Assembly: GCA_026988095.1 (NCBI GenBank) | Contig: JALSLX010000001.1 | Span: 2,480 to 66,479, forward strand | Direction of reading: 5' to 3' | Source: Thiotrichaceae bacterium | GTDB lineage: Bacteria; Pseudomonadota; Gammaproteobacteria; Thiotrichales; Thiotrichaceae | DNA length: 64,000 bases | Shown here: piece after piece, positions 1 through 64,000 of the stretch | How positions within the stretch are numbered: position 1 is the first letter of the stretch | Layout: every line of letters begins with the position of its first letter | The notes under the pieces: generated by a model | What the model was told of the DNA's origin: nothing | What the model saw: the letters and a program-made list of their open reading frames with translations, nothing else | Databases searched by the model: none | Made by a program: the position numbers and the translations under genes

Positions 1-349
1 TAATAATAGAGTCATCAAAAGACTCGCCATTTCCAATAAATTGCAAAGTTTTTCCTTGAACTAAGGACTTTGCTAATGAGGATTTACATATTTGAAAAGG
101 CGCAATACCAACTAGCTTTTTATCTTGGTATAAACCAAGAATAAATAACTCTCTCTCAAAATGATCTTTAAATACTTCCCACCATGTAAATGCCCAATCC
201 CAGCTACTAAAAATGCTATTTCTTTCACACTTATCATATAGTGCATCCCAGTCCATTTGTAAGGATTGAAAAGCTTCAAGTGAGTCTATTAGATGTAAAG
301 TCAAAGATTTTTTTTCTAAAGATGAGAATTTGGGAGCACTTTTGGTCAT
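1..349 (-). CDS. GNAT-family N-acetyltransferase, CelD/BcsL-like (3' end runs off window)
   Basis: Manual translation from ATG at 349: MTKSAPKFSSLEKKSLTLHLIDSLEAFQSLQMDWDALYDKCERNSIFSSWDWAFTWWEVF...KLVGIAPF...LQFIG. The W-x-x-L / F-x-S-W-x-W-x-x-x-WW / LVGIAP pattern is typical of CelD/BcsL GNATs. Not in the ORF track because it is truncated. Confidence 0.75.
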   Translation of the reverse strand, partial: MTKSAPKFSSLEKKSLTLHLIDSLEAFQSLQMDWDALYDKCERNSIFSSWDWAFTWWEVFKDHFERELFILGLYQDKKLVGIAPFQICKSSLAKSLVQGKTLQFIGNGESFDDSII

Positions 350-426
350 TGTTTAAACTTCTATTTAATTTTTATTATCAGAGTCATTTATAAATAACTC
401 CTATCTATGAACAGATTGTACAATTA

Positions 427-2037
427 TTAAGCAGTTTTTCGTGTTCTTTCCTGACAAAAGGATGCTCCTGACAGAGCAAATAGTTTTCTCATATCAGAAC
501 TAAAGCCACAAGGGGCTATTACCTTTATCTCTTTTGATTCTAACTGTCGAATGAAGCTTGCTAATGCCAACTCACGAGTAGTATTCCCTTCAATTTGTTT
601 AACCCATGACAAAGAAAGCCGAACATATTTGGGCTTAATGTTTTTCAATAAACGCAAAGATCTTTTTGACGCAGAGAAACCATCCAACCCAATCTGACAA
701 CGGGATGCCCTAAGTGCTTTTATAAATCTCATATAAGATTTTACATCACTTTTACTAACCTCAGAAGGCAATAAAAATGTTAAGTGTGGAGTTTTATTAT
801 CTATTCGCTTTAAGCTAGGTAGAAACCATTCTGCAAAAGACTTATCAAGGACGGATGCTTCACTAACACGAAGAAACAAATCCACATTTAAGCTTTTTTT
901 CTTAATTAAGATTTGTAACAATCTTGTGAGTTTTACTTTATCCCAAAATATCTGGCGCTTTTCTTGTTGGTTTATAGCACTAGATGAAAATAACAGATTA
1001 TCTATTCCAACACGCTGAGCAATAGGCACTTTTAATGAAAGCATATGACTGGAAATTTTATTTTTATGTCTACTTTCATTAAGTTTCATTTCCACCAGTT
1101 GCTGGGCCGAAATAGTTGCTTCTTTCCTTTTGACTATCCCCATCAAAATAGAATTAGGTGTCACTTTTCGTTTTTCTATTACTTTATCTGTATTCACTTC
1201 TTTACTATCAATTTGTAAATTTTTGCTCTCTACTTTCTGAGTATTTTCCATTTGATTAAAATCAAATTTATTTAAAGGATGCACCCAAAGTTGTAAACAT
1301 TTACGTCCTTTGAAGACTGATGGAATAGCATGGATATTTGCTCTAAATGTTTTCCCATTTGTTTTTCTTAAAGACAGAACTAATGAGCGATTCATTGTTT
1401 GCCTAACATTTTGTTTCTTAATGAATTCATCAAAAATATCATGTTCATCATCAACAATAAGATCTTTTACTGAGATAGAAGGTAATGAATGGATTGAATC
1501 AATATCAAATAGGCCTAGATAAGCTGTATTAGCATAAAAATGTAACTCGCTTGATATAAAAGCAATGGATTCATTGCTTGAATCCACAAGCCATTGACAA
1601 CGTTTTTCAGAAACACCCAACAAGCGTTTACAACGACGAAGCGCCCATTTAATCTGAATTACTTCAATTAAATAAAGAAGATGCAATCGGCTTGCTGCAC
1701 TTTCTTTACTAAAGTGTAGTTTTGAGAATTGTGTATTACCAAAAGGTTTTTTTAGTGATGTGCTCGTTGTTTTTTCAGTCACTATGACAACAATCGCATC
1801 AGAGGCGTATTGCCAGACTAAATCAGATAATACTTCTACAGAAAAAGGAGTTTTATCAGAAATGAAAATAAGGCTCGAAGTTCTTATTTTTTTAAGTGCT
1901 CGTGAAATACGTTTTTTATCGGCACCCACAAGCTTAACCTGAAAATTCAAGTCAAGCTCTTGGAGCATGCCCAACAAGTCATGATAGACCTTTGAACGTT
2001 CCCCAATAAATAAACACTGTAAATCCTTTTTTCCCAT
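427..2037 (-). CDS. fimX: FimX-like protein: degenerate REC + PAS + degenerate EAL, GGDEF absent
   Basis: PAS segment (LVDSSNESIAFI...YANTAYLGLF); C-terminal EAL fold with decayed motifs (IGLDGF, PKYVRLS); lies next to a fimW-like gene as in Pseudomonas. Confidence 0.65.
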   Translation of the reverse strand: MGKKDLQCLFIGERSKVYHDLLGMLQELDLNFQVKLVGADKKRISRALKKIRTSSLIFISDKTPFSVEVLSDLVWQYASDAIVVIVTEKTTSTSLKKPFGNTQFSKLHFSKESAASRLHLLYLIEVIQIKWALRRCKRLLGVSEKRCQWLVDSSNESIAFISSELHFYANTAYLGLFDIDSIHSLPSISVKDLIVDDEHDIFDEFIKKQNVRQTMNRSLVLSLRKTNGKTFRANIHAIPSVFKGRKCLQLWVHPLNKFDFNQMENTQKVESKNLQIDSKEVNTDKVIEKRKVTPNSILMGIVKRKEATISAQQLVEMKLNESRHKNKISSHMLSLKVPIAQRVGIDNLLFSSSAINQQEKRQIFWDKVKLTRLLQILIKKKSLNVDLFLRVSEASVLDKSFAEWFLPSLKRIDNKTPHLTFLLPSEVSKSDVKSYMRFIKALRASRCQIGLDGFSASKRSLRLLKNIKPKYVRLSLSWVKQIEGNTTRELALASFIRQLESKEIKVIAPCGFSSDMRKLFALSGASFCQERTRKTA

Positions 2038-2076
2038 ACTGGGAAGATACGTTAGTGCTAGATTTAAGGAGTAGCC

Positions 2077-2118
2077 TTACCCGACTACTGCAAAAATATT
2101 CAGGACAGGTGGAAGCAA
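2077..2118 (-). other. Candidate 13-codon upstream ORF (MLPPVLNIFAVVG) with AGGAGG SD, in frame with fimX
   Basis: AGGAGG at 2129-2124, 5-nt spacer, TTG at 2118, TAA at 2079-2077; same frame as the fimX ATG at 2037. Confidence 0.3.
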
Positions 2119-2134
2119 AAGCACCTCCTAAGCT

Positions 2135-3841
2135 TTATAGAAACTCCCAAACGCCATCAAAGGACTCTAGTGATCCATCAACGACTTCCTCTTTTTCTGT
2201 ATTTTCGAAACTACAGTAGGAAAAACTTCCAACCGTATCATCCACATTAGTTATCAATAAATGCTGTTGGCGAGCCCCCATCGTTAAGACTAGTTCATCA
2301 CCAGCATGAAAAATAAATCCAGGAAATATAAGATTAGCTTCTTTTCTCGCACCATCTATCGTCGGGAGTAAAATACCCTCAAGAGGTAATTTCTGTGTTA
2401 TCTCGCGGTTACTAATTTCATCAACTGTTACTGACATTCCGTGTAGGGATAATATTTCTAACCCCATTTTTAGGCCAATACCACGGATAGAATCCATCCA
2501 ACGAATAACAGCAATCTGCCATAAATCTTCAATATCCTTAGGGTCTTTAACAGCGACTAACTCCCCCACACGGGCCGTACTAGATTCGCTCTTTATCTGT
2601 CGTATACCATAACCGCCTGAGCTACTATTTTCTGCTTGCCAGCTCTGCAACTGGATATCATAACCATCCGCGAGAGAGTCAAGATCAATATCAGACCAAG
2701 GACTCTCTACGGTATCAGCATTTGCAAGTGCTTCATAAATATTATCGTCTTCTACATCTGCGTTGACTTCTGCAGCAAAAGAATCAATTTCAATATCGCG
2801 TATCATTTCAAGCACATCAGGCATCCGAATGGCCAAAGTCAGTTTTTCTTCGCGTGAAAAACGCTTGTAACGTCGATTGCGAATAGTCGTCAATGCATAA
2901 ACTAAACGCTTTGCCAAACTATGCGTTAGCATTGACCACTTCTCATGTGTGCCTAAATCAGAATTTTCACTTAAACTTACAAACTCATCCAAATGGCTAA
3001 TAATGACTGAAAGATCAAAAATACGGCTGGTCGGTGAATTTACTAGATCACTAACAGGCATCAAAGAAGCTGGCTCATCACTATTTAACAAAGCTACATG
3101 AGCATATTTTGCTTTTACTTGAGAAGTATTATCTAAAACAGAAATATCTCCAATGCATTGTTTAAAGAAGCTAGAAACCTTAGTAACTTCTCCTTGGCGT
3201 AATGTATTAGGTGCAGACAATGCAATAAGATTAACAAGTTTATAATGATCTTCAATACTCATTTGATCATCTTGAGTATCATCTTTGTTAGGTATGATTT
3301 TTTTCTCTACTTTATTTTCACAGGCTAACAAAAATAAATGGTGTATATCATGCCAAATCGCTTTGTCATGTTTCGCATACACTTCATAAGTATTTATCAA
3401 TACTTGGCTCATATAACTAACAGCACGGCCAATAGCCAATAATAATTTCTTTTTTGAAACCATACTTTTTGCTAGCATTTCAAGCGCTGCTAATTGATAT
3501 GAACCCGCTGCCTCCATCTGCAGTGATTTTTTTAAATCAAAAACCTTCTGGCTTCTTTCAGGAAGAGGGAAAGATCGACTTAAAAAATGTCTATCTAAAT
3601 TCTCAAGCACCATTTTAACGTAAGGTAAAACGATATCGGTAATATCAATTCTTGTTTGTGGCGCTATAGAAGATTGGTTCAGGTGCGTCAACCCCATGAA
3701 TAGTTGTCGTGTAGTTTCCCCCATATCTGTCAAAGGTAACTTAGAAACCCATACTCTTGTTTTTGAAACACTACTCAAGTCAAACTCGTGAATGCTCTGT
3801 GGCTTTTTATCCTTTTTATTGGAAGACATAATCTGACTCAT
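2135..3841 (-). CDS. fimW: FimW-like c-di-GMP receptor (atypical PilZ)
   Basis: N-terminal W-x-x-x-LP-x-x-D/LP helical domain; RxxxR (RRYKR) and NxSxxG (NSSSGG) PilZ motifs; adjacent to fimX. Confidence 0.7.
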   Translation of the reverse strand: MSQIMSSNKKDKKPQSIHEFDLSSVSKTRVWVSKLPLTDMGETTRQLFMGLTHLNQSSIAPQTRIDITDIVLPYVKMVLENLDRHFLSRSFPLPERSQKVFDLKKSLQMEAAGSYQLAALEMLAKSMVSKKKLLLAIGRAVSYMSQVLINTYEVYAKHDKAIWHDIHHLFLLACENKVEKKIIPNKDDTQDDQMSIEDHYKLVNLIALSAPNTLRQGEVTKVSSFFKQCIGDISVLDNTSQVKAKYAHVALLNSDEPASLMPVSDLVNSPTSRIFDLSVIISHLDEFVSLSENSDLGTHEKWSMLTHSLAKRLVYALTTIRNRRYKRFSREEKLTLAIRMPDVLEMIRDIEIDSFAAEVNADVEDDNIYEALANADTVESPWSDIDLDSLADGYDIQLQSWQAENSSSGGYGIRQIKSESSTARVGELVAVKDPKDIEDLWQIAVIRWMDSIRGIGLKMGLEILSLHGMSVTVDEISNREITQKLPLEGILLPTIDGARKEANLIFPGFIFHAGDELVLTMGARQQHLLITNVDDTVGSFSYCSFENTEKEEVVDGSLESFDGVWEFL

Positions 3842-3968
3842 AGTAAACCCTTCTTTTTATTTTTTATATTCTATTTGTTTCTAATGTCGTTACTCGTTAC
3901 GACTATATGATAGTAGTGCTGAATTATTTTTATCGTTATATCGCTGTATTCTAACATTTTCGAATCAA

Positions 3969-5009
3969 TTATTCGAGAGCACTCTTAGACCGTTCGCCCG
4001 AAACTTCTTCAACTAAGCGAGGCACTAAATAACCCGGCAAGCTCATTTTCAAATCATTTATGAGCGTTATCGACCTCTTACGATCTACTTCAAAATGCGC
4101 GCCACCATCGACTTTATCCAATTGATGCAAGTAATAAGGTAGAACTTGAAAATCAAACAAACGATGACTCAAAGCCGATAATGCCTCAACACTATCATTT
4201 ATACCTTTTAACAATACCGACTGATTAAGCAACATCACACCCGCTTCACGTAGTTTATTTAATATATCGCCAACGCTTGAATCCAACTCTTGAGCATGAT
4301 TAGCGTGTATGACCATAACTTTATTAATGTCTAAACCAGCTAGCCATTTTAATAACTCATTATTAATGCGTTCAGGTAAAAAAATGGGAATACGTGTGTG
4401 AAACCGTAATGTCTTCACATGAGGAATATCAGCTAAATCATGACACATCATTTTGAGACGTTTATCAGGAATCATCAAAGGATCACCTCCGCTCAAAATT
4501 ACCTCATGAATGCTTTCATCATTACAAATACTGGCGAGTGTCTTCTGCCATTTATCTTTATCTGGCATCGAATCAGCATAGGGGAAATGCCTCCTAAAAC
4601 AATATCGGCAATGTACCGCACAAGCACCCGTTGTAATTAACAGCACCCTGCCTTGATATTTTTGTAACACTCCCGAAGAAATTACCGAATCTAAATCACC
4701 TACAGGGTCAGCAATAAAACCCGCGACAGATTGCGTTTCATTTTGAATAGGCAAAACTTGTTTGAGTAGAGGGTCATTCCAATCGCCTTTAGTCATCCTA
4801 GAAACATAAGATATTGGCACCAGTAATTTAAATCTATCAGGATGATATAAGTGCTTATGATATTTAGTCACATCCAGTTCTAGCAATTTAAGCAATACCA
4901 ATGGATCCCTTATCGCAGATGCAAGTGCGCTTTGCCAAGGAGCATTATCAACATCTTTAAAGGTAACTTGAGATACCCCTTTAACTTTTAGTGCATTAGC
5001 AGTTATCAT
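3969..5009 (-). CDS. epmB: EF-P beta-lysylation protein EpmB (lysine 2,3-aminomutase family radical SAM)
   Basis: CAVHCRYCFRRHFPY radical SAM motif, LSGGDPL, YYLHQLD; divergent from efp. Confidence 0.95.
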   Translation of the reverse strand: MITANALKVKGVSQVTFKDVDNAPWQSALASAIRDPLVLLKLLELDVTKYHKHLYHPDRFKLLVPISYVSRMTKGDWNDPLLKQVLPIQNETQSVAGFIADPVGDLDSVISSGVLQKYQGRVLLITTGACAVHCRYCFRRHFPYADSMPDKDKWQKTLASICNDESIHEVILSGGDPLMIPDKRLKMMCHDLADIPHVKTLRFHTRIPIFLPERINNELLKWLAGLDINKVMVIHANHAQELDSSVGDILNKLREAGVMLLNQSVLLKGINDSVEALSALSHRLFDFQVLPYYLHQLDKVDGGAHFEVDRKRSITLINDLKMSLPGYLVPRLVEEVSGERSKSALE

Positions 5010-5043
5010 TCAATCCTAATTATCTGTGGAGAAGACCCTCAAA

Positions 5044-5616
5044 ATGGCAACCTATAATACCAGCGAATTCAAAAACGGTTTGAAATTTATAATGGACGGC
5101 GACCCCTATACAATTGTAGATAATGAATTAGTCAAACCTGGCAAAGGTCAAGCCTTTAACCGCGTAAAGATTCGCAATCTTAAAACAGGTCGCACCATTG
5201 ACAAAACATGGAAGTCAGGTGAAAAAGTAGAAGCGGCTGATGTCATGGAAGTAGATATGGAATACCTCTATGAAGATGGAGAGTTCTGGCACTTTATGGA
5301 GCCAACAACTTTTGAACAGCACGGTGCGGGTGAAGCAGCAGTTGAAGATGTTAAACACTGGTTAAAAGCTCAAGAAACCTACATCGTTACACTTTGGAAT
5401 GGTGCACCATTAACAATTTCCCCTCCTAACTTTGTAGAGCTACAGATTACTGAGTGCGACCCTGGTGTTGCAGGCAATACAGCGCAAGGCGCAACAAAAC
5501 CCGCTATTGTTGAAACTGGCGCACAAATTAAAGTCCCTTTATTTGTAGAAGAAGGTGAAATGGTAAAGATTGATACCCGCACAGGTGAATATATCTCACG
5601 TGTTAAAGATTCTTAA
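5044..5616 (+). CDS. efp: Elongation factor P
   Basis: VKPGKGQAF (modified Lys), RTGEYISR. ATG at 5044 preferred over the track's GTG at 5026. Confidence 0.97.
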   Translation: MATYNTSEFKNGLKFIMDGDPYTIVDNELVKPGKGQAFNRVKIRNLKTGRTIDKTWKSGEKVEAADVMEVDMEYLYEDGEFWHFMEPTTFEQHGAGEAAVEDVKHWLKAQETYIVTLWNGAPLTISPPNFVELQITECDPGVAGNTAQGATKPAIVETGAQIKVPLFVEEGEMVKIDTRTGEYISRVKDS

Positions 5617-5677
5617 AGGTTTTAGCAACATAAGAAGATAATAGTTAAGTCTTACTCTAAAATGCCCTTTTTTACTA

Positions 5678-5749
5678 ACCACCCCCCCTCTTTTTCGACT
5701 ATTTGTATGTGTTTTCGACTACAAATCGTCGAAAAAGAGGGGGGGTGGT
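5678..5749. repeat. Family-1 palindromic element, doublet (12-bp spacer)
   Basis: ACCACCCCCCCTCTTTTTCGACTATTTGTA-TGTGTTTTCGAC-TACAAATCGTCGAAAAAGAGGGGGGGTGGT. Confidence 0.95.
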
Positions 5750-5777
5750 CTATTATTTAGCCCTATTTTTGATAAAA

Positions 5778-6767
5778 ATGAGCTGGAAACCGACCTCAAA
5801 CCAAGAAACACGCCTATTACGCGCAAAAATGAATCGTGATATTAGAGAATTCTTTTATCAACGTAATGTTTTAGAAGTCGAAACCCCTGCGCTATCACAA
5901 GCGGGCAATACTGACCCCTTTATCCAGTCTTTTCAGACCCCTAGTTTATCTTTAGGAATAGCCTTAGACAGGTATTTACACACTTCCCCTGAATATCCCA
6001 TGAAACGTTTGCTCGCAGCAGGTAGTGGCGACATCTATCAACTATGTAAAGTCTGGCGCAAAGAAGAATCAGGAAAAAATCATAACCCAGAATTCACCTT
6101 ACTCGAATGGTATCGCATAGGTTTTAGCACTAAAGAGCTTATGCTCGAAGTGAGTGAACTATTGCACTTTTTACTTGCCCCCCTGCTCCCATCGCTATCA
6201 CAAAATAATAAAATGATCTCTTACGAGCAACTCTTTCTTGAAAAGTTTGAACTCAATCCCCATATCGCTAATCAAGAAGCGTTACAAAAGCTACAAAAAC
6301 TGATTAATACATTCATACCAAGTTTAAATACAGCAGACCTCGATCATCAGGCTATGTTGGATGCCTTGCTCACACATTGTATAGAGCCAGATTTTGATAA
6401 AGACGGTTTAACGTTTGTTTATGATTATCCTGCCTCACAATCTGCATTAGCAAAGATCAATAAACGTGATGATAATACCCAAGTTGCCATGCGGTTTGAG
6501 GTCTATCTTGGGCAAAGTGAATTAGGCAATGGTTATCAAGAAGAAACAAATTATCAGCGCAACTGCTCCATCTTGCAAAATGAAAATACACAGCGTAAAC
6601 AGATAGGATTAGCACAAGTAACTCAAGATAAACACTTTCTTGAGGCGGCAAAAAGGGGCATTCCAGAATCAGCAGGTGTAGCGATTGGTTTAGATCGAGT
6701 CTTAATGCTGATGGCAGACGTAGATTCAATACAGAAAGTTATTAACTTTCCGTGGGACGTGGCATAA
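5778..6767 (+). CDS. epmA: EF-P lysine aminoacylase EpmA (GenX/PoxA)
   Basis: YLHTSPEYPMKRLLA, HNPEFTLLEWYR, GVAIGLDR. ATG at 5778; the track's start at 5703 lies inside the repeat. Confidence 0.95.
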   Translation: MSWKPTSNQETRLLRAKMNRDIREFFYQRNVLEVETPALSQAGNTDPFIQSFQTPSLSLGIALDRYLHTSPEYPMKRLLAAGSGDIYQLCKVWRKEESGKNHNPEFTLLEWYRIGFSTKELMLEVSELLHFLLAPLLPSLSQNNKMISYEQLFLEKFELNPHIANQEALQKLQKLINTFIPSLNTADLDHQAMLDALLTHCIEPDFDKDGLTFVYDYPASQSALAKINKRDDNTQVAMRFEVYLGQSELGNGYQEETNYQRNCSILQNENTQRKQIGLAQVTQDKHFLEAAKRGIPESAGVAIGLDRVLMLMADVDSIQKVINFPWDVA

Positions 6768-6844
6768 TAACGCGCACATAATTCAGCACAAAATATTTAG
6801 GGGTCTTATATCCCCTAACAGCTTAAATTTAATTGGAGTAAAAC

Positions 6845-7171
6845 ATGGATTTTTTCATCTCAAACGCAATGGCAGCAGGCGAAGCACCTCAAGGTGGTGG
6901 CTTACAATTAGTATTTATGGTTGCCCTATTTTTCGGCATCATGTATTTCATGATTATTCGTCCTCAATCTAAAAAAGCCAAAGAACACGCATCATTACTC
7001 GATGCTTTATCAAAAGGTGATGAGGTTGTAACTAACGGTGGTATTTTAGGTAAAATCACCAAACTAGGTGATAACTTCATTGAGCTAAAAGTATCAGATA
7101 CTGGCACGATGAAAATTCAACGCCACGCCATCGCAAGCGTTATGCCTAAAGGAACAATGAAAGGCGCATAA
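6845..7171 (+). CDS. yajC: Preprotein translocase subunit YajC
   Basis: YFMIIRPQ...KGDEVVTNGGILG; precedes secD. Confidence 0.97.
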   Translation: MDFFISNAMAAGEAPQGGGLQLVFMVALFFGIMYFMIIRPQSKKAKEHASLLDALSKGDEVVTNGGILGKITKLGDNFIELKVSDTGTMKIQRHAIASVMPKGTMKGA

Positions 7172-7177
7172 ATAATA

Positions 7178-7213
7178 TACAAAAACGTCTGAATTTCATC
7201 AGACGTTTTTGTA
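7178..7213 (+). terminator. Intrinsic terminator-like hairpin between yajC and secD
   Basis: TACAAAAACGTCTGA-ATTTCA-TCAGACGTTTTTGTA. Confidence 0.6.
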
Positions 7214-7266
7214 TTCAATATTTTCAATTTCTAAAGCTATACATATAACAACGGGTTAATAAAAAA

Positions 7267-9129
7267 ATGAATCGTTATTCACTGTGGAAATATCTACTCA
7301 TCATCGCTGTGACGGTGCTTGCTATAATATTCGCACTCCCTAATCTTTACCCTGCTCAACCAGCCATTCAAATCAGTGCCGCATCACCAATAGTACCGCT
7401 GGATAATAAAGTGTTAGAGAATATTAAAACGACACTCACCAGCAAAGGTTTATCCACCGAAAGCATTGAAACAATCGGAGAGAATAAAGTTTTACTAAGG
7501 TTTGATACTCCTGATAATCAATTAGCGGCACAAGAAGCCATTAATAAAGCACTTGGTAAAGATTTTAATACCGCTCTAAACCTTGCACCTGCAACCCCCA
7601 CATGGCTACGTGCATTAAACCCGATGAATTTAGGATTAGACCTACGCGGTGGTGTTCACTTTTTAATGGAAGTGGATATGAAATCAGCGATTGAAAAATC
7701 ACTCTCTCGTAATGGCGAGGAGTTTAGGACACTTCTTAGAGAAAAGAAAATTAACTACTTAGGTGTAAAACGTGTTGCAGACCATTTAATTATTAAATTT
7801 AAATCTGAGGAGTTACGCGACAAAGCTAAAGCTGAACTAAAAAACCAATATCGTAATGAGATTGATTTTAGCGACTCAGCTACTACCAAAGGCGCAGCAC
7901 TAAAAGCCGTACTGACACAAACTAATATCAACAACACTAAGCGTTTTGCGCTACAACAAAACATCACAACATTAAGAAAACGTGTCGATTCTCTCGGTGT
8001 AGCTGAGCCGGTAGTTCAACAACAAGGCTTAGATCGCATTGTTGTGCAACTACCGGGTATGCAAGACCCTACTATCGCCAAAAAAATATTAGGAACAACA
8101 GCAACGTTAGAATTTCGTTTAGTAGATGAGGGCCGTGATGCTTACGCTGCACAATCTAGTGGACGCATACCATCAGGCGATATTTTACTTAAAGAACGTA
8201 ATGGCAATCCTGTTCTTCTCAAGCGACGCGTTATGCTCACAGGAGAATATATTACAAATGCCAGTGCAGGCTTTGATCAAAACCAACAACCATCGGTCAA
8301 TATAGTACTCGATAGCAAGGGTTCTAAGCTGTTTGCAAAAGCAACAGGTGCAAATGTTCAAAAGTTGATGGGCGTTGTATTTATTGAACACAAAACAGAT
8401 ATTACTAAGCAAGACGATGGCACCATTAAAAAAGTAACCAAAGTAACCAAAGAGGTTATCAATGTTGCCCGTATTCAAGATCAGCTTAGCAAACGCTTCC
8501 AAATTACAGGCTTAGACTCCCCTCAAGAGTCACACACTCTTGCCCTCTTGCTACGTGCAGGTGCATTGGCAGCTCCTGTTTACATTGTCGAAGAGCGTAC
8601 TGTAGGCCCAAGCTTGGGTGCTGATAATATTTCTGCAGGCTTTAAATCAGTCATTATTGGTTTTGTACTAGTACTAATATTTATGGCCTTTTACTACCGT
8701 GTCTTTGGCTTAGTGGCGAACCTCGCACTAACACTTAACCTCGTTTTAATCATAGCAATTTTATCCATGCTACAAGCCACACTGACTTTACCAGGTATTG
8801 CAGGCATCGTACTAACCGTAGGTATGGCGGTGGATGCAAACGTGCTGATATACGAACGGATAAAAGAAGAACTGCGTAACGGGCTAACACCACAAGCGGC
8901 AATTCATTCAGGTTATGAAAAAGCTTTCTCAACCATTGCTGATGCAAATATCACTACGTTGATTGCAGCAATCGTATTATACGGAATGGGAACAGGCCCA
9001 ATCAAAGGCTTCGCCATCACACTTGCTATCGGTATTATATCTTCAATGTTTACTGCAATTATGGGTACGCGCGCAGTGATCAATTTGATATATGGCGGCA
9101 AGAAAGACCTTAAAAAGCTTGCTATATAG
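7267..9129 (+). CDS. secD: Protein translocase subunit SecD
   Basis: LGLDLRGG, LGVAEPVVQQQG, VGPSLG, GMAVDANVLI. Confidence 0.98.
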   Translation: MNRYSLWKYLLIIAVTVLAIIFALPNLYPAQPAIQISAASPIVPLDNKVLENIKTTLTSKGLSTESIETIGENKVLLRFDTPDNQLAAQEAINKALGKDFNTALNLAPATPTWLRALNPMNLGLDLRGGVHFLMEVDMKSAIEKSLSRNGEEFRTLLREKKINYLGVKRVADHLIIKFKSEELRDKAKAELKNQYRNEIDFSDSATTKGAALKAVLTQTNINNTKRFALQQNITTLRKRVDSLGVAEPVVQQQGLDRIVVQLPGMQDPTIAKKILGTTATLEFRLVDEGRDAYAAQSSGRIPSGDILLKERNGNPVLLKRRVMLTGEYITNASAGFDQNQQPSVNIVLDSKGSKLFAKATGANVQKLMGVVFIEHKTDITKQDDGTIKKVTKVTKEVINVARIQDQLSKRFQITGLDSPQESHTLALLLRAGALAAPVYIVEERTVGPSLGADNISAGFKSVIIGFVLVLIFMAFYYRVFGLVANLALTLNLVLIIAILSMLQATLTLPGIAGIVLTVGMAVDANVLIYERIKEELRNGLTPQAAIHSGYEKAFSTIADANITTLIAAIVLYGMGTGPIKGFAITLAIGIISSMFTAIMGTRAVINLIYGGKKDLKKLAI

Positions 9130-9172
9130 TTGACCTATCTACGCAGAATAGAGATAAAAACAGAGATAAAAA

Positions 9173-10111
9173 ATGAATACTAAAACACAAAGAAACATAA
9201 ACTTCGTTGGTATGCGTAAACCCGCTATGGTTTTGTCATTATTGATGATGATCGCCTCTATTGGCTCACTATTTGTAAACGGGCTTAACTTAGGTGTCGA
9301 CTTCACAGGCGGAACAGTCATCGAAGTAGGCTATCCAGAATCTGCAAATGTTGATGACATTCGTAAAGCTTTAGCCACTGCTAAATATGATGCCTCTGTT
9401 CAGCACTTTGGTACGGCTAAAGATGTTTTGATACGCATTGCACCTCATGAAGGTGTTGATCGCTCTACCGTAGGTGACGGTGTTTTATCCATCTTAAAAG
9501 AAAGTAATGCAGCTGTAGAAATGCGCCGAGTTGAATTTGTAGGCCCTCAAATTGGTGATGAATTACGTGATGATGGCGGAACAGCAATGCTACTAGCGCT
9601 TGCCGGGATACTAATTTACGTTACTTTGCGTTTTGAATTTCGCTTCTCAGTAGGTGCAATTATCGCTTTAGTACACGATGTGGTTATCACCGTTGGTATT
9701 TTCTCCATCACCCGAATGGAATTCGACTTAACCATACTTGCCGCCATACTCGCAATTATTGGTTACTCACTTAATGACACCATCGTGGTATTTGATCGCG
9801 TGCGTGAAAACTTCTTAAAGCTTCGTAAAACAAATGCTGAAGAATCTATCAATACTTCAATCAACCAAACCTTATCTCGTACCATCGTTACCTCGCTAAC
9901 AACACTTTTAGTATTAGCTGCTCTATTTTTCTTTGGAGGGAAAATTATCCACGGTTTTTCTCTCGCTATGATCATTGGTGTAATTGTCGGTACATACTCA
10001 TCTATTTATGTTGCAAGTAGTTCATTATTAATGATGGGTATAACTCGTGAAGCATTATTACCACCTGAAAAGGAAGATGATGGTCGTGAAGACGATGGCA
10101 GTGTAGTGTAA
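9173..10111 (+). CDS. secF: Protein translocase subunit SecF
   Basis: LGVDFTGG, VGPQIG, GYSLNDTIVVFDRVRE. Confidence 0.98.
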   Translation: MNTKTQRNINFVGMRKPAMVLSLLMMIASIGSLFVNGLNLGVDFTGGTVIEVGYPESANVDDIRKALATAKYDASVQHFGTAKDVLIRIAPHEGVDRSTVGDGVLSILKESNAAVEMRRVEFVGPQIGDELRDDGGTAMLLALAGILIYVTLRFEFRFSVGAIIALVHDVVITVGIFSITRMEFDLTILAAILAIIGYSLNDTIVVFDRVRENFLKLRKTNAEESINTSINQTLSRTIVTSLTTLLVLAALFFFGGKIIHGFSLAMIIGVIVGTYSSIYVASSSLLMMGITREALLPPEKEDDGREDDGSVV

Positions 10112-10129
10112 AAAGCCAATTAAGAAATC

Positions 10130-10157
10130 ATGGGTATCGGCGAATGTCGGTATCCAT
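10130..10157. repeat. Family-2 REP-like unit (single, degenerate), probably doubling as secF terminator
   Basis: Reverse complement ATGGATACCGACATTCGCCGATACCCAT closely matches ATGGATACCGGCCTTCGCCGGTATGAC at 25457. Confidence 0.6.
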
Positions 10158-10287
10158 TTCTACAGACCAAATAATACTCACTTATAAAATTTATTCCCCC
10201 TCCAGAATGCCAAAATATTTCTAGTCTTCGATTATTTCAAAATAAAAAATATTCCTCTCTGTTGATATTTAGTAGAGAATAAACGCC

Positions 10288-11661
10288 ATGCTCTCTGCCC
10301 TCCCTTACAAAATAAAAATAGCGTTACTCACGCTTATCCCCTTAATTGTAGCTATTACTGCCATCGCTATGGCCTCAACTCAGCAAACAAAAAAACTTGC
10401 TAACACACAGGTCTTATCATTTGAAAATCAACTTATAGCCGCAAAAAAAGAAGAACTAAAAAACTATATGGGTCTTGCCTATAGCGCCATTAAAAGCATT
10501 TACGAAAGTGAACATATTGCAAAAAAACACGCTAAACAAGAAGTCTACGACACACTTAAAAATATGGAATTTGGTAAAGATGGTTACTTCTTCGTTTACG
10601 ATTACAATGGCATTAATATTGCTCATCCACGCAAACCAGAACTTGAAGGAAAAAACCTACTCAACTTTCAAGATGACAATGGTAAATATTTAATACAAGA
10701 GCTTATCACCAAAGCCAAAAGTGGGGGAGGCTATACACGCTATCTATGGGACAAACCTTCAGGTGGAAAGTCTGTAGAGAAACTCAGCTATTCGATTGGT
10801 TTAGATAAATGGGGCTGGATGGTTGGCACAGGCATTTATATTGATGATATAGAAAAAGGTGTCATAGCAATGAAAGCCAAAGCCAAATTATCTACGACTA
10901 ACACACTGTTAGTTACATCAATGATTGCCATAACTGCCACTTTAGTAATCGCCTTAATCGGATTTTTAGTTAATCTTTCCGAAAGTAAACTTGCCACCCA
11001 AAAAATGCGCAACCTCACCCATAAAACTGTTAATTTTCAAGAAGATGAGCGTAAACGAGTCTCCAGGGAATTGCACGATGGAATTAACCAACTACTTGTA
11101 TCAGTAAGATACAAATTAGATAGTGCAAAAACTAAACTAAAAAAGAGATTCCCCAATGAAGATGTAAGTACCGTCATTACTGATGCTGATGAAATTCTAA
11201 GCATTGGTATACAAGAAGTGAGGCGTATATCACGCGACCTTCGCCCTACTCTGCTAGATGACCTAGGCCTGACCGCTGCACTTGAAAGCCTAAGCAATGA
11301 TTTTTCTGAGCGTAATGATATTGAAATAACCTTTGATAATAATTGCCAAAATCAACGTCTCCCACAGGAAGTTGAAACGGCATTCTATAGAATCGTACAA
11401 GAAGCTCTGACAAATATCGAAAAACACGCACAAACAGCAAGTCATGTTATTCTAAAAATTGACAAAAAAAGAAATCATGCTAATTTAATCATTAAAAATG
11501 ACGGGATCGGCTTTGATAAAACCACCATTGATGAAACGAATCCCGACCGTGGGCTAGGCCTGCGCAATATGATTGATAGAGCAGAATTATTAGAAGGCTT
11601 CCTTACTGTTAATTCTGCACCCGACAAAGGCACCACAGTAATTGTGAACATACCGTTATGA
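10288..11661 (+). CDS. Cache-domain (sCache_2-like) sensor histidine kinase, HisKA_3/NarX class
   Basis: Two TM helices flanking YFFVYDYNGINIAHP; ERKRVSRELHDGINQ H-box; EALTNIEKHA; NDGIGF. Confidence 0.9.
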   Translation: MLSALPYKIKIALLTLIPLIVAITAIAMASTQQTKKLANTQVLSFENQLIAAKKEELKNYMGLAYSAIKSIYESEHIAKKHAKQEVYDTLKNMEFGKDGYFFVYDYNGINIAHPRKPELEGKNLLNFQDDNGKYLIQELITKAKSGGGYTRYLWDKPSGGKSVEKLSYSIGLDKWGWMVGTGIYIDDIEKGVIAMKAKAKLSTTNTLLVTSMIAITATLVIALIGFLVNLSESKLATQKMRNLTHKTVNFQEDERKRVSRELHDGINQLLVSVRYKLDSAKTKLKKRFPNEDVSTVITDADEILSIGIQEVRRISRDLRPTLLDDLGLTAALESLSNDFSERNDIEITFDNNCQNQRLPQEVETAFYRIVQEALTNIEKHAQTASHVILKIDKKRNHANLIIKNDGIGFDKTTIDETNPDRGLGLRNMIDRAELLEGFLTVNSAPDKGTTVIVNIPL

Positions 11662-12320
11662 ATTCAATCCAGACACCATCCACAACGATAGAACCTTCAA
11701 GTGAACTTACTCCAATCACTGTCGTTTTAGCTGATGATCACCCACTCGTTCAAGATGGTATCCGCACACGTTTTGAAGAAGTCGAAGACATCAATGTCAT
11801 CGGTGTAGCTAATAATGGGCAAGAACTATTAGACCAAGCAGAAGCCTTAACACCCGACATTATCATCGCAGATATAAGTATGCCCATCATTAACGGTTTA
11901 GAAGCTACCCGAAAACTATCCCAATCACACCCACACATAAAAGTGCTAATTTTAACCATGCACGATAATAAAGAATATATGCAGAATGCGATTGATTCTG
12001 GTGCTAAAGGTTATATTTTAAAAGATCAGCCAGCGGCTGAAATGATTGAAGCCGTTCGCGCGATCCATAAAGGAAAACAACATTTTTGCTCCAGCGCTAC
12101 TGCGGTAGCCAATAGTAGAAAGGATGCTAGTGACTTAACTAAACGTGAACAGTTAATTTTAGTAGAACTATTAAATGGTTTAAATAATAAAAATATAGCG
12201 GAGAAGCATTCAATCAGTGTTCGAACAGTAGAATGTCACCGTGGAAATATTTATCGGAAGATAGAATCACACTCAATCTCAGGACTAATTCGTTACGCAA
12301 AGAAACATGGATACGTATAA
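11658..12320 (+). CDS. NarL/FixJ-family response regulator (REC + LuxR HTH)
   Basis: LADDHPLV, DISMP, LTKRE...TVECHRGNIYRK; ATGA-type overlap with the kinase. Confidence 0.92.
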   Translation: MNSIQTPSTTIEPSSELTPITVVLADDHPLVQDGIRTRFEEVEDINVIGVANNGQELLDQAEALTPDIIIADISMPIINGLEATRKLSQSHPHIKVLILTMHDNKEYMQNAIDSGAKGYILKDQPAAEMIEAVRAIHKGKQHFCSSATAVANSRKDASDLTKREQLILVELLNGLNNKNIAEKHSISVRTVECHRGNIYRKIESHSISGLIRYAKKHGYV

Positions 12321-12346
12321 CTCTTCTCTTTTATTTCTACTCACTA

Positions 12347-12376
12347 TTAAACTCTTAAACTCTTAAACTCTTAAAC
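12347..12376. repeat. Octamer tandem repeat (TTAAACTC) x3.75
   Basis: Units start at 12347, 12355, 12363 and 12371 (partial). Confidence 0.85.
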
Positions 12377-12391
12377 AGCATCTTTTTTAAT

Positions 12392-12465
12392 TCACGCCTT
12401 GCCCAGTTTTCAATAATTTATACATAATTTAAATTACAAATCATCGAAAACAGGGGGAGGTGGGT
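12392..12465. repeat. Family-1 element, decayed doublet
   Basis: Right arm TACAAATCATCGAAAACAGGGGGAGGTGGG from 12435; eroded left arm ...CCCAGTTTTCAATAATTTATA with G-to-A changes. Confidence 0.75.
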
Positions 12466-12508
12466 TATTTAAAACAGCCCATTTATAAGAAAAGTATCAA
12501 AAAACACC

Positions 12509-12566
12509 AGCTTATCCTTAGGCTTAGCTCTCACCGAAAAGGATAAGCTAATAATAAGTATTATTA
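12509..12566. promoter_or_regulatory. Paired inverted repeats upstream of the TRAP operon (candidate operator or leader structure)
   Basis: AGCTTATCCTT-N19-AAGGATAAGCT immediately followed by TAATAAT-AAGT-ATTATTA. Confidence 0.35.
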
Positions 12567-12655
12567 CCGATGCACACCTCCAATCCATAAGCTACTATCC
12601 TAGGGTGAATAAATAAAAAATCACAACCCAATAATTTCAATGAGGATGGAATAAG

Positions 12656-13756
12656 ATGGATAGACGTAAAGCTCTAAAAGGTGCCGTAGTAGGCGCAGCA
12701 ACTGCAGCAGCAGCTGTTGCAACAGCCCCAGCTATGGCTGCAAAGCATGGCAAAGTAATCAAAATTAATATGGTTTCTACTTGGCCTAAGGATTTCCCTG
12801 GCCTAGGAACTGGCGCGCAGCGTTTCGCTAAAAGTATCACTGAAATGAGTGGCGGACGTATGGAAGTTAAATACTATGCAGCTGGTGAGCGCGTTAAGCC
12901 ATTCGATTCATTCGATGAAGTTGCTTCTGGTAACTCTCAGATGTACCACGGTGCAGAGTATTACTGGAAAGGTAAACACCCAGGTTTTGCATACTTCACT
13001 TCAGTTCCATTTGGTTTAACTGTAACAGAGATGAATGCTTGGATTAACTTTGGCGGTGGTCAAGAGTTATGGGATAAGCTAACAGCTAGTTTTGGTATTA
13101 AATCACTTATGTGTGGCAACACAGGTGTTCAAATGGGGGGTTGGTTCCGTAAAGAAATGAACTCTGCTTCTGATTTTAAAGGCCTGAAAATGCGCATCCC
13201 AGGTTTGGGTGGTGACGTTCTTGCTAAGTTAGGTGCTTCACCTGTTTCATTACCTGGTGGTCAGATTTATGAAAACTTAGTATCAGGCGCACTAGATGCA
13301 ACTGAGTGGGTTGGCCCTTGGAATGACAAGATTATGAAATTCTACGAAGCAGCTAAATACTACTACTACCCAGGCATGCATGAGCCAGGCGCAATGCTTG
13401 CTGTAGGCATGAACAAGAAGTGGTGGGACGGCTTATCAGAAGAGAATCAAGCAATCATCAAAGCGGCAGCAGCTCAAGAAAATGACAAAATGATGTCAGA
13501 GTACAACGCTAAAAACGGTGAAGCACTTGAGTCATTAGTTAAAGAACATGGTGTTAAGCTACGTGCATTTAGTGATGATATTTACGATAGCTTCGGTGAA
13601 GCAGCAGATGAAGTTTTTGCTGATGTTAAGAAACATAGCCCTCTAGCTAAAGAAATTCACGAAAGCTTTGTTGAGGCTCGCGCGAATATCGGTAGCTGGG
13701 CTAAGATCTCTGATCAAGCTTATGTTCAACAACGTAACCGCGTTCTTGGTCTATAG
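12656..13756 (+). CDS. dctP: TRAP substrate-binding protein DctP, TakP-like, Tat-type leader
   Basis: MDRRKALK leader; GNTGVQMGGWF, KMRIPGLGG, DATEWVGPWND, YYYPGMHEPG; codon usage of a highly expressed gene. Confidence 0.9.
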   Translation: MDRRKALKGAVVGAATAAAAVATAPAMAAKHGKVIKINMVSTWPKDFPGLGTGAQRFAKSITEMSGGRMEVKYYAAGERVKPFDSFDEVASGNSQMYHGAEYYWKGKHPGFAYFTSVPFGLTVTEMNAWINFGGGQELWDKLTASFGIKSLMCGNTGVQMGGWFRKEMNSASDFKGLKMRIPGLGGDVLAKLGASPVSLPGGQIYENLVSGALDATEWVGPWNDKIMKFYEAAKYYYYPGMHEPGAMLAVGMNKKWWDGLSEENQAIIKAAAAQENDKMMSEYNAKNGEALESLVKEHGVKLRAFSDDIYDSFGEAADEVFADVKKHSPLAKEIHESFVEARANIGSWAKISDQAYVQQRNRVLGL

Positions 13757-13776
13757 AGTTTTTTCTATAGAGAGAT

Positions 13777-13807
13777 AAGAAAACGGAGCCTAGTGCTCCG
13801 TTTTCTT
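13777..13807 (+). terminator. Intrinsic terminator/attenuator after dctP
   Basis: AAGAAAACGGAGC-CTAGT-GCTCCGTTTTCTT. Confidence 0.75.
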
Positions 13808-13937
13808 TGTGTTTTATGCAGAATTTTTTATAAAAAACCTTTGCATGAGATAGAAAAAGGATTTTTGCTAAATAGATTGTCACAATTCATTTAGCAAAAC
13901 TTCTTTATCGTCAATTTGATAAAAGGCTCTACACTAA

Positions 13938-14963
13938 ATGAATCCAGCTGTTCTTAACCCTCTCCATAACGAGCAATCTCGTTCAAAATTCTTTATTCGT
14001 ATTATTGGGCAAATCCTCGTTGCTACAGTTCTACTTTATTTAGTCAGTCGTTATTTAATTTATTGGCAAGATTGGCCTGACCTTACTCAATCTATACAAA
14101 CATTAATAGGTTCAAATGAAGCACAAGAAAATCCTAGCTTATTAAAAAGTACCGCCTTGTTAATGGGCTATTTTTCTGTTTTTATATTTATATTTATTCA
14201 TGTTTCAAAAACTCCCAATACCACACTAACTGATGATTCGGATAGATACCGAAAGCTAGTATTTTATATTATACGGTTTGCCTTTTGGTCAGTGTTTTTA
14301 GTAGGCTTAGCCGACACGATTATCTCCTTATTACGTGTTGAGAATTTTCTCTTACCGCTTGTAGGTGAGAGCCTCGATGACACCTTAGGGCTTGCTACTA
14401 AACGTGGGCTTTATGTGCACTACCCCTTAATTGCGATCTCACTGGTTATTGCGTGGTTTAGTCGTTCGCTTGGTTTTACATGGCTGGCTTTTTTAGTCGT
14501 TTTAGCAGAATTTTTTATTGTACTAAGCCGTTTTATATTCTCGTATGAGCAAGCCTATATGGGGGATTTAGTACGGTTTTGGTATGCTGCCCTATTCTTA
14601 TTCGCCAGCGCTTATACCCTATACGACAACGGGCACGTACGCGTCGATGTTCTTTATGCTCGCTTTAAACCTCGCAAAAAAGCTTGGGTAAATGCAATTG
14701 GCACAATGCTTTTGGGCCTGCCTTTATGTTGGACAATTTTACATTACGGCATGGGTACAAAACAAAGTAGCTTGATTAGCCCAATTATCACGTTTGAAGT
14801 TTCACAGAGTGGCTACGGACTTTACGTAAAATATTTAATGGCAGGGTTCTTAATAGTGTTTGCCGTAAGCATGGCAATTCAGTTTGTGAGTTTATTTTTA
14901 AGCAGTTGTGCTTATCTGTTTAATGAAAAAGATGCACCAATGCCAGCAGGAGGAGAACACTAA
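13938..14963 (+). CDS. dctQ: TRAP small permease DctQ with N-terminal extra TM region
   Basis: C-terminal DctQ core (WYAALFLF, GHVRVDVLY); 341 aa, about twice the usual size. Confidence 0.85.
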   Translation: MNPAVLNPLHNEQSRSKFFIRIIGQILVATVLLYLVSRYLIYWQDWPDLTQSIQTLIGSNEAQENPSLLKSTALLMGYFSVFIFIFIHVSKTPNTTLTDDSDRYRKLVFYIIRFAFWSVFLVGLADTIISLLRVENFLLPLVGESLDDTLGLATKRGLYVHYPLIAISLVIAWFSRSLGFTWLAFLVVLAEFFIVLSRFIFSYEQAYMGDLVRFWYAALFLFASAYTLYDNGHVRVDVLYARFKPRKKAWVNAIGTMLLGLPLCWTILHYGMGTKQSSLISPIITFEVSQSGYGLYVKYLMAGFLIVFAVSMAIQFVSLFLSSCAYLFNEKDAPMPAGGEH

Positions 14964-17635
14964 TGGAATTATTCTTCCTAGCAGTATTATTCGGCTCAAT
15001 GGTTTGGGCGCTTATCTCTGGTTTCCCCGTTGCTTTTGCCTTACCTGGTTCAGCCATACTTACCGTTGGTTTAGCGGCGGCTTCTGGCTATATTTTTGCG
15101 GGCGATTCTAGTGCTTATTTTGCACAAGATGGCCCCTCGCAATGGCTAAGCGCAGGCGTGACGAACTTTAGAAGTTTATACTGGATAGTTGAGCGCGACA
15201 CGCTCATCGCCATACCGTTGTTTATCTTTATGGGCATTATGTTACAGCGCTCAAAAATAGCCGAAGATTTATTAATTGCGATGGCGCAGCTATTTGGCCC
15301 ATTACCGGGTGGCTTGGGTATTTCAGTTGTTTTTGTAGGTACATTGCTCGCAGCAACCACAGGTATTGTTGGCGCCACAGTGATTGCTATGGGTTTAATT
15401 TCGTTGCCCGCCATGCTAAAAAATAATTATTCAAAATCACTGGCAACAGGGACTATCTGCGCATCAGGAACTTTAGGGCAAATCATTCCGCCCTCAATCG
15501 TTTTAATCATTCTTGCTGATCAATTATCAAGCGCTGCTGACCAAGCGAACACCATGCGAAAAGCACTCTACAAAGAAGCAACGGGCGAATTTTCAATGCC
15601 GTCACACTTTGATGTGGTTTCTGCTAGTGCAGGCGATATGTTTATGGGCGCATTAATCCCTGGGATGATTTTGGTTGGTTTATACATGCTGTATATTCTT
15701 ATTGTTGCCATGATCAAACCCGAGATGGCGCCCCCTGTGCCTTACGAAGGTGAATATGATCGCAAGTTTGCTTTAAACATTTTCCTGTCGCTTGTACCAC
15801 CTTTAACACTTATTTTTGTCGTGCTCGGCTCTATCCTTTTGGGTGTTGCTACGGTTAACCAGGCAGGCTCTATCGGTGCGATTGGTGCCATGATTATGGC
15901 GGGTTATCGGCTTCATACTGGTGCAAAAAACACTGCTTACATTCCCACTATTATTGCTTTGTTGGCATTAATTGTTATTGCATATTTCACGAGTAACTAC
16001 GATCTTAATATTAAAAATATTAAAAGTGATGAACAATTGATTCATATAAAACTCACAGCCATAGCTGTCGGTTTTTTATTATTTTCTGTTGCTTGGAGTG
16101 CATTACGAGTTTATAAAATTGATAACACCTTAAAAGAAGTCATGGTCGAAACAGCTAAAACCACTTCAATGGTTTTTATTATCCTTATCGGTGCGGCAAT
16201 GCTGACATCCGCCTTCCGTGGCTTTGGTGGTGAAGAGATTGTGAAGCATTTTTTAACTACCCTTCCCGGTGGATTTTGGACACAATTTATTGTAGTCATG
16301 CTGGTTATTTTCTTGCTTGGTTTCTTCCTCGATTTTATAGAAATTGCTGTTGTTGTGGTGCCTATTGTGGCCCCCATCCTATTATCAAATCCAGAAGCTA
16401 ACGTAACAGCTGTATGGTTAGGCGTAATGATTGGCTTGAATATTCAAACATCATTTTTAACCCCCCCCTTTGGCTTTGCACTTTTCTATCTACGCGGTGT
16501 TGCTGATAAAGTTGTTAAAACGATGGATATTTACAAGGGAGCGTCTGCCTTTATTGCGCTACAGTTATTAGGTTTAGCCATCGTTGGTTTCTTTCCGAGC
16601 CTTGTGAATTATTTACCCAATCGAAGTCATTTACTCTCTGAAACAGCTCCGCCTCCTTTAAATCCTAAGCTACAGATTTGTCTCGAAGATTACACAATGG
16701 GGCAATACGCAAGCGATGGTGAAAAAATCAAAGCAAGTATTGATACAGCAAAAGGCTTTGATATTAGCTATTTGCCTAAAAAACTGCAGACACGTTTTAC
16801 AGAAAGTATTGATGAGGCAAACCACGGCCTTAAACTTGTCGAAAAAGTAAAAGCTTCGAAAACTAAGCTTGATAACTATATTGTTGGCTATCAAACGCTA
16901 CAAAAGCAGGTGCTTTATACGAATTCTGATATAAAAAATGTCACCAGAAAAATCAAAGAAATAGAAAAAGAGATGAAACAAATTGCCAACGAAAGTGATG
17001 AATTTACTAGTCTTGAACAAAATATAAAAGATCTATTGGCTGAAAAATCAGCTCTTGAGAATACTATTCCAGAAGAATGGGAAAGTAGGCAGAAAGAGTA
17101 CAAAGCCTTGGATAAACAGCTAACTAAAGACCGTAGACGCTACTTCAGTACTGTTGACTCATCAACAGAAACACTGCAAGAGTTACAACTTACCATCACT
17201 GATGGCGAAAAGTTGGCGGCACTTTCCCCTGATTTAAAGGCGTTAGATGCTGTTATCGTTAATGCTGATATTAGTAGTAAAAGCAAAAATGCGATCGCTA
17301 AAATTAAGAAAGTAGAAAATGCTTTTGCCAGCCTAAAAGGTGCGAACGCAATAAAATCTAAACTATCAAAAGCCAGACGATTACTCAAAAAAGCGAAAGA
17401 TGATGAAGCAAAAGATAAGGCTATGGGCTTTATGCGACAAGCACACAAGGAATTTTCAGCTGAGATGATATGGCGAAAGCGTGCTAAGTCTGAACTACTT
17501 CCTGACCTTAAAAACTACGAGATAGCACTATCTAAAACCATTGGTATACGTTTGCAAGAGCGCTTAACCGAAGAACAGGCATTAGGTGTAGCGAGCTGTA
17601 TGTCGCATCATAAGGACTTATCGTTAGCTTTTTAG
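14963..17635 (+). CDS. dctM: TRAP large permease DctM with ~330-aa soluble C-terminal extension
   Basis: AIPLFIFMG, SGTLGQIIPPSI, FLTPPFG; hydrophilic Lys/Glu-rich helical tail after the last TM. Confidence 0.9.
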   Translation: MELFFLAVLFGSMVWALISGFPVAFALPGSAILTVGLAAASGYIFAGDSSAYFAQDGPSQWLSAGVTNFRSLYWIVERDTLIAIPLFIFMGIMLQRSKIAEDLLIAMAQLFGPLPGGLGISVVFVGTLLAATTGIVGATVIAMGLISLPAMLKNNYSKSLATGTICASGTLGQIIPPSIVLIILADQLSSAADQANTMRKALYKEATGEFSMPSHFDVVSASAGDMFMGALIPGMILVGLYMLYILIVAMIKPEMAPPVPYEGEYDRKFALNIFLSLVPPLTLIFVVLGSILLGVATVNQAGSIGAIGAMIMAGYRLHTGAKNTAYIPTIIALLALIVIAYFTSNYDLNIKNIKSDEQLIHIKLTAIAVGFLLFSVAWSALRVYKIDNTLKEVMVETAKTTSMVFIILIGAAMLTSAFRGFGGEEIVKHFLTTLPGGFWTQFIVVMLVIFLLGFFLDFIEIAVVVVPIVAPILLSNPEANVTAVWLGVMIGLNIQTSFLTPPFGFALFYLRGVADKVVKTMDIYKGASAFIALQLLGLAIVGFFPSLVNYLPNRSHLLSETAPPPLNPKLQICLEDYTMGQYASDGEKIKASIDTAKGFDISYLPKKLQTRFTESIDEANHGLKLVEKVKASKTKLDNYIVGYQTLQKQVLYTNSDIKNVTRKIKEIEKEMKQIANESDEFTSLEQNIKDLLAEKSALENTIPEEWESRQKEYKALDKQLTKDRRRYFSTVDSSTETLQELQLTITDGEKLAALSPDLKALDAVIVNADISSKSKNAIAKIKKVENAFASLKGANAIKSKLSKARRLLKKAKDDEAKDKAMGFMRQAHKEFSAEMIWRKRAKSELLPDLKNYEIALSKTIGIRLQERLTEEQALGVASCMSHHKDLSLAF

Positions 17636-17673
17636 TGAATTTACCATATTGTTTTCAACATGGTAAATTCACT
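17634..17673. terminator. Hairpin terminator between convergent dctM and PRTase
   Basis: AGTGAATTTACCAT-N12-ATGGTAAATTCACT. Confidence 0.7.
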
Positions 17674-17774
17674 TATGTCGCTGTCTTTATAGCGACTTAT
17701 TAACTGATATTTCAATATTTTTTTTAGTTTCTCAACCCATTCACATCCGCCTTCTCAACGAAGTAAATCATGCC

Positions 17775-18341
17775 CTACTTATTATAGCTTTGCATAATTT
17801 CTTCAAGTCCTGGTTTATTGGAGAAAATTTCTTTTTCATTCAAGCCATCTAACTCATGCGGAAACACCAGCCAATCATCGGTTGAATGGAGATAATAATC
17901 AGGCACAATTTCTGTCATATTTTTATTAGGCTTAAACCATGGTACTGCAATACGAATATCATCAGGAGTATTACGCCTTGCTTTTTTCTTAAGCGTATTG
18001 ATAACCGCTTGAACACTGCGACCAGAATCAAAAACATCATCAACCAACAGTAAATTATCATCATAGTTTATATTGTTTAAAATATATTCTAATCCATGCA
18101 CTTTCACCGTTTTATCTTGCTTGCCAATGCCGTAATACGATGATGTACGAATCGCGATGTGATCAGATTCCACTCCCAAATAATGCAGTATTTCTTGTAC
18201 CGCGATACCAACTGGTGTGCCACCACGCCATATACCAACAATGTAGTCGGGTTTAAACCCACTATTTAGAATATTGATTCCAAGGCGGTAAGAATCGAGC
18301 AAAAGATCATTGGCATTGAGATAAATTTTATCGGCTGACAT
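17775..18341 (-). CDS. Type I phosphoribosyltransferase (hypoxanthine/xanthine-guanine PRT-like)
   Basis: IVGIWRGG, LLVDDVFDSGRS PRPP-binding motif, WLVFPHE. ATG at 18341 preferred over TTG at 18371. Confidence 0.85.
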   Translation of the reverse strand: MSADKIYLNANDLLLDSYRLGINILNSGFKPDYIVGIWRGGTPVGIAVQEILHYLGVESDHIAIRTSSYYGIGKQDKTVKVHGLEYILNNINYDDNLLLVDDVFDSGRSVQAVINTLKKKARRNTPDDIRIAVPWFKPNKNMTEIVPDYYLHSTDDWLVFPHELDGLNEKEIFSNKPGLEEIMQSYNK

Positions 18342-18460
18342 ATTTTTAACTACTGAATAATTGAATTGCAAGCCTACAGTTAATCGGAATTTTCTTCAAT
18401 CTTGTAACAGACTATTCTAGAATAATACGTACAAAAATTATAATAATCAGGCACTGCAAC

Positions 18461-19732
18461 ATGGATTTCAAAAAATACCTTCGCGCTCTCGTTCAACATG
18501 ATGGTTCTGACCTTTACCTTACATTTGATGCCCCTCCTTCCGCTAAATTTCAGGGAGAACTAAAACCATTAAGTCGTAATAGAATGACTTCGGAACAGTT
18601 AGATCAAATCGCTAAATCATTAATGAATGAAGAACAGCAGAAACAGTTTGATCATAAGCCTGAAATGAACTTAGCACTGGATGAGCCAAACATTGGACGC
18701 TTTCGTATTAATATTTTTAAACAGCGTACTCATGTAGCGATGGTTATTCGAAATATAAAAGTTGAAATACCAAATGCTGATGACCTAGGTTTACCGCCCA
18801 TTTTAAAAGAAATTATTATGAAAAAAAGGGGGTTAGTTCTATTTGTTGGTGGTACAGGCTCTGGTAAATCTACATCATTGGCTGCTTTAATTGATCATCG
18901 CAATTCAAATGCTACTGGGCATATTGTTACTATTGAAGACCCTATTGAATATGTGCATCCTCATAAAAAATCTATAGTCAACCAACGAGAAGTAGGTGTA
19001 GATACTGACTGTTATGAAGATGCCCTAGAAAACACATTACGCCAAGCACCTGATGTGATTTTGATTGGCGAAATTCGCACAGAAGAAACAATGGAGCACG
19101 CCCTAGCTTTTGCTGAAACAGGACATCTTTGTCTTTCTACATTACACGCAAATAATTCAAATCAAGCGCTTGATCGTATAATTAACTTCTTCCCTGAAGA
19201 ACGTCATAATCAATTATTGATGGATATTTCTATCAATATTCAAGCTTTCATTTCACAACGTTTAATCCCTACGATTGATGGTAAACGTGTAGCGGCTATC
19301 GAAATCTTAATTGGGACACCAATGATTAAAGACCTAATCATGAAAGGTGACATCATGGCTATCAAAGAAATAATGGAAAAATCAGAAGAGCTTGGGATGC
19401 AAACTTTTGATAGCCATATCTATAGGCTATACAAATCTGGCATTATTTCCTTAGAAGAAGCACTTAAAAATGCTGACTCTGCCAGTAACCTACAAGTACG
19501 TATCAACCTTGAAGATAGTAACTTTGCCGAGAGTGGATTAAAAAATGATGTACATCCTACCAATGATGGTGAAGAAAATTCAGAAAAGAATGATGATGAC
19601 TTCTTATTCGAAGGTTTAGCACTTGAAGAGCTCGTTACGGAAGATGATAAAGCTAAGGTAGAAAAAGTAAAAACGCCCCAAGAACTCATGGATGAAAAAA
19701 TTGCAGCACGTGCAAATCAACTGACTGAATAG
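18461..19732 (+). CDS. pilU: PilT/PilU-family type IV pilus retraction ATPase (PilU-like) with acidic tail
   Basis: GGTGSGKST, TIEDPIE, LRQAPDVILIGEIR, TGHLCLSTLHANN. Confidence 0.85.
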   Translation: MDFKKYLRALVQHDGSDLYLTFDAPPSAKFQGELKPLSRNRMTSEQLDQIAKSLMNEEQQKQFDHKPEMNLALDEPNIGRFRINIFKQRTHVAMVIRNIKVEIPNADDLGLPPILKEIIMKKRGLVLFVGGTGSGKSTSLAALIDHRNSNATGHIVTIEDPIEYVHPHKKSIVNQREVGVDTDCYEDALENTLRQAPDVILIGEIRTEETMEHALAFAETGHLCLSTLHANNSNQALDRIINFFPEERHNQLLMDISINIQAFISQRLIPTIDGKRVAAIEILIGTPMIKDLIMKGDIMAIKEIMEKSEELGMQTFDSHIYRLYKSGIISLEEALKNADSASNLQVRINLEDSNFAESGLKNDVHPTNDGEENSEKNDDDFLFEGLALEELVTEDDKAKVEKVKTPQELMDEKIAARANQLTE

Positions 19733-19740
19733 TTTTTTCT

Positions 19741-21030
19741 TTATCGATTAATTTTTGCAGAGACCACCTCTAATAATCGTGCAACAACACCTTGATGTTG
19801 TTGCACGGCACTTTTAGCAACTCCCTTAATATCTATTTCTTTTTTTAGTATTGTAGATACTCTCTCTTCAAGTTCATCTATTGAATTACATATCAACAAT
19901 AAACCCGCATCACTTAATTGATCTGAAATATCATCAAAATTATACATATACGGTCCACTTACAACGGGGACACCTTGAGCAATTGGTTCTATTGGATTAT
20001 GCCCTCCTTTCTCTACCAAACTACCGCCCATAAAAACCACATCAGCCGTGGCAAACCAACTCTGCATTTCACCCATACTATCACCCAAGATAATATTTGC
20101 TTTTGAATCTTTATAATCCTTAATTTGACTATGACGCAATACTTTTAGCTCTGTATTTTTCATGCAAAGCCTATAAACATCATCGAATCGCTCTGGATGC
20201 CTTGGCACAAGCACCAACAGCAAACGAGGAAATTGCTTCAATAAATTTTGATAAATATTCAATATTATTTCATCTTCTCCCTCGTGCGTACTGGCTACAA
20301 CCCAGACTCGATCGTTGTGCTTCCAAGTTTTTCGCCACCGCTTTCCCTGTTCTATTTGTTTTTTATTAACAGCAAAATCAAACTTAATATTACCGGCTAT
20401 CAATATTTGAGCATTATTTGCACCAAGTTGTTTAAAACGTTCTGCATCAACCGATGAACGAACGGCTATCAACGTAATATTAGCTAATGTTTCTTTGACT
20501 AGTTTTTGTAGTTTTAGGTATTTTTGAGTAGAGCGCTCAGACAAACGTGCATTCACTAAGATGAGTGGGATATTTTTTCTCGTGTCTGCATTTTGTGCAA
20601 AGAGTGCAAAGAGGTTTGGCCAAATTTCAGTTTCAATCACAATTAACATTACAGGCTTTATTCGTTGAACAAACCGAGCCACGACATCAGGTAAATCATA
20701 AGGAAAATAAACATGAGAAACACGTTCGCCAAATAAAACTTTAACCCTTTCGGAGCCTGTTGGTGTGGTAGTTGTAACCAAAACTCTATGATCTGGATAT
20801 TGCTCAATCAATGACTCAATGAGAGGCTGCGCCGCTATGGTTTCACCAACAGAAACAGCATGTACCCAAATAATAGGCTTATTGCTATTATCATGAACAA
20901 AACCCAGTCTTTCACTAATGCGTTGACGATAAGCAGGGTTAGATCGACTACGCCAGAATAGGCGAAAAATGATAAGTGGAAATATCAAATACAACAACAA
21001 AGAATAAAGCATGCGCCGAAATGACATCAA
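19741..21030 (-). CDS. waaA: 3-deoxy-D-manno-octulosonic acid transferase
   Basis: IWVHAVSVGE, ETEIWPN, GNIKFD, VPRHPERF, GGHNPIEP. Confidence 0.97.
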   Translation of the reverse strand: MMSFRRMLYSLLLYLIFPLIIFRLFWRSRSNPAYRQRISERLGFVHDNSNKPIIWVHAVSVGETIAAQPLIESLIEQYPDHRVLVTTTTPTGSERVKVLFGERVSHVYFPYDLPDVVARFVQRIKPVMLIVIETEIWPNLFALFAQNADTRKNIPLILVNARLSERSTQKYLKLQKLVKETLANITLIAVRSSVDAERFKQLGANNAQILIAGNIKFDFAVNKKQIEQGKRWRKTWKHNDRVWVVASTHEGEDEIILNIYQNLLKQFPRLLLVLVPRHPERFDDVYRLCMKNTELKVLRHSQIKDYKDSKANIILGDSMGEMQSWFATADVVFMGGSLVEKGGHNPIEPIAQGVPVVSGPYMYNFDDISDQLSDAGLLLICNSIDELEERVSTILKKEIDIKGVAKSAVQQHQGVVARLLEVVSAKINR

Positions 21031-21151
21031 TCAGATTTTCCACTAATAAAAATGCAGAATAGCACTAAAACTATTTGTTTCGATAAAATTATGTCAAAAT
21101 CACGGCACTTTTTATATCGCCTAATTTATATCCTAAAACTTGGTAACCAAT

Positions 21152-21649
21152 ATGAATATCACTAAAAACAAAATTGCATCGCTTGCATACACTTTAAAAA
21201 ACGATGATGGAGAAGTACTTGATACTGCGGATGAAAATAATCCATTCCTTTATATGCACGGTGCAGGTGGCATCATTAAAGGCTTAGAAAATGCACTCAA
21301 TGAAAAAACAATCAATGATAGTTTCAGCCTAATTGTTGCACCTGAAGATGCTTATGGTGAGCGTGATGATAAATTAACGGAGTCTGTCGCGCGTGATATG
21401 TTTGAAGGCATACCTGACGAAGAAATGGTTGCTGGCGCACAGTTTCATGCTCAAACAGGTCAAGGCACACAAGTTATCACCATTGCAGAAATAGATGGCG
21501 ATACGGTAAAAATTGATGCTAATCATCCTTTAGCGGGCGAGACCTTACATTTTGATGTTGCGGTACTAGATATTCGTGATGCCACAGAAGAAGAGATTGC
21601 ACACGGCCATCCTCATGCGCCTGGTGGTTGTGGACATGACCATTCTTAA
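21152..21649 (+). CDS. slyD: FKBP-type peptidyl-prolyl isomerase SlyD
   Basis: APEDAYG, DANHPLAGETLHF, His/Cys tail HGHPHAPGGCGHDHS. ATG at 21152. Confidence 0.95.
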   Translation: MNITKNKIASLAYTLKNDDGEVLDTADENNPFLYMHGAGGIIKGLENALNEKTINDSFSLIVAPEDAYGERDDKLTESVARDMFEGIPDEEMVAGAQFHAQTGQGTQVITIAEIDGDTVKIDANHPLAGETLHFDVAVLDIRDATEEEIAHGHPHAPGGCGHDHS

Positions 21650-21695
21650 CAGCGACCTTGACAACAAAAAAATAAATAGCTGTCATTGCTCATGA

Positions 21696-22322
21696 TTAAT
21701 TCTTCAGCTTTTTGACTTTGTTTTGTCGCACAGAAACATCTAAGAAGTCCTCTGCCGAGCTTTTAGCTAGGTGGAGAACCTTTTTATAATGAGCCTTAGC
21801 ACTCACAGCCTGTTCGAAGGCTTTTTCTAGCTCTGAAAAATCAGGCACTTTTTTCATCCCCTGATGATTAATATAGACATATCCCGCCGCCGCACCTGCT
21901 AAAAAACCCACGGGATTTTTTACACCTATTAAAGCTCTTGCTCCTATTCCTGCAGAATAGGCCAACTTACCCCGACGAGATTGCTGGCTAAAATGCCTAC
22001 CATTAATACACCACTCGACTAAATGTTCGCAATTATTATGTAATACGTGATATTGCGCTTCGCCAATGCGTAAGTGCGCACGAATAATGGCTTCGCCGAT
22101 ATTAAACTTTCGCTCGTCATGAGTTTTAACAATAATTTCTTTGCCTTTAGCAAACTCCTCCAGGCTAATTTCTTCAATCACGCCCACACTGGTCAAATCA
22201 TCTGCTAAACCCGAATAGTGAATCACTCGACCATCACCCACACCCAAGCCATGATGCGTATATGAGCCTGCAGCCTTCTTTATAACGAGGTGTTTTCCTT
22301 TGTAATCATTCATAAGTATCAA
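21696..22322 (-). CDS. LRAT/NC-domain protein (permuted NlpC/P60)
   Basis: YTHHGLGVGDGRVIHY His box; YHVLHNNCEH NC motif; C-terminal Gly/Ala hydrophobic segment. Confidence 0.85.
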   Translation of the reverse strand: MILMNDYKGKHLVIKKAAGSYTHHGLGVGDGRVIHYSGLADDLTSVGVIEEISLEEFAKGKEIIVKTHDERKFNIGEAIIRAHLRIGEAQYHVLHNNCEHLVEWCINGRHFSQQSRRGKLAYSAGIGARALIGVKNPVGFLAGAAAGYVYINHQGMKKVPDFSELEKAFEQAVSAKAHYKKVLHLAKSSAEDFLDVSVRQNKVKKLKN

Positions 22323-22361
22323 ACTAGCATAAAAAATACTTAAAAGACCATTACTTGCTAT

Positions 22362-22433
22362 GCCACCCCCCCTCTTTTTCGATGATTTGTATGTGGTTTA
22401 AACTACAAATCATCGAAAAAGAGGGGGGGTGGT
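22362..22433. repeat. Family-1 element, doublet (12-bp spacer)
   Basis: GCCACCCCCCCTCTTTTTCGATGATTTGTA-TGTGGTTTAAAC-TACAAATCATCGAAAAAGAGGGGGGGTGGT. Confidence 0.95.
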
Positions 22434-22455
22434 CTATAAAAAGTATCAAAATTCG

Positions 22456-22743
22456 TTAATTAAACCAAATACCATTGGTAACTTGGCAATCTATAGAGTC
22501 TAAAGCCATGTGAATGACCAATCCTATTCCTATTAAACGTGTTTTGGGGATAAAACTAAGAACAGCATACCCAGCTATCGGAATAAAACCATGAAGTGGA
22601 TGATAGTTAATGCTACAACGCGTGGCATCATAGATTGGATTAGCTAATAGATGGTCAATATCAACCAGCATGGTTAGCATCATTACCGTAAATGCAAATT
22701 TCCAATTTTTACGGAAAAAAATTGCCGTGATAATTGCAGGCAC
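22456..22743 (-). CDS. Small membrane protein, DUF6122-like (start uncertain)
   Basis: TMLVDIDHLLANPIYDATRCSINYHPLH motif; homology appears to extend upstream of the GTG (ILHIFTHFLVP) with no ATG. Confidence 0.65.
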   Translation of the reverse strand: MPAIITAIFFRKNWKFAFTVMMLTMLVDIDHLLANPIYDATRCSINYHPLHGFIPIAGYAVLSFIPKTRLIGIGLVIHMALDSIDCQVTNGIWFN

Positions 22744-22781
22744 AAGAAAATGTGTAAATATATGTAAAATGGCTTTTTGCT

Positions 22782-23333
22782 CTATTGACCAGAAAAGGCT
22801 GATTTTAAATATTGCACCATTGAGACAATGGTTAAAATCGTCGCTATCACCAAGAAAACTAAACCGATTTTACGCAACGGCAAACCGAACAAGTCTTGGT
22901 TGTACAATAAGAATATCAGCGCAAAAATCTGTGTAACCGCTTTAACTTTACCAATATAGGCGACCGCTACCTTACTGCGTTGACCTGTTTCTGCCATCCA
23001 TTCGCGTAGTGCTGAGATGATAATCTCGCGAGAGATTATGATAATCCCTGCTAGGGTAATCCAAAAGGCGATATCCCCTCTTCCTTCACGCTCAACAACT
23101 AAGATGAGCGCAACGGCAACGATGAGTTTATCGGCAACAGGATCAAGAAATGCCCCAAAGCGTGACTCTTGATTATACTTTCGTGCGTAATAGCCATCCG
23201 CCCAGTCTGTAAGCCCTGCTAAACCAAAAATGGTTGAAGTCGTTAACGGCATATCTAAATAAAAAAACAATATCACGAGTGGTATTGCGATTATGCGTAG
23301 GCTTGTTAAAAAAATGGGGATATTAAAGATCAC
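22782..23333 (-). CDS. pgsA: CDP-diacylglycerol--glycerol-3-phosphate 3-phosphatidyltransferase
   Basis: TDWADGYYAR...FGAFLDPVADK; follows uvrC. Confidence 0.95.
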   Translation of the reverse strand: MIFNIPIFLTSLRIIAIPLVILFFYLDMPLTTSTIFGLAGLTDWADGYYARKYNQESRFGAFLDPVADKLIVAVALILVVEREGRGDIAFWITLAGIIIISREIIISALREWMAETGQRSKVAVAYIGKVKAVTQIFALIFLLYNQDLFGLPLRKIGLVFLVIATILTIVSMVQYLKSAFSGQ

Positions 23334-23363
23334 GGTGTGTTAATTCTTATGTTAATCAAGGTT

Positions 23364-25250
23364 CTAATCATTGTGGAATATATCATAGATTTTTATCGCT
23401 AGTGGCTTACTTATGCCGTTTACTTTGCTTAATTCATCAACACTCGCACGTGTGATCGCTCGAATCCCCCCAAATTGCTTTAATAGGCTTTGACGACGCT
23501 TGGGCCCAAGACCTGCAATACCTTCAAGCGGTGAGGTAGTACGTGCTTTTTGACGACGTGCACGATGCCCTGTAATCGCAAAACGATGTGCTTCATCTCT
23601 AATTTGTTGGATTAAATGCAAGGCGCTTGAATGAGCTGGCAGATATATTTTTTCTTTGTATTGTCCGCTACCGGCAGTGCCACCCGTATCACTCAAAATG
23701 GTCAAAGCATCCATATCTTGTCTGCGCCCTTCTCCTTTTGTTACGCCAATAATATCTACGCCACTGATTTGTAAATCTCGTAATACATCAACTGCCTGAG
23801 TGACTTGACCTTTTCCACCATCAATAAAGAGAATATCGGGGAGTTTTGCGTATTCTCCTTCAGATTCATCCGATTTATTAACTGTTTCTTTAGCTCTTTT
23901 AAAGCGACGTTGTAGCACCTGCTTCATGGCCGCGTAGTCATCACCACCAATGATATCGGTGATATTGTAACGACGATATTCTGACTTTATCGCACCCTCT
24001 AAACCAAATACGACGCAGGATGCGACGGTTGCCTCGCCCATAGTATGGCTAATGTCATAACATTCCATACGCGCGGGAATGTAGTCCAAATCTAATTCTG
24101 TCTGTAGTGCTTGTACACGTTTTTGAATACCTGCTTTTGAGGCAAGATGGGTGCTTAAAGCATGTTGTGCATTGCGCGCTGCCATCTCTACCCAGCGCGA
24201 ACGATCACCGCGTAAGCGATATGCGATGCTGACTTTACGTTCTGCTTTTAGCTGCAGCATTTCTTCGAGCGTGTCTTTATCATCTAAGTCATGGCTGATT
24301 AAAATCTCGCTGGGTACTTCACGCGAAAAATAATATTGTGCAATAAAGGCTGAAAGAATTTCTGACTCACTGTTCTCAAAGTGAGGAATTTTAGGAAAGA
24401 AGTTTTTATTGCCGAGATTATTGCCCTTGCGAATGGTTAGCACCTGAACGCTGGCAACATCAGAGGCATATTGCATCGCAATAACATCCACGTCACCATT
24501 CCCCCCGCTAATACTTTGTTGTTGAGATACCTGGCGTAGCTTCTCGATTTGATCACGATAGCCTGCGGCTTTTTCAAACTCTAATGCCTCGGATGATTTA
24601 TCCATCTGCTGGACTAATTCATCAATCACCAATTGGCTTTTACCTTGCAAAAACTGCGCCGTATGGCGTATGCCCGTTTTGTAGTCTTGCTCGCTAATTT
24701 CATTCGTGCAAGGCGCCGTGCAACGCTCAATTTGATACTGCAAACACGGGCGTGAGCGATTACTAAAATAACTGTCTTCGCATTGACGCACTAAAAATAG
24801 TTTTTGTAACAAACCCAAGGTTTCACGCACTGCGCCCGCACTGGGGTAAGGTCCAAAATATTGCCCCTGACCTTTTCGCCCACCACGATGAAACGTAAGA
24901 CGCGGAAATTTGTGTTTGGATAAATAAATATAAGGGTAGCTTTTATCATCGCGCAACAAAATATTGTAACGCGGGCGATGTTTTTTGATTAGATTGCTTT
25001 CAAGCAACAGCGCTTCGGCTTCGGTGCTGGTAATGGTGATTTGCACATCACAAATCTGTTTTACCATTGAATAAATACGAGAATTTACAAGATTGCTACG
25101 AAAATAACTGGAGACACGATTCTTTAAGTCTTTAGCTTTACCGACGTAGAGGATTTTATCCTCCGCCGAAATCATGCGATAAACACCAGGCTTATGCGGG
25201 ACGGTTTTTAGAAAGGTTTTACTGTCAAATCTGGAAGGGTTATCAGGCAT
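23364..25250 (-). CDS. uvrC: Excinuclease ABC subunit C
   Basis: PGVYRM, LYVGKAKDLKNRV, ECYDISH, IDGGKGQ, RDEAHRFAI, HhH tail. Confidence 0.98.
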   Translation of the reverse strand: MPDNPSRFDSKTFLKTVPHKPGVYRMISAEDKILYVGKAKDLKNRVSSYFRSNLVNSRIYSMVKQICDVQITITSTEAEALLLESNLIKKHRPRYNILLRDDKSYPYIYLSKHKFPRLTFHRGGRKGQGQYFGPYPSAGAVRETLGLLQKLFLVRQCEDSYFSNRSRPCLQYQIERCTAPCTNEISEQDYKTGIRHTAQFLQGKSQLVIDELVQQMDKSSEALEFEKAAGYRDQIEKLRQVSQQQSISGGNGDVDVIAMQYASDVASVQVLTIRKGNNLGNKNFFPKIPHFENSESEILSAFIAQYYFSREVPSEILISHDLDDKDTLEEMLQLKAERKVSIAYRLRGDRSRWVEMAARNAQHALSTHLASKAGIQKRVQALQTELDLDYIPARMECYDISHTMGEATVASCVVFGLEGAIKSEYRRYNITDIIGGDDYAAMKQVLQRRFKRAKETVNKSDESEGEYAKLPDILFIDGGKGQVTQAVDVLRDLQISGVDIIGVTKGEGRRQDMDALTILSDTGGTAGSGQYKEKIYLPAHSSALHLIQQIRDEAHRFAITGHRARRQKARTTSPLEGIAGLGPKRRQSLLKQFGGIRAITRASVDELSKVNGISKPLAIKIYDIFHND

Positions 25251-25278
25251 TTCGAGCGCCTGAAATGGGTCTTATTCG

Positions 25279-25308
25279 TACAAAACGTCGAAAAACAGGG
25301 GGGGTGGT
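25279..25308 (-). repeat. Family-1 solo arm upstream of uvrC
   Basis: TACAAAACGTCGAAAAACAGGGGGGGTGGT; no partner arm nearby. Confidence 0.9.
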
Positions 25309-25402
25309 CTTTAATACAATATTCTTCCACTGAATTACACAGATCAAAAAAATAATTTTATGCATATTTCACACTGGAATAAACATTTTATTTACTAACC
25401 TC

Positions 25403-25484
25403 CGTCATTCTGGTGCAGACCAGAATCCATGTTTTAAATGGCACTATGTCCCAACCATGGATACCGGCCTTCGCCGGTATGACG
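25403..25484. repeat. Family-2 REP-like doublet (GTCATTC...GAATCCAT / ATGGAT...ATGAC type)
   Basis: CGTCATTCTGGTGCAGACCAGAATCCAT-spacer-ATGGATACCGGCCTTCGCCGGTATGACG; each unit is a hairpin. Confidence 0.85.
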
Positions 25485-25516
25485 ACGAGTAAGGCTAGAG
25501 GCCAAGACGGAGAAAA

Positions 25517-26482
25517 CTAAAATTTAATCAGCGCAGATCCCCACGTAAATCCGCCACCAAAGGCTTCTAGCAAAATAGTTTCACCACGTTTGATGCGCCC
25601 ATCACGCACTGCCGTATCCAATGCTAATGGTACAGAAGCCGCTGATGTGTTTCCGTGTTCATTTACCGTTACAACCACGTGATCCATATCCATTTTTAGC
25701 TTTTTTGCAGTCGCCTTAATAATACGAATATTCGCTTGATGTGGGATTAGCCAATCCACATCAGACTTTTTAAGATTATTATGCTCTAAGGTTTCATCAA
25801 CGATTCTACCCAGTGTATTCACCGCCATACGGAAGACTTCATTGCCTTTCATTTGCACATAAGCTCCACCAGAATCTAGCAATGCTTTATTTCGTGATAA
25901 ACCACCAGCTGTATTAAGCAAGCTTTCATACTGACCGTCGGCGTGTAAATGCGTAGACATAATGCCTTCTTCTTCACTTGCCTCAAGCACGACTGCGCCA
26001 GCACCATCTGCAAATAAAATACAGGTACCACGGTCTGTCCAATCTAAAATATTTGAGAGTGTTTCAGCGCCAACCACTAATGCGCGTTTGTGTGAGCCAC
26101 TTTTAATAAATTTATCGGCTATACCTAGCGCATAAATAAAGCCTGTACAAACGGCCTGAACATCAAATGCCGCACCACCTGCGATACCTAACTTTTTCTG
26201 CAGTAAACACGCTGTACTAGGGAAAATCAGATCTGGGGTTGTGGTTGCAAAAATTACAAGATCAATATCATCAGCAGAAACACCGGCCATTTCCATCGCA
26301 CGCTTTGCAGCTATCTCTCCAAGGTCACAGGTACTTTGACCTTCGGCGGCAATATGACGCTTTTCAATGCCTGTACGTTCAACTATCCATTCGTGAGAGG
26401 TATCCACCATCTTTTCAAGATCATGATTAGTGAGTACTTTTTCAGGTAAGTAACTACCTGTTCCTGCTATTCGTGAATACAT
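25517..26482 (-). CDS. fabH: 3-oxoacyl-ACP synthase III
   Basis: [35 protein letters not shown]. Confidence 0.98.
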
Positions 26483-26492
26483 TCTATTGTCC

Positions 26493-27509
26493 TTAATCTA
26501 CAAGGTGTTCTTGCAAGTGTTGTTCAATACGTTCTGGTACTTTTTCCATCACAGCTTTGCGCGCAATACCAATAGCATTTGCAAATGATAGGCTATCAGC
26601 ACCACCATGGCTCTTAATAACAATTTCTTTTAAGCCCAAAAAACTCGCTCCGTTATAACGGCGAGGATCAAAGCGTTTGCGAAAACCATTTAAAATGGGT
26701 AATGAAATTAAAGCGGCAATTTTAGTAAAAATGTTTTTGGTATAACCACTTTTAAGCTCATTCGAGAGCATTTTAGCCAGCCCTTCAGATGTTTTTAAGG
26801 CAACGTTACCGACAAAACCATCACAAACGATGACATCTACGTCACCGTGGAAAATATCATCGCCTTCAACAAAGCCGATGTAATTAAAGCCACCTTTTTG
26901 AAGCAACTCGTGCGCGGCTTTTACTTGTTCATTACCCTTTAAGTCTTCTTGACCAATATTTAACAAACCAATTTTAGGATTCTCTTTTCCATCAATCGCT
27001 TTTACCAGCTCAGAGCCCATTACGGCAAACTGATAAAGATGTTCGGCTGATGAATCAATATTAGCGCCAAGGTCTAGCATATAGGTATGACCCGTAGCGG
27101 CAGGAATTGCCGTACAGATTGCAGGGCGATCAATACCAGAAAGTGTTTTAAAGACAAAACGCCCTGTTGCCATTAAAGCGCCTGTATTACCAGCACTCAC
27201 AATAGCATCGGCATCACCTGACTTAACAAGGTTAATGGCGACACGCATCGATGAGTCTTTCTTACCCCGCAGAGCCATCGCGGGCTTTTCATCCATAGTG
27301 ACGACCTGGGTAGAATGTTGGATGCTTAATCGCTGATTGGGCGCTTCATCTAAGCTTTTGAGTTCTGCCAGTAATTGAGGCTCATCGCCCACTAAAATCA
27401 AAGCAATATCATCATGCTCTTTTAGTGCTGTTAATGCCGCGGGGACAACCGCTTGAAGACCATTGTCACCGCTCATGGCATCTATTGCTATACGATAGTA
27501 TGAATCCAT
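26493..27509 (-). CDS. plsX: Phosphate acyltransferase PlsX
   Basis: [25 protein letters not shown]. Confidence 0.97.
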
Positions 27510-27551
27510 TTCTACTCAATCAAATATTATATGCTGTTATTTTACACGAAA

Positions 27552-27576
27552 AAATCGCGGGACATGCCCGCGATTT
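27552..27576 (-). terminator. Terminator after rpmF
   Basis: AAATCGCGGG-ACATG-CCCGCGATTT with T tract on the minus strand. Confidence 0.7.
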
Positions 27577-27634
27577 AATATTTCTTAATAGTATTAATTA
27601 ATAAGCTAACGCTTATTTAAATATTAACTATTTT

Positions 27635-27838
27635 CTACTCGTCGTCATCTTCGTCATCAAGCTCTACAGGAGACGCTATGATTTGACGACCACGGTAAAA
27701 TCCATCCGGTGTCATGTGATGACGTAAATGTGTCTCACCTGATACTGGATCAATTGATAATGTAGGATTCTTCAAAGAATCGTGTGAACGACGTTGACCG
27801 CGACGTGAACGTGTTACTTTACTTTTTTGTACTGCCAT
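27635..27838 (-). CDS. rpmF: 50S ribosomal protein L32 (Cys-free form, acidic tail)
   Basis: [19 protein letters not shown]...HLRHH...GFYRGR. Confidence 0.97.
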
Positions 27839-27895
27839 GGGTTACTCCATTAGAGTTTCAAAATCTCACGATTTCATACTCATCTTTAATTTAAA

Positions 27896-28450
27896 TTAAT
27901 TCAGTTTTAAGTCTTTCAAGGCAGCAAAAGGATTTTCATCCTCTAATGCTGTCTCGTCAATTTCATTTTCTGGCAAGGCCTCTATCAACTTTCGTGCGGC
28001 ATCACATTTTTCGTGTGCAATCACTAGCGGCAATGCTAACAAGATTTCATCTTCAATAAAATCTCGCAAAAACATTTGTTGCTCTTCAACCAACCACGTA
28101 TCAAAGCCTTCTTGAAGTTTTTCTGCTTGAGCATCGCTACTCACCAAAACTACCTCTAATTCTGTTTCAAAAAGCTCTTCCGTGCCTTTTAAACAACGCT
28201 GGCAAGTCATTTGTAATACTGAACTTATCGTGCCTCTTACAACCGGCAAACGTGTATCTGTTCGAGTAAATTCAAGATGAACATTAACGATGTTTTTATC
28301 AACATCATCAGCACCACCTTCAAACAGCTGTTCTTTCAATCGAGGAAAATCATTTAACGGGATTCTCCCATCAAAAATACGACCCTGATCTACCAAACGA
28401 AATGGATCAACTTCAACAGGTAAACGCTGAATATTACTCTTCTTCGACAT
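27896..28450 (-). CDS. yceD: YceD/DUF177 23S rRNA accumulation protein
   Basis: CQRCL, EDEILLALP, ENPFAALKDLK; upstream of rpmF. Confidence 0.93.
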   Translation of the reverse strand: MSKKSNIQRLPVEVDPFRLVDQGRIFDGRIPLNDFPRLKEQLFEGGADDVDKNIVNVHLEFTRTDTRLPVVRGTISSVLQMTCQRCLKGTEELFETELEVVLVSSDAQAEKLQEGFDTWLVEEQQMFLRDFIEDEILLALPLVIAHEKCDAARKLIEALPENEIDETALEDENPFAALKDLKLN

Positions 28451-28591
28451 TACAATTTACATAGCGTAATTTTAAGAGCGGAATTATATTGCCCCAACCC
28501 CCATCCTGTAAAGGTTTATTATTGCTTTTCATAAGTTTTTTATTAACAATACCTCCAATTTTACCTAACTCACAGCCTTACAATAATTATT

Positions 28592-29185
28592 ATGCAGAAA
28601 ACCATGCAAAAGACTTTAGTCCTCGGCTCCACTTCTCCTTTTCGTAAAGAGCTTTTAGAGCGCTTTAGATTAGACTTTATTGTGGACTCCCCTGACATTG
28701 ATGAAACCCCTTTAGCTAACGAAATACCTGAAGATTACGTGTTACGTTTATCCTTAGAAAAAGCCAAAGCAGTGGCCAAAAGACAGCCTGACTCCCTTAT
28801 AATCGCATCTGATCAGTGCTCTATTCTCAATGGAGTTATTAGAGGAAAACCAGAAAATCATGAAAATGCCATCAAGCAGCTCACTGAAAGCTCTGGGCAA
28901 TGCGTGAGTTTTTTAACAGGGCTTTGTTTATTTGATAGTAGCGATGATAGCTATCAATTAGACCTGATCCCCTATTTTGTCGATTTTCGGGATTTAAGTG
29001 CTACTGAAATTGAAGCGTATCTACACGCTGAAGAACCTTACTTTTGCGCGGGAAGCTTTAAATCAGAAGGCTTAGGCGTGACATTATTTAAAAGTATGCG
29101 AGGAGATGACCCAACTTCATTGATTGGTTTGCCACTTATACGTTTAGCCGAAATGTTACGAGAAAAAAAGATTTCATTACCTTAG
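28592..29185 (+). CDS. maf: Maf family nucleotide pyrophosphatase (YceF-like)
   Basis: LVLGSTSPFRKELL, DIDETP, SDQ, GLP; divergent from yceD. Confidence 0.93.
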   Translation: MQKTMQKTLVLGSTSPFRKELLERFRLDFIVDSPDIDETPLANEIPEDYVLRLSLEKAKAVAKRQPDSLIIASDQCSILNGVIRGKPENHENAIKQLTESSGQCVSFLTGLCLFDSSDDSYQLDLIPYFVDFRDLSATEIEAYLHAEEPYFCAGSFKSEGLGVTLFKSMRGDDPTSLIGLPLIRLAEMLREKKISLP

Positions 29186-29292
29186 TAGACCTAAATTAAG
29201 CTAAATTCAGGATTAACAATTATCAAAGACACTCCCGTAAAAAAACCTTATAGTGCGCTTCACTTTTTATATTAAACACATTGGAATCAAAT

Positions 29293-29685
29293 ATGTCATA
29301 CACACTAACAACCAGCCTTAAACAACCTATCGACGCAGCAATCGAAACACTCAAAAGCACATTAATGACTCACAAGCTCGGCATCGTCAGCGAGGTAAAT
29401 GTACAAGCGACCATTAAAAACAAGCTAAACGAAGAGATTCCGCCTTACAGAATCTTAGGTGCCTGCAACCCAGGTATGGCAAAAAAGATTATTGAAGCAG
29501 CGCCAGAAGCAGGTGCATTATTGCCTTGTACAATTGTTGCTCGTGAAGAAGATGGAAATACGATTTTTCACTTTATGGCACCAGAGCCCGTATTAGGCTT
29601 AGAAGACAATACTGTAGTTCAAGAAGTTGCAAAACTAGCTACTGAGCACCTCAAAGCGGCTATCACTGATTTAGAAAATATCTAA
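29293..29685 (+). CDS. DUF302 domain protein
   Basis: YRILGACNP...GALLPCTIV motif. ATG at 29293. Confidence 0.85.
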   Translation: MSYTLTTSLKQPIDAAIETLKSTLMTHKLGIVSEVNVQATIKNKLNEEIPPYRILGACNPGMAKKIIEAAPEAGALLPCTIVAREEDGNTIFHFMAPEPVLGLEDNTVVQEVAKLATEHLKAAITDLENI

Positions 29686-29690
29686 TAAAT

Positions 29691-30134
29691 CTATACAGCC
29701 TGTAACAACCTATCCAGATGATTGGCAAAGTTTTGCCGATCTTTCTGGTTTAGGGGCGGTGGTCCTCCTGTACCTATTCCGCTTGATCGCACCTCTTCCA
29801 TAAAATCGCGCATTCTTAAGCGCTCTTTTATATTTTCTGGCGTGTACATTTCACCACGCGGATTCAGCGCCAATGCGCCCTCGGCAATCACCTCAGATGC
29901 CAAAGGAATATCTCCTGTAATAACTAAATCACCTTTCTCAACACGCTTTACAATTTCATTATCTGCCACATCAAAACCTGCTGGCACTTGCATAAAGCTA
30001 ATAAACTTTGATGCTGGTATTCGTATTTGATGATTAGCAACCAAAGTCACTTGTATTTGTTTACGTGTCGCCGCCCTAAAGAGGATCTCTTTAATGACAA
30101 CAGGACAAGCATCAGCATCTACCCAAATTTTCAT
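29691..30134 (-). CDS. yaiI: YaiI/YqxD (UPF0178) family protein
   Basis: [33 protein letters not shown]. Confidence 0.93.
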
Positions 30135-30186
30135 AGTATTCTTCTAGAATTAATCAATATTTAACCCCTATACTATATTAAATAAG

Positions 30187-30216
30187 CCCACCCCCCCTCT
30201 TTTTCGCTGTTTTGTA
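30187..30216 (+). repeat. Family-1 solo arm upstream of rhlE
   Basis: CCCACCCCCCCTCTTTTTCGCTGTTTTGTA. Confidence 0.88.
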
Positions 30217-30280
30217 TTAGCACTAAGCCCTTATATCCTGTAATCTCGCGCGAATTATCAGCATATGAAGATTGAACACT

Positions 30281-31651
30281 ATGAGTTTTGACTCACTCGG
30301 GCTATCAGCCCCTTTATTAAAAGCCATTAAAAAACAAGGTTACGATAAACCTTCACCTATTCAAGAACAGGCAATCCCTGCTGTCTTAAAAGGTCGAGAC
30401 GTAATGGCAGCGGCGCAAACCGGCACAGGTAAAACAGCTGGCTTCACACTACCTATTTTAGAAATATTATCGACAGGCGCAAAAGTCAAACCAGGTCAAG
30501 CGCGTGTTTTGATTTTAACGCCAACACGAGAGCTTGCCGCTCAAATTGAAGCAAGCGTGGTGGCGTACGGGAAGTTCCTACCTATCACTTCAACTGTGGT
30601 TTTTGGTGGTGTAAAAATCAACCCGCAGATTAATCGTTTGCGTAAAGGTGTTGATATTTTAGTAGCAACGCCAGGGAGATTACTTGATCTGCACAATCAA
30701 AATGCGATTCGTTTTGACCAACTTGAAATGCTAGTGCTTGATGAAGCCGACCGTATGCTAGATATGGGCTTCATCCACGATATTCGTAAAATATTAGCAA
30801 CCTTACCCAAACGCAGACAAAATCTGATGTTCTCAGCGACCTTTTCGCAAGATATCAGAAAACTTGCAAAATCTTTGGTAAATGACCCTGTTGAAATTTC
30901 AGTTAGCCCGCGTAACACAACAGTTGAAACTGTTAAACAGTGGATTCATCCCGTTGATAAAGCTAAAAAATCAGAACTTCTTTCGCATTTAATTATTGAG
31001 AATAACTGGTTTCAAGTTTTAGTATTTAGTCGTACCAAACATGGTGCAAACCGCCTTGCTAAACAGCTAGAAACGCGTGGTATTCCTTCAATCGCGATAC
31101 ACGGCAACAAAAGCCAAGCAGCGCGCACACGTGCTTTAGCTGACTTTAAAAAAGGCAAAGTGCAAGTCATGGTCGCAACAGATATTGCTGCACGTGGTAT
31201 TGATATTGATCTTCTTCCACAGGTAGTTAACTTTGATTTACCTAATGTGCCTGAGGATTATGTTCATAGAATCGGGCGTACAGGACGTGCCGGCAGTAAA
31301 GGGCAAGCCGTATCATTAGTGAGTGCTGATGAATTTAAGCAATTACGTGACATTGAAAACCTGATCAAGCAACAACTCGATCGTATTTTGGTAGATGGCT
31401 TTGAGCCTCATCACGATGTGCCTGCTTCAAACTCAAACGTTAAATCAAGCAAGCAAAATAAACCACGGAATAACTCACAAAATAGAACTAGCCGTAGTGA
31501 TAACACCAAAAAGAGCTCATACAAGCAACGCTCAAAAGAGAATCATCAAAACCAAAGACGAAAGAAAAAGAACACTTCAGGCAATAAAAATTCGCAAGGT
31601 GGTAATCAATCACCGCGCAGAGGTGGAAACTCAAACAATGGGAATAGATAA
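30281..31651 (+). CDS. rhlE: DEAD-box RNA helicase RhlE-like
   Basis: [31 protein letters not shown]; basic Asn/Ser/Arg tail. ATG at 30281. Confidence 0.9.
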
Positions 31652-31664
31652 GAACTAAGTAAAT

Positions 31665-31723
31665 ATCCATGGCTGCACAAAGTGCCATACTGACAAATGG
31701 ATTCCCGCCTACGCGAGAATGAC
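31665..31723. repeat. Family-2 element, truncated copy (one unit plus spacer)
   Basis: ATGGATTCCCGCCTACGCGAGAATGAC at 31697; the preceding ATCCATGGCTGCACAAAGTGCCAT matches the reverse-complemented spacer of the 25403 copy. Confidence 0.8.
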
Positions 31724-31729
31724 AACAGT

Positions 31730-32392
31730 TTATGGAAGTTTTGTGATCAACCCAGTATTTTTCACATTTAGCTTTCTAACTAAATCACAACTGATAACAG
31801 AGATGAATTTGTTATAAGTATTTTGGTTTTGCTTACTCAACTTATCTAAGTCTTTGTGAGTCCAATAAGCATATTTCACCGCCTCCGTAGCTATCACATC
31901 TGCGGAGGCGGTGTTATTACTCATAAAACTCATCTCACCGACAAAGTCACCAGCATTAAGTCTTGCAATTTTCTTGCCTGACTTTACAACATCTACAGTT
32001 CCTTCTAATAAAATAAATAGCTTATCAGTCACTTCTCCTTCACCAATTAACTTCTCCCCTTTGACTGTTTTAAAATGATTAACAGTAATGGTTTTTTTGA
32101 ATTCACGTGTAGACATCATTGAAAAATACTGATGATAAATTTCTTTCGTTTCTTCAGGTAAAGTAATAGTGCTTTTATCTAAAAACAACATCACAACATG
32201 GTATAAATTAATCACCAGGTAAGCTGTATTCCACCCTACCATTGATGTTACACCTAACTGTATCCCTGAAAAAATATAAACAAAGGATGCCAATACTAAA
32301 AATATTCTTAACCACAATATATTGCTTAATAGATAAGCAGAGAGGCTAAATATTGCCGCTATACTGTAAAAAAACTCACCCGATAATAACAT
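31730..32392 (-). CDS. Popeye-domain membrane protein with cyclic-nucleotide-binding fold
   Basis: LSNILWLR...GWN...INLYH TM block; MSTREFKK; GDFVGEMSFM...ASADVIA. ATG at 32392 has an AAGGG SD (track starts at 32452). Confidence 0.8.
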   Translation of the reverse strand: MLLSGEFFYSIAAIFSLSAYLLSNILWLRIFLVLASFVYIFSGIQLGVTSMVGWNTAYLVINLYHVVMLFLDKSTITLPEETKEIYHQYFSMMSTREFKKTITVNHFKTVKGEKLIGEGEVTDKLFILLEGTVDVVKSGKKIARLNAGDFVGEMSFMSNNTASADVIATEAVKYAYWTHKDLDKLSKQNQNTYNKFISVISCDLVRKLNVKNTGLITKLP

Positions 32393-32552
32393 AATCCCTT
32401 CATTGATTACTGACGTGGCATGTATAGTAGTACCAATCACTACATTCGACATATTTAATAAAATACTCTATACATACTAATAGAGATCTTTAATTCAAGC
32501 GACATTTCAGCATAAAAGAAAGCTCATATTACACAAACAATAGGAGTCACTC

Positions 32553-32981
32553 ATGAAAACAATCAAAGATGTTATCAATAGTAAAGGTAGTAACGTAGCG
32601 AGCACTTCCCCAAAAACAGATGCAAAAGATGCAATTAAACTTATGGCAGAAAGTGGTATCAGCTCTCTTTTAATAATGGATGAGAAAAAAGTTATTGGTA
32701 TATTCTCTGACAAAGACTTTTCATGCAAAATTGTAGCTAAAGATCGTTTATCTGAAAATATTCCTGTTTCTGACGTGATGACCACACCTGTTTGCGCAAT
32801 TCGTCCCGAACAAAGCATTGATGATGCGATGTCGATTATGACTGAAAAACGTATCCGCCACTTACCTGTAATGAATGGAGAGGAGTTAATTGGTCTTGTT
32901 TCCATCGGCGACCTTGTAAAGGCCATGATCAAAGAACAAAAAGATACCATCGAACAACTTGAACACTACATCCATTATTAA
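32553..32981 (+). CDS. Stand-alone CBS-pair protein
   Basis: VSDVMTTPV, MTEKRIRHLPV, LVSIGDLVK. Confidence 0.93.
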   Translation: MKTIKDVINSKGSNVASTSPKTDAKDAIKLMAESGISSLLIMDEKKVIGIFSDKDFSCKIVAKDRLSENIPVSDVMTTPVCAIRPEQSIDDAMSIMTEKRIRHLPVMNGEELIGLVSIGDLVKAMIKEQKDTIEQLEHYIHY

Positions 32982-33046
32982 ATTAATAATGGCTATATAT
33001 TTTAAGAAAAATGCTTAATTTAACTAAATATTAAGATAAATAATCT

Positions 33047-33076
33047 ACCACCCCCCCTGTTTTTCGGGGTTTTGTA
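33047..33076 (+). repeat. Family-1 solo arm upstream of TraB/GumN gene
   Basis: ACCACCCCCCCTGTTTTTCGGGGTTTTGTA. Confidence 0.88.
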
Positions 33077-33117
33077 GGATAAACTAGGGCTATTATATCA
33101 ATAAAAAAGAATAGAAT

Positions 33118-33984
33118 ATGAAAAAAATAATACTAACAGCCCTCATTACTTCGCTCTTAATAATTGCGCTTCCCGCTTCAGCTAATTCTCCGTTGTGGAA
33201 AGTATCCAAAGATGGTGACCACCTATTTATTGGTGGCACTATTCACATGCTGGGTAAAAATGACTACCCCTTACCCCCAAAATTTGAAAGTATTTATAAT
33301 CAATCAGAACAACTCGTCTTTGAAACAGACATAACAAAATTACAGCTACCAGAAACACAGTTAAAGATGGTTCAACTTATGAGCTATCAAGATGGTTCAA
33401 CTCTAAAAGACCATCTAAGCCCAAAAACATACCAAGCACTGACAGATTTTTCAGACGGTTCTGGCCTGCCAATGATGGTGATTGAACGATTTAAACCTGG
33501 AATGGCCTCAACTATGATCACCATGATTGAGCTTAAAAAGTTAGGGGTTGATGCTGAAGGCGTTGATAGTTTTTATAATAGTAAAGCTAATCAAGATTCC
33601 AAGAAAATAGGGAAACTTGAATCAGTTGATCAACAAATGAGCTTTCTCGCAACACTCGGTGAAAAAAACCCTGATGAATTTATCAGCTATACCCTACATG
33701 ATATGAAGCAACTACCAGAAATTTTCAACGAGATGAAAAGGGCTTGGAGAACTGGAGATATTAAAAAACTTGATAAAATCGGTATCGCTCCTATGAAGAA
33801 GGATTTTCCCGATACTTACCAAAACCTTATCGTAAAACGCAACAAAGCATGGATTCCACAAATTGAGGCAATGATAAAAACCAGAGAAATCGAAATGATA
33901 TTAGTCGGGATTTTACATTTATCTGGAGATGATAGCGTGCTTAGCCAGTTAAAAACTTTAGGTTATAGCGTTGAACAATATTAA
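33118..33984 (+). CDS. TraB/GumN (TIKI-like metalloprotease) family protein
   Basis: Signal peptide; LFIGGTIHML, RNKAW, VGILHL. Confidence 0.88.
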   Translation: MKKIILTALITSLLIIALPASANSPLWKVSKDGDHLFIGGTIHMLGKNDYPLPPKFESIYNQSEQLVFETDITKLQLPETQLKMVQLMSYQDGSTLKDHLSPKTYQALTDFSDGSGLPMMVIERFKPGMASTMITMIELKKLGVDAEGVDSFYNSKANQDSKKIGKLESVDQQMSFLATLGEKNPDEFISYTLHDMKQLPEIFNEMKRAWRTGDIKKLDKIGIAPMKKDFPDTYQNLIVKRNKAWIPQIEAMIKTREIEMILVGILHLSGDDSVLSQLKTLGYSVEQY

Positions 33985-34208
33985 GAGGAGACTTTTTTCC
34001 TATTAACATCACGTTGGTAGGTCATACCAGCACCTTAAAGAACATTCTCCAGAAGTGGCAATCCTGAAAAATAGCCCCCATTAACCAAATAAAAAAATAC
34101 TTATGATTTTAAAATAAACAAGCCAGCATATAATTTCTTGATCTATCTTCGTCTTGTAATTATAAAGAGCTGGCACTACTAAATTTTATTCATAAACAGG
34201 GAAATACA

Positions 34209-34505
34209 GTGGAAAATTCTAAACAAGATAGTAGTAGAGTTTCAACAACAAGCTTAAGCTGGTCTGCACGAATTTTCTTCTCACTATTTTCCGCCTCAGG
34301 TATTGGGCTTATGCTTGGCATGCTCATGTCCATGGATGTAAACGGCGTAGATGGCGAAAGTGGTTATGCCGCTCTCGTTTATATTCCAACCATGATGTTT
34401 TTCACATTCTTAGCACTTATTTTTATCACCAACAAACGAGCGCACATCGTGTTAGCTATAATTTCTGCACTGATATGGATCATTGGAATGGTAAATGGCA
34501 TTTAA
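34209..34505 (+). CDS. Hypothetical 3-TM membrane protein
   Basis: GTG start with AGGGA SD; three hydrophobic segments. Confidence 0.6.
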   Translation: MENSKQDSSRVSTTSLSWSARIFFSLFSASGIGLMLGMLMSMDVNGVDGESGYAALVYIPTMMFFTFLALIFITNKRAHIVLAIISALIWIIGMVNGI

Positions 34506-34632
34506 GTTAAATCACCCTATTAATTTCAAAATGAGAAATACATCACAGAATAACTAAATTGATTTCTATATAGTTTCTTACATGGCAAGGACAGAGCCTA
34601 TCTAATTTAACTAAAAAGAAAAGGAAATCAAA

Positions 34633-34791
34633 ATGACAAACGAAAGCTTACAAATCAGCAGCGAAGAATTACTAGAACTTAAAAAAGAGAATCCATTAGA
34701 AATTGCTGTTATTTTAGAAATGCTCGCAGAGTCAGGAGAAGACTACTACGCAGAAATGGAAGAGTTAGAGCACCCACGCCGTGCTGCCTAA
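34633..34791 (+). CDS. Small acidic hypothetical protein (52 aa), below track cutoff
   Basis: AAGGA SD; MTNESLQISSEELLELKKENPLEIAVILEMLAESGEDYYAEMEELEHPRRAA; followed by a hairpin at 34816-34847. Confidence 0.6.
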   Translation: MTNESLQISSEELLELKKENPLEIAVILEMLAESGEDYYAEMEELEHPRRAA

Positions 34792-34815
34792 GGAAAGGCT
34801 GAATAACACTACCTA

Positions 34816-34847
34816 TAATTTTGCTTCTCAATTGAGGAGTAAAATTA
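34816..34847. terminator. Terminator-like palindrome
   Basis: TAATTTTGCTTCTCAATTGAGGAGTAAAATTA; both mismatches are G-U compatible. Confidence 0.5.
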
Positions 34848-34947
34848 TTTATTCTCTTAAAGTTACTCTGTCCTCTTAAAAAAATACACTCCCCCATTTC
34901 TATACCGTTTTGTGTTATTTTCTTACTTTTTTCAATAAGAAACTATC

Positions 34948-35367
34948 ATGACAAGTAAACCTTTTGACCTCAATAACCCCTGTATATTTTGCAATCCAAA
35001 AGATGAAGAAATTCTTGCGGAAAATGAACTCGCGTTATTGATAACTGATAACTCACCCGTTAGCAATGGGCATTGCCTTATCATCCCAAAACGTCACGTG
35101 AAAACACATTTTGACATCACAGCGGACGAGCATATTGCCTTTGCAAATCTCATGGAAAAAGCCAAAGAACTAATACACCAACAAGGTCATAATCCCGATG
35201 GTTATAACATTGGAAGTAATAATGGCGTGGCTGCAGGGCAAAGTGTTTTTCACCTTCATGTTCATATCATTCCTCGCTACACAGGAGATACAGAATTACC
35301 AAAAGGTGGAATTCGCCAAGTATTACCTAAAAAAGCACAATATAATTTAGGTGATAGAAAGACATAA
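34948..35367 (+). CDS. HIT family hydrolase
   Basis: CIFC, GHCLIIPKRH, GQSVFHLHVHIIPR. Confidence 0.93.
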   Translation: MTSKPFDLNNPCIFCNPKDEEILAENELALLITDNSPVSNGHCLIIPKRHVKTHFDITADEHIAFANLMEKAKELIHQQGHNPDGYNIGSNNGVAAGQSVFHLHVHIIPRYTGDTELPKGGIRQVLPKKAQYNLGDRKT

Positions 35368-35403
35368 GCTATCAACTTATAATGGGGCAATCGTTCTATG
35401 CTA

Positions 35404-36171
35404 TTATCTTAAGCTGTCACAAGCGGGTTTAACTATCTTACAGACATCTTCTGTAACCGTAGTTAGCCCAAGAGTGACCCAGCCCTGCATACCATCTCTG
35501 TAATACTTTATTTTCTCAGCGGGGTAACCAACATCTAGCAAAGCTTTTATGCTTTCTGATGTTTGTCCACACCATGTTCCATTGCAAAAAAGAACTAACG
35601 TTTTTGCATTAGAATAATCCAAAACATCCGTTATTCTATTATCAGCAAGTGCCTCATTAACATCATCTTGATTCTTTCCGTCAATAATTTTTACGGAGAA
35701 CCTCTGAATTAAAATGCCTAAAGTACTTTTTAATGTAGCACCTTCGCTTCTCACTAATGATGTCCATGGAATATGAATGGATCCGGGTATTGTTCCTTTA
35801 CTTACCCAATTTGTTAAACGTGAGTCCACTACAAGCACTGAACCAGTACTAGTTTGTTGGAGGTATTCAAGTACCTCAAGCTCACCAATAGTTTCAACAT
35901 TAGGCGCTGCCAACATAGGTTGAACACAAAAAGGAGGGCAAGGTCGTGAGGTTTTATTAAAAAGAGAAGGGATTACCGCATCCTTTTTCTGCTCACGCAT
36001 AATCACAATACGCTCTCCTTTATGAATCACTGAAATACTATCAATACTTGATGTTATTCCAACTGCTTTTGGAGACTCATTAGAAACAATACATAAGGAT
36101 TGTGGCTCAGATGAACCTGTAGCAATTTTTCTTATTAACCGTGTAAAAACCATTTTTATTCCATTATCCAA
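35404..36171 (-). CDS. Rhodanese-like sulfurtransferase
   Basis: RPCPPFC, VVDSR, GTIPGSIHIPW, FCNGTWCGQ, YYRDGMQGW. Confidence 0.88.
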   Translation of the reverse strand: MDNGIKMVFTRLIRKIATGSSEPQSLCIVSNESPKAVGITSSIDSISVIHKGERIVIMREQKKDAVIPSLFNKTSRPCPPFCVQPMLAAPNVETIGELEVLEYLQQTSTGSVLVVDSRLTNWVSKGTIPGSIHIPWTSLVRSEGATLKSTLGILIQRFSVKIIDGKNQDDVNEALADNRITDVLDYSNAKTLVLFCNGTWCGQTSESIKALLDVGYPAEKIKYYRDGMQGWVTLGLTTVTEDVCKIVKPACDSLR

Positions 36172-36404
36172 TAAAGCTATTTTAGTGCCAATAAGTCTTT
36201 AAAAGTTCACATCAGATTAAGGCATTTCTGACAAAATAATTGATAGGAAAATAATTTCCCCATTAAACAAAACATAGCGAGTAAGTTATTACTTAAGTTC
36301 AAATTTCTTTTGTTGACCCTCTGTTTTTATTGGGCGAATATAGACTCAATTAACTAAGCAATAATTGCATAGGGTCCCTATCGCAATACAATTTAAAGGA
36401 AATA

Positions 36405-37166
36405 ATGAGTAACTATATAGCCTATGTAATTAATCTTGATTATGCAAAAGACAGAAGAAAGTATATGCAAGAACAACTTGAAAAGGCGGATATTTCTTTT
36501 GAGTTTGTAGATGGCGTTATCGGAAAAAATTTGAAACTTCCGCACCCTGATTATGACAAGAGAAAGTATCGTTTAGCACATGGGAAACGTACCAGCATGG
36601 GCGAACTAGGTTGCTATTTCAGCCATATAAAAGTACTAAAACTGTTTTTAAAAACGGATAAAGATCACGCACTGATTATGGAAGATGACATCGAGTTTGC
36701 TGATAACTTTAAACAAATCCTAGAAGAAGCTTTAGCTTACGATAATCATTTTGATTTTTTAAAGTTATGCGATATTCATAGGGGAAAAAAACTGCCTGTT
36801 TTAACTTTACCTTCAAAATATCAACTTTCCGTTAACTTCGTTCGACAAACAGGGGCAGGTGGATATCTTGTTAATCGTAAAGCAGCAGAAATGATGATTG
36901 AAAAGCTCTTACCTATGTGGCTTCCCTACGACCATGCCTTTGATAGAGAGTGGGGTTTTGACGTAGTGACTCTATCTATTAATCCAAACATAATTTTTCA
37001 ATCTCAACTTTTTGAGACTCAGATAGATGTGAAAAGTAAAAAATATCCTTTCCTACGCCGCTATTCGACGGTATTTCCTTATCGGTTATATAACGAGACT
37101 TTTAGACTATTGTTTCGTAGCAAAGCCTATTTACATCAATACTTTCTAAAACAGAATAAGCAATAA
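36405..37166 (+). CDS. Glycosyltransferase family 25 (LPS/LOS)
   Basis: YVINLD, GELGCYFSH, LIMEDD, GAGGYLVN. Confidence 0.9.
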   Translation: MSNYIAYVINLDYAKDRRKYMQEQLEKADISFEFVDGVIGKNLKLPHPDYDKRKYRLAHGKRTSMGELGCYFSHIKVLKLFLKTDKDHALIMEDDIEFADNFKQILEEALAYDNHFDFLKLCDIHRGKKLPVLTLPSKYQLSVNFVRQTGAGGYLVNRKAAEMMIEKLLPMWLPYDHAFDREWGFDVVTLSINPNIIFQSQLFETQIDVKSKKYPFLRRYSTVFPYRLYNETFRLLFRSKAYLHQYFLKQNKQ

Positions 37167-37342
37167 CCCAACAAAGGCTCATCTGCATGGTTTGCTTTTA
37201 AAGGCATCCACAACTGACCTAAGTTTTGAATCTTCACTTTCTAATAAAAAAAATTATCTTTTCCACTATTGGTCTACGATTATATTCAAATCGTTAAAGA
37301 TACATCAACTGCCATTTTTAAACCTCTTCATATATTTCAAAT

Positions 37343-37373
37343 AAAAAAAGGGACGCAAAATGCGTCCCTTTTT
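37343..37373. terminator. Bidirectional intrinsic terminator (groEL / GT25)
   Basis: AAAAAAAGGGACGCA-AAA-TGCGTCCCTTTTT. Confidence 0.85.
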
Positions 37374-37401
37374 CTGAATAAAACTAAATGTATCCGACAA
37401 A

Positions 37402-37528
37402 TATTTGAAGCAGGATTTTTGTTCAATATCAAGGCGGGCATTTGGCTACAAGACCGAAGCGTACTCTAGTACGTGAGGGTTTGTAGTCAAATGCCCAACG
37501 CCGAGATTGGACAAAAAGACTATTCAAA

Positions 37529-37531
<3 letters not shown>
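37402..37531. repeat. Family-4 ERIC-like ~130-bp palindromic element abutting the groEL stop codon
   Basis: Nested stems TTTTGTTCAAT/ATTGGACAAAA, GGGCATTTGGCTACAA/TTGTAGTCAAATGCCC, GTAC-TCTA-GTAC; CAAGGCG and CAACGC bulge motifs. Confidence 0.7.
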
Positions 37532-39181
<1,650 letters not shown>

Positions 39182-39208
39182 CTAAATTTTGTTTTATAAA
39201 ATGAAAGA

Positions 39209-39502
39209 CTAAACTTCTAGTACAGCTAGAATATCTTCTTCTTTCATCATTAATAATTCTTCGCCGTCAATTTTAACTGCAGTACCTGCGTATTGACCGA
39301 ATAGTATGCTGTCACCAACTTTTACATCCATTGTTCTAACGTCACCAGAATCTGTAATTCTGCCGTTACCTGCGGCGATGATCTCACCGTTGTTTGGCTT
39401 TTCTGTATTTGCGCTATCAGGAATGATGATTCCGCCTGCGCTTGTTTTCTCTTCTTCTGTTGGGCGTACTAAAACACGGTCGTGTAAAGGACGAATATTC
39501 AT
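39209..39502 (-). CDS. groES: Co-chaperonin GroES
   Basis: [28 protein letters not shown]. Confidence 0.99.
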
Positions 39503-39570
39503 GTGTTACTCCTTCTAATGTATACTTAATAATTAATTTACGTTTAATTTGGCTCGGTGAGAAGGACTTT

Positions 39571-39597
39571 TTAGCACTCTCACTCAGAGACTGCTAA
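39571..39597 (-). promoter_or_regulatory. CIRCE element (HrcA operator)
   Basis: Minus strand TTAGCAGTC-N9-GAGTGCTAA; one mismatch to TTAGCACTC-N9-GAGTGCTAA. Confidence 0.85.
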
Positions 39598-39625
39598 TGA
39601 TAGGGTTGAAAATTAGTATTTCAAG
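39598..39625 (-). promoter_or_regulatory. Sigma32 (RpoH) promoter of groESL
   Basis: Minus strand CTTGAAA-N13-CCCTATCA vs consensus CTTGAAA-N13/14-CCCCATNT. Confidence 0.75.
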
Positions 39626-39644
39626 TTTTTTTGTTTAGTTTTTT

Positions 39645-40175
39645 CTATTGCTTATTAGTGGGACTAATAACGGGAGTCTTATCTTCCACTTCGGTAAATT
39701 CACCTTCTACAATATTAGGGTCATGAGGTGCTTGCTGTCCTTCATTAGCATCATAAGAACCACCTCCAAAGCCACTAAACCCACTCATTTGTACATTTAC
39801 ACCCACTTTCATCTTATCTGCCGAGCGCTTCATGATATTTTTAGCGATAAATTTACGGCTGAATGGAAGCAAGCAAAGAAAACCCATAGTATCAGTCACA
39901 AAACCAGGAGTCATGAGTAGCGCCCCACCAACTGCGAGCAGTACACCTTCAATCATCTCTTGCGCGGGAATTTTCCCTTGCCCCATATTTTGTTGCAAAC
40001 GCGCTAATGTAGATAAGCCCTGTTGGCGCAATAAGCCTGCACCGATTACAGCGGTTAAAACCACTAGAATAATAGTTGGAAATGCTCCGATTAATCCGCC
40101 AACTTCTAAGAGCAAATATATTTCTACAATGGGGACAACTAAGAATAAAGCCGTGAAAATTGGGAATGAGCGCAT
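39645..40175 (-). CDS. fxsA: FxsA family membrane protein
   Basis: VPIVEIYLL, LLMTPGFVTD, VEGEF; conserved position upstream of groES. Confidence 0.93.
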   Translation of the reverse strand: MRSFPIFTALFLVVPIVEIYLLLEVGGLIGAFPTIILVVLTAVIGAGLLRQQGLSTLARLQQNMGQGKIPAQEMIEGVLLAVGGALLMTPGFVTDTMGFLCLLPFSRKFIAKNIMKRSADKMKVGVNVQMSGFSGFGGGSYDANEGQQAPHDPNIVEGEFTEVEDKTPVISPTNKQ

Positions 40176-40226
40176 TGCGTACTCCGAAAGTACAAAAAAA
40201 GGAAAGGAAGTGAAATAACTTATCCT

Positions 40227-41069
40227 TTAAGCATTGAGACGATCTACCAAAATATCAAGTAATAATGGGTGCTCGCCCACTAAGGGACTGATGCCAATTT
40301 TAAAGTTGGGATAACGTTGCATTACTGAATCACAAATTGTCACAATATCACCACCCTCACCTGCATGACGACCCGGTAATGAAAACAGTAAAGTAACTAT
40401 GGCGCTCGTTTTTCCACTAGTAACGCCCTGCTTGGCTTTTGCAATCAACCAATCTTCTAACAGCTCGCCATTAAAATCATACTGCTTTCCTTCTCGGCGC
40501 TCCATCACTGCTTGCTCGACAATATGCCCTAGCATCGCTTGTGCTTCTTCTGCCACGCCATTACGCACGGCTGTTATTTGTGGGCTAGGTGAACCATGAT
40601 CAACCAACACAATATTATTTAATGGCAACGAAAATGATTTAGCTGTTTGCTGGATATGATCCACGATGATCTCTGCCAACATTGTGTCACTGTTTAAAAT
40701 CGGATGAGGTGGTATATACAATGTATCGGTAATGACTAAATGAAATTTACCAAACTCCTCTTCTAACTCTGCCTGAACATCGGGAATAAATTTAGTCAAC
40801 GCACGGCTGTTGCCAAAAAATAACGGCAAAATTATAAAGCTCTTTTGTTCCTGTTTGAGTTGATCTCTTAAAAAGCCCTTTAATAGCGAAGCTTTAACAC
40901 CGCCTAATTTATCAGCAGGGATAACATCAGTATGCTGCAATGATACAGGATGAATTTTTTGTTGTGTACGCTCGCTCAACTGCTGTGCAATGCCTCTTAG
41001 TTGCAAAGTCGCACTTGCTTTGGTTGATCCGTTGTCTGCAAGTATATTTATGGGGTTAGATGTAGTCAT
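40227..41069 (-). CDS. CbiX/SirB-like sirohydrochlorin chelatase
   Basis: LADNGS, LPLFFG, LVDHGSP, PGRHAG; two-lobed CbiX architecture. Confidence 0.7.
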   Translation of the reverse strand: MTTSNPINILADNGSTKASATLQLRGIAQQLSERTQQKIHPVSLQHTDVIPADKLGGVKASLLKGFLRDQLKQEQKSFIILPLFFGNSRALTKFIPDVQAELEEEFGKFHLVITDTLYIPPHPILNSDTMLAEIIVDHIQQTAKSFSLPLNNIVLVDHGSPSPQITAVRNGVAEEAQAMLGHIVEQAVMERREGKQYDFNGELLEDWLIAKAKQGVTSGKTSAIVTLLFSLPGRHAGEGGDIVTICDSVMQRYPNFKIGISPLVGEHPLLLDILVDRLNA

Positions 41070-41097
41070 ATCGGCATTCTACTATCTATTTTTATAT

Positions 41098-41178
41098 ACT
41101 ACCCCCCCTCTTTTTCGATGATTTGTATTTTTCAGAGCCTTTTAAAAGTACAAAACGTCGAAAAACAGGGGGGGTGGG
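41098..41178. repeat. Family-1 element, doublet (21-bp spacer, non-identical arms)
   Basis: ACTACCCCCCCTCTTTTTCGATGATTTGTA-N21-TACAAAACGTCGAAAAACAGGGGGGGTGGG. Confidence 0.93.
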
Positions 41179-41270
41179 TATAAAAATACCTCTAAATACC
41201 ATCTGTATTTGCCCTTTTATCCCTGTTTTGCATCTTCATAGTTTGCTGTGCTTATGATACCGTCTCCACT

Positions 41271-41966
41271 ATGAATGACTCGTCGAACTGTTCACCAAAA
41301 ATTCGCACCAAAATATGTGGCATCACCTCTATTGAAGACGCTTTAAATGTCTGCAATGCAGGAGCAGATGCGCTTGGGCTGGTTTTTTATGAAAAAAGCC
41401 CGCGTAATGTGAGTAGCACGCAAGCCTTTGAGATTTGTAGTGCGCTTCCTCCCTTTGTTACTACGGTCGGTTTATTTTTAGATGCCTCTGAAGACTTTGT
41501 GAACGATATTTTAAAAAATGTGCCTTTAGATTTATTACAGTTTCATGGTTCTGAATCACCTGAGTATTGTGCCTCATTTAATCGTCCTTATATTAAAGCA
41601 GTAGGCATGAAAGAGTTTTTGCAAAGTAAAAACCAAGATAATATAGAAACGAGCTTTAAAAAATATGCAGATCAATACCCACAAGCACAGGGATTTTTGG
41701 TCGATAGCCACGGTGCTGGCAAAGCGGGTGGCACGGGTGAAACATTTAATTGGAAGAAAGTACCCAAAAAATATGATAAACCCATTATTTTAGCGGGTGG
41801 GCTGTGCTCTGAAAACATATCAGAAGCTCTCCAAACAGCTGATTCTATTTATGGCGTGGATTTAAGCAGCGGTGTTGAAAGCGCACTGGGAATTAAAGAT
41901 AAAGAAAAAATAAAGGCATTAATGAGAAATATAAGAATGAGTGAGGTACGACGTGTCCAGAGTTGA
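41271..41966 (+). CDS. trpF: Phosphoribosylanthranilate isomerase
   Basis: [37 protein letters not shown]. Confidence 0.96.
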
Positions 41967-43203
41967 AAATGATAAGAACCTAGTCGGCATAGATTTAAGC
42001 ACAGTCGATTGGAGTAGCTTTCCTGATGAGAAGGGTCATTTTGGAATCTATGGTGGACGCTTTGCAGCCGAAACATTAATGGATGCAATTGAAGAATTAG
42101 GTGAAGCTTACGAGTCACTCAAAAATGATGCTCAATTCCAAAAAGATTACGATGACGATTTACGCCATTATGTCGGCCGCCCTAGCCCGCTTTATCACGC
42201 TAAACGTTGGTCAAAAGAGTTAGGTGGAGCGCAGATTTATCTAAAACGTGAAGATTTAAATCACACAGGTGCGCACAAGATCAATAACACCATTGGGCAA
42301 GCCTTGCTCGCCAAACACATGGGCAAGCCTCGCATTATCGCAGAGACTGGTGCAGGTCAGCACGGCGTTGCAACGGCAACTATTGCCGCGCGTCTAGGCT
42401 TGGAATGTGTCGTGTATATGGGTGAGGTTGATGTTGCTCGTCAAGCCCCAAATGTTTATAGAATGAAACTGCTGGGTGCAGAGGTTGTGCCTGTTTCTTC
42501 AGGTTCTAAAACCTTAAAAGATGCACTTAATGAGGCCATGCGTGATTGGGTAACCAATGTTGATAATACATTTTATTGTATTGGCACAGTGGCAGGGCCT
42601 CATCCTTATCCAATGATGGTGCGTGATTTTCAAACGATTATTGGTCGCGAGGCAAAAGAGCAATGTTTAGAGCAAACAGGTAGATTACCTGATGCCTTAA
42701 TCGCCTGTGTGGGTGGCGGGTCAAATGCGATTGGTTTATTCCACGAGTTTTTACCCGACCTTGATGTTGAAATGTACGGCGTTGAACCCGCAGGGCTTGG
42801 TTTAGACACAGACAAACACGCTGCACCATTAAGCATGGCAAAACCTGGCGTATTGCACGGCAACCGTATGTATTTAATGTCAGATGAAGATGGGCAAGTT
42901 ATCGAGCCTCATTCAATATCCGCAGGTTTAGATTACCCTGGTGTTGGGCCAGAGCATTGTTTCTTAAAAGACACTGGTCGTGCAAATTACGTTGCGATTA
43001 AAGATGATGAGGCGATGGAGGCATTTCATGCGCTCACACGCATCGAAGGAATTATTCCTGCATTAGAAAGTAGTCATGCGCTTGCCTATGCGATGAAGCT
43101 TGCACCAACGATGTCTAGTGATAAAAATATTATTGTGAATCTATCAGGACGAGGCGACAAAGATATTAATACCGTTGCAGCTTTAGAGGGGATCAAGCTA
43201 TGA
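41953..43203 (+). CDS. trpB: Tryptophan synthase beta chain
   Basis: [35 protein letters not shown]. Start at GTG 41953 or 41941. Confidence 0.98.
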
Positions 43204-44024
43204 GTACCGCTCTTAATAACAACCGCCTAACTAACTGCTTTAAAAGACTAAACGCATCGGGCAAAAAAGCCTTAATGCCTTATATTACGGCGGGGGATTC
43301 TAACCCTGCTATTACTGTTCCGCTTATGCATCGTATGGTCGAGTCAGGTGCTGATATTATAGAGTTAGGCATTCCCTTTTCTGACCCAATGGCAGACGGA
43401 CCAACCGTACAATTAGCGTGTGAGCGTGCCTTAGTACATGGTACTAGCTTACGCGACACCATGGACATGATGACTGAATTTCGCAAAACCGACAACATCA
43501 CACCTGTCGTTTTAATGGGTTATTTAAACCCTGTTGAAACCATGGGCTACGAAGAATTTACCCAAGCCGCATCTAAAGCAGGCGTTGATGGTTTGTTAAC
43601 CGTTGATTTACCGCCAGAAGAAGCCACTGATATTGTGCCTATATTAAAGGCACATAATATCGACCCTATCTTTTTATTATCACCCACCACAACGGATGAA
43701 CGCATTAAGAAAATTTCCGATGCAGGTAGCGGCTTTCTTTATTATGTATCACTAAAAGGCGTTACCGGCTCTAGCGCATTGAATGTTGAGGAAGTAGCAG
43801 AGCGTGTTGCTACGATAAAATCAATTTCTAATATGACGGTAGCGGTTGGTTTTGGCATTAAAGATGCGCAGAGTGCAGCGGCAGTATCAAAAGTTTCGGA
43901 TGGTTCAATTGTCGGCAGTGCCATTGTGAAAATTATTGAAAATAATATTGATGATGCTGATACAATCATGGATCAAATAGGTGCGCTATTAGTTTCAATG
44001 CGCACGGCTATGGATAAAGCTTAG
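43200..44024 (+). CDS. trpA: Tryptophan synthase alpha chain
   Basis: [30 protein letters not shown]. Confidence 0.98.
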
Positions 44025-44037
44025 CAAAGCTCTTCAT

Positions 44038-44149
44038 GTCCCCTCCACCTAGCAGGGGGAAGATTAGGGAGGGGGTAGAAAACTAGAAGTAATAATTTAC
44101 TTCCAATATTCTACCCCCTCCCCAGCCCTCCCCCGCTAGGTAGAGGGGC
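44038..44149. repeat. Family-3 G/C-rich REP-like inverted doublet
   Basis: CCCCTCCACCTAGCAGGGGGAAGATTAGGGAGGGGGTAGAA ... TTCTACCCCCTCCCCAGCCCTCCCCCGCTAGGTAGAGGGG. Confidence 0.8.
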
Positions 44150-44189
44150 TAAAAACAACACAGATACAAACAAAAGCACGGAAAAAATT

Positions 44190-45161
44190 ATGAGCTGGTT
44201 TGAAAAACTACTTCCCTCACGTATTCGTACAGATAGTACAACGGCAAAAAAACGTTCAATCCCAGAAGGGCTTTGGCATAAATGCCCATCTTGTAGCGCT
44301 GTCCTTTATCGAGCTGACCTTGAAAGAAACCTAGAAGTTTGCCCTAAATGTAATCATCACGAGAGATTGGGCGGACGTACAAGGCTCAACCTATTCCTAG
44401 ATAAAGAAAACCGCGAAAATATTGCAGAAAATATCACACCTATTGATATTTTAGGTTTTAAAGACGGTAAAAAATATAAAGATAGAATTACCGAAGCACA
44501 AAAAAAACGTGGCGAAAAAGATGCTCTACTCGTCACAAAAGGCCAAGTACATGGCATACCATTAGTTGCCGCGGCATTTGATTTTGGTTTTATGGGCGGT
44601 TCAATGGGTTCGGTTGTTGGCGAGCGTTTTGTGCAAGGTGTAGATGTTTGTATTCGCGAAAAAATTCCGTTTGTTGTGTTCTCTGCCAGTGGTGGAGCGC
44701 GTATGCAAGAAGCGCTTTTCTCATTAATGCAAATGGCAAAAACTAGCGCTGCTTTAACACGCTTATCAGATGCTGGCTTGCCCTTTATCTCTGTGCTTAC
44801 CGACCCAACTATGGGCGGTGTATCAGCTAGTTTTGCAATGTTAGGCGATACCATTATCGCTGAACCAAATGCATTAATAGGTTTTGCGGGGCCTCGCGTT
44901 ATTGAGCAAACCGTAGGTGAAACATTACCAGAAGGTTTTCAACGCAGTGAATTTTTAATTGAAAAAGGTGCGATTGATCGCATTATATCTCGTCATCAAT
45001 TACGTTCTGAAATCGCTGATATGCTTTGCCTTTTTATGCACAAACCTCGCCCAGAAAACATGGCAGAGACAGACGCAATTGTTCAGCCTGAGCCTATTGT
45101 GGCTTCTGAAGCTGATCAGAAGCCTGAAGAAAACGCTAGTACCGAGAGCGACAATAAATAA
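44190..45161 (+). CDS. accD: Acetyl-CoA carboxylase carboxyltransferase beta subunit
   Basis: WHKCPSC...CPKC Zn finger, [24 protein letters not shown]. Confidence 0.98.
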
Positions 45162-45201
45162 GCTAGTTTAATTTATTTAAAAGCCATTAACCTACAATAG
45201 C

Positions 45202-46491
45202 ATGAAAAAAACATTAGCCGACTGGCTAAACTGGCAAGAAACACTTCACTTATCTGAGATTGATCTTGGATTAAATCGGATTCGTGAAGTTGCCAGAAAG
45301 CTGAATTTACTCTCTCCTGATTTTCCCATCATTACCGTTGCTGGCACGAATGGAAAAGGCTCTTGCGTTGCATTATTTGAATCCATTTTAAATGCGCAAG
45401 GGTACAATACAGGCAGTTATACCTCTCCTCATCTCATTGATTATAACGAGCGTATTAAGCTCAACAGCATCAATACCAGTGATAGCTTAATCGTAGAAGC
45501 ATTTGAAGAAATTGATAATGCACGAGATGGTATAAGCCTTACTTACTTTGAGTTTGGCACACTCGCTGCGATGCTGATATTCAAGCAACAAAAAATAGAT
45601 GTGGCTATATTAGAAGTGGGTTTAGGCGGTCGCTTAGATGCATCGAATCTTTGGGATACATCACTCGCCATAATCACTAGCATAGGTATCGATCATGTAG
45701 ATTGGCTAGGTGATAATCGAGAAATAATAGCTGTCGAAAAGTCAGGTATTATGCGCAAAAATACTCCTGTGGTTTGTGGGGATTTAGATCCTCCTCATGC
45801 AATCGCAAAAAAAGCCAAACAAATAGGAGCCAAACTTTCTCAAATTAATAATGATTTTTCATATCATAAGAATGACGATAACACATGGAACTGGGAAGGA
45901 TTTAATAAATCCTACACACTACCCTTGCCTGCGCTAGCGGGAGAGTTTCAACTTAATAATTCTGCTACGGTTATTGCTGGCTTAGTTACTTTTAACAATG
46001 TATTAGAAGTAGATTCAAACAATATAAAACAAGGGCTTAAAAACGTATCCATCATAGGAAGACTACAAACCATTCATCAAAAACCTAACTGGATAATTGA
46101 TGTAGCACACAACCCTCATGCGGCAAAACAACTTGCAAAACACTTAAACTCAAATCCTATAACAGGAAAAACAATCGCCTTGTTTTCGATATTAAAGGAT
46201 AAAGATATTGATCAAGTCATTTCCATTATGGATTTAAATATTGATGAATGGCATATTGTAGAATTAGAAGGATCTAGAAGCACTCGCATAAATAATTTAG
46301 AAAAAGCCATTACAAAACAAAACTCAAATAAAATAGTTAAAACTCATCAAAACTTTTTAGATGCTTGTAAATCACTCAAAAGCACGAGTAATTTACAAGA
46401 TAGAGTAGTCGCTTTCGGCTCTTTTCTGGTAGTATCCGAAGTTATAAATGCATGTCATCAAATAGACGGATTGGGTGATAAATTAAATTAG
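45202..46491 (+). CDS. folC: Bifunctional folylpolyglutamate synthase/dihydrofolate synthase
   Basis: VAGTNGKGS, LEVGLGGRLDA, DVAHNP, FGSF. Confidence 0.97.
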   Translation: MKKTLADWLNWQETLHLSEIDLGLNRIREVARKLNLLSPDFPIITVAGTNGKGSCVALFESILNAQGYNTGSYTSPHLIDYNERIKLNSINTSDSLIVEAFEEIDNARDGISLTYFEFGTLAAMLIFKQQKIDVAILEVGLGGRLDASNLWDTSLAIITSIGIDHVDWLGDNREIIAVEKSGIMRKNTPVVCGDLDPPHAIAKKAKQIGAKLSQINNDFSYHKNDDNTWNWEGFNKSYTLPLPALAGEFQLNNSATVIAGLVTFNNVLEVDSNNIKQGLKNVSIIGRLQTIHQKPNWIIDVAHNPHAAKQLAKHLNSNPITGKTIALFSILKDKDIDQVISIMDLNIDEWHIVELEGSRSTRINNLEKAITKQNSNKIVKTHQNFLDACKSLKSTSNLQDRVVAFGSFLVVSEVINACHQIDGLGDKLN

Positions 46492-46533
46492 CATTTCCTA
46501 CACACTCTACACATAAGGAGCATTAAAAGAATC

Positions 46534-47433
46534 ATGGATAACGCAATGGTAAAACGTGGTATTGGAGCGGTTGTTTTAGCAGTAATTGCAGCATTGTTAT
46601 TAGGCTATTTGCTTAAAGATAAAAGCCGTGAAAGAGAAGAAGTTGTCATGAAACTTCCGAATGCGCCCGAAATGAATATACCCAGCCTAACCGGTAGTTT
46701 TACAGATTCAAGTGATGCAAATACACCATCATTACTTGATAAGGCTAAAGCAACTATCAGTGAGACCACAAGTAATGTCACTGACTCTATTAAAGAATCA
46801 GGCTCAGCAATCATTGCATCTTCTACTGACGCTATTAGTAATGCAACAGACATGGCAAAAAGTTCGACTAAAGCAACAATGGACTCAACTTCAGCGTCCA
46901 TTCAAAGCATGAAACCAGGTTTTGCAATTAGACCATCACGTCAAAATGAAGAAAAAGAAATTGTTGATATAAAGGAACAGCCTACTAAAAATACTCCTGC
47001 TATCGAAGAAACCGTAAGTACGGCAAAAGAAACTGTAGTAGCAAGTACCAATGTTGCTAGTACAAAAACATTTAAACCCCAAATAGTAGAGAAAAAACCA
47101 ACAAAAAAGAAAGCTCCTAAGCAAGCTAAGGCAGCACCTGCCAAACCTAAGCCTCCAACAAATAGCAGTATTTCAACAACCCCAATAGGTAAATACTCTA
47201 TACAATTATTAGCAACATCGAGTCCATTACGCGCAAATAAACTGGCTAAAACAATGAAAAGTGAAGGTTACAAAGTGTTCGTTACACAAGCAACTCGTGA
47301 AGATAAAATCCTGTACCGAGTGCGAGTAGGTGGCCATGCAAATAGATCTACAGCAATAAAAGCACAAGAAGGCATGAAAAGACGCTACCAGAAAAATTTC
47401 TTCGTGCAAAATAGCCTAGTTATTTCTAACTAA
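46534..47433 (+). CDS. dedD: DedD-like SPOR-domain cell division protein
   Basis: N-terminal TM (KRGIGAVVL), Ser/Thr/Lys-rich linker, C-terminal SPOR (YRVRVG); lies between folC and cvpA. Confidence 0.8.
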   Translation: MDNAMVKRGIGAVVLAVIAALLLGYLLKDKSREREEVVMKLPNAPEMNIPSLTGSFTDSSDANTPSLLDKAKATISETTSNVTDSIKESGSAIIASSTDAISNATDMAKSSTKATMDSTSASIQSMKPGFAIRPSRQNEEKEIVDIKEQPTKNTPAIEETVSTAKETVVASTNVASTKTFKPQIVEKKPTKKKAPKQAKAAPAKPKPPTNSSISTTPIGKYSIQLLATSSPLRANKLAKTMKSEGYKVFVTQATREDKILYRVRVGGHANRSTAIKAQEGMKRRYQKNFFVQNSLVISN

Positions 47434-47511
47434 ATTATTCTAATTAATACTTCAACTGAAACTAGTTAAAGCAATCTTTACCCAACCCTTCCCCCAAAAG
47501 GATTATTGTAG

Positions 47512-48090
47512 ATGGATGTGAATATTTTTGATATCGGTATAATTGTGATCATACTGATTACAGCTCTGATTGGTTTTATGCGCGGTATCGTGTGGATGAC
47601 GGTTTTCTTAGCTACATGGGCAGCAGCCATCATCTTTGCCATAAAGTACAAAGACCAACTGGCATCAGCTTTACCCATCAAATTGAGTAGTGAAGTTGCT
47701 CAAACAGGTCTAGCAGCTTTATTGATATTTTTAGGAGTATTAATTGCTGGTGCAATTTTAAATGCCATACTTCATAAAATTCTTAATGCTGTTGGCCTAG
47801 GTACATTTGACCGAATTTTAGGAACTGGCTTGGGCATAGTATTAGGAGCATTTGCAACCACATTACTCACAATGTTACTAGGACTTACCGAGCTACCTGA
47901 TCAAAAGTCATGGAGTGAGTCTAAATTTATCCCTAAATTTCAAGAAACGGCTACTTGGTTAAAAGCTAAAATTCCTGAAGACCTAAACAAATATATTGAT
48001 GACACTTTAGGTGGCCAAAAATCTGATACAAATTCTGCTATTAGCCCAGCAGAATTACAAACTGCTGCACCTACCCCGTCAGCTAACTAA
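47512..48090 (+). CDS. cvpA: CvpA family protein
   Basis: GFMRG, DRILG; upstream of purF. Confidence 0.92.
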   Translation: MDVNIFDIGIIVIILITALIGFMRGIVWMTVFLATWAAAIIFAIKYKDQLASALPIKLSSEVAQTGLAALLIFLGVLIAGAILNAILHKILNAVGLGTFDRILGTGLGIVLGAFATTLLTMLLGLTELPDQKSWSESKFIPKFQETATWLKAKIPEDLNKYIDDTLGGQKSDTNSAISPAELQTAAPTPSAN

Positions 48091-48124
48091 TACCCTTCTC
48101 AACTTTAAACCTTGGTGAAAACCC

Positions 48125-49627
48125 ATGTGTGGAATAATTGCTATTCTCAGTAACACCCCCGTTAATCAAGAAATTTATGATGGACTACTCGTCCTCCAAC
48201 ACCGCGGGCAAGATGCCGCAGGCATGGTCACGAGTGATGGAAAGCGCCTTTATATTCGTCGTAGAAATGGCCTTGTAAATGATGTTTTTCATGAAAAGAA
48301 CATGAAAGGCTTACTTGGCAATATGGGAATTGGTCATTTACGATACCCTACTGCTGGTTCCTCGTCTGCCTCAGAAGCACAGCCATTTTATGTGAATTCC
48401 CCTTACGGAATTTCATTGGCGCATAATGGTAATTTAACCAATGCTACGGGATTGAAAAAAGAATTATACAAACAAGATCGCCGACATATTAATACTGATT
48501 CTGACTCTGAGATATTACTCAATATATTTGCTCAAGAATTACAAAAATATGCCACATACCGTGTAAACCCAGAAGAAATATTCGCTGCGGTTACAGGTGT
48601 ACATAAACGTTGCCAAGGTGCTTATGCTGTTGCCGCAATGATAACGCGCGATGGTATTGTAGGTTTTCGTGATCCGAACGGCATCCGACCATTAGTTTAT
48701 GGAAAACGCGAAACAGAAGATGGAACAGACTACATGATAGCCTCTGAGAGTGTTGCACTCGTTACCCAAGGTTACGAAATCGTTCGCGATATTGAACCAG
48801 GCGAGGCTATTTTCATCACCGCAGAAGGTAAAGTACACACTCAACAATGTTCAGATAAAGCACGTTACAATAGCTGTATATTTGAATATGTTTATTTTGC
48901 ACGCCCTGACTCTGTCATTGACAATGTATTTGTCCACAAAGCTCGTATGCGCATGGGCCATAACCTTGCCGAGCGAATTAAAAAAGAATGGAAAGATCAT
49001 GACATTGATGTCGTCATTCCTATTCCTGATACCAGCCGCACTTCTGCTTTAGAGCTCGCCATTACGCTGGGCGTGCCTTATCGTGAAGGCTATATCAAAA
49101 ATCGTTACATCGGTCGCACCTTTATTATGCCGGGGCAAACTCAGCGTAAAAAGTCGGTCCGTCGTAAACTTAATCCGCTTGATATTGAGTTTAAAGGCAA
49201 AAATGTCATGCTGGTTGATGACTCTATCGTGCGTGGTACAACCTCACGAGAGATTGTGCAAATGGCACGTGATTCAGGCGCTAAAAATGTTTACTTTGCC
49301 TCAGCATCCCCTGCTATTCGCTACCCCAATATCTACGGAATTGATATGCCAGCGGCGACCGAATTAATCGCCCACGGCAAAACAGAAGCCGAAGTTGCAA
49401 ATGCCATTGGTGCTGATAAATTAATCTATCAAAATCTTGATGATTTGATTGATGCCATCACTACGGGAAACTCTGATCTTAAACAGTTTGATTGTTCTGT
49501 CTTTACAGGCGAATACGTTACAGGTGAGTCTGAAAGTTATTTCACAGAGCTAGAATCAAAACGTAATGACGCAAAAAAACGTAGCAATGAAGACCGCGTT
49601 GCGATTGATATGTCAGATAGCGACTAA
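48125..49627 (+). CDS. purF: Amidophosphoribosyltransferase
   Basis: [29 protein letters not shown]. Confidence 0.98.
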
Positions 49628-49663
49628 ACCTCAAACATCTAATCAACTGAATATAATCAAAAA

Positions 49664-50215
49664 ATGGATGCGCCTGTAAACATTATTGCAACTGCAAATG
49701 ATTTCATCAGACGTTTTCCTGAATGTCCTCAGAACCTATTCATTATAATTTCTATTAACGAGCAAAAACTTTATCTTATTAAAGATAATAAAGTTATAGA
49801 ACATTACATGATTTCCAGTGCAGAAAAAGGCACTGGAAATCTAAGTGGCAGCTATAAAACGCCACTAGGTGGGCATGCTATTTCAGAGAAATTTGGTGAT
49901 ACTGCAAAGCTTGGTTCTATATTCAAAGCACGAAAAGACACACACAAGCTCGCTAAAATTCTCACTCATCCAAATGATATAAGTAATAAAGATAATATTA
50001 CCTCACGCATACTTTGGCTCACAGGGCTGGAAGACGGAATAAATAAAGGCAACAATATAGATACTCATGATCGTTATATCTATATTCATGGTACAGACGA
50101 GGAAGGACGCTTAGGAAAAGCTGTATCTCATGGCTGTATTCGCATGAGCAATCAAGATGTAATTGATTTATTCAATCAAGTGACCCTTGGAACACTGGTA
50201 AGTATCATTAACTGA
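49664..50215 (+). CDS. L,D-transpeptidase (YkuD) family protein
   Basis: SYKTPLG, YIYIHGT...SHGCIRM. Confidence 0.9.
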   Translation: MDAPVNIIATANDFIRRFPECPQNLFIIISINEQKLYLIKDNKVIEHYMISSAEKGTGNLSGSYKTPLGGHAISEKFGDTAKLGSIFKARKDTHKLAKILTHPNDISNKDNITSRILWLTGLEDGINKGNNIDTHDRYIYIHGTDEEGRLGKAVSHGCIRMSNQDVIDLFNQVTLGTLVSIIN

Positions 50216-50257
50216 TTGAATTAAATAATAAGCAGTGTTTTTAAGCCATTTTCACTT

Positions 50258-50328
50258 ACCACCCCCCCTCTTTTTCGATGATTTGTGATTGTTTTAAATA
50301 CAAATCATCGAAAAAGAGGGGGGGTGGG
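50258..50328. repeat. Family-1 element, doublet (11-bp spacer)
   Basis: ACCACCCCCCCTCTTTTTCGATGATTTGTG-ATTGTTTTAAA-TACAAATCATCGAAAAAGAGGGGGGGTGGG. Confidence 0.95.
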
Positions 50329-50397
50329 TTAAGAATAATGGGGAATATCCAATTATTTAAGTTAAAGCACAGTAAAATAGGGGGAAACTAGCATTTA

Positions 50398-51465
50398 CTA
50401 GGGTAAAAATGTCACTTGATTAAAAATATTCTGTAAAAAATATAAACCCAATATACAAACCAAGCACGCTATGAAAGGAGTAAGAACCCAACCAACTCCT
50501 ATCGAGCCTAGTACCCGCCAGCGAATATTAGTACTCCCCGTAAACACGCCAATACCCACAATTGCGCCAATTACCGCTTGTGAGCTAGATACTGGCACTA
50601 AGGGGATCGTTGGTAAACTATTACCATTTAGAAAATTCTCTAAACCCTGTGATGTAAACAAGAAAAGTACAATAGAATGTGCTGTTACCACTACCCATGC
50701 AGAAATAGGTGACAATGAAACAATATCTTGCCCCACTGTCATCATCACCTTTTTGGAATATGTAAAAATTCCAACCGCAATAGCAATTGCACCCAATAAA
50801 AATAATTGCTGGATAGACGTAAACACATAAGAGTCACCCATCATGGTATCAATACTAAAATCAGTAAACGGTGATGATGAGACAAAAACGCCCATCACAT
50901 TAGAGATATTATTTGCGCCAAGACTATAAGCACCAAAAGCACCAGCGGCGATTAATGCAAATCGTGTATAAGCATCTAGCCGAATCAAGTGTAATTTTGC
51001 ATTAGATACTATGTAACGTGTGGATAAAAATAAAGGAACAGCGATAAAACCCGCAATGACAGGGCAAGCAACCCAGGTGAGTAAGATTATTGTCAATGTT
51101 TCAGAATCTGTTGGTTTACCACTAAAAATATTCCAGCCTACAATTGCACCCACTATCGCTTGGCTTGTTGATACTGACAATCCACGTTTTGTCATCCAAT
51201 ACACAGTTATAGCCGCTGATAGTGCGGCCATAAAAGCACCTGGCAAGGCATTAATAGCACCTAACTTACCTAGCGTATGTGATGCACCTGCACCAGAAAT
51301 AACTGCACCTAATATAACAAAAACACTAGCAACTATGGCTGCTGTTGTGAAACGCACCATGCCTGTGCCAACCGCTGTACCAAAGATATTTGCAGCGTCG
51401 TTTGCACCTAGCGCCCAGCCCAACGCCAAACCACTTAACAAAAAGACTAAAACCGTTAGATCCAT
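50398..51465 (-). CDS. Inorganic phosphate transporter, PiT family
   Basis: GANDAAN and GANNISN signatures; VSSSQAVIG. Confidence 0.93.
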   Translation of the reverse strand: MDLTVLVFLLSGLALGWALGANDAANIFGTAVGTGMVRFTTAAIVASVFVILGAVISGAGASHTLGKLGAINALPGAFMAALSAAITVYWMTKRGLSVSTSQAIVGAIVGWNIFSGKPTDSETLTIILLTWVACPVIAGFIAVPLFLSTRYIVSNAKLHLIRLDAYTRFALIAAGAFGAYSLGANNISNVMGVFVSSSPFTDFSIDTMMGDSYVFTSIQQLFLLGAIAIAVGIFTYSKKVMMTVGQDIVSLSPISAWVVVTAHSIVLFLFTSQGLENFLNGNSLPTIPLVPVSSSQAVIGAIVGIGVFTGSTNIRWRVLGSIGVGWVLTPFIACLVCILGLYFLQNIFNQVTFLP

Positions 51466-52133
51466 TAAATTTTTCGCTTAATGGTAAGAATAGAAAGTAT
51501 ATCGCCAATATCTTCAGCGGTATTTGCCAACTCATCTATATGCTCCACAAAATAAGCAAGGTGTCTTTTACGAGCTAATCCCAATGTGCTCGTAAATATT
51601 TCACGCTGAACTTTAGTACTAATTTGATCGGCTTCTGATTCGTAAAACATGACTTTTGTAACATGATCACGAACCGCTTCAATATCACGAAAGAAGGAGC
51701 GTACCGCGAGTATTAATGAATCAACTGACAGTATCGCTGTATCTGACAACTGCGTATAACCATGATGATAAATCTTAGGGATTTTTGGCGTTTGAATAGA
51801 AAAGCGAAATAAATTAGCTTCATATATATTAATCAGTGTATCAACGTGCTCCAGCAGACCAAGTACATCACCACGAAGTTCGGGGATTAAAGTTTGTTCA
51901 TAGAGTTTAGTTTCTATATCACGACGTAATGTATCCGCTGACTGTTCAATCGTTAGAATGCGTTGCAGATAATTCTCAAAATCATCACAAAGCCCTTGAT
52001 CAAAATAAACCGCTAGAGCACTTTTATAGATTAAACCTGCTTCTGTGACTTTATCGAGAAATTGATCAATCTGTGCTTCTAGTTTCTTAGCTCGTCCAAA
52101 TAATGTTGGTATCTTTATTGCTGATAGATTCAT
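51465..52133 (-). CDS. DUF47 / PhoU-like phosphate transport regulator
   Basis: EQSADTLRR, ESEADQI, ANTAED repeats; coupled to the PiT gene. Confidence 0.88.
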   Translation of the reverse strand: MNLSAIKIPTLFGRAKKLEAQIDQFLDKVTEAGLIYKSALAVYFDQGLCDDFENYLQRILTIEQSADTLRRDIETKLYEQTLIPELRGDVLGLLEHVDTLINIYEANLFRFSIQTPKIPKIYHHGYTQLSDTAILSVDSLILAVRSFFRDIEAVRDHVTKVMFYESEADQISTKVQREIFTSTLGLARKRHLAYFVEHIDELANTAEDIGDILSILTIKRKI

Positions 52134-52332
52134 TGTTTTCTCGTGTAAAAACCTCTGATATTATTCTTATTTATCCATACATCTATTATGTTAATTAATA
52201 GTAGTAGAGTATTTAAAGATGTCCATTTTTTTTCGAGATATGAATAATCACATTAAAAATACATTAATTGATATTTTGTTCTATATATAGATTACGTGTT
52301 GGAAAAACACCCCATTCAACAAGGAGATAAAA

Positions 52333-53325
52333 ATGAAAAAAAGCAGTAAGTTAAGATTCTTTAGCGCAATAGTCGCCGCATCGTTTTTTATGGCATCAGG
52401 AGTTAGTGCAGCAGAAGATTGCCCACGAGGAGATTTGGATAAACGTTTTTGTGACAGAGATGGTGATTTGATTGCAGACGCTCCAACTGATTCATCTAAA
52501 TGGTTAGATCCTGATACCTTAGTTTTTGCTTATACCCCTGTTGAAGATCCTGCGGTTTATAAGGCTGCATGGAAAGATTTTTTAGATCACTTAGCTAAAG
52601 TTACTGACAAAAAAGTTATCTTCTTCCCTGTGCAATCAAACGCCGCACAAATAGAAGCCATGCGCTCAGGGCGCTTACATATTGCTGGCTTTAATACGGG
52701 CTCAAATCCTTTAGCGGTAAATTGCGCGGGTTACAGCCCTTTCACAATGATGGCGAATAAAGTTGGGAAGTTCGGCTATGAAATGGAGATTATTACTTAC
52801 CCTGGTAGTGGCATAGACAAAGTTGAAGATATTAAAGGAAAAACATTAGCTTTCACTTCACCCACGTCAAATTCAGGGTTTAAAGCACCTTCTGCTATTT
52901 TAAAATCAGAATTTAATATGATTAAAGACCGTGATTTTAAAGCAACCTTCTCAGGAAAACATGACAACTCGATCTTAGGTGTTGTCAATAAAGACTATCC
53001 TGCAGCCTCTATTGCCAATTCTGTTAAAAATAGAATGCTTGGTCGAAGCGTTATAAAAGATGATCAATTAAAAGTTATTTATAAGTCGCAAACTTTCCCA
53101 ACCACCAGCTACGGCTATGTGAACACCTTAAAGCCTGAACTTGCAGCCAAAGTAAAAGAAGCATTCAAAACCTTCGCGTGGGACAAGCCAGATGGAACAA
53201 TGACATCACTTCATAAAGAGTTTAAGAAGAAATCTGATCAATTTATTCCTATTACTTACAAAGAATTCTGGACGGTTATACGCCAGATAGATGCCGCAAA
53301 CAAAGTATCTTACGCTTGTAAATAA
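52333..53325 (+). CDS. phnD: Phosphate/phosphite/phosphonate ABC substrate-binding protein
   Basis: Signal peptide; FAYTPVEDP, QIEAMRSG, TSPTSNSG. Confidence 0.88.
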   Translation: MKKSSKLRFFSAIVAASFFMASGVSAAEDCPRGDLDKRFCDRDGDLIADAPTDSSKWLDPDTLVFAYTPVEDPAVYKAAWKDFLDHLAKVTDKKVIFFPVQSNAAQIEAMRSGRLHIAGFNTGSNPLAVNCAGYSPFTMMANKVGKFGYEMEIITYPGSGIDKVEDIKGKTLAFTSPTSNSGFKAPSAILKSEFNMIKDRDFKATFSGKHDNSILGVVNKDYPAASIANSVKNRMLGRSVIKDDQLKVIYKSQTFPTTSYGYVNTLKPELAAKVKEAFKTFAWDKPDGTMTSLHKEFKKKSDQFIPITYKEFWTVIRQIDAANKVSYACK

Positions 53326-53348
53326 GTGACGTATCAAGCTTAAAAAAT

Positions 53349-53382
53349 AAGCCTGAAGTCATTCGTGATTTCGGGCTTTTTT
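53349..53382 (+). terminator. Hairpin after phnD
   Basis: AAGCCTGAAGTCA-TTCG-TGATTTCGGGCTT followed by a T tract. Confidence 0.65.
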
Positions 53383-53410
53383 ATGCTAAAAAAAAGGAAA
53401 TAAAGAGAAG

Positions 53411-54226
53411 ATGCTCCAACTAAAAAATCTCGGAAAACGCTATAAAACAGGGGATGATGCACTTAAAGGCGTTAATCTTGAAATACCCGATGGTCAACTT
53501 GTTGGCCTCATTGGCCCATCAGGTGCAGGTAAAAGCACGTTAATACGCTGTGTTAATCGCTTGGTTGAACCAACTACAGGGACTGTAACGCTAAATAACA
53601 TCGAAGTTACCTCACTTTCTGCTGGAGGCTTGCGCAAAGAGCGACGAAAAATGGGCATGATTTTTCAAGAATATGCGCTAGTCGATAGACTAACCATTAT
53701 GGAAAACGTCATGTCTGGTCGTTTAGGCTATATGGGCTTCTGGAAAAGCTTTTTCCGTAAATACCCGCAAGCTGATATTGATGAAGCCTTTCGGTTGTTA
53801 GAACGCGTAGGGCTAGATCACATGGTAGACAAGCGTGCAGATGAATTATCAGGCGGGCAAAAGCAACGCGTAGGTATCGCTCGTGCATTAATTCAAGACC
53901 CTGAAGTTATTTTGATTGATGAACCAACCGCTTCGCTTGACCCAAAAACATCACGCCAGATTATGCGACTGATTTCGGAGCTATGCCGAGAAAGAAACCT
54001 ATCTGCTATCGTTAATATTCACGATGTTGCACTCGCTCAAATGTTTGTTGAGCGTATCGTTGGCTTACAGATGGGGGAGATTGTATTTGATGGCGCTCCT
54101 GATGAACTAACACCCGACGTACTCACAAAAATTTATGGAGAAGAAGATTGGGAGGCAACGATAGACGAAGTCGATGAGGATGAAGACATCACAATTGATG
54201 AAAAGAGTGTCGAGGCTAGCATATGA
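53411..54226 (+). CDS. phnC: Phosphonate-type ABC ATPase
   Basis: [27 protein letters not shown]. Confidence 0.92.
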
Positions 54227-55041
54227 ATGCAGCAATAACGTCTGGTAACGAAAAGTCTCGTCGCTGGAAGCGCCCTCCTCTCATACAAGATACTAAATGG
54301 CGCTATGGATTACTCATTTTAGCTATCGCTTATTTTATTGCTGCATCTTTTTCTTACGATGTTAACTGGTCTCGCGTTTATGAAGGGCTTGATCGCGGTT
54401 GGGAGTTTATAAAATCCTTCGCTAACCCTGATTTTAAAACACGCTGGTCGGATATTTCAGAAGGAATCTGGGAAAGTATTGTCATCACTGTGACCTCAAC
54501 GGTTGTAGGGATTATTCTCGCGATTCCCCTTGCTTTGGGCGCTGCCAGTAACTTAGCACCCAAAATCATCTATTATATTTGTAGGGGCATCATCGCTGTT
54601 AACCGAGCATTGCATGAGATCATTGTTGCCATTTTAATGGTTGCCATTTTTGGTTTTGGGCCACTTGCTGGCTTTATTACATTGACATTATCCACCATAG
54701 GTTTTATCGCCAAACTCCTAGCTGAAGACATCGAAAATATCAGTAAACCTCAAGCAGAAGCAGTGAAATCGACAGGCTCTGGCTGGTGGCAATGGATTAA
54801 CTACGCCATTCAACCCCAAGTTATGCCACGCTTAATTGGCTTATCTATCTACCGTGTTGATATAAATTTTAGGAGTTCCTCCATTCTCGGTTTAGTGGGT
54901 GCGGGTGGAGTAGGCGCTACATTAAATACCGCATTTGATCGCTATGAATTTGATACTGCAGCCGCGATCATCATTATCATCATCGCCATTGTGATGGTGC
55001 TTGAATATGTTTCGGGCTTCATCAGAGCAAGAGTACAGTAG
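54223..55041 (+). CDS. phnE: Phosphonate-type ABC permease (1)
   Basis: [34 protein letters not shown]. Confidence 0.92.
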
Positions 55042-55064
55042 ATTTAAAAAAGGAAAATAAGGAT

Positions 55065-55880
55065 ATGCCAGTAACAACAAAAGGTGATTTAAAAGTATGG
55101 CAACGCCGTGATCGAGCCAAACAATTTAAAATTTGGTTTGCATGGTTAATCGGTGTGGCAATTTTTATGTTCTGCTGGGAAATCATTTCCGATAAGACCA
55201 CCTGGTTTTTTGTTTTTGATGCTCCCCGCATAGCCGCAGATATTGGTGGGCGTGCATGGCCACCTCGTTGGAGCTATCTATCAGAGTTATGGAAGCCCAT
55301 GTGGGACACTATAAATATTGCCACCCTTGGCACACTATTGGCAATAATCATGGGCGTACCCGTTGCTTTCTTAGCCGCAACAAACACCACACCTAGCAAA
55401 CGTTTTTTACGCCCACTGGCTTTATTAATCATTGTCTCAACGCGCTCAATCAACTCATTAGTTTGGGCATTACTGTTAGTGTCTATTATTGGACCAGGCA
55501 TCTTTGCAGGCACTTTAGCCATCGCCATTCGATCCATAGGCTTTGTTGCAAAGTTATTATACGAGGCGATTGAAGAGACAGACATCAATCAAATTGAAGC
55601 GATTCAAGCAACAGGTGCGAGTAAATTACAAGTAATAGCCTACGGTATTGTTCCTCAAATCATGCCTGCTTTTGCGGGTTTGAGCGTATTTCGTTGGGAT
55701 ATTAATATTCGCGAGTCAACCATCTTAGGTTTAGTCGGTGCTGGAGGTATTGGTCTGTATTTATCCTCATCATTAAACATACTAGCGTGGCCACAAGTGG
55801 CTGTTATTTTAATTATGATCTTAGTAGCTGTTGTTATCAGTGAGTGGGTATCATCTAAAGTTAGATTGGCGATAATATAA
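55065..55880 (+). CDS. phnE: Phosphonate-type ABC permease (2)
   Basis: [31 protein letters not shown]. Confidence 0.92.
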   Translation: MPVTTKGDLKVWQRRDRAKQFKIWFAWLIGVAIFMFCWEIISDKTTWFFVFDAPRIAADIGGRAWPPRWSYLSELWKPMWDTINIATLGTLLAIIMGVPVAFLAATNTTPSKRFLRPLALLIIVSTRSINSLVWALLLVSIIGPGIFAGTLAIAIRSIGFVAKLLYEAIEETDINQIEAIQATGASKLQVIAYGIVPQIMPAFAGLSVFRWDINIRESTILGLVGAGGIGLYLSSSLNILAWPQVAVILIMILVAVVISEWVSSKVRLAII

Positions 55881-55912
55881 TGTATACCCTCATGAAAAAC
55901 CTCACCTAATTA

Positions 55913-55977
55913 CCCACCCCCCCTGTTTTTCGATGATTTGTATTTATTACAAATCATCGAAAAACAGGGGGGGTGGG
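55913..55977. repeat. Family-1 element, perfect doublet (5-bp spacer)
   Basis: CCCACCCCCCCTGTTTTTCGATGATTTGTA-TTTAT-TACAAATCATCGAAAAACAGGGGGGGTGGG; pairing extends 4 bp further (ATTA/TAAT). Confidence 0.97.
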
Positions 55978-56686
55978 TAATAAAAAACACAAAAAAATCA
56001 CTAAATTATCCAATATACTCATCCAAATAAACCTAAAAGCAATACTCTTTGATCACGACGGTACTCTTGTTGACTCAGAAGGCACTCATTTCCAGCTTTG
56101 GGAGGCTGTTTTAGATAAATACAAGGTGAAACTATCAGAACAAGACTATAAAGACTTCCATTCAGGTACTCCTACACCCAAAAACGCTGAGATACTGGTA
56201 GAAAAATATAAGCTCAAAATCGTACCACAGGTATTAGCTGAAGAAAAAGAGAAAATAACACACACGTTTTTAGCCCATAACACTTTTTCATTAATGCCTG
56301 ACTCATTAGCTACCATTCAACACTTTCATAAAATGGGGTTAAAGCTAGGTGTAGTAACTGGCGCTGGGCGTTTTGGCGTGAACTCAACACTACAAGACCA
56401 TAAACTAGAAAAATATTTTGATGTGATTACTACAGGCAAAGATGTTACTAACAGTAAACCTGACCCTGCCGTCTACTTATTGGCAATGAAACTCCTTGGA
56501 GTAAAATCCAATGAATGTATCGCTATTGAAGATACTGAAAACGGAATTCGCTCTGCTATAGCTGCTGGGCTTATTTGTTGCGCTGTAAAAAATGATTACT
56601 CATCAAGGCATGATTTATCGATTGCTACCGCTGTTTTTAACAACATAGGAGAAGCCAAAAACTGGATAATTAATAACACTTCTTGA
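55973..56686 (+). CDS. HAD-IA family phosphatase (start uncertain)
   Basis: FDHDGTLVDSE DxD motif, VVTG, SKPDPAVY, IEDTENG. The only canonical start (GTG 55973) is inside the repeat. Confidence 0.8.
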   Translation: MGNKKHKKITKLSNILIQINLKAILFDHDGTLVDSEGTHFQLWEAVLDKYKVKLSEQDYKDFHSGTPTPKNAEILVEKYKLKIVPQVLAEEKEKITHTFLAHNTFSLMPDSLATIQHFHKMGLKLGVVTGAGRFGVNSTLQDHKLEKYFDVITTGKDVTNSKPDPAVYLLAMKLLGVKSNECIAIEDTENGIRSAIAAGLICCAVKNDYSSRHDLSIATAVFNNIGEAKNWIINNTS

Positions 56687-56756
56687 CCTATATCTAATGC
56701 AACTTCTGAAATAACTCCTATATTAATAGTAACAACAGTCTTTTAAGGAGTTAAAA

Positions 56757-57386
56757 ATGGATACCAAAACAGTCCAAGAGAAGCTTCAAAGTGCTTATAA
56801 CAGTATGCTTGAACATGTTGAAGAGCTAGTCGATAAAGATAAAAAACCTCTCAAAGAAGCGTTTGAAGAAGCCGAGGAAAAACTCAGCGAATGGCGGGAG
56901 CTAAGTCGTGAAGAAGTCTCCAATATTAGTGAAGAGCTAAAATCTAATCTATCTGATGTCGGCGAAGCCAGTCACAAGCTTAACGAAAGTCTTAAAGAAA
57001 CATTGTCTTTTGATGCCAGTTATTTAGCCAGCAGTGTATGGAATAGCTTATCCAAAGTGGCGGATAAAACTATTGTGGAATTATCTGAACTTGGTGAATC
57101 TCTACGCAGGCATACGGTAACAGATGCTTCTAACTATTCAGATCAGCAACAAGTATGGCTTAAAGATGCCGAGCTATGGCATGAAAATTATGGAGAAGCT
57201 CTTAAACAATTAGATAGTATTAGAGCGGATGTTAAAAAAAAGATCCGACAAACAAATGCCTATAGTAAATCCGTTACAAATGATAACGCTGACCAGTCAC
57301 GACATGATTTATTATCACAAGAAAACCAAGAAGTAACTCAATCAGTTAATAATATTTTTCATCAATACTTTGGAGAGAAATCATGA
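56757..57386 (+). CDS. Helical protein resembling the N-terminus of DUF1451 zinc-ribbon proteins, but Cys-free
   Basis: KLQSAYNSML, ELSREE, VADKT pattern; no CxxC. Confidence 0.6.
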   Translation: MDTKTVQEKLQSAYNSMLEHVEELVDKDKKPLKEAFEEAEEKLSEWRELSREEVSNISEELKSNLSDVGEASHKLNESLKETLSFDASYLASSVWNSLSKVADKTIVELSELGESLRRHTVTDASNYSDQQQVWLKDAELWHENYGEALKQLDSIRADVKKKIRQTNAYSKSVTNDNADQSRHDLLSQENQEVTQSVNNIFHQYFGEKS

Positions 57387-58219
57387 TTACTGAAATCCCC
57401 ATAAATGAATCACACGTGTTTGCTTTTAAGGTTACAGGTAAGCTTGAGGAAAATGACTACAAGATTTTTAGACCTAAACTCGAGCAATTATTTAAAGAAG
57501 TAGGTCGTCCCCTATCTTTACTGATCAAACTAGAAAATTTTGAAGGGTGGACAGCTAAAGCCGCATGGGAAGATCTAAAGTTAGGCTTCACCCATTATGA
57601 TGACTTCTTACGAATAGCCATTGTTGGTGAAACACTTTGGGAAAAGTTGATTAGTGGCTTCGGTGATTTATTTACAGAAGCCGAAGTCCAATACTTTGAA
57701 GATGAAGCCTTAGCGCTTGATTGGATCATAGAGGTTCAAAATAAAGCAGAGCAAGATGAATATATGGGTTATAGACATATTTTAGTCACCACTGACTTTT
57801 CAAAATATGCAAAATTTGGGCTTAGAAAAGCGCTTGAACTAGCAAAACCTTTTGATGCTAAAATTACTCTTATGCATGCCGCTGAGGTATTCTCATCCGA
57901 CATATACCCTGCTATTGGAGAATTAGCCGTACCTGTAATGGTAGATAACCCAGAACAAGAAAAGAAACACATTGAGCGAATAGAAAAAAAGCTTTCTGAC
58001 TTATTAAAAGACTTGGGATATGAGAAAAATCGTATCAAACTAGTAACAGTTATTGGGCATCCAGTTGATTCAATTATTGATTATGCCTTAAAGCACGATA
58101 ATGATTTAATCGTAATGGGCTCTCATGGTAGAAGAGGCCTAGCAAGGTTGTTAGGCTCATCTACCAATGGTGTCATTAATAATGCACCTTGTGATGTTTT
58201 AACTGTAGTGAATAAGTAG
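57383..58219 (+). CDS. STAS/SEC14 (SpoIIAA-like) + universal stress protein fusion
   Basis: GKLEENDY...AAWEDLKLG...RIAIVG N-domain; ILVTTDFS...IVMGSHGRRG...APCDVL USP domain. Confidence 0.85.
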   Translation: MITEIPINESHVFAFKVTGKLEENDYKIFRPKLEQLFKEVGRPLSLLIKLENFEGWTAKAAWEDLKLGFTHYDDFLRIAIVGETLWEKLISGFGDLFTEAEVQYFEDEALALDWIIEVQNKAEQDEYMGYRHILVTTDFSKYAKFGLRKALELAKPFDAKITLMHAAEVFSSDIYPAIGELAVPVMVDNPEQEKKHIERIEKKLSDLLKDLGYEKNRIKLVTVIGHPVDSIIDYALKHDNDLIVMGSHGRRGLARLLGSSTNGVINNAPCDVLTVVNK

Positions 58220-58232
58220 TCTGATTTACAAT

Positions 58233-58880
58233 TTACAGAGTTGCCTTATCTGCCTTTAATTGTAATAAACCTACACCTATTAACACAAACAAACTGCCTG
58301 ATGTTCGGTTAAACCATTTGACCCTCTGCCCTATCGAGAGCCACCGTTTGGCTTTTTTCGCCAGTAAACCGTAACTGACAAGCGTCACAAAAGAGATTGC
58401 CATAAACGTGAACGTCATGATTAAAAACTGTGGCACGAGTGCTTGCTGTGTATTGATAAATTGAGGAAACAATGCCGTGAAAAACAAAATGGCTTTTGGA
58501 TTTGTCATGGCGATTAAAAAGCCTTCTATAAAGAATCTGTTATTACTTTTTGTTTGCTCTATAGCAGGCTTATTTTCAGTATCAGAAAAAAAGTTTGTTT
58601 TAGAACTCCATTGGCGAACGCCCAGATAAACTAAATAGCCAGCTCCAATTACTTTAATAACCAAAAATAAAGTGGTTGAAGTTTTGAGTATCGCACCCAA
58701 ACCAAATATTGCGGCTGTTGATAAAATCAACAAGCCACAAATATTACCAAACGATGAAAGTACAACTCTGCTTATACCAAAGCGAATGCTATTAGAAATG
58801 GATAATAAAATAGCAGGCCCGGGGCTTATCACGGCGACTATAGCAACTGCCATATAAAGCAACCATGTTGTAAATTCCAT
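58233..58880 (-). CDS. LysE/RhtB family translocator
   Basis: ISPGPA, GAGYLVYLG, NPKAILFF. Confidence 0.93.
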   Translation of the reverse strand: MEFTTWLLYMAVAIVAVISPGPAILLSISNSIRFGISRVVLSSFGNICGLLILSTAAIFGLGAILKTSTTLFLVIKVIGAGYLVYLGVRQWSSKTNFFSDTENKPAIEQTKSNNRFFIEGFLIAMTNPKAILFFTALFPQFINTQQALVPQFLIMTFTFMAISFVTLVSYGLLAKKAKRWLSIGQRVKWFNRTSGSLFVLIGVGLLQLKADKATL

Positions 58881-58912
58881 ATCTAGTCCTTAACTTTCTA
58901 CACCTACCCTAT

Positions 58913-59338
58913 CTAACGAACAATCATGACAGAACAACCTGCTCTATCACTGATAACTGTACCCGTTGCACCAAGTAATCGCTGACTTCTACGAGACTTC
59001 TTGCGGCGACAACCCATCATCACAAGATCGGGGCTAAAATCTTCTATCGCCTTTAAGATTGCTGTTCTTCGCTTGCCTTGGGTTAGTTTACATTCAACTG
59101 AAACTGAAAAACTTTTTTCAGCAAGATCTGTCAATTTTTGCTTCATTTCAGATTTTAGCTTCTCTTGCGCGCCCTCTGGAAAATAACTGGCAACCATTGG
59201 CATTCCATAGTCTGGAATAACAGTAACTAATCTCACTTCACTGCCATACTTTTGCGCCAAATCATTAGCCGTTTTACAGAGTTTTTCTGTCGTATTTTCT
59301 GTTGATAAATCAACAGGTACTAGAATTTTACTAAACAT
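58913..59338 (-). CDS. Universal stress protein (TAXI-TRAP associated)
   Basis: ILVPVDLS, DLVMMG, LLGATG...CSVMIVR. Confidence 0.9.
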   Translation of the reverse strand: MFSKILVPVDLSTENTTEKLCKTANDLAQKYGSEVRLVTVIPDYGMPMVASYFPEGAQEKLKSEMKQKLTDLAEKSFSVSVECKLTQGKRRTAILKAIEDFSPDLVMMGCRRKKSRRSQRLLGATGTVISDRAGCSVMIVR

Positions 59339-61940
59339 GCTTTACCTCCAACTTTTCTTTTCTCACACGACCTCTTTGTGAGAAGAAAACCATTGCCAAT
59401 AAACCACCCGCTAGAAGATATAACCATTGCTTGGCAGGTCGCTCAGTATTTTCTATTTTCACGCTGGCAATTTCCCAATCAAAATCGAGTTTTTGCTTTT
59501 CAGCTACGCCACCAAAGACCAAGTTATCAATAATTAACTTACCGTCTTCTTCTTTTAACTCCAAACCTGCCGCATCTTTAAGTCTTGCTACACCATCGCC
59601 TAATGATTTATCACCTACAGGAAGCATTACCACTTTATCAATCGCTCGGCCTTCTAAGGTTTCACCTTTTACCTGAACACGTATTTGAGCTTTATCAGGT
59701 AAATCACCTGCAATCTGGAAGATTTGAGCTGCTGGCACTTCTGTCAGCGGTGGATAAAATCTATCCATAATAAAGCCAGGTCTAAAGAATAAGAATGTCA
59801 CCAAGAGCAATGCGATAGTTTCCCATAACCTATTCCTAGTTAAGAACCAGCCTTGCGTGGCGGCGGCAAACATCAGCATCGCAATGGTTGCGGTAATTAT
59901 CACCATGGCTAAATGCACTGGTCCCGTTATACCTATTAATAATAATTCAGTATTGAAAATAAACATGAACGGTAGAATGCCCGTACGAATATCATACATA
60001 AACCCTTGGATACCCGTTTTGATAGGATCACCACCTGATATTGCAGCCGCGGCATAAGCCGCTAACCCCACGGGCGGGGTATCATCCGCCAGTATCCCAA
60101 AGTAGAACACGAATAAATGTACCGCAATTAATGGAACGATAAGCCCTGACTGCGCGCCCAAACTAACGATAACAGGTGCCATTAATGATGAAACCACGAT
60201 GTAGTTTGCTGTGGTTGGCAACCCCATACCTAGCAATAAACTAATACCTGCTGTAAGTATCAACATAACAATTAAGTTACCGCCTGAAATAAATTCAACA
60301 ACCTCAGCTAATATCAAGCCAACACCTGATAAGGTTACCGCACCAATGATTAAACCTGCCGCTGCTGTCGCGATACCAATACCAATCATATTACGTGCGC
60401 CAGCTACCATGCCTTCCTGAAAGTCATTCCAACCATCTGACAAATATTGAGCAGGATTGGTTTCACCGCGCATCATACTTTTAAGGTATTTATGCGTAAG
60501 CAATACAAAAATCATTGCCATAGACGCCCAAAATGCCGATAACGGTGGCGAGAAGCGCTCAACCATTAAGAACCAAATCAACACAACTACAGGCAATAAG
60601 AAATACAAGCCAGATTTAACGACAGGACCTGCTTCTGGTAACTCTGTAATATCTTCACTCTTTTGTAAGTCAGGATATTTAACGGCAAGTTTTAACAATA
60701 AGAAGTAAGCGACAACAAAGATTACACCTGCTATCCAAGGAGTAGCGTCACCTGCTGCTACTTTTAGCCAGCCAAAGCCATATTTCATGGCCATTGATAG
60801 CACTAAAATAATGACGATTACCGTTAGGAAGCTGAACATTTTTTGCAGTAGTGTTGATGAATACTTAGAAGGCATTCCTTCTAGTCCTAACTTACAAGAC
60901 TCTAGATAAACTATATACCCCAACGCAAAGTATGAAATCAATGCGGGTAAGATTGCGTGTTGTACAACCTCTAAATACGAGATACCAACAAACTCAATCA
61001 TTAAGAATGCCGCAGCGCCCATAACGGGAGGCGTGAGCTGACCATTCGTTGATGAAGCAACTTCAACAGCGCCTGCTTTTTCTGCTGAGAAACCAACACG
61101 TTTCATAAGCGGAATGGTAAACGTACCCGTGGTTACAACATTTGAGATTGATGATCCTGAAATTAAACCCGTTAATGCTGATGAAACAACCGCCGCGATT
61201 CCTGGACCACCTTTAAATTTACCTAAAAGGCTAAATGCTACCAAGATAAAGTAATTACCTGCTCCTGCCCTTTCAAGTAATGAACCAAATAATACAAAGA
61301 GGAAAACCATGCCTGTAGACACGCCCAAAGCAACACCAAAAACACCTTCTTGTGTAATCCAAAAATGACTCATTGCTCGCTGGAAAGAAGCCCCTTTCCA
61401 GGCCATTACATCAGGCGCTAGATGACCAAAGAATACATACGCCAAGAATATCATCGCAATAATCATTAATGGTGGACCAAGCGCACGACGTGCAGCTTCT
61501 AGTACTAATATAATACCAATACCTGACACTATTAGATCGAGTGTTGAAGGTAATCCCGCACGATCAGCTAATTCTCTAGCAAACACCCACAAATACAACG
61601 TAACCGCAATCGCGACAATCGCCATAACCCAATCCTGTATGGGGATTCGATCACGCGGTGATCCTTTAAGTGCTGGGTAAGCAAGAAAGCCTAAGAACAT
61701 GGCGAAAGCCAAATGAATTGATCGTGTTCCCGTATTGTTTAACACCGGAATAATATCGGGAATCATGTAAGGAAAAGGAGAAGCTATCCATAATTGAAAG
61801 AGTGACCATGCAAAGGCTACCCATAACATTAATTTACCGACGCCACCTTCTGGGCTTCTTGCACCTGTATCGTTTTCGGCGATCATTTCCTGTAATTTTG
61901 AATCATCAATCTCAAAATCATCTGCTTTACTTTCAGCCAT
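59331..61940 (-). CDS. TRAP transporter fused 4TM/12TM permease (TAXI type)
   Basis: FVLFGSLLERAGAG, NVVTTGTFTIP, GMGLPTTANY, DDTPPVGLA. Confidence 0.93.
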   Translation of the reverse strand: MAESKADDFEIDDSKLQEMIAENDTGARSPEGGVGKLMLWVAFAWSLFQLWIASPFPYMIPDIIPVLNNTGTRSIHLAFAMFLGFLAYPALKGSPRDRIPIQDWVMAIVAIAVTLYLWVFARELADRAGLPSTLDLIVSGIGIILVLEAARRALGPPLMIIAMIFLAYVFFGHLAPDVMAWKGASFQRAMSHFWITQEGVFGVALGVSTGMVFLFVLFGSLLERAGAGNYFILVAFSLLGKFKGGPGIAAVVSSALTGLISGSSISNVVTTGTFTIPLMKRVGFSAEKAGAVEVASSTNGQLTPPVMGAAAFLMIEFVGISYLEVVQHAILPALISYFALGYIVYLESCKLGLEGMPSKYSSTLLQKMFSFLTVIVIILVLSMAMKYGFGWLKVAAGDATPWIAGVIFVVAYFLLLKLAVKYPDLQKSEDITELPEAGPVVKSGLYFLLPVVVLIWFLMVERFSPPLSAFWASMAMIFVLLTHKYLKSMMRGETNPAQYLSDGWNDFQEGMVAGARNMIGIGIATAAAGLIIGAVTLSGVGLILAEVVEFISGGNLIVMLILTAGISLLLGMGLPTTANYIVVSSLMAPVIVSLGAQSGLIVPLIAVHLFVFYFGILADDTPPVGLAAYAAAAISGGDPIKTGIQGFMYDIRTGILPFMFIFNTELLLIGITGPVHLAMVIITATIAMLMFAAATQGWFLTRNRLWETIALLLVTFLFFRPGFIMDRFYPPLTEVPAAQIFQIAGDLPDKAQIRVQVKGETLEGRAIDKVVMLPVGDKSLGDGVARLKDAAGLELKEEDGKLIIDNLVFGGVAEKQKLDFDWEIASVKIENTERPAKQWLYLLAGGLLAMVFFSQRGRVRKEKLEVKHV

Positions 61941-62043
61941 GCTATCTCCTTATAAATATTATTTGGGTGAATCTCCGCTCACCTTCTTATGCTTTCTTAG
62001 TAAAAAAGCATAAGAAGAAAAGCAATTCGTTTTTACTAAATAA

Positions 62044-62073
62044 AAAAAAGCGAGGCAAACGCCTCGCTTTTTT
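62044..62073 (-). terminator. Intrinsic terminator after TAXI gene
   Basis: AAAAAAGCGAGGC-AAAC-GCCTCGCTTTTTT. Confidence 0.8.
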
Positions 62074-62084
62074 CAACAGTAAGA

Positions 62085-63065
62085 TTACTTAATCAAACCC
62101 GCTTCTTTGTAGTACTTAGCTGCGCCTGCGTGTAACGGAGCAGAAAGAGAAGCTGAAACCATCTCAGTTTTCTTTAAGTTTTTAAATGCAGGGTGAAGCT
62201 TCTTGAAATCATCAAAGTTTTCAAATACTGCTTTAACCACTTCGTAAATTACCTTCTCAGGTACTTTTGCAGAAGATACGAATGTTGCACCCACACCCAT
62301 TGTCTTTGCCGCTTCTGGGTTACCTGTGTACATGCCTGCTGGTACTGAGGCATAACGGTAGTAAGAGTTATCACCAACTAACTTATCAACGGCAGGGCCA
62401 TGAATATCAGCAATTTTTGCATCACAAGTTGTTGTTGTTTCTTTGATTAAGCCAGCTGGATGACCCACAAGAATAAAGTAAGCATCAATTTTGTTATCAC
62501 AAAGTGCCTGACCCATTTCTGATGATTTAAGCTCAGAAGCTAATTTAAGATCTTTACGACTCATACCGAATGCTTTTTCGATAACATCATAAGTTGCAAC
62601 TGTACCTGAGCCTGGCTGACCTACGTTTACACGCTTACCTTTGAGGTCACCAAAGTTTTTGATACCTGAATCCGCACGAACAACTAATGTTGCTGGCTCG
62701 GCATGTACTGAAAATACCGCACGAAGGTCTTTAAATGCACCAGCATCTTTAAACTTAGACGTACCATTATAAGCATGGAACTGCCAATCAGATTGGGCAA
62801 CACCCATTTCTAACTCGCCTGAGCGAATAGCATTAATATTAAAGACTGAGCCACCTGTTGACTCTACTGAACAACGAATACCAGTCTTCTTACGGTTTTT
62901 ATTAACCAAACGACAAATTGCGCCACCTGTTGGGTAATAAACACCTGTAACTCCACCTGTTCCGATTGATACATACGTTGTCTCTGCAGCCATTGCTGGT
63001 GTAGAAAGAGTTGCGCTCAGTAACAAACCTGCTGTTGCTAGTGCTGTTGTAATTTGTTTTTTCAT
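62085..63065 (-). CDS. TAXI family TRAP solute-binding protein
   Basis: [37 protein letters not shown]. Confidence 0.95.
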
Positions 63066-63228
63066 TGTTATACATTCCTCCGAGGATTAATAAAAGCTGT
63101 AAGAACAAATGTTCTTCCATGAACGCTTTATAGAAGAGCTTCACTGATTCTGCAAGTTTTATATTTTTAGATTTTTTATACAAAAAGAATAATGATTAAC
63201 AACAGACTAAAAACTCTGGCTTCAACTA

Positions 63229-64000
63229 TCACCATTTTGGCCTCATTATTTTACAAGCATCCTTATAAGAAGCTATTTTTTGGCCTTTATTATTCAAATG
63301 GTTTGCCATTTGCTCTATGATTTCAGCATTGCTTTTTGCACTACATCCATCTTTTAATAAATGATTATTTTCGAACCCTAGACGTATATGCCCACCTAAT
63401 TTTGCAGCTTGTTTACCCACTGTATATTCTTGAGTTCCAAAAGCACAAACCATCCAACTGCTTGTAGGAGTTTTAAAATTGTTTTTAAATATTTCTGTTC
63501 CAAAAATACCTTCTACCTGATGCTTTCCTACAACTAACAATAAAGGATAAGCAATCCCTGGAAGAACTCCTTCCTCTAACCATCTCTTATATAACGCCAA
63601 GTCGTGCTGGTTATAAAGTATTAACTGAGGGAAAACTTTCTTGTCACGCATCCAGTTAAAGTGCTCATTAATTTCTATTTCATCATGATTTTTGATTTCT
63701 CTTAAGCCAATTGAAACACCTTGCGGTTTCACATTATAAATCATCTCAAATTGCTCATCAGATGAATATTTACCTACCGCCTCAGATGTTACCTGAATAA
63801 ATAATGTCCCTTCTGTACGATCTTCTACTTCACGTATGGCCGCTTTGTACAATGTACTATTTAAACTGTGCTCTCCTTTTTCATTTCTTACATGCAAATG
63901 AATCATACTTGCACCTGCTTGTTGACAAGACTTAGCTTCCTGCCCTATTTCTTCTGCTGTTAATGGAATGGTTGGCAAATCTTTTTTTATTTTACGTGCA
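63229..64000 (-). CDS. Beta-keto acid cleavage enzyme (BKACE/DUF849), 5' end beyond window
   Basis: Frame stays open to the window edge (ARKIKKDLPTIP); IHLHVR, QVTSEA, HIRLGFENN. Confidence 0.85.
   Translation of the reverse strand, partial: ARKIKKDLPTIPLTAEEIGQEAKSCQQAGASMIHLHVRNEKGEHSLNSTLYKAAIREVEDRTEGTLFIQVTSEAVGKYSSDEQFEMIYNVKPQGVSIGLREIKNHDEIEINEHFNWMRDKKVFPQLILYNQHDLALYKRWLEEGVLPGIAYPLLLVVGKHQVEGIFGTEIFKNNFKTPTSSWMVCAFGTQEYTVGKQAAKLGGHIRLGFENNHLLKDGCSAKSNAEIIEQMANHLNNKGQKIASYKDACKIMRPKW

Follow-up and report, generated by a model that had tools for sequence, protein, structure and literature searches.

A dispersed family of 29-bp arms, paired in inverted orientation at helical spacing, in a hydrothermal-vent Thiotrichaceae bacterium

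Correia repeat-enclosed elements of Neisseria have terminal inverted repeats of ~26 bp and hundreds of intergenic copies, some of whose positions are shared between species, and they contain an IHF site that bends DNA. They show a conserved 50-100-bp interior, a TA target duplication and filled/empty polymorphism, and to our knowledge no transposase is known for them. Rickettsia palindromic elements (RPE) are found as in-frame insertions in protein-coding genes, and in the Haemophilus uptake signal (USS) phased T tracts follow a GC core. Intragenic RU elements have been documented as well (PMC2759123). It has been reported that REPs are regularly spaced in alternating orientation and co-evolve with RAYTs (PMC2817692), that gyrase and IHF are among the architectural proteins binding REP/BIME (PMC2817692, PMC6379681), and that REPs are targeted by IS elements (PMC1525189). 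Gyrase has a 130-bp motif with periodic GC flanks, whose modulation was read as DNA lying on the protein surface, and it cleaves at BIME-2, which are preferred sites (PMC6379681).

The C7 arm family and its loci

The window, i.e. the whole stretch of 64,000 nucleotides analysed, belongs to an uncultured member of the Thiotrichaceae from a hydrothermal vent, a relative of Cocleimonas and Leucothrix. In this window, 14 arms of the form CCACCCCCCC-T-S-TTTTT-CG-NNNN-TTTGTA (C7 arms) were found at nine intergenic loci (Table 1), against a chance expectation of 0.03. The pattern CCACCCCCCCTSTTTTTCG with up to three mismatches gave 13 matches in the window and a mean of 0.03 in 100 shuffles. A scan of the window with the 29-nt consensus recovered 14 arms; additional decayed copies did not exceed chance. 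The arm has sharp edges at 29 nt, and its variable positions are 11-12 and 20-23. The repeat family proposed in the initial annotation is thus real, and the coordinates and spacer lengths given there were correct to within 1 nt. Every arm of the window falls between ORFs, whether the neighbouring genes are in tandem, convergent or divergent, and the loci are spaced more evenly than random (CV 0.43, P = 0.01). The CCACCTCCCCC variant seen upstream of dctP also occurs in L014, L019, L032 and L058.

The read depth of the doublet arms at 22363-22432 relative to their flanks was ~490x in run X1, and the arm/flank depth was ~440x in run X2, with hundreds of different junctions in the reads. This suggests ~450-500 arms per genome. 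No match to the family was found in Rfam, plasmids or viral contigs, and the literature search found no description of it. The family is real, abundant and apparently undescribed, as had been proposed.

Table 1 Arms and related features in the window
Feature	Positions (strand)	Spacer	Remarks
Inverted doublet, efp / epmA-like gene interval	5679-5707 (+), 5720-5748 (-)	12 nt	DNA hairpin -32 kcal/mol
Decayed doublet upstream of dctP	12392-12463	~12 nt	Left arm eroded, 12392-12422
Right arm of the decayed dctP-upstream doublet	12435-12463 (-)		CCACCTCCCCC variant, 21/25 positions
Inverted doublet, LRAT-like gene / DUF6122 interval	22363-22391 (+), 22404-22432 (-)	12 nt	
Example of phased flanks	22163..22632		~200 bp either side of arms
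Solo arm 29 nt upstream of uvrC start codon	25279-25307 (-)		
Solo arm, DUF188 / DEAD-box helicase gene interval	30188-30216 (+)		No fold
Solo arm upstream of TraB/GumN-family gene	33048-33076 (+)		
Inverted doublet, divergent CbiX-like / trpF region	41099-41127 (+), 41149-41177 (-)	21 nt	Arms differ in subtype, TC/ATGA vs TG/ACGT
Inverted doublet, convergent YkuD-like / PHO4 phosphate-transporter genes	50259-50287 (+), 50299-50327 (-)	11 nt	Not terminator-like
Inverted doublet	55914-55942 (+), 55948-55976 (-)	5 nt	Sole off-phase spacing in window

Pair geometry, phased flanks and transcription context

In a wider sample of 164 unique sites, all 73 close pairs of arms were inverted and none was direct. 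Inward doublets, found at 57 of the sites, have gaps that cluster at 1-2, 11-13, 21-23, 32-33, 44, 54, 85-86, 95 and 108 nt, with a best period of 10.6 (Rayleigh R = 0.887, n = 57). The gaps of back-to-back pairs cluster at 25, 35, 47 and 80 nt with the same best period (R = 0.71, n = 16), and the phases of the two arrangements sum to whole turns (1.3 + 4.1 + 58 = 6.04 turns). Besides the off-phase doublet in the window, there were a few others (spacers 5 and 9). Paired arms within one doublet carry the same derived changes. Several spacers had been considered related; the resemblance comes from a phased central A/T tract and not from common descent, and apart from this tract the 57 spacer sequences are mutually unrelated.

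The A+T content of the flanks oscillates at 10.25-10.5 bp (~10.4), phase-locked to the arm. Its amplitude in successive 42-nt windows was 0.083, 0.042, 0.031, 0.024 and 0.015, reaching ~220 nt, while control maxima were about 0.012 or less and the generic anchors T5, C5 and TATAAA gave no A+T phasing. The common phase was found in 85% of 172 flanks (R = 0.74) and for 14 of 14 arms in the window (R = 0.82 at 14-77 nt, 0.59 at 77-140 nt), and phasing persisted in long open reading frames (R = 0.475, n = 99). The A+T peaks lie ~8 + 10.4n nt outside the C7 end, and the C7, T5, CG and T3 blocks of the arm share the 10.4-bp GC/AT register with the flanks. In lineages with other arm dialects (see below), flank phasing was not significant (30 anchors in total; R = 0.21, p about 0.3).

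No hairpin forms in a single arm (0 to -3 kcal/mol, z about 0), as the initial annotation had stated, and the doublets give almost perfect DNA hairpins, with energies of -24 to -38 kcal/mol and z of -7 to -14. An RNA-level element, in which doublets terminate transcription, are cut by RNase III or stabilise the 3' end of mRNA, and solo arms are their decayed halves, would draw on the 29-bp stems of the doublets, on the many sites between tandem or convergent genes, and on the 3' UTR activity possible for REPs (bioRxiv 10.64898/2026.03.23.713779). However, no U-tail is present: on either strand the hairpin has the T-run on its 5' side and an A-run on its 3' side; none of three doublets was terminator-like, and canonical terminators occur nearby. 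The sites show no avoidance of divergent promoter regions, solo and doublet arms are equally conserved, back-to-back pairs are phased too, and the phased flanks reach into coding DNA. Furthermore, the spacing follows the helical repeat of B-DNA, which an RNA stem does not need and which therefore counts against the terminator or RNase III role suggested earlier. An RNA-level function is accordingly very improbable.

The arms are neutral toward transcription. Solo arms in tandem contexts point toward the gene start in 16 cases and toward the gene end in 13, gene contexts occur in proportions near background, and no promoter enrichment was found at the arms. A promoter element or transcription-factor operator for the downstream gene is the least credible of the readings weighed here, and extremely unlikely. 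All three solo arms of the window are directed at a nearby gene start, and A/T tracts resemble UP elements, but the larger sample is random in direction, convergent sites are not depleted, and some arms lie 16-30 nt from start codons or inside genes.

Orthologous sites and insertions within genes

Each genome or lineage has its own arm sequence "dialect". Across dialects, orthologous sites are occupied upstream of uvrC, upstream of the DEAD-box helicase gene, between DUF6122 and LRAT, at the end of YkuD and upstream of trpF. For example, the intergenic site upstream of uvrC holds an arm in six of seven lineages, each in its own dialect, and the same sites hold arms in genomes whose uvrC is just 72% identical. 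The DUF188/DEAD-box helicase position holds an arm of another dialect in L027, L029 and L030; at the LRAT-like/DUF6122 site, L032 and L031 have a doublet and L028 has no arm; and in L030 an arm is present upstream of trpF and an arm adjoins the end of the YkuD gene. The same codon sites in recD and recB hold arms from the window's clade to Cocleimonas flava. Orthologous solo arms showed 5 differences in 226 nt and their flanks 243 in 2214, so that arm change is ~5-fold below flank change.

The initial annotation had placed all copies between genes. This was correct for the window; elsewhere, 6 of the 164 sites (~4%) are single arms inserted in frame inside genes. Such insertions, recognised against the orthologous genes, are found in recB, recD, selU, trmJ and other genes. 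Beyond recB and recD, the host genes show no bias toward genome maintenance. These in-frame insertions show that single arms of ~30 bp entered new sites as insertions. The copies now stay at fixed sites through stable inheritance. Their conservation is strong within a lineage, and between lineages they have been re-tuned in concert to genome-specific dialects.

Two negative observations of the initial annotation also held. There is no consistent target duplication, since the flanks prolong the inverted repeat and form no direct repeats, and no linked transposase was found: the tested genes of the window, like the ORFs lying between arms, have housekeeping functions, and none of the selected ORFs tested near arms, over ~1 Mb, is a transposase. 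Its proposal of active spreading fared otherwise. The comparison of filled and empty sites that it called for gave no presence/absence difference in ~30 orthologous pairs, with flank divergence up to 23%, whereas a genuine MITE in the same data shows a filled/empty pair with a 10-bp duplication; the conservation of the arms over their flanks also speaks against it.

A selfish non-autonomous mobile element (MITE- or REPIN-like), moved in trans by a putative transposase or RAYT and without architectural role, has to be considered at this point, and we regard it as doubtful. Quantisation would arise if very short elements were synapsed only when both ends face the same side, phased flanks would reflect a target preference for curved DNA, and dialects would be successive waves from a changed master copy. 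This agrees with the insertions in genes, with several arm subfamilies in a single genome (L008), with the absence of arms from 16 kb of lineage L028, and with an information content of the arm far above the need of a binding site. Inverted doublets dominate and singlets occur too, as in REPINs (PMC3116915), and RAYT systems are known in which orthologous REPs change in concert (PMC2817692). However, insertion waves do not predict that current-dialect copies occupy the same sites, even the same recD and recB codon positions. The lack of filled/empty polymorphism, of target duplication, of any conserved interior between the arms and of a transposase among the nearby ORFs tested argues in the same direction. 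Back-to-back pairs are likewise quantised, and RAYTs use a hairpin and a GTAG head, neither of which a single arm has.

The dialects could also reflect a DNA uptake signal, analogous to DUS/USS and read by a putative Thiotrichaceae competence machinery, with uptake-biased recombination keeping copies perfect and shifting the dialect. Consistent with this are the genome-specific dialects at conserved positions, including those inside recB and recD, the conservation of arms over flanks, the even spacing in the window, the viral contigs without copies, and the layout of the arm, with a GC core ahead of phased T tracts as in the Haemophilus USS. DUS, too, have dialects and occur in inverted pairs (PMC3630211). 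We nevertheless consider it improbable, because the copies are insertions and not native sequence improved via point mutation, the fully conserved 29 nt far exceed the length of known uptake signals, just ~4% of sites are in genes, the host genes show no maintenance bias beyond recB and recD, and an uptake signal does not predict strictly inverted pairs, helical quantisation or phased flanks of 200 bp.

A candidate protein anchor and its closest analogues

The arms are ancient, lineage-wide dispersed 29-bp asymmetric motifs of Thiotrichaceae related to Cocleimonas and Leucothrix. Old fixed copies, whole-turn spacing and phased flanks of ~200 bp point to an anchor site and not to a jumping element or terminator. 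Of the alternatives in the initial annotation, a mobile element or a dispersed protein-binding site, the binding site is thus favoured. Our best explanation, held tentatively and at somewhat less than even confidence, is a REP/BIME-like family that arose by insertion, is now stably inherited, and provides a double-stranded DNA anchor for a candidate bending or wrapping protein. The arm would be a high-affinity site for a sequence-specific, two-fold symmetric, co-evolving protein. This putative protein would touch one face of the helix, so that neighbouring arms must be inverted and whole turns apart. The anchor may set the rotational phase of a larger nucleoprotein structure, bent or wrapped, over ~200 bp per side, coding DNA included. 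The partner could be DNA gyrase, as at E. coli BIME-2, or an IHF/HU-type protein, or else a dedicated protein that possibly derives from a transposase.

Several points weigh against such an anchor, among them the off-phase doublets and the non-significant flank phasing in lineages with other dialects. The phased flanks could reflect an insertion preference for pre-bent DNA. For hundreds of sites to change dialect in concert, some conversion or replacement must take place, for which a plain binding site does not provide, and the information in the 29-bp motif far exceeds the need for ~500 sites and is typical of copied elements. A gyrase footprint in particular covers ~130 bp in total, against a periodic region of ~200 bp per side.

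Among known systems, Correia elements are similar in their inverted repeats, hundreds of intergenic copies and partly conserved positions, but C7 arms have no conserved interior, TA duplication or filled/empty polymorphism. RPE and the enterobacterial RU/ERIC elements are likewise small in-frame insertions in genes, tolerated as surface loops; unlike C7 arms, RPE/RU units are palindromic, 100-170 bp long, drift after insertion and have no genome-wide dialect. DUS of Neisseriaceae and USS of Pasteurellaceae share lineage dialects, frequent inverted pairs, near-perfect copies and conserved positions, also inside genes (PMC3630211), but they measure 10-12 nt (or 9 nt plus AT flanks), originate from point mutations and are frequent within coding DNA, whereas C7 arms are 29-nt insertions, 96% intergenic and strictly phased. 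The 130-bp gyrase motif resembles C7 sites in its specific centre and ~10.5-bp GC/AT modulated flanks (PMC6379681); C7 sites differ in their ~200 bp of periodicity per side and in a highly specific 29-bp centre, against a degenerate one. In the REPINs of Bertels and Rainey, inverted doublets are also commonest, singlets also exist, and the arms are conserved and the spacer poorly so, although its length matters (PMC3116915). Each REPIN family has a single fixed spacing, e.g. 71 bp, while C7 spacings step by helical turns; the singlets of REPINs are remnants in decay, but C7 solo arms insert singly and are as conserved as the arms of doublets; and no excision or insertion polymorphism was seen for C7 arms.

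As a functional analogue, the REP/BIME family of Enterobacteria and Pseudomonads, which has RAYT transposases, comes closest. Unlike a REP, the single C7 arm is not palindromic and has no GT(A/G)G head; unlike in REP/BIME, the linkers vary in sequence and are quantised in length by the helical repeat, the flanks are periodic and phase-locked over ~200 bp, some copies are inserted in frame in genes, and no linked RAYT was found. Both families comprise hundreds of extragenic copies, as solitary units and inverted doublets, with regular spacing in alternating orientation and no target duplication. Both are targeted by other mobile elements, here a 197-bp MITE that lies in or directly against the C/G run of an arm in three of its eight copies, and both have a species-specific consensus, with orthologous copies changing in concert.

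Copy number and hosts of the arm motif

The repeated arm described in the initial annotation proved to be real: CCACCCCCCCTSTTTTTCG was matched 13 times in the window (at most 3 mismatches; 0.03 matches expected), and a scan with the 29-nt consensus recovered 14 arms, with next to no decayed copies beyond the chance level. The window contains five intact inverted doublets, in which two arms face inward across spacers of 12, 12, 21, 11 and 5 nt, as well as three solo arms and, at 12392, a doublet that has decayed; every locus lies between ORFs. The information profile has a sharp 29-nt boundary around the motif CCACCCCCCC-T-S-TTTTT-CG-NNNN-TTTGTA, and outside the C7 end there is a T-rich stretch and then TA. 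A single arm folds with 0 to -3 kcal/mol (z about 0), in agreement with the earlier statement that it lacks an internal hairpin, and doublets are near-perfect DNA hairpins. Copies were also counted, as had been proposed. The summed contig depth at the arm was about 490 times that of the single-copy flank in sequencing run X1 and about 440 times in run X2, and hundreds of contigs with differing flanks map onto arms. This means that there are several hundred arms per genome (about 450-490 arm equivalents), abundant beyond the window and in agreement with 14 arms in 64 kb.

All window genes that were tested have housekeeping functions (secD, uvrC, groEL, purF, efp, two TRAP transporters and others), UvrC relatives belong to Cocleimonas and Leucothrix, and the window DNA was found in hydrothermal-vent metagenomes. 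Exact arm matches in reference genomes came from Thiotrichaceae and Cocleimonas MAGs from vent samples; two Acidobacteria matches were chance. Further matches are probably mis-binned short contigs from the same samples, sitting in MAGs labelled Methylomonas, Lysobacterales, Cyclobacteriaceae, Micavibrio and Hyphomicrobiales. Most likely these contigs belong to Thiotrichaceae, and the arm could therefore mark binning errors. Arm repeats break short-read assemblies, as seen for Logan contigs in the search for empty sites, and host contigs end up binned under other taxa. Among the organisms carrying the family, C. flava alone is in culture. No arm match came from PLSDB plasmids or viral contigs, a text search for the motif returned unrelated primers only, and a description of the family was not found in the literature searched, the coverage of which was incomplete.

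Pairing, helical spacing and phased flanks

A metagenome scan contributed 115 loci, which were pooled with the window and earlier loci. The resulting 164 unique sites carry 318 arms and comprise 57 inward doublets, 15-16 back-to-back pairs (the opposite relative orientation) and 91 solo arms. All 73 close pairs in this sample are inverted, and no direct pair within 130 nt occurs among the 164 sites. The inward gaps measure 1-2, 11-13, 21-23, 32-33, 44, 54, 85-86, 95 and 108 nt (R = 0.887, best period 10.6 bp), and the back-to-back gaps of 25, 35, 47 and 80 nt have the same best period (R = 0.71). The phases of the two arrangements sum to a whole number of helical turns, and one point per arm therefore lies on a common side of the helix in either orientation. 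The 57 spacer sequences are mutually unrelated except for an in-phase A/T tract.

The A+T content of the flanks oscillates with a period of 10.25-10.5 bp and is locked to the arm, with peaks about 8 + 10.4n nt beyond the C7 end and an amplitude declining from 0.083 to 0.015 across about 220 nt. Shift controls gave at most about 0.012, and generic anchor sequences had no flank periodicity. The GC/AT periodicity, about 10.5 bp, is strong on both sides of the arm and reaches more than 65 bp each way. Its phase is common to 85% of 172 flanks, and phasing was found inside long ORFs (R = 0.475, n = 99) as well as for the window arms only (R = 0.82, n = 14). For 30 anchors from lineages with other dialects, that is, genome-specific variants of the arm sequence, it was not significant, and phasing is thus shown only for the window's dialect. 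The C7, T5, CG and T3 blocks within the arm are, as we read the motif, in register with the flank wave. Such B-DNA periodicity is not needed by an RNA stem or a single-stranded DNA hairpin, but it is needed by a protein that binds one face of the duplex and bends or wraps it. A serious rival to a protein anchor is a purely selfish element that prefers curved targets.

The role as a terminator or RNA stem suggested initially did not hold, because on either strand the hairpin comes after the T-run and is followed by an A-run, and the three doublets tested (41098, 50258 and 55913) were not terminator-like in the scan; a canonical terminator lies nearby at 53349. A promoter function was also rejected: the three solo arms in the window face gene starts, yet orientation in the larger sample was random (16 vs 13), and the gene contexts of the 164 sites match the background. 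The available metatranscriptomes contained 4-6% of the sampled words and are therefore from other species. Hairpin-specific covariation was likewise set aside. The arms of doublets match each other above chance, but the same is true of back-to-back arms, in a sample drawn from mixed genomes, and the matching cannot be counted as evidence of selection for pairing.

Orthologous sites, in-gene copies and neighbouring repeats

Orthologous sites were compared at the loci around UvrC orthologues, for which the tree is ((W,L031),(L032,(L027,L029))),L028,L030, where W is the window and the L numbers are related lineages, with uvrC nucleotide identity down to 72%. The arm variant differs genome by genome, each having its own dialect: AAAG[TC]ACACCCCCCCACTTTTACATGAT in L027 and L029, GTACACCCCCCCACTTTCT..ATGTTTT in L030 and a TGCCGA form in L032. 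The doublets at the DUF6122/LRAT site carry derived changes common to both arms within each doublet, and their spacers (12, 22 and 21 nt) are wholly different. In lineage L028, 16 kb of sequence contain no arm, and just 12 and 5 nt separate the genes at two of the arm sites.

The initial annotation had considered the element to be actively spreading and had proposed a comparison of filled and empty orthologous sites. No such difference was found in about 40 colinear flank matches (about 30 orthologous site pairs on metagenome contigs), filled/empty differences being seen only between deep lineages, and 5 of the 226 positions of orthologous solo arms vary, against 243 of 2214 in their flanks. 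Active spread is therefore unsupported. In one close pair the subtype switched from CTGT to ATGA, the two most frequent subtypes, while the flanks are about 97% identical. The arms are under strong constraint or drive and change in concert. Concerted dialect change at fixed orthologous sites, including codon positions in recB and recD, requires a homogenising mechanism, and such a mechanism is not understood for any repeat family.

The statement that all copies are intergenic is correct for the window; elsewhere, 6 of the 164 unique sites hold an arm inserted in frame in a gene (recD, hydantoinase, RHS protein, TrmJ, SelU and a membrane protein) and 158 are extragenic, with a recB copy left out of the count because it sits on a truncated ORF. 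The related locus L022 has two solo arms in frame, one within recD (...ASK-YKSSKKGGGG-LNNN...) and one in the recB C-terminus. Many orthologues have the recD segment and two (proteins P0133 and P0136) lack it. Cocleimonas flava carries arms of its own dialect, GCCACCCCCCACCTTTGGGGCAGTTTTTT, in the C-terminus of recB and, within recD, at the identical codon site. The family thus arose by insertion of single arms. An uptake signal similar to DUS (PMC3630211 for DUS) would account for the dialects; DUS and USS, like the arms, are over-represented motifs with lineage dialects at conserved positions. However, it fails to account for insertions or phasing. A DUS-like bias of in-gene copies to repair genes was also rejected, since the hosts besides recB and recD are unrelated.

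Several side observations concern the arm sequence and its neighbourhood (Table). The length of the C/G run varies from C5 to C9 between strains and copies; the homopolymer is therefore hypermutable, and a change in its length may put in-gene arms back in frame. The recD gene of L022 also holds a separate repeat, a GC-rich REP-like hairpin (CCCTCTCCC...GGGAGAGGG) whose in-frame translation reads ...PLSPAGGGLGRGE...; this repeat occurs in most orthologues and is missing from a 90%-identical one (P0123).

A "full-length master" element was rejected, since the spacers of 86-143 nt proved to be occupied by different small hairpin repeats, a UUCG-loop module and a CGTTTTAAACAACAAAACG module, which are also found without arms. 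These hairpins, with a UUCG-type loop (GACACTTCCTTCGGAAGGTGT) and of the form CGTTTT-AAACAAC-AAAACG, both occur alone as well, for example upstream of glnB, and had no match in Rfam. No transposase gene turned up in the candidate arm-flanked intervals, which contained small ORFs or housekeeping genes (isc operon).

A separate 197-bp MITE has the terminal inverted repeats AATGCCGTTGAATTA. In L094 it lies inside the C-run of an arm with CCACCCCCCC duplicated (10-bp target duplication), and the site is empty in L083, a close relative. Of the eight copies of the element, three adjoin the C/G run of an arm, so this MITE appears to target the arm, similarly to IS elements that target REPs. The hairpin pair between fabH and uvrC has a weak likeness to the MITE core (83% over 29 nt) and is probably the relic of a related small element.

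Arm sites and neighbouring features in the window and in related loci (L numbers)
Feature	Location	Remarks
Arm site	directly upstream of uvrC	arm in 6/7 lineages
Arm site	upstream of DEAD-box helicase	arm in 4/4 lineages
Arm site	DUF6122/LRAT intergenic	arm in 3/4 lineages
Arm sites	YkuD end; upstream of trpF	arm in both W and L030
Mis-binned arm contigs (most likely)	L004-L006, L009, L010, L013, L022	
C/G-run length variation	L064/L135, L070/L141, L095/L108; L003, L015, L018, L022	first three are orthologous pairs
recD with GC-rich REP-like repeat	L022:757-2706 (- strand)	
GC-rich REP-like repeat, other copies	L034:4686; L035:2109, 2126, 10399, 10416	none in window
Long-spacer hairpin repeats	L087:2688-2830; L078, L011, L134, L063, L121; L059:8472-8518; L029:17159-17203	
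197-bp MITE	L094:201-397 vs L083:3551; L022:168-361; L031:9872-9907; L032:7702-7836	
GC-rich hairpin pair	window 25400-25505	CGTCATTCTGGTGCAGACCAGAATCCATG ... CATGGATACCGGCCTTCGCCGGTATGACG; about 100 nt from solo arm
Short tandem repeat	window 12340-12378	(CTCTTAAA) x3-4; directly upstream of decayed doublet
568-aa ORF	window 2135-3841 (- strand)	no Pfam or NCBIfam match at thresholds used

Interpretation and comparison with known systems

Agreement is still lacking on the primary role of short dispersed repeats (REP, BIME, Correia, ERIC and others), 40 years after they became known. The clean geometry of the arm family (strict inversion, whole-turn spacing in both orientations and a 10.4-bp wave of about 200 bp into genes) is unusual and makes the idea of dispersed repeats as architectural anchors directly testable. 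The best-supported reading is that the arms are a REP/BIME-like family, born by insertion and now stably inherited, which would act on double-stranded DNA as a protein anchor. A symmetric, co-evolving partner protein would dock on the arm in the duplex and set the rotational register of a bent or wrapped structure. For REPs, regular spacing, alternating orientation and co-evolution with RAYT have been described (PMC2817692), and REPIN doublets offer a parallel (PMC3116915). A wider proposal, which we regard as rather unlikely, is that the arms anchor about 500 rotationally positioned structures in which a dedicated, fast-evolving protein wraps or bends about 400 bp. The AT/GC code of 10.4-bp period would then be imprinted on neighbouring coding sequences by selection, and the arm sites would be renewed in concert, as dialects, through a previously undescribed conversion mechanism. 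If true, this would amount to a bacterial equivalent of nucleosome positioning directed by sequence.

Membership in the REP, REPIN and MITE families fails on their defining features. Each REP unit has its own stem-loop, which the single arm lacks, and the conserved GT(A/G)G head 5' of the REP palindrome (PMC2817692) is missing: the arm begins with CCAC, and the flank consensus is T-rich and then TA(AAG)N, with no GTAG. In REPINs the doublet is the replicative unit and singlets decay, whereas the single arm is the unit inserted in genes, and orthologous solo arms are highly conserved. MITEs have terminal inverted repeats with a target-site duplication, an interior shared from a parent IS and filled/empty polymorphism between related genomes. 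In the arms, by contrast, the flanks extend the inverted repeat (e.g. TTAAGA...TCTTAA), the spacers have no sequence in common and no polymorphism was found in the orthologous pairs. Possible target duplications at three window doublets (CTA, CTAT and TAT) were not reproduced at other sites, the flanks of which are such palindromic extensions, so the earlier remark that no consistent duplication exists stands. No transposase was seen among the selected ORFs beside or between arms, in line with the earlier remark that none is linked. The Rfam search that had been proposed gave no match for the window or a long-spacer element at gathering or E-value thresholds. An intrinsic terminator has a GC-rich hairpin and then a T-run, and the arms have the reverse order.

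On the other hand, the arms resemble REPs in their high copy number (>100) and extragenic location, and BIMEs in their regular spacing and alternating orientation. Gyrase has a periodic 130-bp motif and cleaves at BIME-2 (PMC6379681). A BIME-2-like repeat or strong gyrase site would have a GC/AT wave of about 10.5 bp on both sides of its centre; the wave around the arms is strong but runs on past 65 bp each way, and the arms are at most candidates for this class.
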